From Negaprion brevirostris (Eukaryota): a stretch of DNA of 63,764 nucleotides. The first letter of the stretch is position 1; the number at the start of each line of letters is the position of its first letter. The notes below the pieces were generated by a model. It saw only the letters and a list, made by a program, of their open reading frames with translations, did not search any database and was not told the origin of the DNA. The DNA is taken from NCBI GenBank assembly GCA_030324005.1, contig JARDVH010000193.1, positions 43,881,328-43,945,091 on the forward strand. The letters are read 5' to 3'. The position numbers and the translations under genes are program-made. Below, piece after piece: positions 1-63,764 of the stretch.

Positions 1-10
1 CCCTCCTCCC

Positions 11-75
11 CTCCCCGCCCTCCTTCCTCCGCTCCCCGCCCTCCTTCCTCCGCTCCCCGCCCTCCTTCCTCCGCT
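11..75. repeat. 21-bp GC-rich tandem repeat (3 exact copies of CTCCCCGCCCTCCTTCCTCCG), each with a GC box
   Basis: Units at 11-31, 32-52 and 53-73; each contains CCCCGCCC. Confidence 0.9.
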
Positions 76-1814
76 TTGGGACTATTCCTGTCACACAGCT
101 TTGATGGCTGATATCTCAAGTTCTTGCGGGGAAGGGGCTGGTGTTAATGGCATTATGTGTACTTGATTCCCTTGAACAATGATGACTGCTGCAACTACTA
201 AACTAGGCTTTTATTTTCAAATTACCAAAGTTACTTTACAGAAGGGTCAATTAATCACTTTATTGTTTTGGGCCAATTTAAATATTGTGCAGCCTGCATG
301 GGATCAGAGTGCTTTCTTCAGTCTTGTGCACGCTGGCACAGCTGCAGTATTTTACAAAGACACTGTTTTACTGTGGCCAATAAAATTGAATGCTCCCGTA
401 ACTGGGACTACAGTGCTGCTGACAATTTATTACACTGTGCGTTGTGCCTTCTATCTGGTGATTAAGAATTGTATGTCTTCCTCTAAATTTTTAAAATACG
501 TGTCTTTGATTTAAAGACAAATCGCCTATTTTCCAGCTGAAGAGATGGACAGCTGGCTTGTTCCTCAGATTTACTGTTACCATTCATACTGATCCAATAG
601 GAATGTAGAAAACCAAGCCTTAGCTGACATTCCCTCCAACTTCTTTCTCGCATCTTGTGCCCCCTCCTGCCAAAGGAGGCATTGCTTGAGGGATTTGACA
701 TGTGGAGAATACCTTCTCATCGTACCCAATATGATAATTGAACTTGGAAAAAGTTGCAACATTGCAAGTTAATTTGTTCTTTGTTGCTCTGTATATCTAA
801 TCTTGGCTTTGTACCAGATCCTATACATATCAGCCGATAGAACTTCATTTTACACAGGCCTCGTCTCTAATGCCAGTTGCTTGCCTAAGGTGTGCGGTGG
901 TGATTTTTTCTGTTGGGATCAATTTTCTACAACAAACATGGCTCTTACACTGTGCATATTGTGTTGCAGTGTGAAGATAGTATAAAAAAACTGTATGAAC
1001 ACATGTATTCCGGCATGAAAGAAGTTCACTATTAGCCAGTTTATAAAGGCTATTCTGTTGTCGTTTTGTTGATTATCTTGCCAAGGGAATTTTGATTGGG
1101 GTTGGTTGTCTCGGTATATCTAATCACTGGCATATGATGGGCTTTTCAGCATTTGGAATGATGTTTTTTGTCTCCTCAGATGGTTTGTTTTCCTGCAGTT
1201 ATTGTAGTTTTGGTGAAGTTTATTTTGCATGTACAGTTGACTGCTGAATGTCCAGTTTTGTTATTTAATTCGATCATTTTTACATTACACTTTGTTGCAA
1301 TGCACTTTAATGAACTGTTAGTATTGAACAAGGTTAAAATGATGGGTTGCTTTCACAGTGAGCAAACCAGAACACATGTTTTATAACTCCAGAGGATCAG
1401 TTTATTCAAACCTGCTATGAAAGTTGCTTGTTTTTACCTTGTACAGTGAGATTGCGTGCATTCTTTCAAATGATTAGATGTTCATTTACTTAACCAAGAG
1501 CAGGAGCTAGTGAGAAGATTTACCTGTACATAAATAACCTTGAAATGGTAGTTGACAGTTTCAGAAGGGGAGATTATTACTTGCAGTTTTAAGTCCCAAA
1601 TTGGCAATGATTAAGTCTATGAAAGATTGCTGCACAAGTTTAGGGAATGGATATCAAAAATAAAACCTATTTCAAATAAAGAATTAGCTCAAGATTAAAC
1701 AGCAAATATTTTTTGTAGGAGTGATATCTGGCTTTGGGGAAATACTGAATGGGAGAGCAGTTTGTGATTGGTGCCGTGGTCCATATTAGTCCCAATCTAA
1801 AATTTAAGAAGTGG

Positions 1815-3140
1815 AAGAAGCACAGCAAGTCATTCAGTATCTGTGGAGCAAGGAAAACAGTTAATGTTGACAACCTTTCATCAGAACTGGAAGAAATTAG
1901 AGATTTAACTGTCCTGACTTGGAAATCTCTCACTACTACTTCATCACTGCGTCAAAATTCTGGAACTTGCTACCCAGCAGTATCTTGGGAGCACCTCACA
2001 TGGATTGCAAAGGTTCAAGAAGATGGCTCACTGCTGCCTTCTTGAGGGCAATAAGGATAGGCAGTAAATGCTGGCCTTGCTTGCCACATCCAGTGAATGC
2101 CTTTTTCAAAACATTTTTAAAGACAGTGCAGAACTGAAGGGTAGACCTGTGATAGGATAGAGGATAAAGATAGCTTAACAAAAGGGATGGATGATGGTGC
2201 AAGGCAAAAGGAAGTGCTAAAAGGACAAGTAAATAAGGAAAAGATTTGTGAATGGCAACACCAATTGTCAGCGGTCAGAGAAAATGGGAGCAATGATTAT
2301 GATCTGAGGCCTTAAGTCAATGCTGGAAAAGCTGTAAATGCCTGTCTGAGGTATGAGATGCTGCTCTTCAAGCATCCAAGCAATCCAACTTAATTGAAAC
2401 AGTTTGGGAGACCTCAGAAGTGAAGTCAGAGGGGAGAGGAGCAGCGCATTAAAATGATAGATAACCAAAAACTCAGGTTCATGCTTTTGGACTGATTAGG
2501 GAAATTAAGAAAGTGATCACCCAACCTGTGTTAGGTCTTATCAGCGTGAACACTGGAGCCTGTTTGTTAGATGCAGCCAAAATCACTGCAAAGGAATTAA
2601 GTGCGCATGTTGCCACCAACATCATCAATGTCCCCTACCTCCCAGAACTACAGAGATTAGTAGCCTGTCTCAATGGCCTCCTGTGATAGGAATAGTCCCA
2701 AACAGTACTACAGTTGAACTACAATAAACAGAGCAGCACAATGCCTGCGCAATGCGATCAACCACCATCAGTACATCTCTGCAGTCGCCTTCTTCTGAAT
2801 ACAGTTTCTTTATTAGTTATAACTTAATTTTGTGCATATTAGCCAACACTGCCAGCATAATTATACCTAAATGATTAATTCATGGAAGAAGCACAAATAA
2901 ATTGCTTTTATGGCTGAAAGGAGTGTTTGGGCTCCAGATGATGGGAAGGGAGTAGGTGAAAGGGCAGCTGTTGTATCTCCTGAATTTGGTACCAGAGGAA
3001 CAAGAGGAGATTTGGGGAGAATTGGCAAGTGGATCAGAATGACAGGAAGGGGACAGTTTCTTTTGAATGCTGAAAGAGTAGGGGGAGATATGTTTAGAGG
3101 CATCACACAGGAAGTGGTGGCATGGGATAGGATGTTCAGT
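1815..3140 (-). mobile_element. Decayed Penelope-like element (family P2): ORF remnants plus terminal repeat, interrupted at about 1912-2100 by a LINE/SINE tail
   Basis: Minus-strand remnants LEEQHLI (GIY-YIG C-terminal region), ISPPTLSAFKRNCPL and SCPFTYSL resemble recalled Penelope ORF motifs. Terminal motif ctgtggag...ctttcatcagaactgg is shared with the 36.2k and 54.5k copies. Confidence 0.7.
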
Positions 3141-3220
3141 TAAATGTGGGTGATTGGGATAGGGGGGTAATTCTGTCATGGTTCTGGGAGGAAGGGGAAA
3201 GGTGTTAATAATCTGCATAC

Positions 3221-3885
3221 ATGGCAACCTCCCGCTCCTCCATTGTTGCTAAATTATCAGATTACTTATCCAACATTCCATATTGGATGTGCAGAAGTTT
3301 CCTCCATGAAAATATTTGGAAGACTGAAGCTACATTAGTCCCCACTCCAAACTTAATTCCCTTGCTACCAACTCCAACTTCCACTTCCTATAACTTTTTA
3401 TTTGTACATGGAATGTGGGCATTGCAGGCTGGGCCAGCATTTATTGCCTGCCCATCCCTAAATGCCCTGTTGCAGGTCATCTGCTGCTGAAACTCTCAAT
3501 CATGCCTTCATTACCTCTGATCTTGACTCCTCCAAGCTGGTCTCCCACATTTTATTCTCCTTGCGGTCATCCAAAAACTCTGCCCATGTCTTAGCTCACA
3601 GTTAGTCCCATTCTCCTAGCATCTCTCTGCTTGCTAACAAAACATTGGCTGCTAGAAAACAATGTCTTGATTGTAAATTATCATTGTTTCCAAATCTTTC
3701 CATGGCCTCAATCTCCCTATCTCTATAATCCTCAGTCCCACGACAGTCAAACTATCTGCATTCCTCCAAATCTGACCTCTTAAGCATTCCTGATTTCCAT
3801 TACTTCACAGTCAGTGAGTGTGTCTTCGGTTGTCTAGGGTGTAATGCTGTATTACATTAAAGCTGCTATATAAATAAAATTGTTG
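3221..3885 (+). mobile_element. Decayed L2-clade LINE 3' part
   Basis: LSDYLSNIPYWMCRSFLHENIWKTEA resembles the L2 RT motif L..I..WM..NFL.LN..KTE; tail ...gctatataaataaaattgttg. Confidence 0.7.
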
Positions 3886-4042
3886 ATTCAGTGCAATGAT
3901 AGGGGGGCATGAAATTATAGAAGGACCTAGGTGAAATGTTCAAATGAATAGATCTGTGCTAGGTAATACACAAAATAGACAAATGTAGGATATTTGAGCT
4001 TGGAAGAAGCAATTGCGGGAGCGGGCGGGGGGGGGGAGGTTG

Positions 4043-4385
4043 AGGGGCAGTGAATGGTAATCTCCCTGAACTAATCCAGAGGCCTCGGCAGTGCTCTGGG
4101 GTCATGAGTTCAATCCCATCAAGACGCCTGGAGGAATTTAATTTCAATTAAAATCTGGAATTGAAAGCTAGTCCCAGTAATGGTGACTTGCATGTTGATC
4201 GTTGGAAAAATCATCTGTCTGGTTCACACTTTCAGGAGGGAAATCTGCCATCCTTGCCTAGACTGGCCTATATGTGACTCCAGATCCACAACAATGGCTT
4301 GCTGGGAATCAACTACAATCAGTTCAAGCACAATAAATGTTGGTTTTGTCCTTGACTCCCACATCCTGTAAATGAATTTTTAAAA
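4043..4385 (+). mobile_element. tRNA-headed SINE (MER131-like as recalled), paralogous to 36826-37185
   Basis: B-box-like gagttcaatccc. Shares aaatctggaatt, ggttcac, ggaaatctgc, ctggcctatatgtgactccagatcca and the A-rich tail with the 36.8k copy. Confidence 0.7.
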
Positions 4386-4420
4386 TGACCTGATACTTTT
4401 TATTGAATTTCCTTTTGCAG

Positions 4421-4511
4421 TTTCATCTCATTCAAAGAGAATGTTAACCTTCCAGCAGTAGGAAATTTTGTACATGTGCTTGACTATGAATGGTATCGGG
4501 CTATCAACAAG
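4421..4511 (+). CDS. RIPOR1: Candidate upstream exon of RIPOR1 (ATG 4490; MVSGYQQ-G)
   Basis: Acceptor ttccttttgcag ends 4420, donor AAG|GTTAGT at 4511/4512. ATG 4490 ends in phase 1 and joins 10054 in frame, giving [23 protein letters not shown]. No transcript evidence. Confidence 0.4.
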
Positions 4512-5204
4512 GTTAGTGATCAGATGAAAGGTCTTGGCTAACTTTATAATCTAATTATTCCTTTCTAACCCAGAAGAACTGAAACCAAACCTTTGCTCCT
4601 GCCAAGTTAGATAAATTGGATTTACCCGCCAGTCTTGTATATGTATAAATAGTATTGGGTCACAACATAAACTTTGAACTCCAGTGATTCTGCTTCTGAC
4701 AGTATCAGCATTCTTTAGAATGTTCCTACATATATGACCTTGTGATCTCCTCCCGAGATGTTTCCTCGAATGGAAATAATTTGATGAAAGCTGTTCGTTA
4801 ACCCTGAGGACTTCAGTGGGATGTTTGCAGGACTAAGATGGAACCCAGTCTCTCCGTGGCAGGATGGAGACTCTCTCAGTAAATTTTCATTACCCCAAAT
4901 ACTAAAAGAAGATTATTATGGGCAGTTTTTTCCCCTAATGGATTAATACATCAAGATTTCCTGTAGTTTTTATGCAATTAAACCTTGCATGATGTGCATC
5001 AGTTTCTCTGTTTGATTTATTTGGTGTCGAGATGCCGGCGTTGGACTGGGGTAAAGTGGGCTNNNNNNNNNNNNNNNNNNNNNNNNNNNNNNNNNNNNNN
5101 NNNNNNNNNNNNNNNNNNNNNNNNNNNNNNNNNNNNNNNNNNNNNNNNNNNNNNNNNNNNNNACCTTGCATGATGTGCATCAGTTTCTCTGTTTGATTTA
5201 TTTG

Positions 5205-5297
5205 GTGTAGAGATGCCGGCGTTGGACTGGGGTAAAGTGGGCTTATTATCAAATAAACTGGTTGGACTTTAACCTGGTGTTGTGAGACTTCTTACTG
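5205..5297. mobile_element. Penelope-like (family P1) inverted terminal-repeat fragment
   Basis: Minus-strand end gagatgccggcgttggactggggtaaa fused to plus-strand gtgg..aaataaac..gttggactttaacctggtgttgtgagacttcttactg. Same family at 22.7k, 24.0k, 26.0k, 59.4k and 62.1k. Confidence 0.8.
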
Positions 5298-8200
5298 ATT
5301 TATTTGAGGCATGTTTTTAGTGATATGAAATTATTTCCTTTGGTTTCTGCCTTGAATAGTTTTCCCCTGTTCTTCACAAATATTTTCTTTGACAAGTCAG
5401 TGCTGCAGGGTTTTTTGCAAAGCTCTATTGGGGCAGGCTGATAGCTTTGCCTTCTCACATTCCCACAACTCTGTAAGCACCAAAATAAATGCCATGTTTG
5501 ATGCCTTGCAACATTGACTCCTCCACATACAAGTTGGCAGTGATGCTCCATAATTTGCCTGTACCAGTTACTGACTGTTGCATATGTTTGCGACACAATT
5601 GATTTGTGGGGGTCCGAAGAAGACATAGGAAAGGGGCAAATACATTTGTCTGTGTGTTAACTGATAGCAGCTGTAAATTCATTCATTCATGCATGTGTGC
5701 GCACACACCCTCTGAATGCAGAAGGCTGTGTCTGTGCTTGATGCCTGCCCATACTTGACTTGGAGTAGTAAAGGCCAGCGGTAAAACTGTGGCCTCACAG
5801 CATTTAATCTTCAGAACAAAAAGGTGTGATGGCATAAACAAGGTGTGGGCTTTTGAAATGCTTTTTTTGTGTTTAGTAAATAGCTGTCTTCTAGAACTCT
5901 ACTCTGGTTATAATGATGAGACTTCAGTGCAGCATGAGGTTAAAATGAATAATGATGTATTTTCTGAGCTTTGCTGGGGAGAAGGTACAAAATGCAGATG
6001 TTTCTGTGCTGTGGTAAGTCATTAGCTCTCTAATGTTTCTGATGTTCAATCTTTGAAAATCATTGAAGAGCAAGTGAAGCTTAAGAATACAAGTCGTTCT
6101 TCAGCTGTAATTATAAACTAACATGTTAACTCCAGTTCAATGTATTTAAAACCACAGATCTTTTTCAAACTTTCAACTCAGTAAACATTTCTGTGGATAA
6201 ATGCACGTTCTGGTGGCTATGGTGTAGAGATTTAGTGTTTTTCCAAAGCTGAAACCTTGTGCCTGCTACCTCCTTTGATGTTCTACATTTAGCCATTTAC
6301 ACAGGCAATGAGAAAACAGCATAAGCTGTGATGTTTCAAATGTGTCAGTTTTGAAAATCTCTCCTCAGCCGAGTCTTGTCATCTTTAGCTCTGATTCCAA
6401 CTTGGTTCATCTAGTATTGCTGTACTTGGTGTCAAATTCTAAACTTCTCATTTGACCATTATCACTCAACCGGGTGAACTGAATCGGCTCCCCATTAAAC
6501 ATGTTGAAGGATAACGGGGAGGGAATTCAGGGTTAAGTGTATAGAGCAGGAGGGTGTACGGGGGAGACACAAAGCTAAGTATATAGCAAAATTGTTTCAC
6601 CTAATTGACTATGGGTTTTTGATGTCATCTGTTTTGGACTCTGCTGGGAGACCACATCTTGACATGTAGGGAATAGGGCGTTTCCTGACATGATGCATGA
6701 AGCATTACAGCAATGTGAAACAGGCTAAATAGACCTCTTCAGCTTTTGAGTGCTCAGAAGTTCGAAGTCATTCCCAGTTTTTGGATTTTTATAGGTTCCA
6801 CTGAGATATCAAGAAATAAATGTAAATAATCTTAATGATTGTGTGTGTAAAACAGTTTTATTTTACACAACTTCATTCATTAAGAAATGTCAAACTTCAC
6901 TGCTAGATTTTATGAAAGCGAACACTTTCTATTTCTGTAATGTCCTCACGTTCTTGCGATATATCAAAATCCTATGTGTCCAGTGAGTGATTTTTGAACT
7001 GTAGCNNNNNNNNNNNNNNNNNNNNNNNNNNNNNNNNNNNNNNNNNNNNNNNNNNNNNNNNNNNNNNNNNNNNNNNNNNNNNNNNNNNNNNNNNNNNNNN
7101 NNNNNNNNNNNNNNNNNNNNNNNNNNNNNNNNNNNNNNNNNNNNNNNNNNNNNNNNNNNNNNNNNNNNNNNNNNNNNNNNNNNNNNNNNNNNNNNNNNNN
7201 NNNNNNNNNNNNNNNNNNNNNNNNNNNNNNNNNNNNNNNNNNNNNNNNNNNNNNNNNNNNNNNNNNNNNNNNNNNNNNNNNNNNNNNNNNNNNNNNNNNN
7301 NNNNNNNNNNNNNNNNNNNNNNNNNNNNNNNNNNNNNNNNNNCTCTGATACAGCACTCCCTCAGACATTAGTGAATTCCAACTTTCTGACAAAAGATGCA
7401 TGCACAGAAGCTGTTGTAGCTTCCTTGTCAGGCCAGTATAGCAGCAAGAGAGGCCAAGTCTAGCAGAGATCCAGAAAATTAATTTTTTTTTGGTGACCCA
7501 TAAGGAAACCTTGCATTTCCCTTACTACCGGCTTCCTATTCTCTTTCCTGACATGATGCCTTCCCAATAGCCTCTGTCCACTTAGCTGAGTACTAGAGAC
7601 CATTTCTTCAGGGTTCTTACAATGGCCTCCTGATCCTGAAATGCCACTGCTGCCTGCTGACACTTCCCACGTGGAGCTGGGTGAGAGATGATGGAAGCTA
7701 TACAGATGAGAGCCAGGGGTTAAAGTCTCCTGGACAGTAACCTAAAGGTTTGCTGTCTGTCCAGATGCAGCCTGTGAGTTAACATAAACTTTAACAGTCT
7801 GATTAAAAATAATATTGCAACTTCAACTTTTAAGCGTGAAGTGGTTGTGCAGAATCTTTCAACCCAGTGAACTCTTCAGTGACTAGGCATTATTATGGTG
7901 GACTATGCAATATGTAATTTATTCTTTTTAAGCAAGTTATGAGTCACCTTTGATTCCTTGGTGAATATTCTGAATAGTTTTAAGGCTCTGTGTATAACGG
8001 ATTATGTGCTTTCCAGCTATGTGTAGGAGTTGCTGTGATTGTCTCCAGTCCTGAACAGTGCAAGCCACTAAACAGTTGCTCAGAGCAGTGAATTTCTTTT
8101 CTCACTATGTTTCTCTTGCCTCTTTGCTGATGACATTGACTCCTTGTTGGGATATGTGTCGATGCAAATCCACTGACCACCAGTATATGTTTTCAAGATA

Positions 8201-8321
8201 AGTATATAGCTGGTGTGCGAGAAATGAATGTTCCAACCACAACACCAAATACTAAAATCTTCCCTGTCAAATATTACTGGATGCAATTCCCCTGTGATGG
8301 TCTGATACAGGATGATGGAAG

Positions 8322-8850
8322 GTAAGAATAGGAGTTAGCCATTTAGCCCCTTTTGATTCTGTTCTGCTATTCGATGAGATCATGGCTGACCTGTATCTTG
8401 GCTCCATCTAACTGTCTAGCTTCATATTTCTTTAATGCCCTTCACTGACAAAAATCTATCCATCTCAGATTAAAATTACTAATTGAGTGAGCATCTATTG
8501 CTTTTTGCAGTAGTGTTCCGCACTTTTTGCATGAATGTGTTCCTTTACCTTTTTATCCTGACTGGATGGCCTGGCTCTGATTTGAAAGTTATGTTCTCTT
8601 GGTTGTGATTCCCAATAATTTCAATCTATTGAGTTCCTTTCAAAATCTTAAAAGTCTCAACCAAATTCCTCCTTGACTTTTATATTCTGGGAGTAAGGTC
8701 TGGTTTATGTAAACCCTTCGAGCTCTGATGACGTTTTGGTGAATCTGCACTCCTTCTGTGAACAATGTATCTGTACTAAGATGTGATGCCCAAATGGTAT
8801 GCAGTAGTCCAGAAAAGGTTTAACTTTAATTTATATACAGCTGTAGCACA
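8322..8850 (-). mobile_element. CR1 LINE 3' end, decayed
   Basis: Antisense CR1 tail (ataggagttagccatt..gatcatggctgac..aaaaatctatc) similar to the copy at 63533-63764. Confidence 0.7.
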
Positions 8851-10053
8851 ATGTGATTTGACAATAGGCAGACTTGTTCAACAAATCTTCAATCTCTTTA
8901 GATGAGAAACTTCCCAGAAGCAATGAAACTTTGTAAATAAAAAAATGGAAAATTCAATATGGAATGGCCCTTGTTGGTACTGGTCTCCTGAGCAGGTGTG
9001 AAGATTCTAGTAAAATTCACACTAAGTTGTCTCCAGTAACCTGTATATAGGGTTTGTAATTACCTCCTCAGAATTAATTTCTCTGTTGTTTGATGCACTA
9101 TATCAATTTATGAAATAATTTGCAGGTTAAGGATAATAGTTTGTGACTGGTGTATTGATCTTATTGCATGCTTATTTGGGTGGCCTCCAACTGGATATAG
9201 TGAACAGTTAAAAGCTATTTGAATGTATTTCATNNNNNNNNNNNNNNNNNNNNNNNNNNNNNNNNNNNNNNNNNNNNNNNNNNNNNNNNNNNNNNNNNNN
9301 NNNNNNNNNNNNNNNNNNNNNNNNNNNNNNNNNATATAGTGAACAGTTAAAAGCTATTTTAATGTATTTCATTTAGAGACATTTATAAAATGTTATAGCT
9401 CTATAATACCTCTAATAGTTAACAAGATTTTGTCATCCATCCTAATTTTGTTTTTGAGAAGGTGTAGTATTACATCCCACGTATATTTGCAAAAATACTT
9501 GTGTCATTATTTTAAAGTAATGTGACTACATTCTGACTACACTAAAGTTATATTAACCATTAGAACATAAGCTGGTATATTGCTGCCGGTATTCAACAAA
9601 ATGAGAACACAGCGAATCGGGAAGGATACTCTTACTGAGCCTGGAATCTTTAACTTTTAATTCTTCATCTGTGCCATACTTTAGTATACCAAATAACTTT
9701 ACAAACTGACTGGGCATGGGATTTCTTGTGGTACGTATGATGAGAGCATTCTGCCTTGTCACACATTGTTCTGTTGGTAAGGCAGAAATAATTTGAGCTC
9801 TAATTGTTGTAAGTAAACAGCACCTGAGATCACTTAGAACTTAACTGTGTTGTTGAGGAAAATTTGCAGACTGCAAGGTGCTTGTAAATCTCCAGATGAG
9901 GAAAATTACAGTATGAAATTACTGCCCTTTTCACTTACTTTTAATGCAGTGAAGCACTTACAATTATAATGACCCATTCTCGGCTCATTAGAAGCACACG
10001 TTAGTGTACGTATATGACAGTCGTATACTGATGTCTTTTCTCTATTTTGACAG

Positions 10054-10180
10054 GGCTCCCAGCCAGGATACCATTCACAATGTCACTCTCCATGCGGCCT
10101 GTGCGCCGCATTTTGTTTACTGGAATTACTAGGAGTCAGTCTTTTGCTGGAGTCAGTTCACCACAGGACAAAGCATTCAG
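10054..10180 (+). CDS. RIPOR1: RIPOR1 exon 1 (numbered in window): (G)[42 protein letters not shown]
   Basis: Acceptor tctattttgacag, ATG 10080, conserved RSQSFAG motif, donor AG|GTTAGT (phase 2). Confidence 0.92.
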
Positions 10181-13100
10181 GTTAGTGATGTTTACAAATC
10201 AAACTGGGCCTTGATGATTTAATGGATTATTTTCCCCACTGAGCCAGAATTGCAAAGCTTTTTTTCAAGCATATGGAAAGAATCGGTCAATATTGTAGGG
10301 CTGTGTTCTGAAGATTTGGTACACACACACTGTACTCACTGCCCCGTACACTAATGGTACAGACTATTTGCTCCATGTCAGATAACCGCGCCTGGGATGG
10401 CAAGATCAGTGGTTAAATGTTGCTGCTGCTGTTCTCGAACATACATACAACTTCAACCTCTTACCCACAGAACTGACGAATCCCTTAAACAACTGTTTCC
10501 TGGGTTGAAATTCTGAGAGATTCAGAACCTCCCAACCTAACTTTATACCACCGCATGGATTGCAACCATTCTTCAAGAAGAAGGGCAATTGGGGATGGAC
10601 AGCAAATGCTGGCCTAGCCAATGACTTCCATATCCCTTGAATCAAATAAAAATTTGTATTTATATAGCACCTTTTGCAACCTCCCACCATATTTAGCAGC
10701 CAACAAAATGCACTACTTTTTTTTGAAAGTGTAATCACTGGCAAACAATTTGTCCATGGTAAGGCCTTACAAATAATACTGAGATAATGGCCTGATCTAT
10801 TTGCAAGGACACTGGAAAAGCTCCTGGCTCATTTTTGAAGTAGCAACATCTGATATTTTATGCCCACCTGAGAGGGCATACAGGGACTTCATTTATCTTG
10901 TCATCTGAAAAGCACTACCTCTGACTGTGTGCTGCACTCCTTCAGAACTGTCTGGATAGTGTTTTCAAGTCTCTGGTGAGTGAGACTTAATCCTGCAACT
11001 TGTAGATAAGGACAAGAATGTTATCATCAAGCCTGAGGCTGCTTGAATCAGATCTCAATGGATCTTTGATGTCCGTTAAATTATAAATAATGAGTCAACC
11101 CCTTGAGCAGAAGTAGAAACATTTTGCTGCATCTTTGTTTTGTACAGGTGGGATTTCTGGTTTCTCCAGTTCTCTCTCTGATCTGTTTGTGGCAGAAAAC
11201 CAAAAGCATAATTTCGGTAACTATTCAGGGTGCAAAGGTTTGACAGGATTGTAAAGCTTCTTTACTCAAATGTTAATTAGCATCATAAATGCGAGTTAAA
11301 TTCTTTTGGCCATCAGTTAGTAAGCATGAACGTGTCAGACTCACCAATTCTGGTCGCTGATTTACCTGAATAATGCAAAGGCTGTTGTCTACTCAGCTGT
11401 GGTATTCGTTTATTGGCAGGAAACTTAAGGAGAAACCTGATTGTCTGATTAGATCCATGAAACATGGATTGTTTGTTGATGGCCATCAATTCACTGTAAA
11501 GAAAGGACCAAAAAGATTTGACGATGTAATTAATCATTAATGAAAATAAGACTAAATAGGTAGTTTTTTACTTGTTCATGGGATGCAGATGTCACTGGCT
11601 GGATCAACATTTATTGCCTGTCCCTAACTGCCCCTGAGAAGTGTGATGAATGTTTAAGGTAAAAGATAAAATATGCAGCCGTTTTTCTGGAGAGTTATTT
11701 TGACATGCTAAGTGGAGAATACTGTGCAAGAACAGGTATCTTTACAGGTAAGAAACCTGCCTTGTGAATTAGCACTTTTCCAGCAACCTCCAAGATCTGA
11801 TTTACACTGTGCTCTGGATGTGACCCTTCTGGCCCTATAAAAGTAATAAACTGTAGATACCAACCTTATCCCAAGATCTTGATCTGTGTATATTCCATAA
11901 GAGGATTTTTTCCCCCACAATTTTCTTCTTGCCTTGAAGTTGTGCGTGTTAGGTGCATTGGCCATACTAAATTGCCCACTAGTGCCCAAAAATCGTAGAT
12001 TTGGGGGATTAACCAGGTAAATATATGGGGTTACGGGGATAGGGCCTGGGTGGGATTGTTGTCGGCGCAAACTCAATGGGCCGAATGGCCTCTTTCTGTA
12101 TTGCAGGGATTCTATGAATGTGTAATAAACACTGTAAAAAGCGCACATTTTCCTGCCAAGCTGTCCAAAGTACAGTTGTGTTTCTGGAAAGGTTGAGGTC
12201 AGAATATTTGGCTCTATGGTGCCTGGTGTTTTGGGTGCAAGATGGCCATAGCAAGCTTCTGGTGGACAAGACAGCATTTTGGTGAGGCTGTCATTTTGAT
12301 GAAGATGTCACTGCTGATGTTAGGAGTGTGGTGGTGGAAGCATGGCGAGTAGGAAAATTGAGATATCAATCAATATACAACTCTTCCAGTGCCATTTTTG
12401 ATCTTGGCGTTTCAGCTGATGCACTCCTTAACCACACACAGATGAGCATGCACTCAGCAACAGGTAGGATCTCACATCAGTGATATTTAAAAGTAAGATC
12501 TGGCTAACTTTCAGATCAATTACAGATTTCTACTGGCTGTTGCTGGGTTAGTAGAAGTTTGTGGAGTTTAGACTGCTACTTAAAAGTTGGTGAAGTTGAT
12601 GAGGAGTGGACTGTACATGCTGAAAGTCTTGGTACGCACACCAGAGGATCTGCTGATATTGACAAGGGTTGAAAGTTTTTGTGCAGGATTACCAATGCAT
12701 CCAGCATTAGATCCCAGTTAATCCTAACTAAGTTTTATTTCTAGGCTATTGAAAAGAAAACTGAGTTTCCCTGCTTTTCTTGGGACAGTTACAACCACGT
12801 GGTCACCATTTTGGTGATGGATGTATTTCTCTCCCTGCTGGTGATAGTGAGTCATAGTTGTGCTGTTGAAGGTTGCTAATTTTCATTCATTGATATTGTG
12901 AATTTTTGTCTTCCAGAAAGCTAAAGGTGTTCAGTACCCCATCAACACAGCGGAAAGCTTCTCCTCGAGCTGGCAAAATGTTCAACATTTCTCATAAATC
13001 ACTCCCACCCAAGAGCCCTCAGCCTGAACGGCTGGATGAGGTTTATGAAGCTTTGAAAAAGGGTTTAAAGTAAGGAGTTCTTACTTTCTGCGAGCAAGTG

Positions 13101-16100
13101 ATTCTGAAAGAATGGGACTGTCACAAGATTTTAAACACTCACTTATGACACATTTATAATAACAAAACTGCCTCAATTTGTAAATGGGTGCTTTTCTGAT
13201 CAAAAATGATTTGGGGTGGCATGGTGGCACAGTAGTTAGCACTGCTGCCTCTCAGCACCAAGGACTTGGGTTTAATTCCAGCCTCGGGTCACTGTCTGTG
13301 TGGAGTCTACACGTTCTTCCCTTTTCTTCATGGATTTCCTTCAGGTGCTCCACTTTCCTCCCACAGCCCAAAGATGTGCGGGTTAGATGGATTAGCCATG
13401 CTAAATTGACTCTAATGTCAGGGGAGTAGCAGGGTAAACACATTATGGGAATAGGGCCTGGGTGGGATTGTTGTCAGTACAGGCTCAATGGGCCAAATAG
13501 CCTTGTCCTGTACTGTAGGGATTCTAAGATACCTTTTGACACAGTAAGTAGTTTTCTGTAGCATGTGTGATCTTAAGGATGGATGGTTTTCTCTGTAAAG
13601 ATTGGTTTGTGTTGATTTCACCAGATGTGAATGGTAACAGCTAAAAAAAATGAGCAGTATATCTCGGGAAACATGCCTAGGTTTTTCCCCACTATTTCTC
13701 ATGGTTTCCCCTCTGTAGGAAAGAACAGCAGCAATTTTGATTTCCAATTATTAGCCAAGTTACCGAATCAATAAATCCCATCACCCACCCTTGCTCCTGT
13801 AACTTGCTGACAGTTTGTAAATAATGTGAACTACCAATGCTGATCAGTTGGAGTCCAAGTGAAGGTCAGTTTAAAAAAAACTGGACGTCAATTTGTTTAA
13901 GTTTGAGTACTTAGTTAACCACTTGTCAGACCTTGAAAATGCCTGTGTCTCGAAAGCAATGCCTTTTTGAACATTCACCTGTTGGTTAGCTTGCTATAAC
14001 ACATCATTCAGGGTATGAATTATGGCTGTTTCATAAAAGCTGTACTTCCAAATATTTTTACTCTGCTCCCTTCTTACATAAAAGAGACTGTCTGTCTATA
14101 AACAGTCCTTGTATTTTTGAAGTCATTCACTTCTATATAATCAGTAGTTACAGAAATGCAAAAGGTTGACTCATGANNNNNNNNNNNNNNNNNNNNNNNN
14201 NNNNNNNNNNNNNNNNNNNNNNNNNNNNNNNNNNNNNNNNNNNNNNNNNNNNNNNNNNNNNNNNNNNNNNNNNNNNAAATCTGTTAAACTTCGGGATTTA
14301 TTCTGTGAGTACTTACTGTGATCCTGCTCGTTCAAATATAAATTTGTGGTGTTCAAATAAAATGACAGCTATTTTATAGGATATTCAATATGATTGCTGC
14401 AGGGGAAACTAATGTGTCCTACAACATTAGATCAAAGGAATTTTGCATGCTAGGTAGCACAGGTTGAACTTTTCAAACCAGTTTTGTTCCATTCCTGCTC
14501 TGTCTAAAAACAACTGGAGTATATTCTAGTGAAATGAAACTTTCTAATTGATTGAAGAAAAATCTGCTAAGAGGTTTTTTATTTATTTGTTTTACTGCCG
14601 TTTTTAAAGTTAAGTTTGGGTGCATTAAGGATTCCATAGTTCTGTATTCTTAATGAAATCATTTTAAATGAGTTGTCATATGCTTGCTTCACCAAAAACT
14701 GGCCTTTTCAGTTGGATCATCATTGTGGTTGCCTTTAGGCATTTGCTCTATTGAAAGTATCATTCTAACAAATACTCAAAGTTAATTTGAGGTCTTCTGG
14801 ATACGATTTTGTATTTATTACAGACTTGTGCCAATTATATAATACAACATAGGTGAATCCTGATATAGCTAGGGAAGCTACTTTCCAAATGAATGTTGAT
14901 CAGTTTGTAATCAGTGATATTCCTCAACATGACTTTATATGATGCTCTGTTTTATTCAACATCCAGAATTAAGTTCATTTTTCATTGAAATTGAGAAGGT
15001 AAAGAATTTGTACAGTAGTGACTTACCCTGAGGTTTGTCACTGAGCAATTAGAGATTGATCGATAATCACTGAGGTTCTTGTGACAGGATGGAAATTGGC
15101 AGGATGTTTCTGATTGAACATTTTAGCCCCTTTCTGTAATGTGTAATGCATAGGGATACTTGGGGATGTAGACTGAATTGCATTCTGATCCGAGCTGCCA
15201 GATATAAATCTGTACTTTAGGTATTCATTAGATTTACAGTGTAACCCAGTACAAGGTCCTTGAAAATATATTGTAATCGTAACAACTATCTGAACTGTGT
15301 GCACGTTTTGTATTGCATCACTTGCAAGAACTCTATTTACAGAAATACAGGCAGGAGCTCTAACTCGAGTTCCTTGCTTCTTCTTGATTCCAATTATTTC
15401 CCCTAACTTGGCATCCTATCACTAGGATCAGGGCCAATCCAGCAACTTATGCAGGCGTGCCCATAAGTCACAGTTCAGCTAATAGGGGATAGGCATATTG
15501 GGAATACCTTTAAGTACCAGATCATTTTGAACTGGATTCTCTGAAAACTTTAATGGAGTACAGACTTAGCACATTTCATAAGATATACAAATGCATTAGA
15601 TGGCAGACATTTATACATATGGTGGTGCAAAACTAATTATTGAGTCTTATTTCCTACTAACTGTAAAGTAATGGTTAATTACAAAAAAAACCAAAGACCA
15701 CTATGCTTTGGGGGAAAAAATGGAAAGTAAATAAAGTAATTTGGAATTCCAGTCTAAACACACTAATCCTTTAGCATTCCATACAAGTGACATTTTCTGG
15801 ATTAATGGGGTATTTGGAAACAAAATTAAATTTACAATGGACACCAAATGTCGGAGATTAGACATCTGGATGGACCAAGGCTAAATCAACAAGTAGTACT
15901 GCTAAATTTCTGACTGACTTGAGTTGAGATGACTTTTGTTTGCTTATAACATGAGGCACCCCATTTTGAAACATGCACTCACTGATACCTGTTACTGTAT
16001 TATTGAAATGATGTCTGCTGCATTTGTTCTGATGATTCTAAGGAAGTGTTGTTTGTCCTATTCTTACAGTGCATACTTGCAAGTTCATCAGCTGGAGCTT

Positions 16101-19100
16101 GACAACTTAACGGCTCAGCTCAAAGATATGAAAAGAAATTCCAGACTGGTAAGAAACGTTGCTTAAGTAACACTTGAAGTTGTGCAGAGATTAGTAGTTT
16201 TAATATGTGAGTCTGTAGAACCTGGTAATCTTCAGTTAAAGACTAAGCAGGATCTCTAATGGCATCCCAGTTCAGAAATTCTGACTACTTTCATTGTATT
16301 GTCCAATTTCAATAATTATACGGAAGAATGTGAATCTTAATGCAGCTTGTAGATCTTGGCAGTTTTAATCTTGTGTCACAGTAGATTCATGAAAGACTTG
16401 AATGATTATTTCAATGCAAATTCTTCAGCTATTCTGTAATTTCTCTGTTAATTTGAAGCTGGGGCGCAATAGGATGTGAGGAGATCAGCAATACAGGTGG
16501 ATTGGTTTCTTGGCTTTCAGTTCCAGCTGCTTGTATCCCATCGATTAAATTTCCATATTTTGCAAAATATAGATACTTGCAGTACATGACTACTTAACAC
16601 CAATTCTGTTTTGATTTTTAAAGATCAGGCAAACAAGATACAAACAAATTATGAAATTGAGATTTTCCTAAAATTCTCATGTTTGAATTACTGGAAGACG
16701 AAAATTGAGACTCTCTGAAGCATTTATTTCTGTTTTACTTGCATATTGAATTTTGCCTGTTTCTACTATTGGATGTTATATTAAGTTATACAATGTGCCT
16801 ATTGTAACTCTTGTTCCTTTTTGGTTTTCAGGGATTTCTGTATGACCTTGACAAGGTAAGAATTTTCAGTATTGCTTCACACTCAAACATGAGTTGACAT
16901 GGAGAACTGGATATTTTGGATTATTCTAAATAACTTTGATGATTTGATAAAGGCCAAGGTAGAAACTTGTGAAGTCTACTTACATTGTTCAAAAAATTGT
17001 ATGAATGACCAACACAGGCAGTTCTGCGATTTTGGGATTCTGCTATTTTCATTCTCCATCCCTTTGACGCAGTCACCAGATTGCACATAATTCATTTGTT
17101 ACCCTGGCTAAGGCCACCTATTGTGTGACTGGATAGAAATTCTCAACATCTGAAATCTCAAGTTAACTGGGAGAGCCTTGATAATTAAGTATAAACTACT
17201 GATAATTCAGTGAAGGAAACTGTCTAATTTTTTACTGTTGATAAACAGCTTTACCCCTTTTCCTGTGCCAAATGCTGATTTTTCTCACTGAGCTTTGCTA
17301 AATGCATAGTAAGTACTGGCATTAACTGACCCTGTTTGTCTTCTTTCCCCCACTCTTTTCAAGTAGACTTGCTATGGGAATATTCTCAGCCATCCCATCC
17401 AGCAGAAACCTGGAACTGGTTTCTAGAATTGTTGCAAATCTGTACCTCCCTGTGAAAAATTTCTTGTATTTGATGTTTTGGCTGTATCTCTGGTTCTGAC
17501 CACAGAGTGTACTGGAAAATATGAATAAATCATTAAATTGATTTAAGCATGAGAGCATCTCCAATTTGTTTAATGTGACTCCAATAAAGAGAACTTGCCA
17601 AGTGTATTTAACTTCCTTTTCTCTTTGTTTACTCCTCCTCCTGATAGCAAATTAAGTCAATTGAAAGGTTTATTCGCAGACTGGAATTTCATGTTAGTAA
17701 GGTAAGAAACTATATGATGGCACAATACCTAACAGTGACACTACTTTATTTCCTTTTAAAACGTATTTCGCAAAATCAAATCAATACTTGAAGATTTTTC
17801 TTTTGAGTAAAGCTTTACAATGATAACATGTTCTGGCTGGAGATTTCAGATAATTTACTAGGTTTTTTTCTTGTGATGCTGATATGACTAATAAACCATT
17901 CTATGTTCTTGTCTTCATCCCCAGATGTTGGCTATTGGAAAGGCATCCCAAATATTTATTGGACCCAAATCATTTTGTTGTGTTCTCACAATATACTCAT
18001 TTTGACTTGAAAGTTGTTATGGCGACTTACTGCATATCAAAGGATCTGATATGGGTACAGGCACCCATCTGAGTCGGGGTGCTCGCCATGACTCATGCAT
18101 TAATTGTCTATTTAATCTGAAGTTATAGATTGTATATTGTTGACGTGGCTGGGCCTAATTTTAACTTGTCACTTTGCTGTTATATTAGTATTTGCTGTGT
18201 ATGCTGATCTGCATGGTGGGTACATTCAAAGGAAAATTGCTCCTTCATCGTTCTGTTAATGTTTGTTATCTTCCCATAATTTGTCTACTGGTAGATCTGT
18301 AGTTAAGCAATCCAATAGTTACTATTGGAACAATTTAAACCTGTTGCATTATACTGTTTCTTGAATATAAAGATATCTGGTAGACATAATACTGCTTGTA
18401 TGGTGAACTAAGGTAAAGTTGCTATTGTCCCACATGACCATAGGCTGACTGGTAATTGTAACCTGAGGATTAGCACACCTGCGGCAAGGTTGAGAAGGCA
18501 GACCTTCATGAATAACAGTCAGTACAGATATTGAACCAGCACTTTTGGAGGTTCTACATTACAAAATAGCTGTCCAGCTGACTGAGCTAACCGACCCTCT
18601 GTATAATATTTACAATCAAATCAAGAGGTGGTTTTCTTTGCTGCAGCAGAATCAGTGAATGGCTATGAAGTATGCAGTAGAAAAGTTGTGTTTGTTGTCT
18701 GTCATTAATGGGATATGTTGTGGGATATCATCGGGCAGCCACTGATTATAAATTAGTTACAATGCCACCTATATTTCTATCTACTATCTTATGAAAAATA
18801 AAGGAACAGTCTAATCCCTGGGTTGGAGGATTTGTCTTATGAAGAGAGATTGAAGGAATTTGGTCTGTATTCACTAGAGTTTTTTAAAATGAGAGGCTAT
18901 CTCATTGAAACTCCTAAAAATTTCTAGAGGGCGTGACAAGGTAGATTTGGTTAGGCTGTTCACCTGGCTGGTCAGTCTGGAACTGGGGACACAGTCTCAG
19001 AAAAACAGGCAGGCCATTTTAGACTGAGAAGAGAAATTTCTTCATTCAGAGGATGTAAATCTTGAATTCACTAGCCCAAAGGGCTGTGGAAGCTCAATTT

Positions 19101-22100
19101 ATTGAGCGTGTTCAAGCTAGAAATCAATAGGTGGTGTTGAGGTCAATAATCCGTCATGATCTGTCTGAATAGTGGGGCAGGCTTACAGGCCGTATGGCCT
19201 ATGCCTGCTGCTAGGTTCTGTTGTTCCTATTTACGTTAGTGGACTTGTTTCCCACGTTTCTTTTGATTTAAATGATTGTAAGAATTTCTGTTCTCTGGGA
19301 GTTGTTTCATGCAGTTGTATGCTTTCTATTCTGTTGTGTCCTCAAACCACTTGCGATCTTTCAGGGGTATGAGTGTTTTGGTCACTTATTTCATTCAACT
19401 TATTGTTTTGCCTCTGATAACTTCTTCACCATCTTCTTTCTTTGTCTCCACTCATTTTGATGGTGTGAGCTTGAATCGCATCGCTGCAGACATGTTGGCT
19501 GGAATTTTACTATCTCACACGTCTTGGGAATCGAAGTGGGTGCGGGGCGGACCGTGGAAAGGTTCATTGACTCGGGTAGGATTTTATGGTTTCAGGACAA
19601 CCAAGGCCATAAAATCCCCACGCGATATGTCATCTGGTGTCCAAGTTTGAAAGAATCACAATTTTACACACATACCATGCAGACTGTTCCTTTAAAATGT
19701 GTTTCACAGATGCAGCACGTACTGCTGACTGATGCAGTCTTACTTGGTACCTCACTGATGTAACAGTTAATGTGGCACCCTGGATAAACATACACATAAC
19801 AAAAACTTCCCCCTCTCCTCCAAACTCACCTGTGTGTTCTCTCGCCAGCCCATATGCTCTTTGGTTTGCTCACTGTAAAGTTTCTTGTTCCAGTGAGACA
19901 TTCCTAGTCAGCAGCATATGTGGACTAATTGCATCATCCTGCTGACTTAACACTGGTAACTGTTAATAATTGCCAGCAACTTGATGGAATCCCAATTAAA
20001 AATGAGACAACATAGAGATGGATGTTGTCATTTTGCTAGAATTTATGTTTGTAATGCACAATGAGTTAATCATTTCCTTTTGTTCATCCTGCCCCCTTGG
20101 TTTGGGAATAATGAAAATTCTGCTAAATATTTCCATTCCTTATGATCTAATTAGTTTCAGCTGGTTCTTTGGACCTACTCCAGCTTTCACCAGTGAATTT
20201 GCTCAGACAGTTCAGTTATAGTGGCAGCTTCCTGAAGGGACGGGCAGGGAGATGGAGGTAGAGTGAGAGAATGTGAATCTGACACTCCAATCACTGCTAG
20301 TCTATTGCTACATCTAATTGACCTTTGCAGTGGATAGCCACAGGTTTTACAGCTTGCAGCTGGAGGTCAAAACTGTTCCATATCAAGAACCCAGTTAACA
20401 TCTGCCAAATGTGTTCTCTCATAATGGGAGCCTGACAGTTGTAATTATTTAACATTTGGGACAATGTTTGAGTTACATTTTTGATCATCAGTTTTGATCT
20501 GAACAGTATTTTATTTGGCTGTTTCATAGAATCATAGAAACCCTACAGTGTAGAAGGAGGCCATTCAACCCAATAAGTCCGCACCGACAGGAATCCTATT
20601 TAGACCCTATTCCCATAACCTGACATATTCACCCTGCTAATCACTCTAACCTATGCATCCTGGGACACTAAGGGGCATCTTTCGGATGTAGGAGGAAACT
20701 GGACCACCCAGAAGAAACCTAACCAGACATGGAGAATCTGCAAACTCCACACAGACAAGTGACCCAAGTCGGGAATCGAACCCAGGTCCCTGGAGCTGAG
20801 GCAGCAGTGCTAACCACTGTGCTACTATGCTGCCATTTCTTTGATATGATGAGTCCAGCAGATTTGCCTCCCTCCTGTGTGCAGTTTGTAAGCAGTTTGA
20901 GGAAATTCTCTGTTGGCATTTCAGAAAATTTGCACCCAGAGTCAATGCAGCCTTCAGTGACTTGAACAGAAGTCTTCTGATGCAGTCTGGTTATCTCCTG
21001 CAGAAGCTCAATGGCCATTACTCATTCACCTCACAATGATTGTTGACAAGACTGACCATGGAGCACAGCTAAGCTGAACTGTATTCCCAGAAGCACTTTA
21101 AAGTAAGGGTTAATATCTAGTGACCAACAGTAATACATGAAGTCTCTTTTTCTTCTCCTTTCCCAACCTAGGATTGTTCTTTTCAATTGCAGTGATCTTA
21201 TTAGTATTTTAATATAAGGCAAGGCTCTTGAACATTGAAGAATATTGACAGCATCTTAAGAGTTCGCTTATCAATTTTTTTCCCCATAAAATTGCCAGTT
21301 GCTTCTGATGTTACCAATGAAAATCCATTTCCCTCCAGTTTGGAAGAGTGGGCATGCTGTTTATTGCTGTTACACCCTTGAAATGTCAGAGTAAGACTTC
21401 ACCAAATAGTGATAGTTTTAATATCTGAGTGAATTAGCATTAATATTCCAGTTGCTTAATGAATCATAGAGTTTAGTGCACATTTGGTACACCACATCTG
21501 CTAGCTCTTCAGTTGGTGCTCCTATTCCCTGTACCCTTTACTGTCAAATACTTAGGATGCTATTTTGCCATTTTTATTCTAAGTGTTGGGCAGACTTGAA
21601 ACTGGGAGTGTTTCACATCCATTTTCTGGGTGTGTTTTCAGGTCCCCCCATGCACACTCTGCCTGCAAAAATATCAGCAAGCCTGAGGCAGTGTGCAAGT
21701 GCAGGACTCTGATGCTGCACAAACACATTAGCAGTTGCAGGGTTTGACAGAAAAGAGAGAACTGTCAGGCCTTGCTACCGCAGGCTGCCTGAAGCATCTT
21801 GCCCCCACCCCCACAATTGCGGGGGCCCACGACCCAAGATATAGCCCCCGCTGCTGCCCAGACCATTTGCAGACCTGCCATCTTTACCCCACTCATTGCT
21901 GCAGTGCGGCAGCAGCCTCATCCCCCAAACAATCGCTGTAAACCCGCCTCATCCCATTGGCCCTACCCCATTGGCTCTGCCTCCACTGACTGTACCCAGT
22001 GGACATTGGCCAGGTGGCAGGGTGGCAATACCAGTCTGGCACTGCCTAAGGGGCACCCTTCCCTTGCCCTCAGCCTCCCTGGGGGGGTGCCTCAATGGCC

Positions 22101-25100
22101 TCTGGTTCCACCGGTGTGGCCAAGTCGACGTCTCCTCATTCATGGGGATCATGTCTACTCCCCGCTAGTGCACATCTTTGCCCGCAAGGTCATAAGGTGG
22201 GTGGGGCTGGATGATTGAGGACTGGGCTTGCTAAGCAGATGCAAAGTATTTCCATAATACAGTTCCATAAATTAGCCTACTTCCTGCCCATTTCCAGTGT
22301 GAGGTTGACCGCGTCGGAAATGCTGCGCTTGTAAAACGACGCCAGTTGTGAAAACCAGTGGCAATCACGCTTAAGTACTTTATGCCTGAAATTACCACAG
22401 CGTTACACCCAAAAAACAGGCACAAAGTGGTGATAAAATCACCCCCTTAGTCTCTGTTATGTTTCGGCTGTTATGGCATCATCAAGAGACTTCAGATTTT
22501 GCTAGGAACAAAGGTTTTACTGATGAGATAATTAGTAAAGGAGATTTATTCAGCACAATGGCTGCCCTGGGGCAGAGCCAGTTCTACATTCTTACAATGT
22601 AGTTCCAGAAGTCAAATGCTTGAGAGAGGACACTCTGTTCAGTGTAATATCTCTTGCTCAGTTCCTATTGGTCCCTCAAGTCAGGTGACTAACTTCCACT
22701 GTCCTGCCTTAAAATGATGTGGAGATGCCGTAATAATCACAAACAGCATATAAAGGCGCACACAGTTTACAGAATACTGATTAGAATGCGCGTCTTTATA
22801 ACTAATCAAGTCTTAAAGGTGCAGACAATGTGAGTGGAGGTAGCATTAAGCATAGGTTAAAGAGATGTGTATTGTCTCAAGACAGGACAGTAAGTGAGAT
22901 GTTGCAAGCCCAGGCAAGTCATGGGGGTTACAGATAGTGCGACATGAGCCCAAAATCCCGGCTGAGGCCGTCCTCATGTGTGCGGAACTTAGCATTCAGT
23001 CTCTGCTCAGCGACTCTGAGCAGATTCTGCTCCACAACATGACTAGTCAGCAATGTCCACATCCCACGAAAATTAATGTTATCCCCGTTCCCCGTGTAGA
23101 CACGTTACAATTCATTCTGCTTACTCCCTCTCTCTCTTGTGTTCGTTTCTCTTTCCCTCCATTTTGTTCTGTATCTTTAAGATGTTATACATTTCCATGT
23201 CCGCAGTTCCGACGAACAGTCCACCTCTGAAACTCAATCTCGCTTTATCCCTCAGTAGATGGCGCCTGTCCTGCTGAGGACCCCCAGCAATTCCTGCTCT
23301 TGTATCTTGTAATGTCAACAAAGAACTTGAAGAATATCGGAAAATAAACCATTGCTTAAATTTGCAAATATTCTAACCGCGTTTCCAAAACAAAAAAAAA
23401 CCTGCCTGGGACTGGACTGGAGTTATACTTCATTCTCTGTGAAGCCCAAATTATGTGGTAAGAAAATGTCCTAAAGTCCTCAGGCCCTTGACCCTTGGAA
23501 CAGACTGATTTGCAGGAAATGACAGTATAAACGATGCCTAATGAAGGTAAACAACAGACTTGATAGGGATTTCAACTCAGTGTTTAAAGAGGAAATATCT
23601 GGCCCAATTATTTCCACTACACTGGAACTCTCCCCGCCGTTTCTCTTCTCACTGAAAGTTGGTCGGAAGCTCGTTCTCTTTACTGTGGATATTAGAAAGC
23701 TGTAGTTCCCATATTTCGGTCACAGGGATACATTCAGTACTGGCTAAGCCTAAGAGAGTCAGGAGTCTGTGCCTCCTCTCAGCTTACGTCTGTAGGAGGA
23801 TATAGAACCATAGAATCCCCTCATTGCAGAAAGAGGCCATTCAGCCCATCGAACCTGCACCGACAACAATCCCATCCAGGCCTTAGCCCACTGACCNNNN
23901 NNNNNNNNNNNNNNNNNNNNNNNNNNNNNNNNNNNNNNNNNNNNNNNNNNNNNNNNNNNNNNNNNNNNNNNNNNNNNNNNNNNNNNNNNNNNNNNNTCTC
24001 CACTCACATTGTCTGCACCTTTAAGACTTGATTAGCTGTAAAGACTTGCATTCTAATCAGTATTCTGTAAACTAAGTGTGTCTTTATGTACTCTGTTTGT
24101 GATCAGAACTCCCATTCACATGACAAAGGGGCAAACCCCAAAAGCTAGTGGTGTTTATTACCAAATAAAACTGTTGGACTTTAACCTGGTGTTGTGAGAC
24201 TTCTTACTGTCTTAAAATGACAGATAGCACATGCACAATGGAGTCTTCCTGTCATTTGTGGGATCCATTAGCAGATCTTTGAGAAGAGGAAATGTCTTCC
24301 AGTCATAATCCTGAGTTTTTCTTAGTATTTTCCCTCTCCAAATCTCTGTTTTGTAAATCAACATTGGCCTTCCCCAACATTTCCACAGCAAAGGGGTCAC
24401 AAATGCCCCAAGTTCTTCAAGCCTGTCTTTCCAGCTGCAACTTCTGCTTTGTGGAACATTTAGTGCAGTATTGCTCTTGACGTGGTTTTACATATGGTCG
24501 GTAGCTCTTATAAATGTAAAAGCTGTTTCATTCACCGTGTAAACTGTTTCTACAGTGCTTTAAAATGTGCTACAGATGTGCTTTAAAACAAGTGTGTATA
24601 CAAACTTTGTGTATGTGCCATTTTAAAATAGCAGTCAACGATCATTTCCTGGGGACTAATGGCCTCCTCAGTGGCTGAGGAAGCTGTGTAAAAACCTGCA
24701 ATGATAAAGCTGTTTTGATGGTAATCTGCACAGTGCTTCTTTTCATGGTCCATGCTGCTTCTGAATATAAGTCAAAGTAGTAAAATCTGTGCATGGTAAA
24801 ATTATATTGTTTATATGCCAATTTACAAACAGTTGGTGCAATGTTTTGCTCCATAGCACTGTATTTACTGCTAGCAGGAAGTACTTAGAGGGTTTATGGC
24901 TCATTTACGCAATTGGCTACGACACTGATGTGTCCACCCTGAATTATTGAATATGCTGCCAAGTCGAGACCACACACCAGAAAAAAAAATTGATTTGTAT
25001 GAGGGCCACAACACACACTTGAAATCTTCTCCTCCCAAAAAATGCAGCTATGTGTACTTACAGGTGATTTATTCTTAATCCAAGATATTTTGTAATTATA

Positions 25101-28100
25101 GCATTATAGGTGGCATATATAGTAAAACCTTGCTTGTTTCCAGCAGCTCTAGAATCTGTTCAGTGAATCTGCTTCTTTTTGTTCTAACTTCAGGGACACA
25201 TTTGGTGCATCACTGTTTAAAATACATTGTGAGCAAATTCCAGAGACCAGACGTCCACTGGTCTTCCTAATTAACAACTGCACTGACTTTGTCTTTTATG
25301 CCTTGCTGAGTTTTTTGTATCAGAAACTTCATGGATAAACAAGGAACCAATCTCAATAAGGTGGTTTACTGGGTCATATTGTCTGTTTTTCAAAAAAAAT
25401 TGTTCCTTGCACTATTCAGTTATTTGAGTTGTAATTGGCCACTGAGCTGAGATATTGGGAAGTTGAGTGTGGTCAAATAAGTGAAACGTGTTTATCTTGA
25501 ACCTTGGCACGCTTAGCCCCTGGATGAAGTATGTTCAAGTGATATGTGTCAAGTGTGTATTGTTCCAGACTGATCGATACTGCTGCTGAGCCAGCTCATT
25601 AATTGTTTATATGTTAATTGCATATAATAAACATTCAGGTTTGACTCCTGTGGTCTTTTATCCAAGGGCCTTGGGCTCAGCTCTGTCTCAGATGCAGTTG
25701 GTGTCACATGATTTTCAGCACTTGTGGATGGCTGAGGGGTGCACAGGTTATTGCTAAGTTATATTTATGTGATTGAGTTGGGCTGAAAGCATAGTAATTA
25801 TAGACTTACTTGTGCTACAGAAGCACAACTGCTGATTTCAAACTGTCAATTCATTCCTGCCTTTTATTGCTTGTTACTTTAAGTTTAGTTTGGACACTCG
25901 TTATGAACCCAACCTGGAGGTGGAGAGAGGATGCCTCCATTTTGAAGTATCCTTTCCCTACCTACCTGCTATGGCATTCCCGATTCTATGATGTGGAGAT
26001 GCCGGCATTGGACTGGGGGTAAACACAGTAAGAAGTCTCACAACACCAGGCTGAAGTCCAACAGGTTTATTTGATAGCTCAAACCTTATCTTTTGGAGCA
26101 CTGCCCCTTAATCAGGGAAGTGGGANNNNNNNNNNNNNNNNNNNNNNNNNNNNNNNNNNNNNNNNNNNNNNNNNNNNNNNNNNNNNNNNNNNNNNNNNNN
26201 NNNNNNNNNNNNNNNNNNNNNNNNNNNGAAGGTCTCTGGCCCTCCACCTTCAAGCTCCAGCCCACCTTCCATATTACACAATGAGCCTGCCTTCTGGCCA
26301 TTAATTGGCTGTTCTGGGGAAAATCACATTGTTCTCCTCAGAGTGTGGGCTTTTAACATCCATTTGAGCCTGATAGTAAGGTTCAGAAGCCTGTAGGCAT
26401 AAACCTGCCTAAGATTTTACTTCATTACAAACCTTGAAAGTGATTTCTTTTAACCTCTCAAATCTCCCTTTTAAAGAAGGTTCTCTTGCCCTCTTCTAAA
26501 TTTCTTACATCATCTCATATCTATGGCTCCTTTTCCTTTTCCCTTAACTACTGGAAGCAGTTGGCTTTTATCTACCCATTCCCAACTTTATCTAATTTAA
26601 GAACTTCAGTTATAATGTCCTGTAATGTCTATTATCTAATGATTATTTTTCGTTTTTAGTATTTGTATTTACTCACAGGCAATGTGCAATCAGTGAATCT
26701 GTCTTGTATCTTTCTAAAGTGTTAATATCCTGGCTATGGGTGCAAACCCAATCTTGTATTAATGCAACCTCATTAATCTTTATATAAACTTATTATTAAT
26801 TCTTTTTTATATTCCATACTTTGAGATAAAGCCCAATTTTGCCTTATGGACCGGAAGCACTGTTTTTAATCTCCTTTGAATCTCCTGTCTCCATGAAGTC
26901 CTTTTGATTTTCCACAGCACCAATCCCATTTATCCAGTTTACTGCAAGTACTTTTTTATACCAAAAATGCACCATCTCACTTTTTTTTGGAAACTAAATT
27001 TAATCTACTAAAGCCAATCTGCACCGTTTTATCAATATGCCTAATCAATATAAACCAAACTTTTGAAGAATTAACAGAATGGTTTAGTTGCCATCGGAGT
27101 AAGAAATTTCACCAAAAACAACTTCCATCTAAATAGTGCCCCAAGTTCATGAAACGTAAAGGCAGGGATGTTCCCACTTTAAATGTCTTAGTCTCACTTG
27201 TATGTTCTCTGGCCACCTTCTTTATCCCCCTTCTTGACCACTGTCTGAGACTAAACCAAAGTCTTGGTGCCTTGTTTGACCTTGTGATTTGCACCACATA
27301 TTTGCTTTATCCTCAGGCCAGCTGCTTCCACTTCTCTTCATTTGTTGTTAAAAACTTCACCATGGCTTTCTAACCACTAGACTATATTCTGCTGTCCAGG
27401 TAAGCTTTCCATCTTCCATGCTTCATAAATGTAAGCTCATCCAAATTCTGCTGCTTGTAGGCTAACTCAAACCAAATTCCTTTTGCCCATCATTCTTGTA
27501 CTTGCTGACCTACCTTGGGTTCCAATTCAGCAGTGGCTCAACTTCAAAATTTTCAATCCTGTTTTCAAGTCCTTTCACAGCCTCACCCTTCCCTTTCTTT
27601 GTAACACTGAGTTCTTACAACTTTTAAGATACTAATAAATAAGATATAGGACACTGAAGAGTGTAGTAGAACAGAGGGGTATGGGAGTACAGATACATAA
27701 TTCCCTAAAAGTGGCGTCACAGGTAGATAGGGTCTAAAGAGTGCCTTTGGAACATTGGCCTTTATAAATCAATGTATTGAGTAGAAGAGTTGGAATGTTA
27801 TGGTGAGGTTGTATAAGACATTGGTGAGGCCAAATTTAGAGTATTGTGTGCAGTTTTGGTCNNNNNNNNNNNNNNNNNNNNNNNNNNNNNNNNNNNNNNN
27901 NNNNNNNNNNNNNNNNNNNNNNNNNNNNNNNNNNNNNNNNNNNNNNNNNNNNNNNNNNNNNNNNNNNNNNNNNNNNNNNNNNNNNNNNNNNNNNNNNNNN
28001 NNNNNNNNNNNNNNNNNNNNNNNNNNNNNNNNNNNNNNNNNNNNNNNNNNNNNNNNNNAGGACTCTGGTCCCAGCACGGTTCAGACCAACCCCATCCCAC

Positions 28101-31100
28101 CTGAACAGGTCCCACCTACCCCAATACTGATGCCATATTAGAGGGGACTTCTTCACACGGAGAGTGGTGGGAGTATGGAGTGAGCTGCCAGATGAAGTGA
28201 TAAATGCAGGCTCATTTTTAACATTTAAGAAAATCTTGGACAGGTACACGGATGAGAGGGGTGTGGAGGGATGTGATCCAGGTGCAGGTCAGTGGAACTA
28301 TGCAGAAAAATTGTTTGGTACAGCCAAGAAGGACCAAAAGGCCTATTTCTGTGCTGTAGTGTTTTTATGGTTCTATATCTGTGCCCCTTCCATTCGGGCC
28401 GCGTTTGTGCATCTTTGATTTTAATTATCCCACCATTACCCACTACCTGAAGCAGGCTTGGCCGAAGTGGCTTCTGCCTCCTTCTTTTGCTCTCAAAGGA
28501 ATGATATCAGAGGTCATTTGACATGGGTCACATGATTATGGCAAACCACAGTACACACCAGGCAACTGTGCACAAAGGCATTTCTCCAAACATTCCCCAG
28601 TTTATAAAAAGAGGAAAAATCACAAGGTACTTGTAGTTGCAAGTTACACACATACATGGTCTATGAAGAAAGTTATCACATGCAAATAAAATTGTTCATT
28701 CCTAGCCTGTTTCACTTTCATCTGTCTCTACACATGCACTGCACACAATCTTTAAAGTGTTCAGGTCTTTAATGGTAGCCATGCAAGTTTTTATTGTTGT
28801 TTGTCTGGTGTCTACTGGTTCCTGGGTGACTTCACCTTTCAAGGAAATGTTACTGTCAGTGAGTATTGCTGCTCATCTGCTGTTTGTACTTCAAAGATGA
28901 TATCGCTCCAAATAAAGTAACATTCTTTTGTAGATGCTTTGGAGCAGATAAATGCAGTTTAATAAAGATGTTTTGAAGTGGTTTGTGGTCAGGCTCAACC
29001 TTTACTTTCTTTTTTCCAAATAGAAAGATTAAAATGATTGCTCACAAGCAAAGACAATAGCCAGGCAAGGCATTCTTCTTGATCTCTGTGTAGCATTGTT
29101 CAGTTTGTGTTAATGCTCTGGATGCAAATGCAACTGATTGTCCTTGATGCACGAGGGTTGCTTCAAGTCCTGTTGTAATGGCATCACACTGCAGTGTGCC
29201 TTTGTCTTTGACATCGTAGTACCTTAGCACTTGCCTTGTCGTCACTAGGTGTTTGATGCAAGTGACGTCTGCTTCCTTGTCCTGTGCCCTAGGAACACTG
29301 ATCATTCTTTGCAGTGAACTTGCAGAGTTGCACACTCTAACATGAACAGGCAAGATAGGTTGGTAGTTCACAAATCCTACAAATCATTGAACTGCCTTCA
29401 CATGTTGATTGCTGCATTTCAGCTACACCCTTGAAAAGGTGGTGGTGAACTGCCTCCTTGAACCGCTGCAGCCTAAGTGGTGTTGGTACACCCACAGTAC
29501 TCTACAGAGGGAATTTCATGATTTTGACCCAGCGGTAGTGTGGGAATGGTGATATATTTCCAAGTCAGAATGCTGAGTTGCTTGGAGGGGAATTTCCAGG
29601 TGGTGGTGTTCCCATGTATGTGCTTTGATTTTGTTTCTTCTGAAATGAGAGGTTTTGCTCATTGTCTATGATCTAGAACTGGAGATCTCCTTTCCTCCCC
29701 TTGCATTGGGCTCTTGGCCTAGTTTACACTCTCGGGGTAGCATTGTTCTAACATGAAGCCTGAACTTTACCTCAAATGGTTTCATATTCCTGTAACCATC
29801 TTGACCAACTTCACATACGTCTACAATGCTTATGATGTTGCATGAAGCACTGGTTCTTTCACCTTGCGTTAACTTGATGCTGTCCTGAAGTTGGCATTCC
29901 AATGGTTACAAACCATTTTTTACCTGGAGACTTGAAGGTGCCACCTTTTCTAGGGTCTAGGGTGATTCATCAGAAACGGTGTCTGACGTCTCTCTAGCAA
30001 CCATCTTTATACGCTTGCTCTTCTTCCCAGCAAAACACTTGCCTGTAAACTGATTCAGTTCCTTGCAGTTGGAACACTGCATTCCCCACGGTGGACATGC
30101 TTCCTTTTTTAATGTGGTGACCACTGCAATATTTACATCCAGTACACTGGCCTTGATCTTTCTACAGGCCCATCTGAAAATAATGCTCCTTTTCTTGTGA
30201 TTGGAGGCCTCATCTTCCTCTCTGCACACTGTAAATACTGTTTATTTAATGAATAATCACTTAAGATCTGCGTATGTCAGTAGCTTTCTTGAGAGTATGT
30301 TTCTCTCCTGTCAACAGATATTGCCACATGGGGGACAGGGGGCCTTGTTCCCAAGACAGGCTTATCTTTGATCATTCTTCAGTTATTCAAACTCAAGACC
30401 CAGTTATTCATCATGCAATCATACACTGATCAATACTCATCTGTCTCCCAGAGCACTGGTATTGAATGCGCAGCATTTATAAATAACATCAATAGAGGGT
30501 TCAAATTGAGTCTTCAAGGCCTCCAATATTTCACAAGACTGGCCTTTCTGATCCACTGATCCTGGAGGTGCTGTGGGATACAATACAGCTCATAATGTTC
30601 TTTGACTCACTTGCTTGCTCACTCACTCACTCACTTCTTGGCAATTTCATTATTCTGTTATTGTGTTGAGAATTTTCAATTAATTTTCAAATCCCATCTC
30701 CATTGGAATCCAACGTCCTGTACAAAATTGCAGCCTGAAATTTGAATTATTCTTTTATTTTTTATGACAGCTGGCCCTTTTTCAGTGATCAAGATCCACT
30801 CAGTTTCAGCAACACACTCCTGACACCATGTTCCATGTGGTGGACAAAATGATTTTGGCTTGAATCTTTTACACTCAAAGGAATGATATCAGGGGTCAAA
30901 GGACTCTGGTCATATGACTATGTTAAGCCACAGTACAGAACAGGCAGCCATGGACTTCACGGCTTCTCCAAAGAATGCCTTCAGATGCCTAGGTTACATA
31001 CTCTGGGATTCACTCCCGTGCTCCTTCAGTGACACATCGACCTGCTTCAGATATTTGAGCTGTGCTCTAATTCATGATCTGACTGAAACATGATTTTGCA

Positions 31101-34100
31101 CCATTTACTTTTGTCGCAGAGAACAGTTTTAGAGAGTCTATTTCCTGATTAGTTCTGAGCAACCATTTTAAAACCAAATATAAGAGAAGGCTGAGCAGAG
31201 CCAGTCAACTTACAAATATGGGTAGCAGAATGGTTAGCACTTCTTCCTCACAGTGCCAGGGACCCAGGTTCGATCCCCGGCTTGGGTCATTGTCTCTGTG
31301 CAGTTTGTACATTCTCCCCATGTTTATGTGGCTTTCCTCCGGATGCTTTGGTTTCCTTCCACAGTCTAAAAGACGTGTTAGTTAGGTGCATTGACCGTGC
31401 CCAATTCTCCCTCTGTTTACTCTCACAGGCGCCAAATTGTGGCGATTAGGGAATTTTCACTGTAACTTTGTTGCGGTCTTAATGTAAGTCTACTTATGAC
31501 GCTAATAAATAAACTTTAAAAAACTTCAGAACTTTAAAACTTTAACTTAATAAAAACGCTTTCTAAAGTGAAGAATTATGTGAAAGCTCCAATAATTGTA
31601 GTTTCCAGAATGCTGCCCTATATTATGTGAAGTTCTGTGTCGTGGAAAGATTTATTTGTTAGTTTGTACCAAGCCTCTACAATAGAGGCAGCACAATGCC
31701 AACTCAAAAAAGATTCATTAAGTGGTATGTTCCAATGAACTATATGACGATACATGTGCCAGTGAGAGCTCTTTCATCCAGGCAATGTGTGTCCATTAAC
31801 CTTTGTCACTAACTACGAAGAGTCTGTTGTAGATGCTGTTGGGGGGGCAGTACCCAGTGCAACAATCTCTGTGTCATAAAAACTCTACTACATTTAATGT
31901 TTCTCTTTTTAGATAAGAAATTGGAACTCTTTAAAATCTCTAAATCTAGTCTATTGCAAGCTGTGTGATTTGGTCAGTAAAAACATGGCTAGAGATTTGA
32001 TTTGATTTATTATTGTCATGTATTAACATACAGTGAAAAGTATTGTTTCTTGCACGCTATACAGACAAAACATACTGTTCATAGAGAAGGAAACGAGAGA
32101 GTGCAGAATGTAGTGTTACAGTCATAGCTTGGATGTCGAGGAATGTAATGCAAGGTAAGTCCATTCAAAAGTCTGATGACAAAACCCATGCAGACACGGG
32201 GAGAACATGCAGACTCTGCACAGGTAGTGACCCAAGTCGGGAACTGGGTTCCCAACGCGGTGAGGCAGTCGTGCCACTGTTGCCGTCCAAGAGATTTATT
32301 TGCTTGAGAAGAAACAGACGTGGAACTGAGAGGGGAGTGTCAGAAGAACATGACTGCTTTCAAAATAAAAAAGGGGAAACAAGCGACATTATAATTTTCC
32401 CCTGCTGAGTAGATCCCTTGGACTCCAACGTAATAGATTAGCAGACAACTTGAGATTAAATCACGGCGGCTTATCTGAGCTGCATCAGCATTGATGGTGA
32501 AGTGGAGAGAAATTGCCACCACAATTAACTGGAAAACCAAAAAACAAACTGATTTCTTTCCTTTTTTAAAAGAGCACAGTGCATTCATAAAAAAATGGAA
32601 TTAGTGTCATTTGAGCCTGCAAAAAAAAGACACAGCTATTGATTTACAGTGTTCGACATTTATGGAACCAGTGGTATTTCTTTAAAGAAAATGTGGTTCA
32701 ATAAAACCTCAAAGTTGTACATCTTGTTCAACATCTTCAGTTAACCTATATTAATTTCCAGCAAGCTCGGCAAAACTTAGCCAAAAGAGAAAGTATTCCT
32801 TTCCCCGAAGGATCCATCCGTGAATCATATTTTCAGCTTTCTCAGGTGAACTTGCTAATGTCTTCTCACTCAAAGTAGAGCAAGCTGGAAATAAGTCTAA
32901 GTTTTTGAAGTTTATTTATTATTGTCACAAGTAGGCTTATAATAACTTCATTGTAATGAAGTTACTGTGAAAATCCACTCGCGGCCTGTTTAGATGCGCT
33001 GAGGGAGAACTTAGCACGGCCAATGCACCTAACCAGCATGCCTTTCGGACTGTGGGAGGAAACCAAAGCACTGGGAGGAAACCCAAGCAGACACGGGGAG
33101 AACGTGCAAACTGCTCACAGACTGTAACCCGAGACTGGAATTGAACCCGGGTCCCTGGCGATGTGAGGCAGCAGTGCTGATCACTCTGTTACCGTGCCAC
33201 CCATGAAAGCCCTCACCAAAACATGAACTGATCTTGTTCAGATGCTAACTGGAGTGCAAAGTATAGGCTCCATTAACCAGAAATGTGGTGACAGATTGAT
33301 TCGTGCCCAGCCCCAGAAAGACGAGACCTTGAATCTGGACAACTCTGAAGCTGAGGTTTTGGTGATTTTGTTTCCAACAATCAATAGTCAGTGTGAATCA
33401 AGGCATTTCTGCCCAAACGCTCACTTCACATCGGCCTGTCCCAGTGGATGGATAGCTGAAGATTTTGCTCTTAGGTGACCCAAGCCGGGAATCGAACCGG
33501 GATCCCTGGTGCTGTGAGAGAGCGGTGCTAACCGCTGTGCCACTGCACCACTCCTTAAAATAAGCAGCCTCCCAAAGCCACTCCTGGAATGTTCTTTGAG
33601 AACAAAAAGCCAAGGCTTCTCCTTGGAATGTAAATGCACCGCTTTGTTTTACAAATCTGCCAGTAGTATTGTTCCTTTGAGGTGCAGACTGTTTTAGAAA
33701 TGACTGAACTGATTTTGTTTGGCTGAAAGTGGAACCCCTGTTAAGGCCAGTACCAGTTTTTTCCAGGCTTTCCATTTGGGTTGTTGGAAGTGGGGCAGAG
33801 GATCCTGCCATCTTCTACTTCACAGGTGGCAAAAGTGGCTCCGGGGCACAACCCGTACCTCTAAGCTGTGGATTCAAGTCTTACTCCAGTGATAAGTACA
33901 GTGGTTAGCACTGCTGTCCCACATTGCCAGGGACCCGGGTTCGATTCCAGCCTTGAGCCACTGTCTGTGCGGAGTTTGTGTGTTCTCCCCGTATCTGCGT
34001 GGGCTCCCTCCAGGGGCTCTGGGCCAGTGGGTTGATGAATGGCAGATGGAGTTTAATTTAGACAAATGCAAGGTAATGCATTTTGGTAGATTGAACCAGG

Positions 34101-37100
34101 GCAGGACTCACTCAGTTAATGGTAGGNNNNNNNNNNNNNNNNNNNNNNNNNNNNNNNNNNNNNNNNNNNNNNNNNNNNNNNNNNNNNNNNNNNNNNNNNN
34201 NNNNNNNNNNNNNNNNNNNNNNNNNNGTCTTGACATGGTGGGGGCCAGGACAGATTGTTGGTGATGTAGATACCTAAAAACTTGGAGCTCTCGACCCTTT
34301 CTACTTTGTTCCTGTTGATGTAGACAGGGGCATATTCTCCTCTACGCTTCCTGAAGTCGGAGCAAAATAGATCAAATTTTCTGCCCCTATCACAATTCTG
34401 ATGCCCAGCACTAGACAGTGCACATCAATGACAGTGGTTGCATTTATGTAGTATCCTGTATGTCTTTGGGCTATCTGAAAATACTTCACAGGTAAATAAT
34501 TGATTTTTCCATGTTATGTAAGGTGAATGTGGTAACCAGATTGTGCATAGTGAAATCTCTGATACTGAAATGAGCTAACTGACTGGTTTTTCCAGTTTGT
34601 TAGTGTTGGATTGTTGTAAATCATGGCCAGGGTGCTGAGTGAACTCCTCTATCCTCTTCTGAATACCACAGTGGAATTTTGGTCATCCACCAGAGTAGGC
34701 AGACAAGGCTATGGTCCAATGTTGCATCCAGAACTCTGCATCTCGGGTAGTACCACAGTCTCTCAGTTTAAAATGTGCTGTCAGCTGCTTTGATTCTGTT
34801 CGAGTCTCATATAAACAAGAAGGAAGGAATCGGCTATGGCTTGTAAGGTTCCCTTGTGGGAATCGCCAGTCGTCACTTACTGTCTAGACATGCACATGAA
34901 GAATGTCCACTTTTGACAAGGAATTGTGAAGTACCTGGTGGTGTTAGAGCTGAATTTCCATCAATCAGTGCCTTCAGAAGAGGAGGGTGTTAAATTGTGG
35001 GCCAGAGGCAAAAGATCAGCCCTGTTATACGAGCATCATTGTTATTAGAATACTTCGTACCTCAGCTGTGGATCTCATGAATTGACATTCAAGTTAACTC
35101 TGGCCAAACAAACCTCAAATATGTTGCTCAATCGTTTATCAAAGAAATGTGTAAAATTTAATAGACCTTTTGTAGGTTCCTGAGAAACTCATGTTTCTAA
35201 AGTATATGGGTAATTTTGCTTAAAATAAATAAAAAGTAGTGCATTAATAGTAGGCTCCTAGATATAAAAGCCTCCTTGAACCTGGATTTGAAGACCTATG
35301 CACTACGTTGTCTGCTTAATAAAGTCCGAATGTGGCTGCGTCCACAGCATCATTCTGGCCGAGTAGATGACTGGTTTATTTTTGTTGCAGATTGATGAGC
35401 TTTATGAATCTTACTGCATCCAGCGAAGATTACGAGATGGCGCAAACAACATGGTGCGGGCCTATTCTGTGTCTCAAACCAGCAAAGAAGCAAGGGAAAG
35501 CTTAGCTGAAGCCAACAAGGGCTACAAAGAATATACAGAGGTAAAGCTGGGAACTGAAAGATTGTAACTGGGAAATAAGAAAATGATACTGAGCTTGGTG
35601 GTTGAATCTTTTGAAGCATAAGTGCAATAGCATTTCCTTGATACTGTGATGTTGAAAGTCATTACATATTGTGTTATTGAAATGTACAGCTTAGGACTGG
35701 CCCTGCTTCTGTACTGTTAGCTGATAATGGTGACTACACTTCAAAGCTAATGACAAAGCTTTTAAACTAGTTTTTGGGATGTACTGAGATCATGTACGAA
35801 AGAAATGCAAACTATTTTTACAGCTATTCTAAATTTCATGTTGCTAATTTAATTCTGTATCCTCTAGCCTACCTTCTTGAAATTGTTTCCCTTATTGATA
35901 CCATTTAGTATTGTCTTTATTTCTAAGAGATTTTCAACTTTCACATTTAGAAGCTGAATTTTCTCTTTGATATATTTGCAGGATAAAAAGAAACTTTCTG
36001 CTGCATTGAGTTCAAGTACCCAGCTGAACTGTTTTAACCTGGTTTTGCTTTAGTCCATATATACATACATGCACAAATGGCCACGAGAGTGCTATTTTGT
36101 TCATTGCTCATCTCCTTTCCATTGGGGATCAGTACTGTTTTCGCACTGTTTTCTCTAATAAAGGCAAAATAATGTGGGTACTGGAAATATGAAGTAAAAA
36201 TGTTTTAAAGTTTCAAGTCGAAGTTCTGTCAGCATCTGTGGAGAGAGAAAAATGGGGTTGATGTTTCAAGTCAAATATGACTCTTTTTGAGAACTGGAAG
36301 TTCCAGTTCTGAAGAGCTATCACTTGAAACATTAGATCTATTCCTCAGTCCATTGACGCTGCCAGGCCTTCTGAGTATTTCCAGCACTGTCTGTTTTTAT
36401 CTGTCTTNNNNNNNNNNNNNNNNNNNNNNNNNNNNNNNNNNNNNNNNNNNNNNNNNNNNNNNNNNNNNNNNNNNNNNNNNNNNNNNNNNNNNNNNNNNNN
36501 NNNNNNNTCTGAGTATTTCCAGCACTTTCTGTTTTTATCTGTCTTCTCTGATACTTGTAAATCTTGCACCATTGGTAATCAAAACTGAACTTAGTTAAAG
36601 TGTGGTCTGACTGGTACATTTTAACTTTTGTTAATTTTTAAAACAAAAGAATAAACTTGCATCGATATAGCACTTTTGCAATCTTTGCAAAGGAATTTAG
36701 AAGTGTAGTCAATGAAGGTATTGTAACTAATTGTACACAGCTAGTTCCCAAAACAGCAATGAAATAAATGACCAGTTTATGTTTTAGTCATGTTGGTTAA
36801 GGGATGAATATTAACTGTGAAAGCACGAGTGGTAATATCACTGGATAAGCAATTTAGAAACTCAGGGGAATGACCTGGGGGCCTGGGTTCAAATCCCACC
36901 ATTGCAGATGGTGAAATTTGAATTCAACAAAAATCTGGAATTAAAGTTTAACCATGAAACCATTGCTGATTTTTTTTTTAATATATATATGTATAAAAAC
37001 TGGTTCACTAATATCCTTTAGGGAAGGAAATCTGCTTCCCTTAATTGATCTGGCCTACACGTGACTCCAGATCCATAGCAATGTGGTTGATTCTTAAATG

Positions 37101-40100
37101 TCCCCTTAACAAGGGCAGCTAGGAATGGGCAAGAAATGCAGGCCCAGCCAATGACACCCACGTCCCGTGATGAATGAAAAAAAAATTCCCTGTTATTTCA
37201 AACCAGTGCTGTGGGATCATCAGTGCCCACCTGAGAGGGCAAACAGCAGGATTCCACCTAATTTTAGTTTGCTTGACTGCAGAGTTTTTTTAAGTTTGCT
37301 GTGCTCCTCCACAGTTTAGAACAATGTTGACAGGGCTATAGTTTAACATGACATGCAAAAGATGGCAGTTCCACTACTACAGCACTCCCTCTTATTATAC
37401 ATTGGAAATTATGTTCCTGGAGTGTGTCACTGAATCCCAACACCTACAGAGGATGGGATTGTGAACCCATTCACCACCAATTAATGACCCAAGGAGAGCT
37501 AAGTGGTGATTTTCAAATTGGAAGTTCCCAAACCTGAACAGTCTGGGTGCATGTTAGTTCACAGCTGTCAAGCTTAATGTAGAGAGCTGCGAAGTTTTTG
37601 TTCAGACTCGAACTATTTTTGCCATCAGTGNNNNNNNNNNNNNNNNNNNNNNNNNNNNNNNNNNNNNNNNNNNNNNNNNNNNNNNNNNNNNNNNNNNNNN
37701 NNNNNNNNNNNNNNNNNNNNNNNNNNNNNNTGGTTTTGCTGCAAGATTCGATGCAGTATCGTTTAGTTGGCCATTTAATGCAACCTCTGAGCACTAAGGC
37801 TTCTGGTCCTCCGAATTTCTCTGTCCTGTGCATTACAGGCAGTTCATCACCACCACCTCGAGGGATGGGCAATAAATGCTGACCAGCTAGCGAAGCCCAT
37901 GTCCCACAAATGAATGAAAAAAAGATCTGTCATGGCTGCCATCTACTCTCGACACTTCTGATCCAACAGGCATCACCCACCTCCACACAGAGCTTAGTGC
38001 CAGTAATTGAGCAACAATTGGCCTGCTGCCCAGTGATTTGTAGATCATTTGTAGATCGCAATGCCTGAGATGCGAAGATATAATGTGGTCTCAGGATCTA
38101 GAAATAATCTGGACTTTGGATTCCCAGGCCTGAATTGAAAATCAAATCTGAGGTGTGCAACGTCTTAATTTATTGGCTTTGTTGTTAACATTGAAATCCA
38201 AATATTCTATATTGGACCAAAGTGAAAAGGCCCCTTTCTTTTACCCAGAGTATGTGCACAATGGAGAGTGAGCTGGAGAACCAGTTAGGAGAATTCCATG
38301 TCAAAATGAAAGGTGAGTAACATTCTTTGCAAGACTTTAATCTTTTTAAGATCCTGAGATTGGTGGGGTGATCTGTCAGGATTGGAATCTCCTCGCTGTT
38401 TGAACAATCCTTCCCCTCCTTAAGGAATTGTTGTTCAAAGTTAATTTAGTTTTATAATGGGTGATCTTTCATGTTATGCTTTCAGGTGTTTCACACATGT
38501 ATTTATATAATTATCATCTGATGAGTTTATTTTGATTTTATATGAGACAGCTTGATTTAAATGTTTTTGAATTACTGCAATTATTATAGGCAAGTTTAAA
38601 GTTGCTTGAACATGAAGAATGCATTTATTTGACTTAGTTCTGGTACATGCCAAATGATATGAGATTAATAATTGCGATGCTGAATATGGGATTATAAACC
38701 AATTTGTGAGTCTTGTTGCTGTTGTGTCGACTAATGTGTCCTGAAACCAGATCTTAGGGGAATAGGGAAGACTTTGTGGACCACTAAAAATGGCAGGAGG
38801 GACCTAGATCTAGAAGTCCGGCCCCGTTTCTGACATCCAATTTTTGCCAGCAGAGCAGGGTGCGATTCAGCTAGAAGGGAAACCTGAACTCAGTAGGACA
38901 ATTTGAATTTAGTTCAAACAGATCCCATTTGGCTGTTTGTAAGGGCCTTGACCTGCAGTGTGTCACAAATCGATGGCGTGGGCATAAAAACTCCAGATGA
39001 AATATGAAAATCATCAAGATGTGATGATTTTTAAATCCCTTACTTTTCAAAGTCTAAGCAAAGCGTGCTGCGGTTTCATGCACTGTGTTTAAAAAAAAAC
39101 TCCTGATGGACTGCTGTGGGAGTAGGTGGATTTGCCATGCTAGGTTGCCTCTTAGTGTTCCAAAATGTGGCGATCAGGGGGATTAGTGGGGTAAATGCTT
39201 GGGGTTACAGGAATAGCACAGAGATTGGGCCTGGGTAGGATCTCTGTTGGAGAATTAGTGCAGACTCAATGGGCCGAATGGCCTCCTCTTGCACTGTAGG
39301 GATTCTATAAGTGACAAGCCATCTGTTGCAGGTTAGGAAAAAAACAGTAGCATCTAGTCATGCAGTATCAGTGAAGTTCTGTGTTGACATTTCCTCGAGG
39401 GCTATTATTATGTCATTATGATTACTTGGTTGAACTTCAAAATCTACAAGTTGTTCATTGGGGGTTTAGAGTTCACGGTTTGACAGTTTAAAGAGGCTAT
39501 TAAAGGATTAGTAGTCTTTGATGTGGGCCTTGAATAGAAGAATAGATGTTTGTTTTTATAAGAGATTAACTGTTTGAAATTTAAGATCTTTGGGTTTTAT
39601 GAATGAGTTTTTTCTCACTATTAAGTGTGCAAAAGTAAGAGCTGCATTAGAATTTTTTTTATCTCCACATGGTGGCACAGTGGTTAGCACTACTGCCTCA
39701 CAGCGCAGGCGTCCAGTTAAGAACTCCAGCCTTTAGTAACTCTGACTGTCGGTGTGGAGTTTGCATGTTCTCCCCATGTCTGCATGGGTTTCATCCGGGT
39801 GCTCTGGTTTCCTCCCACACTCCAGGTTAGGTTGATTTGGCCATGCTAAATTGCCCCTTAATGACAGGGGGATTAGCAGGGTAAATACATGGGGTTATGG
39901 ATATAGGGCATGGGTGGGATTGTTGTTGGTGCAGACTCGATGGGCTAAATGGCCTCCTCTGCACGTAGGGATTCTGTAATAGTGCCTGAGGTCTGCCCAT
40001 GGTGGATAACAGTGAGTAGCTATGAAAGTGGTATGAAAATGCATGGGAGTGGTTGGGGGAGTGGAGGTTATGAGGGCTATGTGGGGTGAGTGCGCATGGA

Positions 40101-43100
40101 AGGTATGAGGGGCCATGTGCTGGTGAGGAGCATGAGCTGGCATGGAATGTATGAGGAGGCATGGGTGAGGGCCTAACAGCTTGTGAAACAAGCTGACAAC
40201 AGAAAACTGAAGTGAGTGAGCCTTCAAACATGCGTGCCTCAGCACTCGCCCACCTCCATGAGTGCCTGTGCTCTGCTTTCAGGCCTGACCCTCCCGTCCC
40301 TATCATCCCGGAGTGGAAATCATGTGATTTGGGTTCCTTTTACCAAGACAGGTCCGGTAGAAAATTTCTCCACTTGAACTATCTGCCTTGGTAGCGAAAA
40401 TCCAGCTCTGATTATGACTTGTGTTACTGAGGTAGAATATCTTTTATGTTGTCCAAAATCACGTGGATGGTATTCAGATTTGACTTTACTGAACAGTGTC
40501 AGTTTTGGCACTAAGATTGTGATTTTGAATGGAAGTGTCATTTTTATGCAAAAGTGGATTGTCTGCAGGTGCCCTAGAATAATACTATATCATGAAAAAC
40601 CCATTGCAGCTTTTAAAAGTTGTGACCAGTGGTAAGTTTGGACTCATTTAATTTCCTATCCTGTACATGCAGGCCAGACTGAATCTCCCTTTCTTTTGTC
40701 AATCTCTTTGTAAGGCCGTTTTCAAATGAATATTGCTTTAAAAGTATTTTTTGAAAGAGCACAAGCTTTTTTAATGAAATCACAAATGCCTTAAAGAAGA
40801 GCCTCATTCAGTCTTGGAAGTATTGTTTTGATTTAAAATGCCCAGTTCTTTTTTGTTAACAGAACAAGGTGTCTGTTATGGCAGGAGATCATAGTACTTT
40901 TGAACTTGAAGTGATAACAATGGCTCATTTTTCTGCTCTTACTGTTACAGTTTGCTGAGTACTTTTCACAATACTTTTTGTTTCTTATGTAGCCCCATAG
41001 GAATGGTTTTGCTCTTAAAATACAGCAGTTGCATTTGAACCAGTAACTTGACTTCATAAAGTGGTGACTGCCTGCTATAACACTTGCTGCTGATGAGCAA
41101 TGTGCAACAGGGACTGCAGATTACATCACCTAGACATCTTGTAAAATGTGCAAGAAGAATCAGCAGTACTAGGCTGGCTCTGGCAGCTGTAATGTGGGTT
41201 ACTAGGCAACAGTGATAATTGCATTATCTTTTGGAGCTGTGGGTGGAAAACATGTCAGTGGCTAAAGATTACCATATGAGGATGAAAAACACTGACAGTC
41301 ACTTCCTTTTACTGGTGTGTAACTGAAAGAAAGAAAAGATTTGAAGTAAAAGTGAAATGTGTAATGCATCAGAAAAGAGAGAAGCATTGTAAAGTCATTC
41401 ACAGTAGATCTTCAGATATAAATTCCAATTGTTTATGTAAAGAAAGCTGCAGTGAAAGGGCAGCATTGCAGTGAAGCTACAGTCGCTTTTGTGATTGTCT
41501 CCATTTACAGCTGATATAATAAATTTAACTGGATGTGAAATGCTTACTTGTTCAGAAATGATTGCGACTCAATGTTCTGGTTAACTGGGCATTCCTTGTA
41601 TGCTGGAACTGTGGGTGGCAAGGGACTCCAGGTTTGTGGGCAGCAGGAAGTTTGGCTTTGAGTGGCAGGAGGCCCCAAGTTTGAGCTTGTGGGTGCCAGG
41701 AGGCCCCAAGTCTATGCCTGTGGGCAGCAGGAGGGGACAGGTTGTGGGCGGTGGGAGGATAGCTTTGCATTAAAGATGGAGATTTCAATGGTGAAATTGA
41801 TGTATAAGAGTTGTCAAACAACATTTCATCTTGCAGTATAAGTAGGCATTGTGTTTGTCACAGCTTTGTCTCTGTAATAATACACATCCACAGAAGTACA
41901 ATCACATTGAAAGCTGCGTTTAAGATTGAGATATATGTCTTGGTACTCTGTTGGTGTTGTAACCATAAAATTCATCATGGAAACAGGCTCTTGGGACCAG
42001 TCGAGGTGCTTGGCAGTTGCATTTGTGTTGATTTGAAATACAAATTTTGTTTTTGTGATGAAAATCAATTTGTCCAACCAACCAACTAATACCAATCAGT
42101 GCTTTTTAAAATCAATTACTAAGTTTAGGTTCTTGTCCAACCCCCTAAAGCATTTGATTAACAAAGCACAGAACCTTCTATTCGAATAGTTGGCATTTTT
42201 ACAGGTCAGTTTTGATGCAAACAACTCTAACTTTAAACCTGACCAACCAAGCCCAAAGTGGTGATTATACTTTGTACAATAGAGCAAAGTAGTTACGTCA
42301 TATTATCGTTGATGTCTTGTAATAGGATTACTGCCTTTTTGCACAGTCAAAAGCATGATCGTGATATGACTTTGAATAAAACTGCTGGCTTATTAGGGGA
42401 CTGAAGACTCTATTCAGGGACTGAAGACAATTGGCAGTCAACTATAGAAGTACCAACAAGGGTGACCAATCGTCCAGTTTTGAGATGATGGCTGGCTTTC
42501 CTTCTCATGAACAATTTGATTGCCTTCAGAAAACTTTAGATATGCTAAAGGATTGTATTTATAACAATTTGGCAGAATCTTTATGTAGTCACTAAGTTTA
42601 TTGTTTAATTGAGCTCAAATGGTTACCAAACATTTATTTTTCAAGTGTTTACTTAACAGATTGGATTCTTTTGTTTTCTAAACTTAGGCTATGTTGTCTC
42701 TAGAGAGTTACTTTAGGGCATGAGAACATCTTCAATTTTTGTTGTGGGGGTTGGGATTTTGTGTCAACAAGGGAAACATATGCTGCAAATCTGTAGAAAT
42801 GTGATTCATGAGAGACGACGTTAGTGTGGAGGCTGACACAGCAGGAAATAGAGCAATGCTTTCAGCCAAGCTTTATGTTTTTCTAATTAAGTTCACCAGT
42901 ACAAGAGTGTTACAGAAATGCTCTTTTCTTAAACCAATGTGTGCTTCTACCCATGAAAAGCAGCAGCTAGGTCTTAGTATTGCATTTCCACCTCTGCAGT
43001 CGGTCATTCTGGGTCTGATTGAAATGTGAAAGTTTGCCCGTTATTAACTTTCCTGTTTGTGTAGATTGCAAATGCAATGTGAGAAAAAGCTTTCGCACAG

Positions 43101-43927
43101 AATGAGCGGTTCAGGTCTGGAATACACTGCCTGGAAGTGTGGTGGAGACAAGTTAAATCAAGACATTCAAGAGGGCATTAGATAATTACTTGAATAGAAC
43201 CAATATGCAGGGGTGTGGCCAAAAGGCAGGGAAATGGCAGCAAGTCACGATGCTCGTTTGGAGAGACAACACAATTGGCCAAATGGCTGCGTTCTGTGCC
43301 ATAACAATTCTGTGACCTGTTTTGAGGCAGAAATGCAATAGCTATTGAAGAGAAAGGCCCCAAGTGATTCACACAAATGTTATTTGGACTGTGGAATATG
43401 TAACTTAGATTTACTTGAGCCAGGATGGAAATATGCCCTGGATTTATAAAGAAGATTAAATCATGCTGCCCACATCCAATTCAGAATGCTTCAAAAATGG
43501 AGCTGCTATTTTGTTCAGTTCTGTTGCTAATTAAAATGTAACCTGTTCTGCTGTACAAAGCACATCTATAATGGTACATAAATGGTGGTTAGATAGCAAA
43601 TGTAGTTAAATGTAGTTACTTTTTAAAAATCTTTTGTTTGTGTTAGCATCCACTGTAGCTCTGTTTGCAAGCATGAGGATACTATTGTGCACTGTATGTT
43701 AGAACTATTGGTGCATTGGTTCTCACTTTGTATCCCAGGTGGTCACTTGCTGGATTGCTTGGTTGGCCTGTTGTAAATACACGCTTGCGTAGTACAGGTG
43801 TTTCCCTATGAAGCAGAACAATTTTGAGGAGTGGCAAATTAGGCTCCCTCCATCCACTTATTCATATCCAATATGAGAGCCCTGGCACTTCATATGGCAA
43901 GTATTGGGGAGGTGGTGTGGAATGGGA

Positions 43928-44001
<74 letters not shown>

Positions 44002-47000
44002 ATATAATGGGGAAGGAGGAGAAGGTGAGAGTGACGTCAACAATAATTCCAGTTGAGGAATGGATCAAGTATGTGATATGTTAGATTAGGTGGGTGATCA
44101 CAGATATCAATGTTGATTTGTGTAAAGGGGAAAGCTGGTGGGAATACACATTCCTAACTCTTTGATTAGTTGAATTATCATGATTTANNNNNNNNNNATT
44201 TAATAAGGTACCATATGACATTACTGCATTTGCCCTTTGCATGTGTAACTGTCTCCCAGATTTGAGAGTGTCTCCAAACTGTAAAACACATGGAACAGGC
44301 AGTTTCAATAACTTTAAATTCTGTCTCTAATGAGGGATTTCAGCACCTCACTTTTGAGAATATAGCCTCTAATTTCCCCAAGTTGCAGCTTCAACTTGGC
44401 CTGAAAGCCCTTTTGCTTCTTGTGCCTGCAATGAGTAGTCAGGCAGCTGGACTCCAGCTCACCCTGCCCCAACAACCTCCCAGTCACTCAATTACTTAGT
44501 CTGAGACTGCATCCCACAGTATTCGCTAGGCTGCGGCAGAGTCTATACTCGGACATAATTCCTGCTTCCAAGCTGTGTTGCTGCCAACCTTCTTCCGTAC
44601 TCCAACTCTCAGCTGTCCTGAACAACTACTTCTCCAGGGCTTCATAAAGCCCAAAGTCCTCAGCAGCACAGGGCTATCAACATTTCCTGGGGCTTCTGTG
44701 AGCCCCAGCTCCCTCAGCAGCGTGGAGCTAATGACAGCACTTCAGTACTATGGAGCTCATCTTCCTCTTTATTTGGTCCTGACTGTGTCTCGTGGGTACT
44801 CTTTCATGTGCAGACAGACATGCATATACAGTCACCTGCATACACATCCCCCTCAGGTCCCATGGTTAGGTTTTCACACTGGACACTGGTCACATGATCA
44901 ATTTTTAGTACTGCATACTGCGTAGGCTCATTGCTGATCCATCCTCTGACATCCATTAACTAGAATTGCCCCCCCAAGGAAATCCTACAGACCAAATTTA
45001 AAAGAGATGGATTCCCTGACAGTGATGCAGCCTGATTAAATTTGCAGGGAGCACTCAATCATTCTATAGAAAGAGTTTAGTCATTGCTCTATTAATGGAG
45101 TATGTAAATAATATTGATTATGGTGTTAACTAAGAGTTGATGATTAATCTCTCATCCCCTGCCACAGCTTATTTATGCTGCACTTACCTCATGTCAGAAA
45201 GAGCCATATTCTCTCCTGCTCGTATTTTTGTCTTTCAGAAAACTCGCGTGATCTTTGGTTTTCTCATTAGTTTTTCATTACTTTTATGAATGTGTATTTA
45301 TTGAGTAAAATCTGACTATCTGAGTAAAGAGAGTCATACGCTTGCTGCGTAGTTCATTTACAATTGGTTTATTTTGAGCTGGAAATAGGCCTGAAAAGGA
45401 CTGTGTGTTTGAATGATCCATTGTGGGTGTTAGCACAAAGAATTGAACTCAGGAATGTACTTTCATGCCTCATCAGCAACTGTGAATTTATAAGTGCTGG
45501 CAGCAAGATAACCTTTCAGAATATGTCTAGAGCTAGTGAGACCATAATGGAAAACTGAGTTGTAAGCATTTCATTTTGGGCTTGTATCTAAATGCAAATT
45601 NNNNNAGAATAATTTCATAGAACCATAAATTGGTTACAGCACAGAGATCATTTGTCCCTCATGTCTGTGTTAGGCTCTCTGCAAGAACAGCTTGCCTAGT
45701 CACACTCTCCCCCCTTTCCCCCATGGTGCTACGAGTTTTCTCTCCTCAAATAATTCTTCAATTCTTTTTTGAAACCACGATTGAATCTGCCTCCACCATG
45801 TTCTTAGGTGGTTCTACCCATTCGCTCCATAAAAATGTTTTTCCTCATGTCACCGTTGCATGTTTAGTCATTCGTCTTAAGTCTGTGCTCTCTGGTACTC
45901 TATCCTTCTGCCAAAAACAGTTACACCCTCTTTACTCTGTCCAGATTCTTCATGACTTTCAACTCCTTCATCAACTGTCCTTTTAGTCTCCTTGTCTCGC
46001 AAGAAGAACAACTCAGCTATTCATAACAAATGTTCCTCATTCCTGGAAAAATTTTTGTGAATCATTTCTGTATCCTCTCTAATTCCTTTACGTCTTTCCT
46101 AAAGTGTCATGCTCAGAATTGGACACAATCTTCTAGTTGAGGCTGTACCAGTATGTACAGGTTTATGTAACTTCCTTGTTTTTGCACTGTATGCTCCGAC
46201 TTGTGCAAGTCAGGATCCATTATCTTTTATTAACCACTTTTTCAATCTGCCATGTCACCATCAAGGATCTGTGCTCGTATACTCCTAGGTCCCACTGCTC
46301 CTGCATTTCCTTTGTTTTTTATGCCTCTCCTCATTCCTCCTACCCAAATGAATCGCTTTACATCTTGTTGCATTAGCTTTTGCCTGCCATGTGTTTGCTA
46401 TTCTACCAGACTGTCCATGTCCTTTTGAAGTTTAGCTGTATCTTCCTTACAACATTGGCAAGTATTGTGCATGGTATCATCCCTAAGTTCTGATCTTGTG
46501 CCCTGTACATCCAAGTTTAGGTCATTTATATAGTTCAGAAAAAGCAGTGGTCAGAACACTGACGCCTGGGGAATTTTGCTATATATCTTTCTCCAGACTG
46601 AAAAACAACTATTTAGCACTGCACTTTGTTTCCTGTCACTCAGACAATTTGTATCCATGCTGCTGCATGCTTCTTACAAGGTACAGACCATATCCAACCA
46701 ATCCTTACTTGCAAAATTCAAAGCACAGCGTCAAACATTAGATATGATTCTGCGATTGAACAACGTTTGCGAGTATAATGGTAGNNNNNNNNNNNNNNNN
46801 NNNNNNNNNNNNNNNNNNNNNNNNNNNNNNNNNNNNNNNNNNNNNNNNNNNNNNNNNNNNNNNNNNNNNNNNNNNNNNNNNNNNTGATCTTATTGAATGG
46901 CGGGGCAGGCTCGAAGGGCTGGATGGCCTACTCCTGCTCCTATTTCTTATGTTCTTATATTCTTATAATCCTCGGTGTGCTAAAAAAAATTATGCTGACA

Positions 47001-50000
47001 ACCAGTTTAAGATTGTCAGCCTTACTCTGGCACATTTCCAAGTATGTATATAAATATAAAGGGCCCTGTTCTTTGCAAACAAAGAACAGGTATACACATT
47101 GCACCTGTTTCAGATAAACAAGATAAGTGACGATCATTCTTTAGGGTCATATCTTAGCCAATCAGAGCCAAACTGCCTGGTTTAAATTTCAAACAACGCT
47201 TAGTAGTTAACAGCCAGTTACATTGAACGGATATCTCCATGGCACCTTCTTTGCCAGTCAGCACTCTTCTTCTCATATGGTACAAATTTATTATTTCTCC
47301 TGACACTGGTATTCTTGCGAATTGTCCTGATGAGTGCAAGCTGAAAATCTTTAACAAAATGTATCTTTCTCAGCAAGATTCGAGCTTTGTACTGCCAAGC
47401 AACTAGTAACTAAAGGTATTGAAGGAGTATGGAGGCAGGTCACAGATCAATCACAATTTGATTGACGGGCTGAATCTAGTGATTAATTGACCTTTTTGTA
47501 TGTATATTTTGAAGTGTAGTAGTTTGAGGCTGGAGATGCTTTGCTTGTTGAAATGTTTCTACTGCAGCTACTTGGAAGCAATACCCACTAAACCGCTGAC
47601 CATCCCATGTCCCTTTCTGTCTCTCATAAAGGCCAAGGTTACAAATGACTCCTTTCAAAATCACTATCATTGCCTATGTTCGGAAGTAAAATCTATCTTT
47701 AACCAATCTATCCTTGCAAACTTCCATTTTATCTTTAATGTTCTTTTCTTGTGCAACTTATTGTCATTTCCCTATGTTCGTCTTCCCTGAACTTTATCTC
47801 GGTGTATTCAGATATGTTTTTGCCCCTTAGAGCACAGACTGCTAGATCTTTCTCACATATGTGCTGGGAAATCTTTGACACAGAGAGGTTAGCTTTTATG
47901 TGAATGCTGATGACACTCACCTCTTGACCCTTCCACTGATGCTATTGGGCTACTTTTTCAACACCTAGTCTCAGATGAGCCATAATCTCCTCCAACTGAA
48001 CATTAGCGAGGCCAAATCTGAGTCTTTTTTCTTCCACGATCTCTTGCCACCAATTCCCTGGCCACTCTCGGCAAGCACCAGGCAGTTTCCACTTTCAATA
48101 ACCAAATCAATGTCGATCTAGGATTTAGCCCCCAATCCTTTCCTTCACAAAAACTACCCTATTTAATTTCTGTGATCTCAGCTGCCTCTATCCTTACCAC
48201 AACCCATCTGCCTTTGAAATTTTCGTTAAAGTTTTTCATACCTTCAGATTTAATTATACTAATGCTGATGTGACTGGCCTTCCATCCTCCCCGATTTCTC
48301 AACTTCAGTTCATCTAACATTCTGCTGTTTGTTCCAGTGCCCCATCTTTGCTGAGATACATTAGCACCCTGATCTCCCAACAATTCAAATTTTAAAATCT
48401 ATTCCTGCAATTTGAATGCCCTTTGACCTGTTTATCTCTTGTGTTTTCTTTCATGTATGAAAAAAGGAGTGTTGTCATTTAATGTCTCATTTTAAAAATA
48501 TTATGTAGTTTGGTTCAAAGTGATCTAATTGAAATGATTGTTCACAAGCAGAAGTTTAAAGAGTGGGGGCAGTCTTCTGAGAATTCCTTAGGAGTCTCCT
48601 GAAGTTTGACATTAGAAGGTTCATTGCTTGGCCACAGTCTCAAATGGAGCTTGACATTGACAACTTCTCCCATTATAATCTAGCCTTCCTACATAGGCTG
48701 TACCTTCTGTAGCCATTTTAAGCATAACGTAATATTGTTGACAGCAACAGTGATTATTACTGTAGGAATCATGGTGTTTTTTTTCTTTCCTGTCTGCTAG
48801 TTTCTATACATATTTTTTCTTATAAAGTTTGTGTGTCTTTGTTTCAGGGCTTGCAGGGTTTGCACGTCTCTGCCCAGGAGACCAGTATGAGGTGAGGAAA
48901 TATGGAAGAAGTATTTTTTAACCTAAACAAATCTCAAAGATTTAAAATTTTCTCCTTTTAACCACATTAAGTATCACTTATTCTGACATGGTATGTTTTT
49001 AGGCACTGTCTGCAGGATGTTGAAATATATCATTACATAGGTGGTGAAAGTTCGTCATCCTTTAAGATCAACCTGTCCTGCAATCTCCCTATAGTTTGGA
49101 GCATTCACAAGGAGTTCTCCTAACTTCCTGATTGGCAAAACAAATGGTAGCCATTTTTGGCAATTTTTCGAATTATCAGAAATTTCCTCCTCATCTGAAG
49201 GTGCTGGCGACTTGGAGTAAGGATCCATTAGTAGCACACCTCACCAAAAGAGCCATTGTTCTTGTGAGCTTCAGCAGGCAGGGCCATAAGCTTGATCCTG
49301 TCTTTAACCAATGTCCACACATGCACTTGCTTCCAGCCTAGGGTCATCAAGCAGCAACTGTGAACCATATCCAACTCCAGTTCTTGGTCTATCATTGTGT
49401 AGGTTATGGCACTTCAAGTGCTTAACCAAGTATTTTCTAAATGTTTTGAGGGTTTCTCCCGCCATCATCCTTTCAAGCAGTAAGTTTCAGACCCCAACCA
49501 CCCTCTAAAAAAATTGTCTTTAACTTCCCTCTCATCCTTCTACCAATTACTTTAAGTCTTTGCCTCAGGTTATTGACTCTCTGCTAAGGGAAAAAGGCCC
49601 TTCCTATCCACTCCATTCAGGCCCTGAATTTTATGTAATTCCATTTAATCTCCCCTCCGCTTCCTCTGCTCAAAAGAAAACAACCTCAGCCAATTCAATC
49701 TTTGCTCATAGCTGCAATTCTCCATTTTTGGCAACATCCTCATAATCTCCTTTGTACCCTCTCTAGTGCAATCACATTCTTTCTGCAAAGCTGTACCCAG
49801 ACTGTATGCAGTACTCTCACTGTGACCTGACTAGTGTTTTACAGTTCTGGCATTACCTTTCTGCTCTTATCCTCAATGCCATGACCACTTTATTGACTTG
49901 TCCTCCTACCTTCAGTGATCTTATGGACATGCATTCCAAAGTCACTCTGCTCATCTGCACCTCCCAGAATCCTCCCATTTATTGTACATTTTCTTGCCTT

Positions 50001-53000
50001 GTTTGTCCTTCCTAAAGAGATCACCCCCACACTTTTCCAGGTGGAGTTTAATTTACTAGACTGTTCATCTGACTATTTCACTGCTAAATTCTTGCTTGCC
50101 CCAGCTTTCTTCCTCGCAATCAACCAATTTTTGTATTATCTGCCAACTTAATCAAGTCCACTATGATTAAGTCTAAATCATTGATATATAACCTGAACAA
50201 CTAAGGACTCACTACTGAGCCCTGTGGGCCCCCATTAGAAGCAACTTTTCATTACTCTTGGTTTCCTGCCACTGAGCTAGTTTGGGATCCAACTTTCCTT
50301 TAGAACCCATGATGTCTTAATTTTGTTCAGTCTGCCAAGCCAAAAGCCTTACTAAAATCCACATAAACAAATCAAACACTATATCCTTATCAACCCCCAC
50401 CTTTGTTACCCTCTCAAAACTCCCAGTCAAGTTAGTCAGACATGGCCTTCTCTTCCCTTATCCATGCTGACTATCATTGATTAATCTGTGACTTTCCAAA
50501 TGATGAATCATACTGTCCCTCAGAATTTTTTTCCATAATTTACCGACCATAGGATGGGTAAATTTACCCACCACTCACGTAACTACTCAGCTTATCCCTT
50601 CCAACTTTTCAAAGTAATGGTACAACCTTAGCTGTTGGCACCATGCCTGTAATTGAAGAGTATTGAAAAACGATGGTCACAGCCTCCACTATTTTTTCTC
50701 CTTCATTGAGGATACATTTCATCTGAGCCAGATGATTTATCCACTTCCAAGATACTAAGCATCTCAACGCTTACTCCCTCACTATGTTTTCCCTATCTAA
50801 TACTTCATGCTTCTTAACAATTATGTCTATTTCATCTGCTTATTTTGTGAAAACGGATGCAAAATATTCGTGAAGTTGGGCCCCCACGCCTATTTTCTCT
50901 GTGATCCAGGTGGTGAGGTTAGTTGTAGCACTGCTACCTCAGCACAAACTGGGAATCATTCATGGAATTTTTGTATGTGCTTAGCTTGGTTCCTCACTGG
51001 ATAAATATGCATTGGGGAATTTGCTTGAAAGCACAGTTGCAGCAAAGTTTACAATTTCATTCTAAACAGCTATGAGTGCAGGAGATGTTTGGTAACAGTG
51101 CGCTGCGACACAAATGGCTGAAAATTGTAAAATGTATTGAGTGGTAGACTCTAAGCAATGAATGTCTTAATATTACTACCGTGGAAAAATCCAGATGTTG
51201 CAGCCTGACCACAGCCTTGCTGTAAGTTTTGGTCTGAGAGGAAGTAGGGGGATGAATATATTTCTGATGAATCATACATCTATCTAATATCTATTGGCAG
51301 ATATTCATGAAATATGGTCGCCAACGGTGGAAGTTGAAAGGTCGCATTGAAGCAAACGGGAAGCAAGTATGGGATGGTGAGGAGATGGTATTTCAGCCTC
51401 TTGTTACAGAGTTCCTCTCGATCAAGGTAAGGACCTCTGGTTCACTCACAAACAACATTAATTTCTCACCTTCCAGTTCTTCAGATTCGTTGAAATAATA
51501 TCAGTTTGGAGAGAGTGGCTACATGTGTTTCTAGATGATACAAGGAGACACACTACATAACTTTTTTGTTACTTAACATGTTCCTGTTTACAAAGAGAAG
51601 CTTTCCAGCGGGAGGTCACCATATGTTGAGAGCTCTCAAGTTAACTATTGCAAGAAGTGACTCTACAACCTTTATTTCCACAAGTTGCTTGACTTACAAA
51701 GCTGAATCCTGGGGTCTAAATTCAAGCCTTTGACCATTAATCTTGACTTTACTAAAAATAAAACCATTTTAAACAAAGACTGAAGTGTAAACAAAGATGG
51801 GAAGACAAAATTGTCCTTTTCTGGTCTCAATCTCCTCAACCCACAATGTTTCTCACAGAAGAGTTGTCCGAGTGACCTCCTACCCCTCCAAGGCTTCATA
51901 TACTGCTCTCCCCCACCTGACTGTTCAGCTGCATTGACACAAGGTTTCCACCCTATGTACAGCTCTTGGTACAACACTGCGCTAGCCCAAGCAAAACTGT
52001 TGGGTTCCATTCCAGATCTTAAAATGGTCTCAGTGATTGTGATGATTTTGCTTGGATCATGTGGATAGAGATGCAGTGCCAAGATGTATGGGTGCTTATT
52101 GACCTGTGGTATGAATAAATCATGTCAAACTTGGGCTCTGCATAAAAGGAAGTAATGAAAAACTGCTGCACAGAATGAAAATTGGACATATTGCAAACTC
52201 AGAACATTAGAACCAAATTGGGAGTGATGGGGGGAAATCATCCAGCATATTGTACATCTCACCTTAGTTGCTTACAGTATGATGGTACTCTCCTTTACAG
52301 ANNNNNNNNNNTGCTGGGGTAAAAGTCCCACAGGTACTAATTGTTTGAACGTACCAGGAAAGATAAGAGCATCAGTAGGTGGTAAAGAGCCCCTCTGCAC
52401 CTTAGTAAATTTGCCAGTAAATTTAGTAAATCTTTAACGTCAAACAGCACCTTCACATCTAAGGATTAGTTGTCAAGCTGTTCGTTTTCTGATGATCTGT
52501 TAATGGCGTGGGAATGTTTTATCGGTGAATATCCAGTTACCAAATTAGGTAGCAGAAAACATTCTGATGATTCACAACTGTTTTATTGATACTGAAGTTC
52601 AGTGTAAACACTGGCTTCCACTCTTCCCTTTTGGATCCTCTTCCTGTCCAGAAGCCAAATGTCTACTGGGGGTAAAAACAGCTCATAAGTATAAGCTTCA
52701 GTGACTATCACCTGCTTTCAGTTCACTCTCAAGCAAGACCTGGTTTGCTCTTAAAGGGACATGCATTTCTAACATTATCAGGGAAGGCAGACCCACAGTA
52801 AATTTGTATTCCCCCCCACCCTCTCCTCTCCCTCCAGTGGAGGACAAGGAAAACATTCTTTCTTTTAAAGATGCAAGAAGAAATATTTGAGGTTAGGGAA
52901 GAAAGAAATTTCAGGAGCAGATCTTAATCTGGGTTTCCACGATGGTTGAGTCACTCTGTTGCCCTACTACAGCTTCAGAAACACTCAGCATTACAGTGCT

Positions 53001-56000
53001 TTTGTCTATGTATTAACACAGTGAACTAAACAGCACTTAAAGCAGCAATTGCAATATGCAGTGCTTCATCCATAAAGAGGAAGGGATTGCACAGGACATT
53101 TTTGGTCTTAGTAAGAACTGTTCTGGAAAGCTGTGAAGCATCAACAACATTTATCTGTTAATTTTGCAGGTAACGGAGCTGAAAAGCCTGGCAAATCACG
53201 TCATAGTTGGCAACGTCTCCTGTGAAACAAAAGATTTGTTTGCAGCCCTGCCTCAGTCTGTTGCTGTGGATATCAATGATCTGGGAACTATTAAACTCAG
53301 TCTAGAGGTCATTTGGAAGTAAGTCTTTCATAGTTTAAAAATCAGATGAGAATAGTCTTTTGTAGCATGTTCATGGCACGGAAAATGCTTTGTCCACAGC
53401 AAAACTTGTAAGAATATTAGATAATCAAAGGACTACTTTTATCTGGCTACAATGGACCCTTTCAATTGCACTCTGCTCCAAGCTCTGCTTTGATTTTTAC
53501 AAAAAGTGTGTCATTCAGAATTATTGCACTACTGCAGAGGACTCGTGTTAAGAGTTTAACTTGTTTTATGCAGTCTTCAATAGAATGATGCATATTTATC
53601 CGCAAGTCAACAAAACTCTTGCCAAACATGTAAAGAAAGGCTAAAAAAAAATCCGGTTGCTCTCCCCACACTGACAATGCACGGTGCACCCCTCCTCTGC
53701 AGTCATACAAGTAAAAAGCCTTGCCATACCACCCCTTCCCTTGGGAAATCGTGCAAAGTCGAGAAGACAGCAGTGATCAGTACCCCAACTCTTTCCTGCT
53801 AGCCCACCTATCTTTTAATGATGTGAGAATTTCCACCCTTGGGAAATCTTCCTGCTCCACTTTGTGGATTTGCTGCACAATTTTCATTCTATGCACTGGC
53901 CACTCATTCCAGAAGCTGACAATGCTTGTGGAAAAAAAGTAACACCCTGGCATCCATAAGTATTGTGGCTAGTCCCCTACCTTGCTTATCAATCTCTAGT
54001 AACTTAGTCCACATTGACAGAACTAAATTGCTTCATAATTTTAAGTATCTCTACCTTGCCTCTGTTGAAGCCTACATTTTTCCAAGGATAAAAAGCCCCA
54101 TCTCTTCAAATCTGTCCTGCTAATTTGCGGCCCTTAAACTAGGGGCTAAAAGTCCTTAACCAGTTGGGTGGCCCTCCTTCAAACCATTTCCATAATGTTG
54201 TTATCCCCATAATTCAAAGGACCCAAAACCATATACTATAAGGTGGCTACACTAGGTACGAATAGGACTTCTAGTTTGATAGTTAATTGTCCTACCTATG
54301 CATTCTAATACCACATACACTTTCACTACAGTACTGTCTATCTAGCTGCGTAATGAGCAGCTCCAATAAGAATAGGACTAAAAGTCCCAACTGTAAACCT
54401 TTCAACTCACTGAGATCAAGATTATCTTCAGTACTTTGTAATCAAATCCCAATTCAGGATTAAAAAGAAAAACAGGAATTGCTAGAAGTATTCAGTAAGA
54501 AAAGACAGCATCCATGGAGAAAAAGAGTTGATGTTCTAGTTGATGACCTTTCATCAGACTAGAACTATAACTCTCCACAGCCCTGTCTGACCTGCCGTCT
54601 ACAGCATTTTCTGTTTTATTTAAGGTTTCCAGCACTTGCACTACTTTGTTTTGGCCCAGTTAATAATTGCTCTTCAATACTTTGGGACTTTACTCAAGGC
54701 CAATCCATGACTTTGGCTTTACTCAAGCTTTTCTTAGTGCTTTTCTTGGGTACTAGATTTAATTGCTCAGGGATTTTAGAAGCAGAAGAGGAGCTGAACA
54801 TTATTGATTATTTTTGCTTTGTTCTAAAGTGCATTAAGGAAAGGGACTTAAATCAACTGACCAAAAAGACTTTATGCCAGCAGGCTTAGGTGGTGCATGA
54901 GGGAAATGGATCAGGGAAATTTGAAATATGGAGCTATTCAAATGTTACAAGTACATAAACATTAAGATTATCAGAGACATTTTTTAAACCCCAATGCCTG
55001 CAATATGAACAATTTCATTTAAGTGTAATATTCTTCTCTCCTCGTGCCTTGTCAGGATACAATTGTGTTGTTGCCATCGCCACCCCTGATTTTAAGCCAA
55101 TTGTTATTCCCCTCTTGTTTCTGGTTTATATCAGTTCACTGCGTACTAGATTTGGGATTGAACCTAGGACTTTTCCATTCATTTATTAACTAGATAAACT
55201 TGACATGTGTTCTTGTTAGCAACTGTATGTTGTAAATTTAAACTTGGTGAACATCAGTCAGCTAATGAAGTAGTTCACTTAAGAATGGCATGGCTGTGGG
55301 TTTGGGGATTTGTGAACTCCACTCACTAAAACTGTTAATTGTGAAGTGCAAGGGAAAAGTGCAAGGTTTTATTGCCTTGCTTTCCTGACATGGATTATCT
55401 CTGCTTTTATTTTTTTAAGTCATTATGTGCTTCTTTTATAGTTAACACTTGATTAGCCCCATAACATTTAGATTAGATCTTGAATGAGAGTTGGTTGTTA
55501 AAGTGACTTTAAGATTTGGGAATTGTGGCCTGAGGACCCTCTGATATGAATCGAATAAGAACTATAGATATTAGCTTCTTTCCGTGTCTGAGAGAATTTA
55601 AGCAATACTCAAGCGGATAAAGATTTTTGTGTCCTTTTATAAAGGCCTCCAGTACTCTGTCCAAACATCGTGTTTCAGTCTATATTGATGCTCATTGTTA
55701 TGAACATCGTAACAATGCGACAATGTTGCATTGTTAAACAAAAAGCTTTGAAGAAAATGCTTGACTGCACACCACCCTCCCCTGCACACCTCCATTTGCA
55801 AGTAACTTATATCCCTCACTTGAATAGTTCAGACCCATTTATTTATTATTGCCCTTCCTGTCATTTGTTTGTAATATTTCTTTTAGTGCTTTTATATACA
55901 AGGCTCATTAGTTACAATCTGCATCACTGGGGGCCGTTCGCNNNNNNNNNNNNNNNNNNNNNNNNNNNNNNNNNNNNNNNNNNNNNNNNNNNNNNNNNNN

Positions 56001-58592
56001 NNNNNNNNNNNNNNNNNNNNNNNNNNNNNNNNNNNNNNNNNNNNNNNNNNNNNNNNNNNNNNNNNNNNNNNNNNNNNNNNNNNNNNNNNNNNNNNNNNNN
56101 NNNNNNNNNNNNNNNNNNNNNNNNNNNNNNNNNNNNNGGTGAGACCTGGGGGAGGGGCGAGAGTGCGGTTAGAGTGTTGGGCAGAGACTGAGGGGCTGGC
56201 AGGGAGTAATGGAAGGAGTCCATGCAAGAGTCGAACCTTGTGGAAATGGGGATGCCTAATACTGATGGAGCTGCACCTCCTTCCTGCCTGAGGCCTAAAT
56301 GGGTTTAATTCTCAGACCATCTGCGCCCAACCCCGACTTCTTCCAACAACTTAAATGGGGGTCGGGGGGGTGCAGTGTGGTTGGGGATATCAAATTGCTT
56401 TAGGATAGGTGGGAACCTGGTGGGCAGGCCCTCTGAGAAATGTTCTGGTATCCTCCACCACCACTTACAAACCCACAAAATCAGGGGAAAGTAAAATTCT
56501 GCCCCTGTGTAAGCTCCCCACATGCTTTCCTCACTGTGGCTTTGAAATTTCAATTTTTGATGTGGAAATTAGATTCTAGAATTAATAATGTTGGCCAGAG
56601 GTGGGAATGTGGAATTAGTTTACATGATCAGCCATGATGGTAGCAAAACAAGCTTGAGGAGCTGAATCGCTTGCTTATTTCCGCGTTCCTGTGGTAAGTT
56701 GTGTAAATCTTGCAGTTAGTTAGATCCCAGTGTGGCGAAGTTTGTTGCGGAAAAAAATCAAAAACATAATCATCCTTTAATCAGCACAAGTTGAATTCTT
56801 TTCCCCCAGATGTGACAGAGCATCCAGTGCTTGTATTTGACCTAGTTTTGGTCAATGGCCAATCCTAGGGAATATGCTGAACCACTTCATTTGTGCCAGT
56901 TGTTAGCTGCAGAGCAATGGCCACTTTCAGAAGACTTTCCAACTCTGAGTGCATTGAATTCAATGTTCGACAATCAATTCCAAATCTCTACACACACTTT
57001 TGTATCCTATTTGAACTGAAGCACTCTATTAGTCAAAGATTACTTGAGAAATTAAAGTACTGAAAAAATGACTTTTGTGAACTTACAGAATAATTTAAAA
57101 TATTCAGCATATCTCTGCTTAACTTTGTTATCAACTTTGCTGTGATTGGCATCAGCTCTTTGTGAGGATGTGACTAACTTTTCCTTTTGTTAATGGGTGT
57201 GTTGGGATTGGTTGATATGTTTATGTCCATGTATAATTCCTGCCTTCCCCCTTGAGTTACTTTTTTTAAAGAGTCTGATCAAGCTTGACAAACCAATTCT
57301 GGACAAAGGTCTGCTAAAACATGCTCAGAAATTTACACATCTCACTGTGAATACAAGAAATATTCCATAATCACTATGCTACTTACACTACTGAATCCAT
57401 GATTTTGCAAGCAGATATTGCCCCTTCAAAAGGCTCAGGTTTAAATGTCGCATTCAGTCTTTCACTTTCTTTCAATGTACGAATTTCTCCATGCCTTTAA
57501 GATGTTTTCCCTTGTGTAACTGAGCCATTCTTCTAGGGAAACTGCAAGTCAGTCCGTGATCTGTGTCATATTTGGGATGAACTTCATTAAAGCAGCAGTT
57601 AGCGTGTTCTAGTTGGCCCTGGATTAGAGAGAACGAGGTGAATGGGGAGAGGGTGCGGAATTGACAGTCCATGCTGGTGAGGGTTTGTGTGTGTGTCTTC
57701 AGTACAGGAAGTAAGAAAACAAAAGGAAACTCTTCCTTTTTATTCCATGCTCAGTAAAATATTGAAAAAAGGATCTTATTGTCATAAATAAGAGAGCCTT
57801 AGGTCTTTGTGGCACCTTTCACAGTTTCAGAATGTCTCAAAACACTTCATAACCATAAAGTATAATCACTGTTTTGATGTAGGGGAATCATGGCAATCAG
57901 TTGCTCAGTAAGAAACTTCAGTGGAGTGAATGACTAACTAAGCTGTTACTGATATGGTTTGAGGAACACATACTGGTCAGGATACTGGCAGTGCTCCCTG
58001 ATTCTTCAGATGTCCTGAGACAGCAAATGATTTGGCAAATCATCTGGAAGGTAGTACCTGGGACAACAGAACTCTCCTTCAGCATTGCATGAAGCATTAT
58101 GTCCAGCATAATGTACTCAACTGTAGTGAAGCTTCAACCCACAACTGTCTGACTCCCATGGCTAGGTACTACATGTACTGACTCTAACCCTCTCTTCCTT
58201 TCTCCATTAATGCTGTCACCCAGGATTATATTTCTGCATCTTCCAGTGGAATTTAATGCTACCCAGCATTAATTACTGGTAGAAGGAAGCAACAGTTTGT
58301 TTATTATTAGACACCTGCACTAATCCCAGAGCAGCTTACCATGTTCTGAATCCCAAGGTTAGAACGTGTGGAAAATATCTTAGCAAGGAAGTCATTCTAC
58401 TATGTCTTAAATGCCAGCAGTGTCTGTGTATCGTGTCTTATTTACCTTGTGTTCTCTTTTAGTCCATTTGACAAAGATGATCAAACATCTGCTGCAAGTA
58501 CTGTCAACAAAGTGCCCACTGTGAACAAGCGATTCTCCACCTACAACCAAAGTCCACCAGATACCCCATCCCTGCGGGAACAGGCCTTTTAT
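10080..58592 (+). CDS. RIPOR1: RIPOR1/FAM65A (RHO family interacting cell polarization regulator 1), spliced CDS, 3'-incomplete: join(10080-10180,12917-13069,16070-16148,16832-16855,17648-17701,35391-35540,38249-38312,48848-48891,51301-51426,53170-53318,58463-58592)
   Basis: 11 exons with AG/GT boundaries and compatible phases give 1074 nt (358 codons) with no stop. Peptides [71 protein letters not shown] and [21 protein letters not shown] match RIPOR1 as recalled. The last is RIPOR1-specific rather than RIPOR2/3. Confidence 0.93.
10650..11045 (-). mobile_element. Deu-domain SINE (SacSINE1/AmnSINE1-like)
   Basis: Antisense Deu core (ccacctgagagggca..ctgcactccttcagaactg) and tail (ttgtatttatatagcaccttt). 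Paralogues at 34.5k, 36.65k, 57.8k and 61.6k. Confidence 0.7.
11941..12117 (+). mobile_element. HE1-like V-SINE, 5'-truncated, CR1-type tail
   Basis: Matches the 3' half of the 13213-13526 copy (taggtg.attggccat.ctaaattg...gggattcta). Confidence 0.85.
12917..13069 (+). CDS. RIPOR1: RIPOR1 exon 2: [50 protein letters not shown]
   Basis: tttttgtcttccag acceptor, GTAAGG donor, 153 nt, phase 2-2. PQPERLD.VY.ALK.GL motif. Confidence 0.95.
13213..13526 (+). mobile_element. HE1-like tRNA-derived V-SINE, full length
   Basis: A box tggcacagtagttagc, B box gggtttaattcc, V core ctgtgtggagt..ttcctcccacag, tail tgtagggattcta. Confidence 0.9.
16070..16148 (+). CDS. RIPOR1: RIPOR1 exon 3: [26 protein letters not shown]
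   Basis: ttcttacag acceptor, GTAAGA donor, 79 nt. Confidence 0.95.
16832..16855 (+). CDS. RIPOR1: RIPOR1 exon 4 (24-nt microexon): GFLYDLDK
   Basis: ttggttttcag acceptor, AAG|GTAAGA donor. Peptide matches RIPOR1 GFLYDLDK. Confidence 0.95.
17648..17701 (+). CDS. RIPOR1: RIPOR1 exon 5: [18 protein letters not shown]
   Basis: Long pyrimidine tract then ctgatag acceptor, AAG|GTAAGA donor, 54 nt. Confidence 0.95.
18808..19230 (+). mobile_element. CR1 LINE 3' end
   Basis: Encodes [30 protein letters not shown] (CR1 ORF2 C-terminus), followed by the CR1 3' UTR. Confidence 0.85.
19497..19621. mobile_element. Short MITE-like element
   Basis: Imperfect TIRs ggctggaattttac / ataaaatccccac; related ends at about 40400 and 56500. 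Confidence 0.4.
20525..20834 (-). mobile_element. HE1-like V-SINE, full length
   Basis: Reverse complement of the 13213 copy; (catagaat) tail repeats and a tRNA head at 20770-20834. Confidence 0.9.
21555..22446. mobile_element. GC-rich non-autonomous DNA-transposon-like element
   Basis: About 0.9-kb GC/CpG-rich island bounded by imperfect TIRs ggatgctattttgcca / tgataaaatcacccc; no recognisable ORF. Confidence 0.5.
22714..23020 (-). mobile_element. Penelope-like element (P1) 3' end with internal deletion
   Basis: Minus strand reads [29 protein letters not shown] (Penelope endonuclease C-terminus), then UTR shared with the 24.0k and 59.5k copies. Confidence 0.85.
23120..23310 (+). mobile_element. 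Penelope-like (P2) terminal repeat, decayed
   Basis: cagttccgacgaa...tgaaac...gatggcgcctgtcctgctgagga..ccagcaattcctg parallels the right arm of 36300-36400. Confidence 0.55.
23801..23896 (-). mobile_element. HE1-like SINE tail cut by a gap
   Basis: tatagaaccatagaatcccc..ggccattcagcccatcga..gacaacaatcccatccaggcc. Confidence 0.8.
23996..24210 (+). mobile_element. Penelope-like (P1) terminal repeat with decayed hammerhead motif
   Basis: Reverse complement of 22740-22840 and 59380-59590; ends aataaaactgttggactttaacctggtgttgtgagacttcttactgt. Confidence 0.85.
25988..26125 (-). mobile_element. Penelope-like (P1) terminal repeat cut by a gap
   Basis: atgatgtggagatgccggcattggactggg..cacagtaagaagtctcacaacaccagg. 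Confidence 0.85.
27632..28378 (+). mobile_element. CR1 LINE 3' part (gap inside)
   Basis: [17 protein letters not shown] and [33 protein letters not shown], typical CR1 ORF2 C-terminal motifs. Confidence 0.92.
28460..30974 (-). mobile_element. Decayed, internally deleted Ty3/Gypsy LTR retrotransposon
   Basis: Diverged direct repeats at about 28492-28592 and 30829-30974 (ctcaaaggaatgatatcag..ccacagtaca..ttctccaaa). PBS at 30815-30828. Gag knuckle [14 protein letters not shown], protease remnant (T)SASCNII, RNase [26 protein letters not shown]. Confidence 0.88.
30815..30828 (-). promoter_or_regulatory. Primer binding site complementary to tRNA-Leu(CAG) 3' end
   Basis: Minus strand TGGTGTCAGGAGTG immediately after the LTR-terminal CA. 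Plus strand CACTCCTGACACCA equals the recalled vertebrate tRNA-Leu-CAG 3' end including CCA. Confidence 0.8.
31220..31550 (+). mobile_element. V-SINE with HE1-like head and alternative (type 2) tail
   Basis: Same head and core as 13213, but tail is caggcgcc..ttttcactgtaactt..aataaataaacttt(aaacttt)n. Confidence 0.85.
31993..32181 (-). mobile_element. LINE 3' UTR (Rex1/Babar-like as recalled) with (TCAAA)n tail
   Basis: atttgatttgatttattattgtca..catacagtgaaaagtattgtttcttgc; directly abuts a SINE head. Confidence 0.6.
32182..32285 (-). mobile_element. HE1-like SINE head/core fragment
   Basis: aaacccatgcagacacggggagaacatgcagactc..gtgacccaag..gtgaggcag. Confidence 0.8.
32899..33202 (-). mobile_element. 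V-SINE with type 2 tail, full length
   Basis: Reverse complement of the 31220 copy. Confidence 0.88.
33475..33551 (-). mobile_element. Isolated tRNA-like SINE head
   Basis: gtgacccaagccgggaatcgaaccgggatccctggtgctgtgag..gtgctaaccgctgtgccac; A and B boxes on the minus strand. Confidence 0.8.
33897..34126 (+). mobile_element. SINE head (33897-34014) fused to CR1 ORF2 fragment (34015-34126)
   Basis: SINE core followed by [23 protein letters not shown], the CR1 RT W...WQM.FN..KC.VMH.G motif. Confidence 0.88.
34227..34359 (-). mobile_element. Rex1/Babar-like LINE RT fragment
   Basis: Minus strand [38 protein letters not shown]. Confidence 0.8.
35391..35540 (+). CDS. RIPOR1: RIPOR1 exon 6 (HR1-like Rho-binding region): [50 protein letters not shown]
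   Basis: tttgttgcag acceptor, GAG|GTAAAG donor, 150 nt; lies within ORF 35367-35567. Confidence 0.96.
36165..36407. mobile_element. Palindromic element made of two inverted Penelope (P2) terminal repeats
   Basis: Centre AGAACTGGAA-G-TTCCAGTTCT (36290-36310); arms are diverged reverse complements. Confidence 0.75.
36645..37430 (-). mobile_element. Deu-domain SINE split by a nested + strand MER131-like SINE (36826-37185)
   Basis: Deu tail and core at 36645-36825 resume at 37186 (gtgggatc..ccacctgagagggc..cagcactccctc). The insert has a gggttcaaatccc B box and an A-tail. Confidence 0.75.
38249..38312 (+). CDS. RIPOR1: RIPOR1 exon 7: [21 protein letters not shown](G)
   Basis: tttcttttacccag acceptor, AAG|GTGAGT donor, 64 nt. 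Confidence 0.95.
39115..39309 (+). mobile_element. HE1-like SINE, 5'-truncated
   Basis: taggtggatttgccatgcta...gcactgtagggattctat. Confidence 0.85.
39668..39977 (+). mobile_element. HE1-like V-SINE, full length
   Basis: tggtggcacagtggttagcactactgcctcacagc..gtagggattct. Confidence 0.9.
41610..41759. repeat. Degenerate G-rich minisatellite (about 25-31 bp unit tgtgggcagcaggaggccccaagt)
   Basis: About six recurrences of tgtggg/tgagtgg..caggag(g); caggaggccccaagt occurs twice, 31 bp apart. Confidence 0.6.
43075..43314 (+). mobile_element. CR1 LINE 3' end
   Basis: [11 protein letters not shown]...[11 protein letters not shown], then a CR1-type tail. Confidence 0.8.
43931..43998. repeat. (TG)34 microsatellite
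   Basis: Uninterrupted TG run. Confidence 0.98.
45607..46660 (-). mobile_element. Decayed CR1 LINE
   Basis: catagaaccata tail; antisense of CVQFW-like motif (cagaattggacacaat). Confidence 0.75.
46675..47400 (+). mobile_element. Penelope-like element (family P3) 3' end with terminal repeat, interrupted by a CR1 insertion (about 46780-46963)
   Basis: Remnants YDSAIEQRL / [18 protein letters not shown] / [11 protein letters not shown] resemble a GIY-YIG C-terminus (SAI..HL...F.I...LC.QK). Followed by UTR with CTGATGA..GAAA. Confidence 0.72.
47322..47357 (+). ncRNA. Minimal type I hammerhead ribozyme-like motif (core boxes intact, helices mutated)
   Basis: TTGTC CTGATGA GTGCAAGCT GAAA ATCTT T AACAA. 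Confidence 0.65.
47770..48430 (+). mobile_element. Decayed L2-clade LINE fragment
   Basis: gctgatgacactcacctc (ADDT.L; YADD-like) followed by [11 protein letters not shown], similar to 3221-3885. Confidence 0.55.
48848..48891 (+). CDS. RIPOR1: RIPOR1 exon 8: [15 protein letters not shown]
   Basis: tctttgtttcag acceptor, GAG|GTGAGG donor, 44 nt. Confidence 0.95.
49375..50870 (-). mobile_element. Decayed CR1 LINE
   Basis: Antisense CR1 ORF2 hallmarks (cccagactgtatgcagtactc; aaaagccttactaaaatccacataaac = VYVDFSKAF). Confidence 0.8.
51301..51426 (+). CDS. RIPOR1: RIPOR1 exon 9: [42 protein letters not shown]
   Basis: ttggcag acceptor, AAG|GTAAGG donor, 126 nt; overlaps ORF 51307-51498. Confidence 0.96.
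53170..53318 (+). CDS. RIPOR1: RIPOR1 exon 10: [49 protein letters not shown]
   Basis: ttttgcag acceptor, GTAAGT donor, 149 nt. Confidence 0.96.
53695..54430 (-). mobile_element. Decayed CR1-clade LINE
   Basis: Antisense remnants (cattccagaagctgacaatgc..gtggaaaaa; acccaaaaccatatactata). Confidence 0.55.
54460..54655. mobile_element. Palindromic Penelope (P2) terminal-repeat element
   Basis: Arms aaaacagga.tgct..cagcatccatggaga / tctccacag..ctgacctgc..cagcattttctgtttt; gatgacctttcatcag near the centre. Confidence 0.7.
57790..58180 (-). mobile_element. Deu-domain SINE, decayed
   Basis: gcacctttcac..tctcaaaacacttca..tggtttgagga..actctccttcagcattgcatgaag. Confidence 0.55.
58463..58592 (+). CDS. 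RIPOR1: RIPOR1 exon 11: [43 protein letters not shown]
   Basis: ttctcttttag acceptor, TAT|GTAAGT donor, 130 nt; within ORF 58368-58679. Confidence 0.96.
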
Positions 58593-59379
58593 GTAAGTCT
58601 CTCTACAGGTGTATTCTGTTATGGATATCCTGAATGTAAGGATGCTTTGCACAATCGCCCAGATTGGTATATTCCTTGAAATGTGTGAAGTGTTTTCCTT
58701 GTGATCCAAACTGCAGTCTTGCTTAGTACAACCCAGTCGTTCTGTTGTTTTAATTTTACAATCTGAAGACAAATGCCTTGGTTCAGATTTGACTCTGGGC
58801 AGCTTAGTATTAATATGGACCTGCTGTGGAGTAGGGTCAACAGCTATGACAGAGTTTGAAAAGGACTGTGTGCGCACTTATGGAAGAAAAGGGAAAGAGT
58901 CATCCTCATGTATACTCCGCACAGTAAAATCATTGATTATCCTTCATAAACATGTCTACGATTTCAATGCACCTCAGGAACAGAGAACCTTTCACTCTGG
59001 CTGTATGGCTTGCACATTCTTAGCTCCAAGTTGTCATAGTGACGGAGGAACTAGAGAGGGGAGGAAAGGGCTGGCTGGCTAACAAAGGAAAAGCAGTATC
59101 AGAGAAGAGTGACACGAGAGAGAGAGAGCTATATTCTGACTGAAGCTGTTAATAAATTACAACAGTCGGATCTACTTGTGCAGCCAGAGACACTAAGGTG
59201 TGTAATTCAGGAGGTAGCTAACGTGTTTACTGACTGCTGCCGCAAATCATAATTCTCTATTTTTAACCAGTTATTTAAGTTGTAAGGTTGCCATTTTATT
59301 TCTTGGCCTCGTGGTATTAGAGATGTACTCTCACCAGATAATGCTAGAAAATGAATCTCTGTTTAAAGTCTTCAATAAA

Positions 59380-59715
59380 AAGTCTGACAACACCAGGTTT
59401 TAGTCCAACCGATTTATTTGACAGTAAACTCACAAGCTTTTAAGGTTTCCCTCTTCGTCAGGCGAATGGAGAGTTCTGGCCTCAGACAGAGCATATAACA
59501 GCACCGACAGTTTACAGATTACTGATTAGAATGCAAGTCTTTACAACTAACCTGTTATTCAAGTCTTAAAGATGCTGATGATGTGAGTGGAAAGAGCATT
59601 GTGCATAGGTTAAAGAGATGTGTATTGTCTCCAGACAGTACAGTAAGTGAGGTTTTGCAAAGACAGGCAAGTCATGGGGGCTACAGATAGTGTGTCATGA
59701 ACCTAAGATCCCGGT
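59380..59715 (-). mobile_element. Penelope-like (P1) 3' end plus terminal repeat
   Basis: Collinear with 22740-22960 and reverse complement of 23996-24210; ORF end RDLRFMTHYL*. Confidence 0.85.
59428..59467 (-). ncRNA. Minimal type I hammerhead ribozyme-like motif (G12>A lesion)
   Basis: Minus strand ATTCGC CTGACGA A GAGG GAAA CCTT AAAA GCTT GTGAGT. Confidence 0.7.
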
Positions 59716-60004
59716 AGTCTTATACACCCAGCCAGCCTATGTGTGTGATTTATTCGTTTAATTCCTGTTTGAAAGTTACAATTGAACATAGAACATAGAA
59801 TTGAATCTGCTTTTACTGCCCCTTCAGGCAATGCATTCCAGATCATAAGAACTTATTCCCCTTATGTTGCCTTTTAAGATGAATAAGAAAATCTAATGGG
59901 TAGGTGGAGATAAATATTTCCTCAGGTGAGATAAAACAGAAAGTACCTTGATATCAGAGTGAGACTATTCTGGGGTGATCACGCCCAGGGTTAAGACAGG
60001 TTAT

Positions 60005-60264
60005 AAAGTTTTTTTTATTCGTCACAAGTTATTTTATTCGTTACATTAACACTGCAAAGGAATTCTCTTAGTTGCCACACTTTGGTGCCTGTTCGGGTCA
60101 ATGTACCTAACCAGCATGTGGGAGGAAACTGGAGCACCCGGAGGAAACCCACACAGACACAGGGAGAACATGCAAACTCCACACGGAAATGATCCAAGCT
60201 GGGAATCGAACCAGGGTCCCTGGTGCTGTGAAGCAGTAGTCCTAACCACTGAGCTACCGTGCCA
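60005..60264 (-). mobile_element. V-SINE with type 2 tail, inserted in a + strand CR1 3' end (about 59880-60410)
   Basis: aaagttttttttattcgtcacaag tail and tRNA head at 60195-60264. CR1 tail (aatggcggagcag..cctatatcttatggtcttg) resumes afterwards. Confidence 0.85.
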
Positions 60265-61063
60265 CTGTTCTTGGGTGGTAAGTGGCTCAAAGGTTACGGG
60301 GGAAAAGTAGGAGAATGGTGTTGAGAAACTTATCAGCCACGATCAAATGGCGGAGCAGGTCCAATGGGCCGAATGCCCAATTCTGTTCCTATATCTTATG
60401 GTCTTGTGGTCTAGCAACTCTTCATAGAGGAAGCCTGGGACCCTCCTAACAGGCTGTTGGGAGGTCAATAGGAAAAGGCAAAATCATGATCGATTTTTGT
60501 TTGGAAAGTGTTGTTAGAGTGGACCTCTTCTAACAAACCACAGGAAACTAAGAGACAGATTATAATAATTTATTCATGATCCAAGCATGGAGGGCACTAC
60601 CCCAGAGAAACCTCTGAAGTAGCACTCTCCTCTAATACAGCTCTCTCAGTTCTAATTGCACTCAATCCTCTAAGTCACAGATACGCACTTTTTAATCAGA
60701 ACACAGAACATTGTTTTTAAAATTCCAATCTTGTCCACATAGGTTTATTATTAATCCTTCATCCAGAGCATGGCTGTTATCTCCTCCTAGCCAGAGACTA
60801 TTTCCTCTGATGTAAACAATCAAAGCCTTGCTGGAGAGTTCTTGCTGGTTTCAGGTCCATGAGGGTGCGTAAGTTTTACCTGGGGTATAAGCTGTTAACG
60901 ATCATGTGCTCTTTACTCTTAGCTCCAACCTTCTTTCAACTGAACCAATTAATTTATCCTAACAGTGCAATAAAGAATATGGAGCCAAGCACGATAAATG
61001 GAGCTGAAGTTTAGATCTGCTATGATCTACCTGAATGGTGTAACAGACTGAACTAGCTGAATA

Positions 61064-61360
61064 ATCATGGATTCCCTACCAAGCAGGATGAGGCCAGTCA
61101 GCCCATCAAGCCTGCACCGACAACAAACCCACCTAGCCCCTATCCCCGTAATCCCATAAATTTACCCTGCTAATCCCCTAAGGGGCAATTTAGCTTGGCC
61201 AGTCCATCTAATCTGCCATCTTTGGAATGTGGGAGGAAACCCACGTGGACATGGGGAGAACGTGCAAACTCCGCACAGTCTGTGACCTGAGGCCAGAATT
61301 GAACCCAGGTCCCTGGTGATGTGAGGCAGCAGTACTAACCACTGTGCCACCGTGCCGCCC
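61064..61360 (-). mobile_element. HE1-like V-SINE, full length
   Basis: Reverse complement of the 13213 and 39668 copies. Confidence 0.9.
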
Positions 61361-61599
61361 ATTGCACCCCTGCTCCTGTCGTTCCTGCCCTCCAACTCTT
61401 CCAGTGCTCAGTTTGCTGCCTTAGACCAGGTGGTCTAAGCAGAGAGAGAACGAGAATCAGATCTCCTTTGTGTGGCTCAGTTCAGCAGTGCGTTTAGCAA
61501 ATGAGTCACTCTGGGCGTTTAAATTTTACCCAGTACTCTGTTATGTATAGTCCCAAATTGTTACACTCCAATGACATCACCAAGAGGCTAAACACAGCC

Positions 61600-61835
61600 C
61601 TTGCCCATCATTGGAATCGTCTTGGTGTCAGTTGAATACCAAACCCAGGTTGACATTCCAGTGCAACATTAAAGGAGGGTTTCATTGTTACAGGTGCTGC
61701 CCTTGTGGCTGAACACCTCTCAGGGCGATGTCACAAATCCCAAGTTGCTATTGAAAGAAGAACAGTGGAATTCTCCACCTGGTTAATGTTTATTTCTCAA
61801 CAACATTGCCAGAAATCAGATCCATTAGTCAACGC
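61600..61835 (+). mobile_element. Deu-domain SINE core, truncated by CR1
   Basis: gacattccagtgca..ggaggg..caggtgctgccc..ctctcagg..aatccca..gctattgaaagaagaacag. Confidence 0.6.
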
Positions 61836-61837
61836 TG

Positions 61838-62036
61838 TTAGAACATAGAACAGTACAACACAGTACAGGCCCTTCGGCCCTCGATGTTGTGCTGAGCTAT
61901 GTCTAAACAAAAGATCAAGCTATCCCACTCCCTATCATTCTGGTGTGCTGCATGTGCCACTCCAATAACCGCTTGAAAGTTCCTAAAGTGTCCGACTCCA
62001 CTATCACAGCAGGCAGTGCATTCCACACCCCAACCA
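61838..62036 (-). mobile_element. CR1 LINE 3' end
   Basis: tagaacatagaacagtacaacacagtacaggcccttcggccc tail; antisense of VWNALPA. Confidence 0.85.
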
Positions 62037-62136
62037 NNNNNNNNNNNNNNNNNNNNNNNNNNNNNNNNNNNNNNNNNNNNNNNNNNNNNNNNNNNNNNNN
62101 NNNNNNNNNNNNNNNNNNNNNNNNNNNNNNNNNNNN

Positions 62137-62210
62137 GTTGGACTAAAACCTGGTGTTGTCAGACTTTTTACTGTGTTTACCCCAGTCCAACGCCGGCACA
62201 TCCACATCAT
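62137..62210 (+). mobile_element. Penelope-like (P1) terminal repeat end
   Basis: gttggactaaaacctggtgttgt..accccagtccaacgccggcacatccacatcat. Confidence 0.85.
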
Positions 62211-63532
62211 AAAGTCTTCAATATCAGAGAACTGAAATTGAACTTTTTGGTTCCACTTTTCAGTTTCTGAATGTTAGAAGTTAAGCAGCTAAAGAACTAT
62301 TTATTATACACAAGTTGATGCTTTGGATGGACAGGAATGTTACTTCACATACTATTATCTGAAGGTACAAAGCGACTAAATAGCTGTGGGCTAATGGCTG
62401 TGGCACAGGTGTTACTGGCCTCTGTATGCATGGTTATTCCTATTAGAAACAGGCTAACCTACCTTCTGATCTTCCTGTCCCATTTGTTTTGTCTCTGAGC
62501 ATCATTTGAGAATGTTCAGCTTATTGATTTGCTTTAATTTCAGTTTGTGAAGCCATTGTTTAGTTTTGGCCCCTCCAAGGAACTGTCTGCATCCTTTCTT
62601 CACTTTCTGAAATGGCTTTAATACTTCCACTTTCTGAAAATGGCTCACGGTCTGGTAGCTTCTGTGATGATTAGAATGGTGTCCCCACCCTGGCTATTAG
62701 CCCATCACTGTTTAGTTACTTTGTACCTTCCAGAAAGTAGTATGTGAAGAAACATTCTTGTCCATCAATAGCATCAACTTGTGCATAATAAACAGTTCTT
62801 TAGCTGCCTAATTTCTAACCTTCAGAAATTGAAAAATGCAGCCTGAAATCTGAGACTTCATTCTGAGATTGTGCAGCCTTAAACATAGTTTTTTTTCACG
62901 TTTGTGGCAATAAATTTCTTGACTTTTGTTGGAAGTATAGTCGGCATGTATATGCAGGAAAAGGGATCTCTTCAGCCTTATAATTAAATTTTGATTCATT
63001 CATGGGATGTGGCAAAGAGCATTTATTACTCTTTCTTAGCTGCTCTTGAGAAAGTAGTACTGAGCCGTCTTTGTGTCAATTGAGTGGCTTGTTAGGCAAC
63101 ATCAGAGGGCAATTACAGTCAATCACATTGCTATGGGCTCAGAGTCACATTTGGACCAGACCAGGTAAGGTCAGCAGATTTCCTCCTTTGCAGGGTGTTA
63201 GGAAGAAGGCTGCGCCTGTTGACTAACAGTGGTGGGGGGGGAGGACATGTCCCACACTGGCTGTCCTTGGAAACTGCAATGGAGGTGATCAGTTACAATT
63301 ACACAAAACTATATCTTGTTACTTTTTCATTCAAGATTTTGTCTGAGTACAAAATCTAGACTATTAACTCCTCCTTGAATCCCCTTTGGATCACTTAGCA
63401 GGTCATTGCATCATCTGTGGAGAAAGATGCAGTGAATATTTCATCTGGTTTGCTTTGTTCTATGTTGTAGTGAGATCTGTCTGACTACAAGGCCCCCAAC
63501 CTTACCCTTTTAACATCCAGGAGGTGGAACCT

Positions 63533-63764
63533 ACTAAGAACGTAAGAACCAGGAGCAGGAGTAAGCCATCTGGTCCCTCGAGGCTGCTCCGCCATTCTAT
63601 AAAATCATGGCTGATCTTTTTGTGGACTCAGCTCCATTTACCCACCCGCTCACCTTAATTTCTTTACTGTTCAAAAATTTATCTATCCTTGCCTTAAAAA
63701 CATGCAGTGAATTAGCCTCAACTGCTTCACTGGGCAGGGAATTCCACAGATTCACAACCCTTTG
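63533..63764 (-). mobile_element. CR1 LINE 3' end, runs off the window
   Basis: taagaacgtaagaaccaggagcaggagtaagccat tail; antisense of RVVNLWNSLP. Confidence 0.88.

What the first reader, a model, noticed from the sequence alone, without database searches (positions are those of the whole stretch)
1858..59467. Three unrelated Penelope families have left about nine hammerhead-like relics across one gene
Seen: motifs of the form helixI-CTGANGA(A)-helixII-GAAA-palindrome-helixI' at 1858-1889(-), 23204-23240(+), 24115-24150(+), 26083-26120(-), 36255-36295(-), 36304-36338(+), 47322-47357(+), 54525-54560(-) and 59428-59467(-). Helix II differs between copies but stays paired: GGGG-CAAA-CCCC, GGGGC-AGT-GCTCC, GAGG-GAAA-CCTT, GAGTCA-TATT-TGACTT. 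This covariation-like pattern supports a real structure. Every copy has core or helix damage. Inference: elasmobranch genomes may hold very many PLE-borne ribozymes, and sense-intronic copies may be selected for inactivation. The class is known in PLEs; I cannot tell whether these families are described.
Basis: partly seen in the sequence, partly recalled or inferred. Interest (0 to 1): 0.7.

Follow-up and report, generated by a model that had tools for sequence, protein, structure and literature searches.

The report
Decayed Penelope hammerheads in shark introns
The nine motifs are broken copies of a small RNA motif already known from Penelope-like jumping genes, left by three such families in and around one gene; they are damaged about equally on both strands, so the host likely does not need to disable them, probably because a lone copy would barely cut.

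Summary
All nine sites are real: each is the hammerhead-bearing 3' end (pLTR) of one of three Penelope-like retroelement (PLE) families, linked here to RT and GIY-YIG relics. Two families are Neptune-type relatives, one is Poseidon-type, so 'three unrelated' is only partly right. The host gene is RIPOR/FAM65, + strand. Helices I and II and the 3-8 core pair covary across subfamilies (a U3-A8 subfamily exists). The class is published (minimal hammerheads in PLEs, 2014), and this scan noted the same thing on other shark-like DNA. The abundance idea holds: 2,801 exact core-intact copies of one subfamily pattern; about 360,000 ends by rough extrapolation. The selection idea got no support. In 1.08 Mb of introns from 12 genes, copies were 77 sense to 68 antisense; intact cores 9 of 31 versus 10 of 27. 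Genome-wide, the core-killing CpG change (1,069) is no commoner than the core-sparing one (1,210). Damage looks like neutral, CpG-driven decay. Also, 52 of 75 family A copies sit in head-to-head twins that bring a hammerhead on each strand.

The parts
1815..1889 (-). Family B pLTR end; hammerhead 1858-1889 with box 2 deleted
5210..5298 (.). Family A tail pieces, head to head (5210-5236 -, 5237-5298 +); no hammerhead left
12917..13069 (+). Host exon, RIPOR/FAM65 (Pfam PL48)
   Evidence: E 7.7e-12; splice ends read
22730..23021 (-). Family A endonuclease C-terminus and 3' UTR; the hammerhead is missing and the copy runs straight into the tail end
23204..23308 (+). Diverged family B pLTR end; hammerhead 23204-23240, sense-intronic
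   Evidence: (E 1.4e-7); a direct DNA search of the genome returned only itself
23997..24214 (+). Family A pLTR end; hammerhead 24115-24150 (C3, G8, G12 changed), sense-intronic
25988..26125 (-). Family A pLTR end with long tail; hammerhead 26083-26120, antisense-intronic
35391..35540 (+). Host exon, RIPOR/FAM65 (Pfam PL48)
   Evidence: E 5e-21
36161..36295 (-). Family B twin, antisense arm; hammerhead 36255-36295
36304..36405 (+). Family B twin, sense arm; hammerhead 36304-36338, core boxes intact, helix II shortened
46678..47405 (+). Family C (Poseidon-type) endonuclease C-terminus, 3' UTR and pLTR; hammerhead 47322-47357, core boxes intact; sense-intronic
51271..51495 (+). Frame holding a further host exon (others near 10134, 16089, 38288, 48859, 53269 and in frame 58350-58679)
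   Evidence: found with short motifs recalled from RIPOR proteins
54455..54560 (-). Family B twin, antisense arm; hammerhead 54525-54560
54555..54651 (+). Family B twin, sense arm, truncated inside the hammerhead
59372..59715 (-). Family A 3' UTR and pLTR end; hammerhead 59428-59467 (G12 changed)
62137..62210 (+). Family A tail; upstream part falls in an N run
63392..63443 (-). Weak family B remnant
   Evidence: E 8e-5

Best explanation
The nine sites are decayed minimal type I hammerhead motifs in the 3' ends of three Penelope-like retroelement families, damaged to a similar degree on both strands of the host gene and likely decaying neutrally. Shown: each motif sits in a pLTR downstream of a GIY-YIG endonuclease frame; in family A the predicted cut lies about 90-100 nt before the element's own start codon, and copies end at two fixed points, before or at that codon. 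Shown: helices and the 3-8 core pair covary between subfamilies. Inferred: the structure was under selection only in the active master elements. Because copying starts in the 3' tail and usually stops early, nearly every stub carries the hammerhead, which explains the numbers. Shown: G12 lies in a CpG in all three families (G8 too in some subfamilies), and that change accounts for much of the damage. Inferred from published biochemistry: with only a palindrome in place of helix III, a lone copy needs a same-strand partner or the PLE protein to cut, so an intronic copy would be nearly silent and the host gains little by disabling it; twins would in addition fold back on themselves.
For: PLE link: RT frame (Pfam RVT_1, E 6.9e-8) followed by a family A hammerhead in L243; endonuclease upstream of family B copies in L047, L197, L252; 27 of 29 family C endonuclease loci carry the C pLTR profile. 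Covariation: family A 80.7% cells paired, score reached by 1 of 500 shuffles, slid controls 21-53%; family B 81.8%, 1 of 500, pair 3-8 C-G 9 / U-A 8 of 22. Strand: 77:68, sense fraction 95% CI 0.45-0.61; singles 42:33. Core state: family A intact 8 of 17 sense, 7 of 15 antisense; non-CpG core changes 4/153 vs 8/135; G12 lost 3/17 vs 7/15 (hand-curated); A+B intact 9/31 vs 10/27, p=0.58. Genome-wide G12-to-A 1,069 vs C11.1-to-T 1,210. Papers: single min-HHR showed no cleavage in vitro (PMC4209133); the anole PLE hammerhead cut only with PLE protein and no RNA-seq ends were found at its site (PMC11167929).
Against: Family B raw tallies lean the other way: non-CpG core changes 44/135 sense vs 15/81 antisense, p=0.028, with truncated and misregistered rows included; 35/126 vs 22/108, p=0.22, intact 1/14 vs 3/12 under a stricter rule. 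The family A result depends on how junction rows are handled (raw: 9/174 vs 22/171; 30/180 vs 15/153). The sample is 12 genes of two families, 22% masked by N, often over PLE coding parts. Twins cancel any count bias in family A. Covariation cells count subfamilies, not independent events; alignments were preselected for core boxes. No activity was measured.
Confidence: 0.8

Rival explanations
1. Sense-intronic copies can cut the host pre-mRNA (alone or by pairing with another copy in the same long transcript) and have been weakly purged or inactivated by selection.
For: Family B leans this way. Xenopus retrozymes are depleted from introns (bioRxiv 10.64898/2026.07.22.740005; no strand test in the parts read). 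All four sense copies in the window are damaged somewhere.
Against: 77:68 sense to antisense; family A sense cores no more damaged; pooled p=0.58 and 0.61; CpG change ratio 0.88 genome-wide; antisense window copies equally broken.
Confidence: 0.12
2. Some copies are kept intact by selection because they serve the host, for example in intron processing.
For: Family A core changes at non-CpG sites (12/288) are fewer than in the tail (123/1617), p=0.034; sense copies lose G12 less often; the killing CpG change is 12% rarer than the sparing one.
Against: Tail figures include subfamily differences; copies were chosen partly by how well the region aligned; context effects or masters with a G-U pair can explain the 12%; every window copy is damaged.
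Confidence: 0.05
3. The motifs are chance matches or only look like hammerheads; the pairing reflects shared descent.
For: No Rfam hit; weak single-site folding; helix II of family C has only about two pairs.
Against: Same core boxes, helix I closure and palindromic helix III in three families with different sequences; compensatory U3-A8 subfamily; same position in pLTRs as published.
Confidence: 0.03

Closest known systems
Minimal type I hammerheads (min-HHR) in pLTRs of metazoan PLEs (Cervera and De la Pena 2014, PMC4209133; parts 1-2 of 4 read, supplement file 2 searched)
   Same: Core boxes, short helix I, extra base after A9 (families A, B), G10.1-C11.1, palindromic 15.2-16.2, mostly single dispersed copies of truncated PLEs, opposite-strand pairs, and a U3-A8 variant (described there for Schistosoma).
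   Different: No shark entry in the text read or the searched supplement. Counts there were about 4,000 (coelacanth) and 9,000 (Xenopus); my extrapolation is tens of thousands of intact cores for family A alone. U3-A8 here is in a vertebrate Neptune-type subfamily.
EN+ PLE insertion structure: inverted 5'-truncated pLTR, optional 30-40 bp tail (PMC8557442 and PMC3846280, passages; PMC11167929, parts 1-2 of 4)
   Same: Head-to-head copies, palindromic junctions, tail on one arm only (16 of 26 twin rows long/short), two fixed 3' ends.
   Different: Here twins are the majority form of family A (52 of 75 hits) and are often two short stubs; in family A the hammerhead lies wholly upstream of the start codon, whereas in the anole element it overlaps it.
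Non-LTR retrozymes (PMC7229834, passages; bioRxiv 10.64898/2026.07.22.740005, parts 1-3 of 5)
   Same: Type I hammerheads, PLE-derived; found in one chondrichthyan; axolotl has 126,247 motifs, so such numbers have a precedent.
   Different: The window copies are dispersed stubs, not tandem units. One two-unit same-strand array was seen elsewhere (L038).

Membership tests
Minimal type I hammerhead of PLEs | Core boxes CUGANGA and GAAA with a U-H cleavage site | tested here: met
   Met at family level; both boxes survive in only 2 of the 9 window copies
Minimal type I hammerhead of PLEs | Helices I and II pair, with compensatory change | tested here: met
   Families A and B; family C not tested, its helix II is about 2 bp
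Minimal type I hammerhead of PLEs | Palindrome in place of helix III | tested here: met
   AGCU in A, ACGU in B, AAGCUU in C
Minimal type I hammerhead of PLEs | Located in a pLTR | tested here: met
   Downstream of endonuclease frames, upstream of the start codon; same-strand copies at both ends of an RT frame in L236
Minimal type I hammerhead of PLEs | Self-cleavage (dimeric or protein-assisted) | not testable with these tools
   Only assembled contigs were available
EN+ Penelope-like element | [quoted passage not shown] | tested here: met
   A; B: RT pieces and endonuclease in L176, Pfam GIY-YIG hit in L252; C: YVDD frame and endonuclease in L265
Neptune clade (families A, B) | CX2-5CxxC linker before the endonuclease (PMC8557442) | tested here: met
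   Present in L017/L204 (A) and L176 (B)
Neptune / Poseidon clades | Placement in an RT tree with reference elements | not tested
   No named reference PLE proteins were on hand; labels rest on motifs
Penelope/Poseidon clade (family C) | No Zn-finger linker; Poseidon-type endonuclease | tested here: inconclusive
   No linker seen in three decayed frames; the Poseidon label for the motif is recalled
Non-LTR retrozyme | Tandem head-to-tail units, each with a hammerhead | tested here: not met
   Window copies are single or inverted
Rfam hammerhead families | Covariance-model match | tested here: not met

The most novel reading that the evidence does not exclude
Shark-type genomes carry tens of thousands of core-intact hammerheads inside genes with no penalty for facing the sense strand, which would show in an animal that PLE hammerheads are switched off unless the element's own protein or a partner copy is present; and the dominant head-to-head twins with one long and one short arm are a fossil record of both cut DNA strands priming reverse transcription from the element's two start sites.
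Probability: 0.35. Interest if true: 0.55.

Novelty: new member of a known kind. Interest (0 to 1): 0.3.

Why it matters
The role of hammerheads in Penelope-like elements is still open. A genome with this many copies gives a natural experiment: whether a sense-strand ribozyme in an intron costs the host anything. It also warns that 'damaged cores' in such relics are expected from CpG decay at G12 and G8. The families are not in the papers I found, but Dfam and Repbase could not be checked.

Tried and rejected
Rfam scan: no hammerhead. Single-strand folding: uninformative. First pair count for family B used a helix II register off by one column; corrected. Idea that a short spliceosomal intron starts at the family A cut site (donor-like and acceptor-like words): no GT..AG joint among 12 joints in four RNA-guessed contig sets of related organisms; contigs are weak for this, so it is unsupported, not excluded. 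No RNA holder on record was listed. Lead from earlier notes that copies begin at the cut site: 1 of 66 family A alignment starts lay within 3 nt of it, while 25 of 66 lay 21 nt upstream to 2 nt downstream of C3 (profile starts are fuzzy). Automatic core tallies were distorted by twin junctions and gave opposite directions; for family A I dropped 5 of 37 rows and re-registered 3 by hand. A larger intron sample was not obtained, so intervals stay wide. Literature searches found no paper on shark PLE hammerheads or on their strand bias; subscription papers, the preprint's supplements and one supplement file of PMC4209133 were not visible.

Full report
Setting. The window lies on contig C193 of a 2.69 Gb genome. 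Two exons match Pfam PL48 (FAM65/RIPOR) on the + strand, and further exon-like frames run from about 10.1 kb to 58.6 kb (found with recalled motifs; the closer label RIPOR1 is recalled). Four of the nine sites are therefore sense (23204, 24115, 36304, 47322) and five antisense. Site 1858 is upstream of the first exon found.

Observation. The nine motifs read as described. Only two keep both core boxes; Rfam finds none and folding alone is mostly no better than shuffles. Profiles seeded from copies elsewhere in the genome hit all nine, with no hits on reversed sequence. The loci used as seeds were retrieved with the 59428, 36255/36304 and 47322 copies, so the other five sites are the more independent test (E 4.7e-6 to 1.8e-34).

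What they are. Family A (24115, 26083, 59428): a DNA search gave 6,589 candidates, the best about 90% identical. Upstream lies a GIY-YIG C-terminus; in L243 an RT frame (RVT_1) precedes the hammerhead, and L236 has same-strand hammerhead regions at both ends of an RT frame. Copies end at two points, the longer at the element's start codon. Family B (1858, 23204, 36255, 36304, 54525): older copies; endonuclease frames lie upstream in L047, L197 and L252. Family C (47322): 27 of 29 endonuclease loci carry its pLTR profile. A and B share the CX2-5CxxC linker given for Neptune in PMC8557442 (passages) and their endonucleases align (26-32%); C lacks a visible linker and did not align. So there are three families of two types. 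No RT tree was built.

Structure. In 34 of the 39 core-intact family A copies found, 80.7% of cells pair, against 21-53% for slid controls, with 13 two-sided changes at one helix II pair. In 22 of 23 family B copies found, 81.8% pair, and positions 3 and 8 are C-G in 9 and U-A in 8. The U3-A8 form marks one subfamily, also seen in the unbiased intron sample; it is one event, and the same swap is reported for Schistosoma (PMC4209133). These alignments were preselected for core boxes and related copies inflate the counts. All three families replace helix III with a palindrome.

Abundance. In 12 gene spans oriented by spectrin and ion-channel exons (1.396 Mb, 1.083 Mb unmasked) there were 75 A, 63 B and 7 C hits, 134 per Mb. 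Scaled up this is about 360,000 ends and about 37,000 core-intact family A copies, a rough figure from a non-random sample. One exact 35-letter pattern of one subfamily occurs 2,801 times, control 0. Axolotl has 126,247 type I motifs (PMC7229834, passage), so this is high but not unheard of.

Test of the selection idea. Counts: 77 sense, 68 antisense (p=0.51; 95% CI 0.45-0.61); singles 42:33. Core state, family A, after dropping 5 of 37 junction rows and re-registering 3: intact 8 of 17 sense and 7 of 15 antisense; non-CpG core changes 4/153 and 8/135; G12 lost 3 of 17 and 7 of 15. In four twins with both arms complete, the sense arm was more damaged in one and less in three. Family B is noisier and leans the other way: 44/135 vs 15/81 raw (p=0.028), 35/126 vs 22/108 under a stricter rule (p=0.22; 26 of 62 rows kept). 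Pooled: intact 9 of 31 vs 10 of 27 (p=0.58). Genome-wide, for the CpG formed by C11.1 and G12, the change that destroys G12 occurs 1,069 times and the change that spares it 1,210 times (ratio 0.88, p=0.003 against 1), the opposite of what inactivating selection predicts, though sequence context may shift the neutral ratio. All three family A window copies have lost G12. Strong selection is unlikely; weak selection is open.

Twins. 52 of 75 family A and 18 of 63 family B hits are in head-to-head pairs; in 16 of 26 family A rows one arm has the long tail and the other the short end (two antisense arms are counted in two rows). The window has two family B twins. Inverted pLTRs with a one-sided tail are published (PMC3846280, PMC8557442, passages). 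The anole PLE protein cuts and extends both DNA strands and starts at two sites (PMC11167929), which would give this pattern; that link is my inference. PMC3846280 instead suggests self-priming on an antisense template.

How it likely works. In the master elements the motif likely processes the element's RNA as a dimer or with the element's protein (PMC4209133; PMC11167929). Because copying starts just downstream, stubs keep it. In introns a lone copy would be nearly inactive and decays like its flanks.

Verdict. Real, correctly recognised, of a known class; this scan has noted the same class in other shark-like genomes and in this one. New here is a first strand test, which is negative. Interest 0.3.

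Noticed in passing
L038:128-498: Two same-strand family A hammerhead units about 222 bp apart, each preceded by the same piece of the element's ORF start: a retrozyme-like tandem that could form a dimer.
   Followed up: partly
L150:4805-4847 (-), L252:2183-2225 (+) and others: Family B subfamily with a U3-A8 core pair instead of C3-G8, linked to an endonuclease frame.
   Followed up: yes
window 22730-23021 (-): Family A copy that lacks the hammerhead and most of the tail but keeps the last tail bases; antisense, so not a sign of selection on cleavage.
   Followed up: no
window 47256-47320 (+) and family C loci: CCAAT-like and TATA-like words just upstream of the family C hammerhead, a possible internal promoter.
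   Followed up: no
family B tail, e.g. window 36340-36405 (+): Pyrimidine tract ending in CAG followed by ATG about 20 nt after the predicted cut; looks like a splice acceptor and could be exonised in sense introns.
   Followed up: no
window 29045-29383 (-): RT/RNase H fragment of an LTR-type retroelement (Pfam RT_RNaseH_2, E 9e-12).
   Followed up: no
window 4982-5243 and 36509-36551: Near-identical sequence on both sides of 100-base N gaps; likely assembly duplications.
   Followed up: no
window 13220-13405, 20687-20836, 31218-31413, 33001-33552, 39668-39850, 60117-60266, 61209-61371: Many copies of a SINE-like repeat; 145:172 by orientation in the intron sample.
   Followed up: partly
L250, L251, L249: Further GIY-YIG/RT relics of other PLE-like families (28% to the family A RT in L250); L249 is a short contig that may not belong to this organism.
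   Followed up: no
intron sample, CpG at C11.1-G12: Sense copies show C-to-T 6 and G-to-A 2, antisense 4 and 6; may reflect transcription-linked mutation asymmetry; numbers too small.
   Followed up: partly

Follow-up and report, generated by a model that had tools for sequence, protein, structure and literature searches.

A hammerhead motif in an intron of RIPOR1, as assembled

The window analysed here, a stretch of 63,764 nucleotides from the shark Negaprion brevirostris (assembly GCA_030324005.1, contig JARDVH010000193.1, forward-strand positions 43,881,328 to 43,945,091), carries part of the gene RIPOR1. Six of the genome's 16 matches to PF15903 (PL48) are exons on the plus strand of the window. 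The peptide encoded by exon 58463-58592 matches, at 100% identity, a shark protein carrying the name RIPOR1; among the 120 matches listed for it the named ones are nearly all RIPOR1/FAM65A. One contig of run X1 matches this exon exactly, and a run guessed to be RNA contains pieces of a Penelope-like element (PLE) family together with the RIPOR1 exon. The next exon begins ~2 kb past the end of the window. As assembled, a hammerhead motif lies antisense in this 7.2-kb intron, 785 nt from the RIPOR1 donor site, in the terminal repeat (pLTR) of a truncated PLE (Table 1). A long, broken Neptune-type ORF remnant is located 16-20 kb past the window end (L100, window-equivalent ~79,400-83,500), likely in a later RIPOR1 intron.

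Table 1. Coordinates of features at the RIPOR1 locus (window numbering)
Feature	Position	Strand	Remarks
RIPOR1 exon 5' of the intron	58463..58592	plus	last PL48-domain exon
Target-site duplication, left copy	59364..59377	plus	14 bp
5'-truncated PLE stub	59378..59715	minus	338 bp; end of GIY-YIG frame and pLTR, tail-less 3' end
Minimal type I hammerhead motif	59428..59467	minus	direct sequence reading
Helix I	59467-59462 with 59433-59428	minus	6 bp
Core box C3-A9	59461-59455	minus	CUGACGA
Extra A after A9	59454	minus
Helix II	59453-59450 with 59445-59442	minus	4 bp; loop GAAA
Core AAAA in place of GAAA	A12 at 59441, then A13, A14	minus	family has G at 12
Double lesion at the C11.1-G12 CpG	59441..59442	minus	C11.1>U (59442), G12>A (59441)
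AGCU palindrome	59435..59438	minus	predicted intermolecular helix III of a dimer
Predicted cleavage site	between 59434 and 59433	minus	after CUU, U17 at 59434; inferred from hammerhead numbering
Last ten codons and stop of PLE ORF	59681..59713	minus	RDLRFMTHYL*
Non-PLE DNA	59716..62036	plus	2,321 nt; unique stretches, old SINE and LINE pieces
Assembly gap	62037..62136		100 N; would hold a plus-arm hammerhead if the arm is long enough
Inverted partner arm	62137..62209	plus	pLTR end and ~35-nt tail
Target-site duplication, right copy	62210..62223	plus	14 bp

The minus-strand letters from 59467 to 59428 are exactly those given in the original prediction. In isolation this 40-mer forms helices I and II (-8.5 kcal/mol, z -1.56), an energy that by itself is not significant, since 12 of 200 shuffles are equally good. 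Within 334-343 nt of context, the probability of helix I is ~0.06 in the window copy versus ~0.12 in an intact sibling (L020), and that of helix II is 0.5 versus 0.94. A descriptor of the minimal hammerhead allowing G or A at position 12, composed after the motif was seen, has this motif as its single match in the window and finds 0 matches in 150 Markov-resampled windows. Searched up to E 10, Rfam gave no match to a hammerhead across window positions 54000-63764, and none was found in 8 loci carrying sibling copies. When two monomers were cofolded the dimer helix III was not the minimum-energy fold, such folds being outside the program's model.

Other PLE-derived pieces lie elsewhere in the window. 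A second hammerhead remnant at 24106-24155 (plus strand), sense to RIPOR1, carries three core lesions (C3, G8 and G12 are all A), and roughly 1 kb separates its arm from an EN/pLTR piece on the minus strand (22737-22961) that it faces. At 26022-26125 (minus strand) an older-subfamily pLTR end with its tail and a degraded hammerhead adjoins an N gap. A PLE arm at 5237-5297 (plus strand) begins at hammerhead position 1.1, with an inverted tail ahead of it at ~5205-5236; segments 4982-5062 and 5163-5243, on either side of an N gap, are repeats of each other and resemble a duplicate made in assembly.

The parent Penelope-like element

The stub represents a Penelope-like 3' end with a GIY-YIG tail and pLTR, and the terminal-repeat origin proposed in the original prediction is thereby borne out. 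The 5' end at 59715 was considered as a fixed end shared by the family and rejected: it is only the truncation point of the window copy, and longer copies continue upstream into the GIY-YIG endonuclease, a CX4CXXC linker and then a reverse transcriptase (RT) frame. The linker reads CHSNLCKTC between RT and endonuclease in three copies (L087, L083, L090), and the upstream walk passes through RT motifs, a DKG motif and a GLNF motif. By translation, a C-terminal GIY-YIG domain with CCHH follows the RT. RVT_1 was matched with E 2.4e-6, under the Pfam cut-off, and the endonuclease pieces had no Pfam match. No intact ORF was present among the copies fetched.

The coding strand of the 5'-complete copies (L118, L111, L129) carries the hammerhead, ~60 nt, the 35-nt tail and the ORF ATG in that order, so that the hammerhead lies ~100 nt ahead of the ORF start. 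Copies terminate either before or after the 35-nt tail. Such a pair of 3' ends is typical of PLEs and has been explained by two RT start sites (PMC11167929). From motifs read by eye, the element is probably a PLE of the Neptune type. The linker and motif definitions in PMC8557442 point to Neptune or Nematis, and vertebrates are reported to carry Neptune and Poseidon (bioRxiv 10.64898/2026.07.22.740005).

Conservation and covariation across the family

A genome search returned 3,952 first-look candidates, of which 40 were scored, at 93-95% identity. Strict 30-nt intact-core patterns, with CAY demanded ahead of the core, covered the two closest subfamilies but neither the window copy nor the subfamilies with longer loops, so all pattern counts are lower bounds. 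Under the strict pattern at least 890 genome copies have an intact C11.1-G12 (control 0), and the corresponding minimum counts are 302 for U11.1-G12, 381 for A12 and 248 for A8. G12 is thus found in 1,192 of 1,573 pattern-matched copies, and the GAAA core that the original prediction expected of a family consensus is present. In the first 100 strict copies listed, the second pair of helix II is G-C in 55, A-U in 40, G-U in 3 and A-C in 2 by hand count.

There were 118 anchored copies, of which 102 were parsed and 16 were not. Removal of 7 mis-parsed copies or inversion junctions and of 19 pattern-selected rows left 76. These display five helix II types and a loop II of 4-9 nt. The GNRA cap and 6-nt palindrome AAGCUU of the original prediction both exist in the window copy, but the loop is GAAA in just 24 of the 76 and only AGCU is conserved. 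An extra A stands between positions 9 and 10.1 in 75/76 copies. AGCU is near-fixed (A15.1 76/76, G 76/76, C 74/76, U 75/76), although the parser capped core mismatches and permitted one in AGCU, which inflates core conservation. Position 17 is U in 52 copies, A in 18, C in 5 and G in 1, hence H in 75/76.

Covariation was assessed in a MAFFT alignment of 47 copies, hand-picked to span the subfamilies. In this set 91.5% of helix cells are paired and 42 cells have changed on both sides, a tally of sequences rather than events, the independent events being a handful of subfamily changes. None of 500 shuffles reaches that level of pairing, and controls with slid helices are 24-53% paired. Two other statistics did not beat the shuffles, namely pairs with change on both sides (241/500) and further pair types (354/500). 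Changes on both sides affect three of the four pairs of helix II and two of the six pairs of helix I; helix I covaries weakly and one of its pairs is broken in 11/47 copies. Unprompted, RNAalifold recovered helix II together with the four inner pairs of helix I. The core and AGCU are retained while helix II alters in compensating pairs in at least five subfamilies, as anticipated when helix covariation was first put forward as a test.

Two features of individual lineages were also observed. In a sub-lineage of four copies (L010, L033, L142, L042) helix I pair 2.2-1.2 has changed from A-U to G-C, and the window copy has G-U there. One inverted insertion (L014) has a different helix II variant in each arm, which hints at two template RNAs or at recombination between subfamilies.

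Decay of the window copy

The family CG at positions 11.1-12 reads UA in the window copy. The G12>A change named in the original prediction as the only core lesion is present at 59441, but the adjacent C11.1>U at 59442 had been missed and the damage to the closing pair understated. The G10.1-C11.1 pair is G-C in 46/76 family copies and G-U, through CpG decay, in 27/76; it is G-U in the window copy. Having lost G12, the window copy is a decayed member of the minimal hammerhead class. The double change is rare, occurring in 0 of the first 100 pattern-matched copies listed and in 1/50 of an aligned set, and G12>A is found in 381/1,573 pattern-matched copies, a frequency at the level expected of ordinary CpG decay. 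CpG cells depart from the column majority in 76/408 cases versus 477/10,447 elsewhere, a fourfold faster divergence. Over 343 nt the window copy has 25 differences from the column majority of the family.

Both core CpGs decay almost symmetrically. U7 occurs in 28 of the first 100 strict copies listed (hand count), which corresponds to ~249 copies versus 248 with A8, and U11.1 in 302 versus 381 with A12; such near-symmetry indicates ordinary decay after insertion. Selection on spreading copies might have shown itself as a surplus of the tolerated CpG change relative to the lethal one; no such surplus is seen in these counts. The A12 copies are instead slightly more numerous than the U11.1 copies (binomial p 0.003), and so the lethal change is not purged among inserted copies. 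The symmetry of the decay shows an absence of selection on inserted copies.

Changing G12, the general base of the hammerhead, to A slows the minimal hammerhead >500-fold and the full-length one about a million-fold (PMC2553840). From these kinetics the window copy would cut at least 500-fold slower, in line with the earlier view that it is probably inactive. It also has no same-strand partner and lies on the strand opposite to the RIPOR1 pre-mRNA. We predict that the window hammerhead is dead and has no role for the host gene. Co-option to regulate RIPOR1, in the manner of the conserved intronic hammerheads of amniotes, is extremely improbable: the assembled proximity to the donor site and the intronic hammerheads known in RECK and other genes (PMC6155905) would suit such a role, but the motif is on the wrong strand, has lost its general base, shows only ordinary divergence and occupies an insertion site that appears to be empty in two related organisms.

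Structure of the insertion

The 14-bp duplication encloses the stub, the non-PLE DNA, the gap and the inverted, tailed PLE end, and the plus and minus arms are identical over 32/32 shared bases. In 6 other inverted pairs (20 rows in all) duplications of 7-12 bp occupy the corresponding two places, and most inverted pairs contain a 100-N gap (15/20 rows). The bases at 59716-59721, adjoining the stub, are a repeat of a portion of the target site. A 6-bp duplication around the stub alone (59367-59372 and 59716-59721) is nevertheless disfavoured, as the related organisms show no contig joining 59372 to 59722. The 14-bp duplication is preferred for its agreement with family practice in the 6 other pairs. 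The rebuilt empty site aligns with the second arm of a right-hand inverted repeat for 17 nt beyond the duplication, which is weak support. That repeat (62212-62361 / 62731-62880, 79-86%) is unique to the locus, with no other copies found in the genome, and its left arm is split by the PLE insertion. Short non-PLE DNA also lies between inverted arms at L014:1077-1311 and L152:1809-1860, each next to an N gap.

In run X19, which is letter-identical to the window, the inner DNA lies in one contig at depth 5.3, versus 7.2 for the flank. Runs X20 and X24 derive from related organisms with flanks 1-2% apart. Their left-flank contigs depart from the window exactly at 59377 and extend 959 and 961 nt past the divergence; these extensions, whose letters were unseen, would fit an empty insertion site. 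Both runs nevertheless contain the junction of the stub 5' end with the inner DNA.

We lean slightly towards an assembly chimera, in which RIPOR1 holds a short inverted PLE insertion whose arm became connected, by way of the repeat, to a different copy and the 2.3-kb flank of that copy from elsewhere. This is the simplest account and likelier than capture of the inner DNA by the element. It accommodates a duplication that frames both arms, inner DNA that has one copy in the assembly (over the 651 nt tested) and flank-like depth in X19, the presence of the stub-to-inner junction in organisms whose left flanks leave the window at 59377, exact matches of up to 61 nt between the region and other PLE copies, and the frequency of 100-N gaps in inverted pairs. 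Against it, a search for the leftover donor end of the 2.3-kb block, a weak test, yielded only one unrelated match, a mis-join does not account for the six-base repeat of the target site, and rotifers provide a precedent for unrelated DNA captured between pLTRs within a target-site duplication (PMC3846280). If the assembly is right, a PLE moved 2.3 kb of unrelated DNA into the RIPOR1 intron as one insertion and the source copy was lost, which we regard as unlikely. Among the papers listed in a literature search, none concerned host-DNA capture by a vertebrate PLE by title or abstract, the reports found being for rotifers. A mis-join bears on the location of the hammerhead and not on the identity of the motif: the hammerhead may then belong to either place, and its position in RIPOR1 is uncertain.

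Proposed self-cleavage and alternative roles

The motif is very probably a mutated, dead copy of a minimal hammerhead from the terminal repeat of an abundant Neptune-type PLE. Judged from its sequence, the parental family likely self-cleaved after CUH, as originally suggested. Source elements would be transcribed from the upstream pLTR, and the hammerhead may pair with a second copy through AGCU or receive help from the element's protein. Cutting after CUH would fall ~60 nt ahead of the first 3' end. Selection on the fold would have operated in the source elements, and inserted copies would then decay neutrally at the two core CpGs. Dimer cleavage is weak in vitro, according to PMC4209133 and the review PMC6765202, and in the Poseidon element of the anole cleavage was dispensable for insertion (PMC11167929).

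The fold might instead serve the PLE RNA mainly in protein binding or translation, with cutting that is rare or late and unneeded for insertion, a possibility that we entertain tentatively. The hammerhead of the anole Poseidon element cut only when protein was present, catalytic mutants left insertion unaffected, and reads ending at the cut position were absent (PMC11167929). Of the shark copies examined, 103/126 retain the core ahead of the cut site, in a sample biased towards such copies, so that most would have been copied from RNA uncut there. The excess of A12 over U11.1, with the lethal change unpurged, points the same way. However, all catalytic positions are kept despite differing loop II and helix II, as are the additional base at 9.1 and the avoidance of G at 17 (75/76), and the retention of catalytic features across subfamilies fits selection on chemistry. 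One of the 13 copies beginning in or after the core, that at 5237 in the window, starts exactly at the predicted cut.

The stub is very unlikely to be, instead of a truncated PLE, a unit of a non-autonomous retrozyme, in which hammerhead repeats in tandem spread as circular RNA. A chondrichthyan retrozyme family averaging 363 bp (bioRxiv 10.64898/2026.07.22.740005) is close in size to the 338-bp stub. The 5' ends of the copies are, however, scattered and continue into the endonuclease frame, the copy ends are the two PLE 3' ends and not the cut site, and the locus has a single stub with no head-to-tail unit.

Relation to known elements

PLE minimal hammerheads were published in 2014 (Cervera and De la Pena; PMC4209133) from fish, coelacanth, frog and reptiles, and the four marks listed for them recur in the shark family, the G10.1-C11.1 pair as G-C in 46/76 copies. 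Shared features are type I topology without helix III, an extra base between 9 and 10.1, a palindromic 15.2-16.2, location in the pLTR and the occurrence of many sequence families per genome, mostly as single truncated copies. In the shark family helix II has 4 bp and helix I at most 6, versus 7-8 and 4-5 in schistosomes. Sharks are not named in the part of that paper available, and the window copy, unlike the published class, has lost G12 and C11.1.

The protein resembles that of Neptune EN+ PLEs as described in PMC8557442: a GIY-YIG at the C-terminus that has two Cys in its core and His residues further on, a CX2-5CXXC linker (CHSNLCKTC), and GLNF and DKG motifs, along with pLTRs, an inverted truncated arm and a single-end tail. 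Nematis has the linker too. With the Poseidon element PAc of Anolis (PMC11167929) the shark element shares a pLTR hammerhead and two 3' ends ~35 nt apart. In contrast, the PAc ORF starts inside the hammerhead whereas ~100 nt separate the cut site from the shark ORF, which starts at the tail end, and PAc has no linker zinc finger. In Adineta vaga unrelated DNA likewise lies between pLTRs within one target-site duplication. For that rotifer both the source copies and an allele lacking the insertion were observed (PMC3846280), whereas the shark source copy was not found and an assembly gap lies inside.

Hammerhead repeats have been reported from one chondrichthyan in bioRxiv 10.64898/2026.07.22.740005, whose supplements may list this family; among the papers listed in literature searches, none was on shark PLE ribozymes. 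The window hammerhead is one decayed copy of a published, abundant class and by itself matters little. A genuine framed block would mean that PLEs rearrange the host DNA of a vertebrate, and a mis-join would be a warning that short-read assemblies of sharks are corrupted by inverted PLE insertions. With their very small helix II and their spread over several covarying subfamilies, the intact copies, which number in the hundreds, are natural constructs for studying the role of the hammerhead in PLEs.
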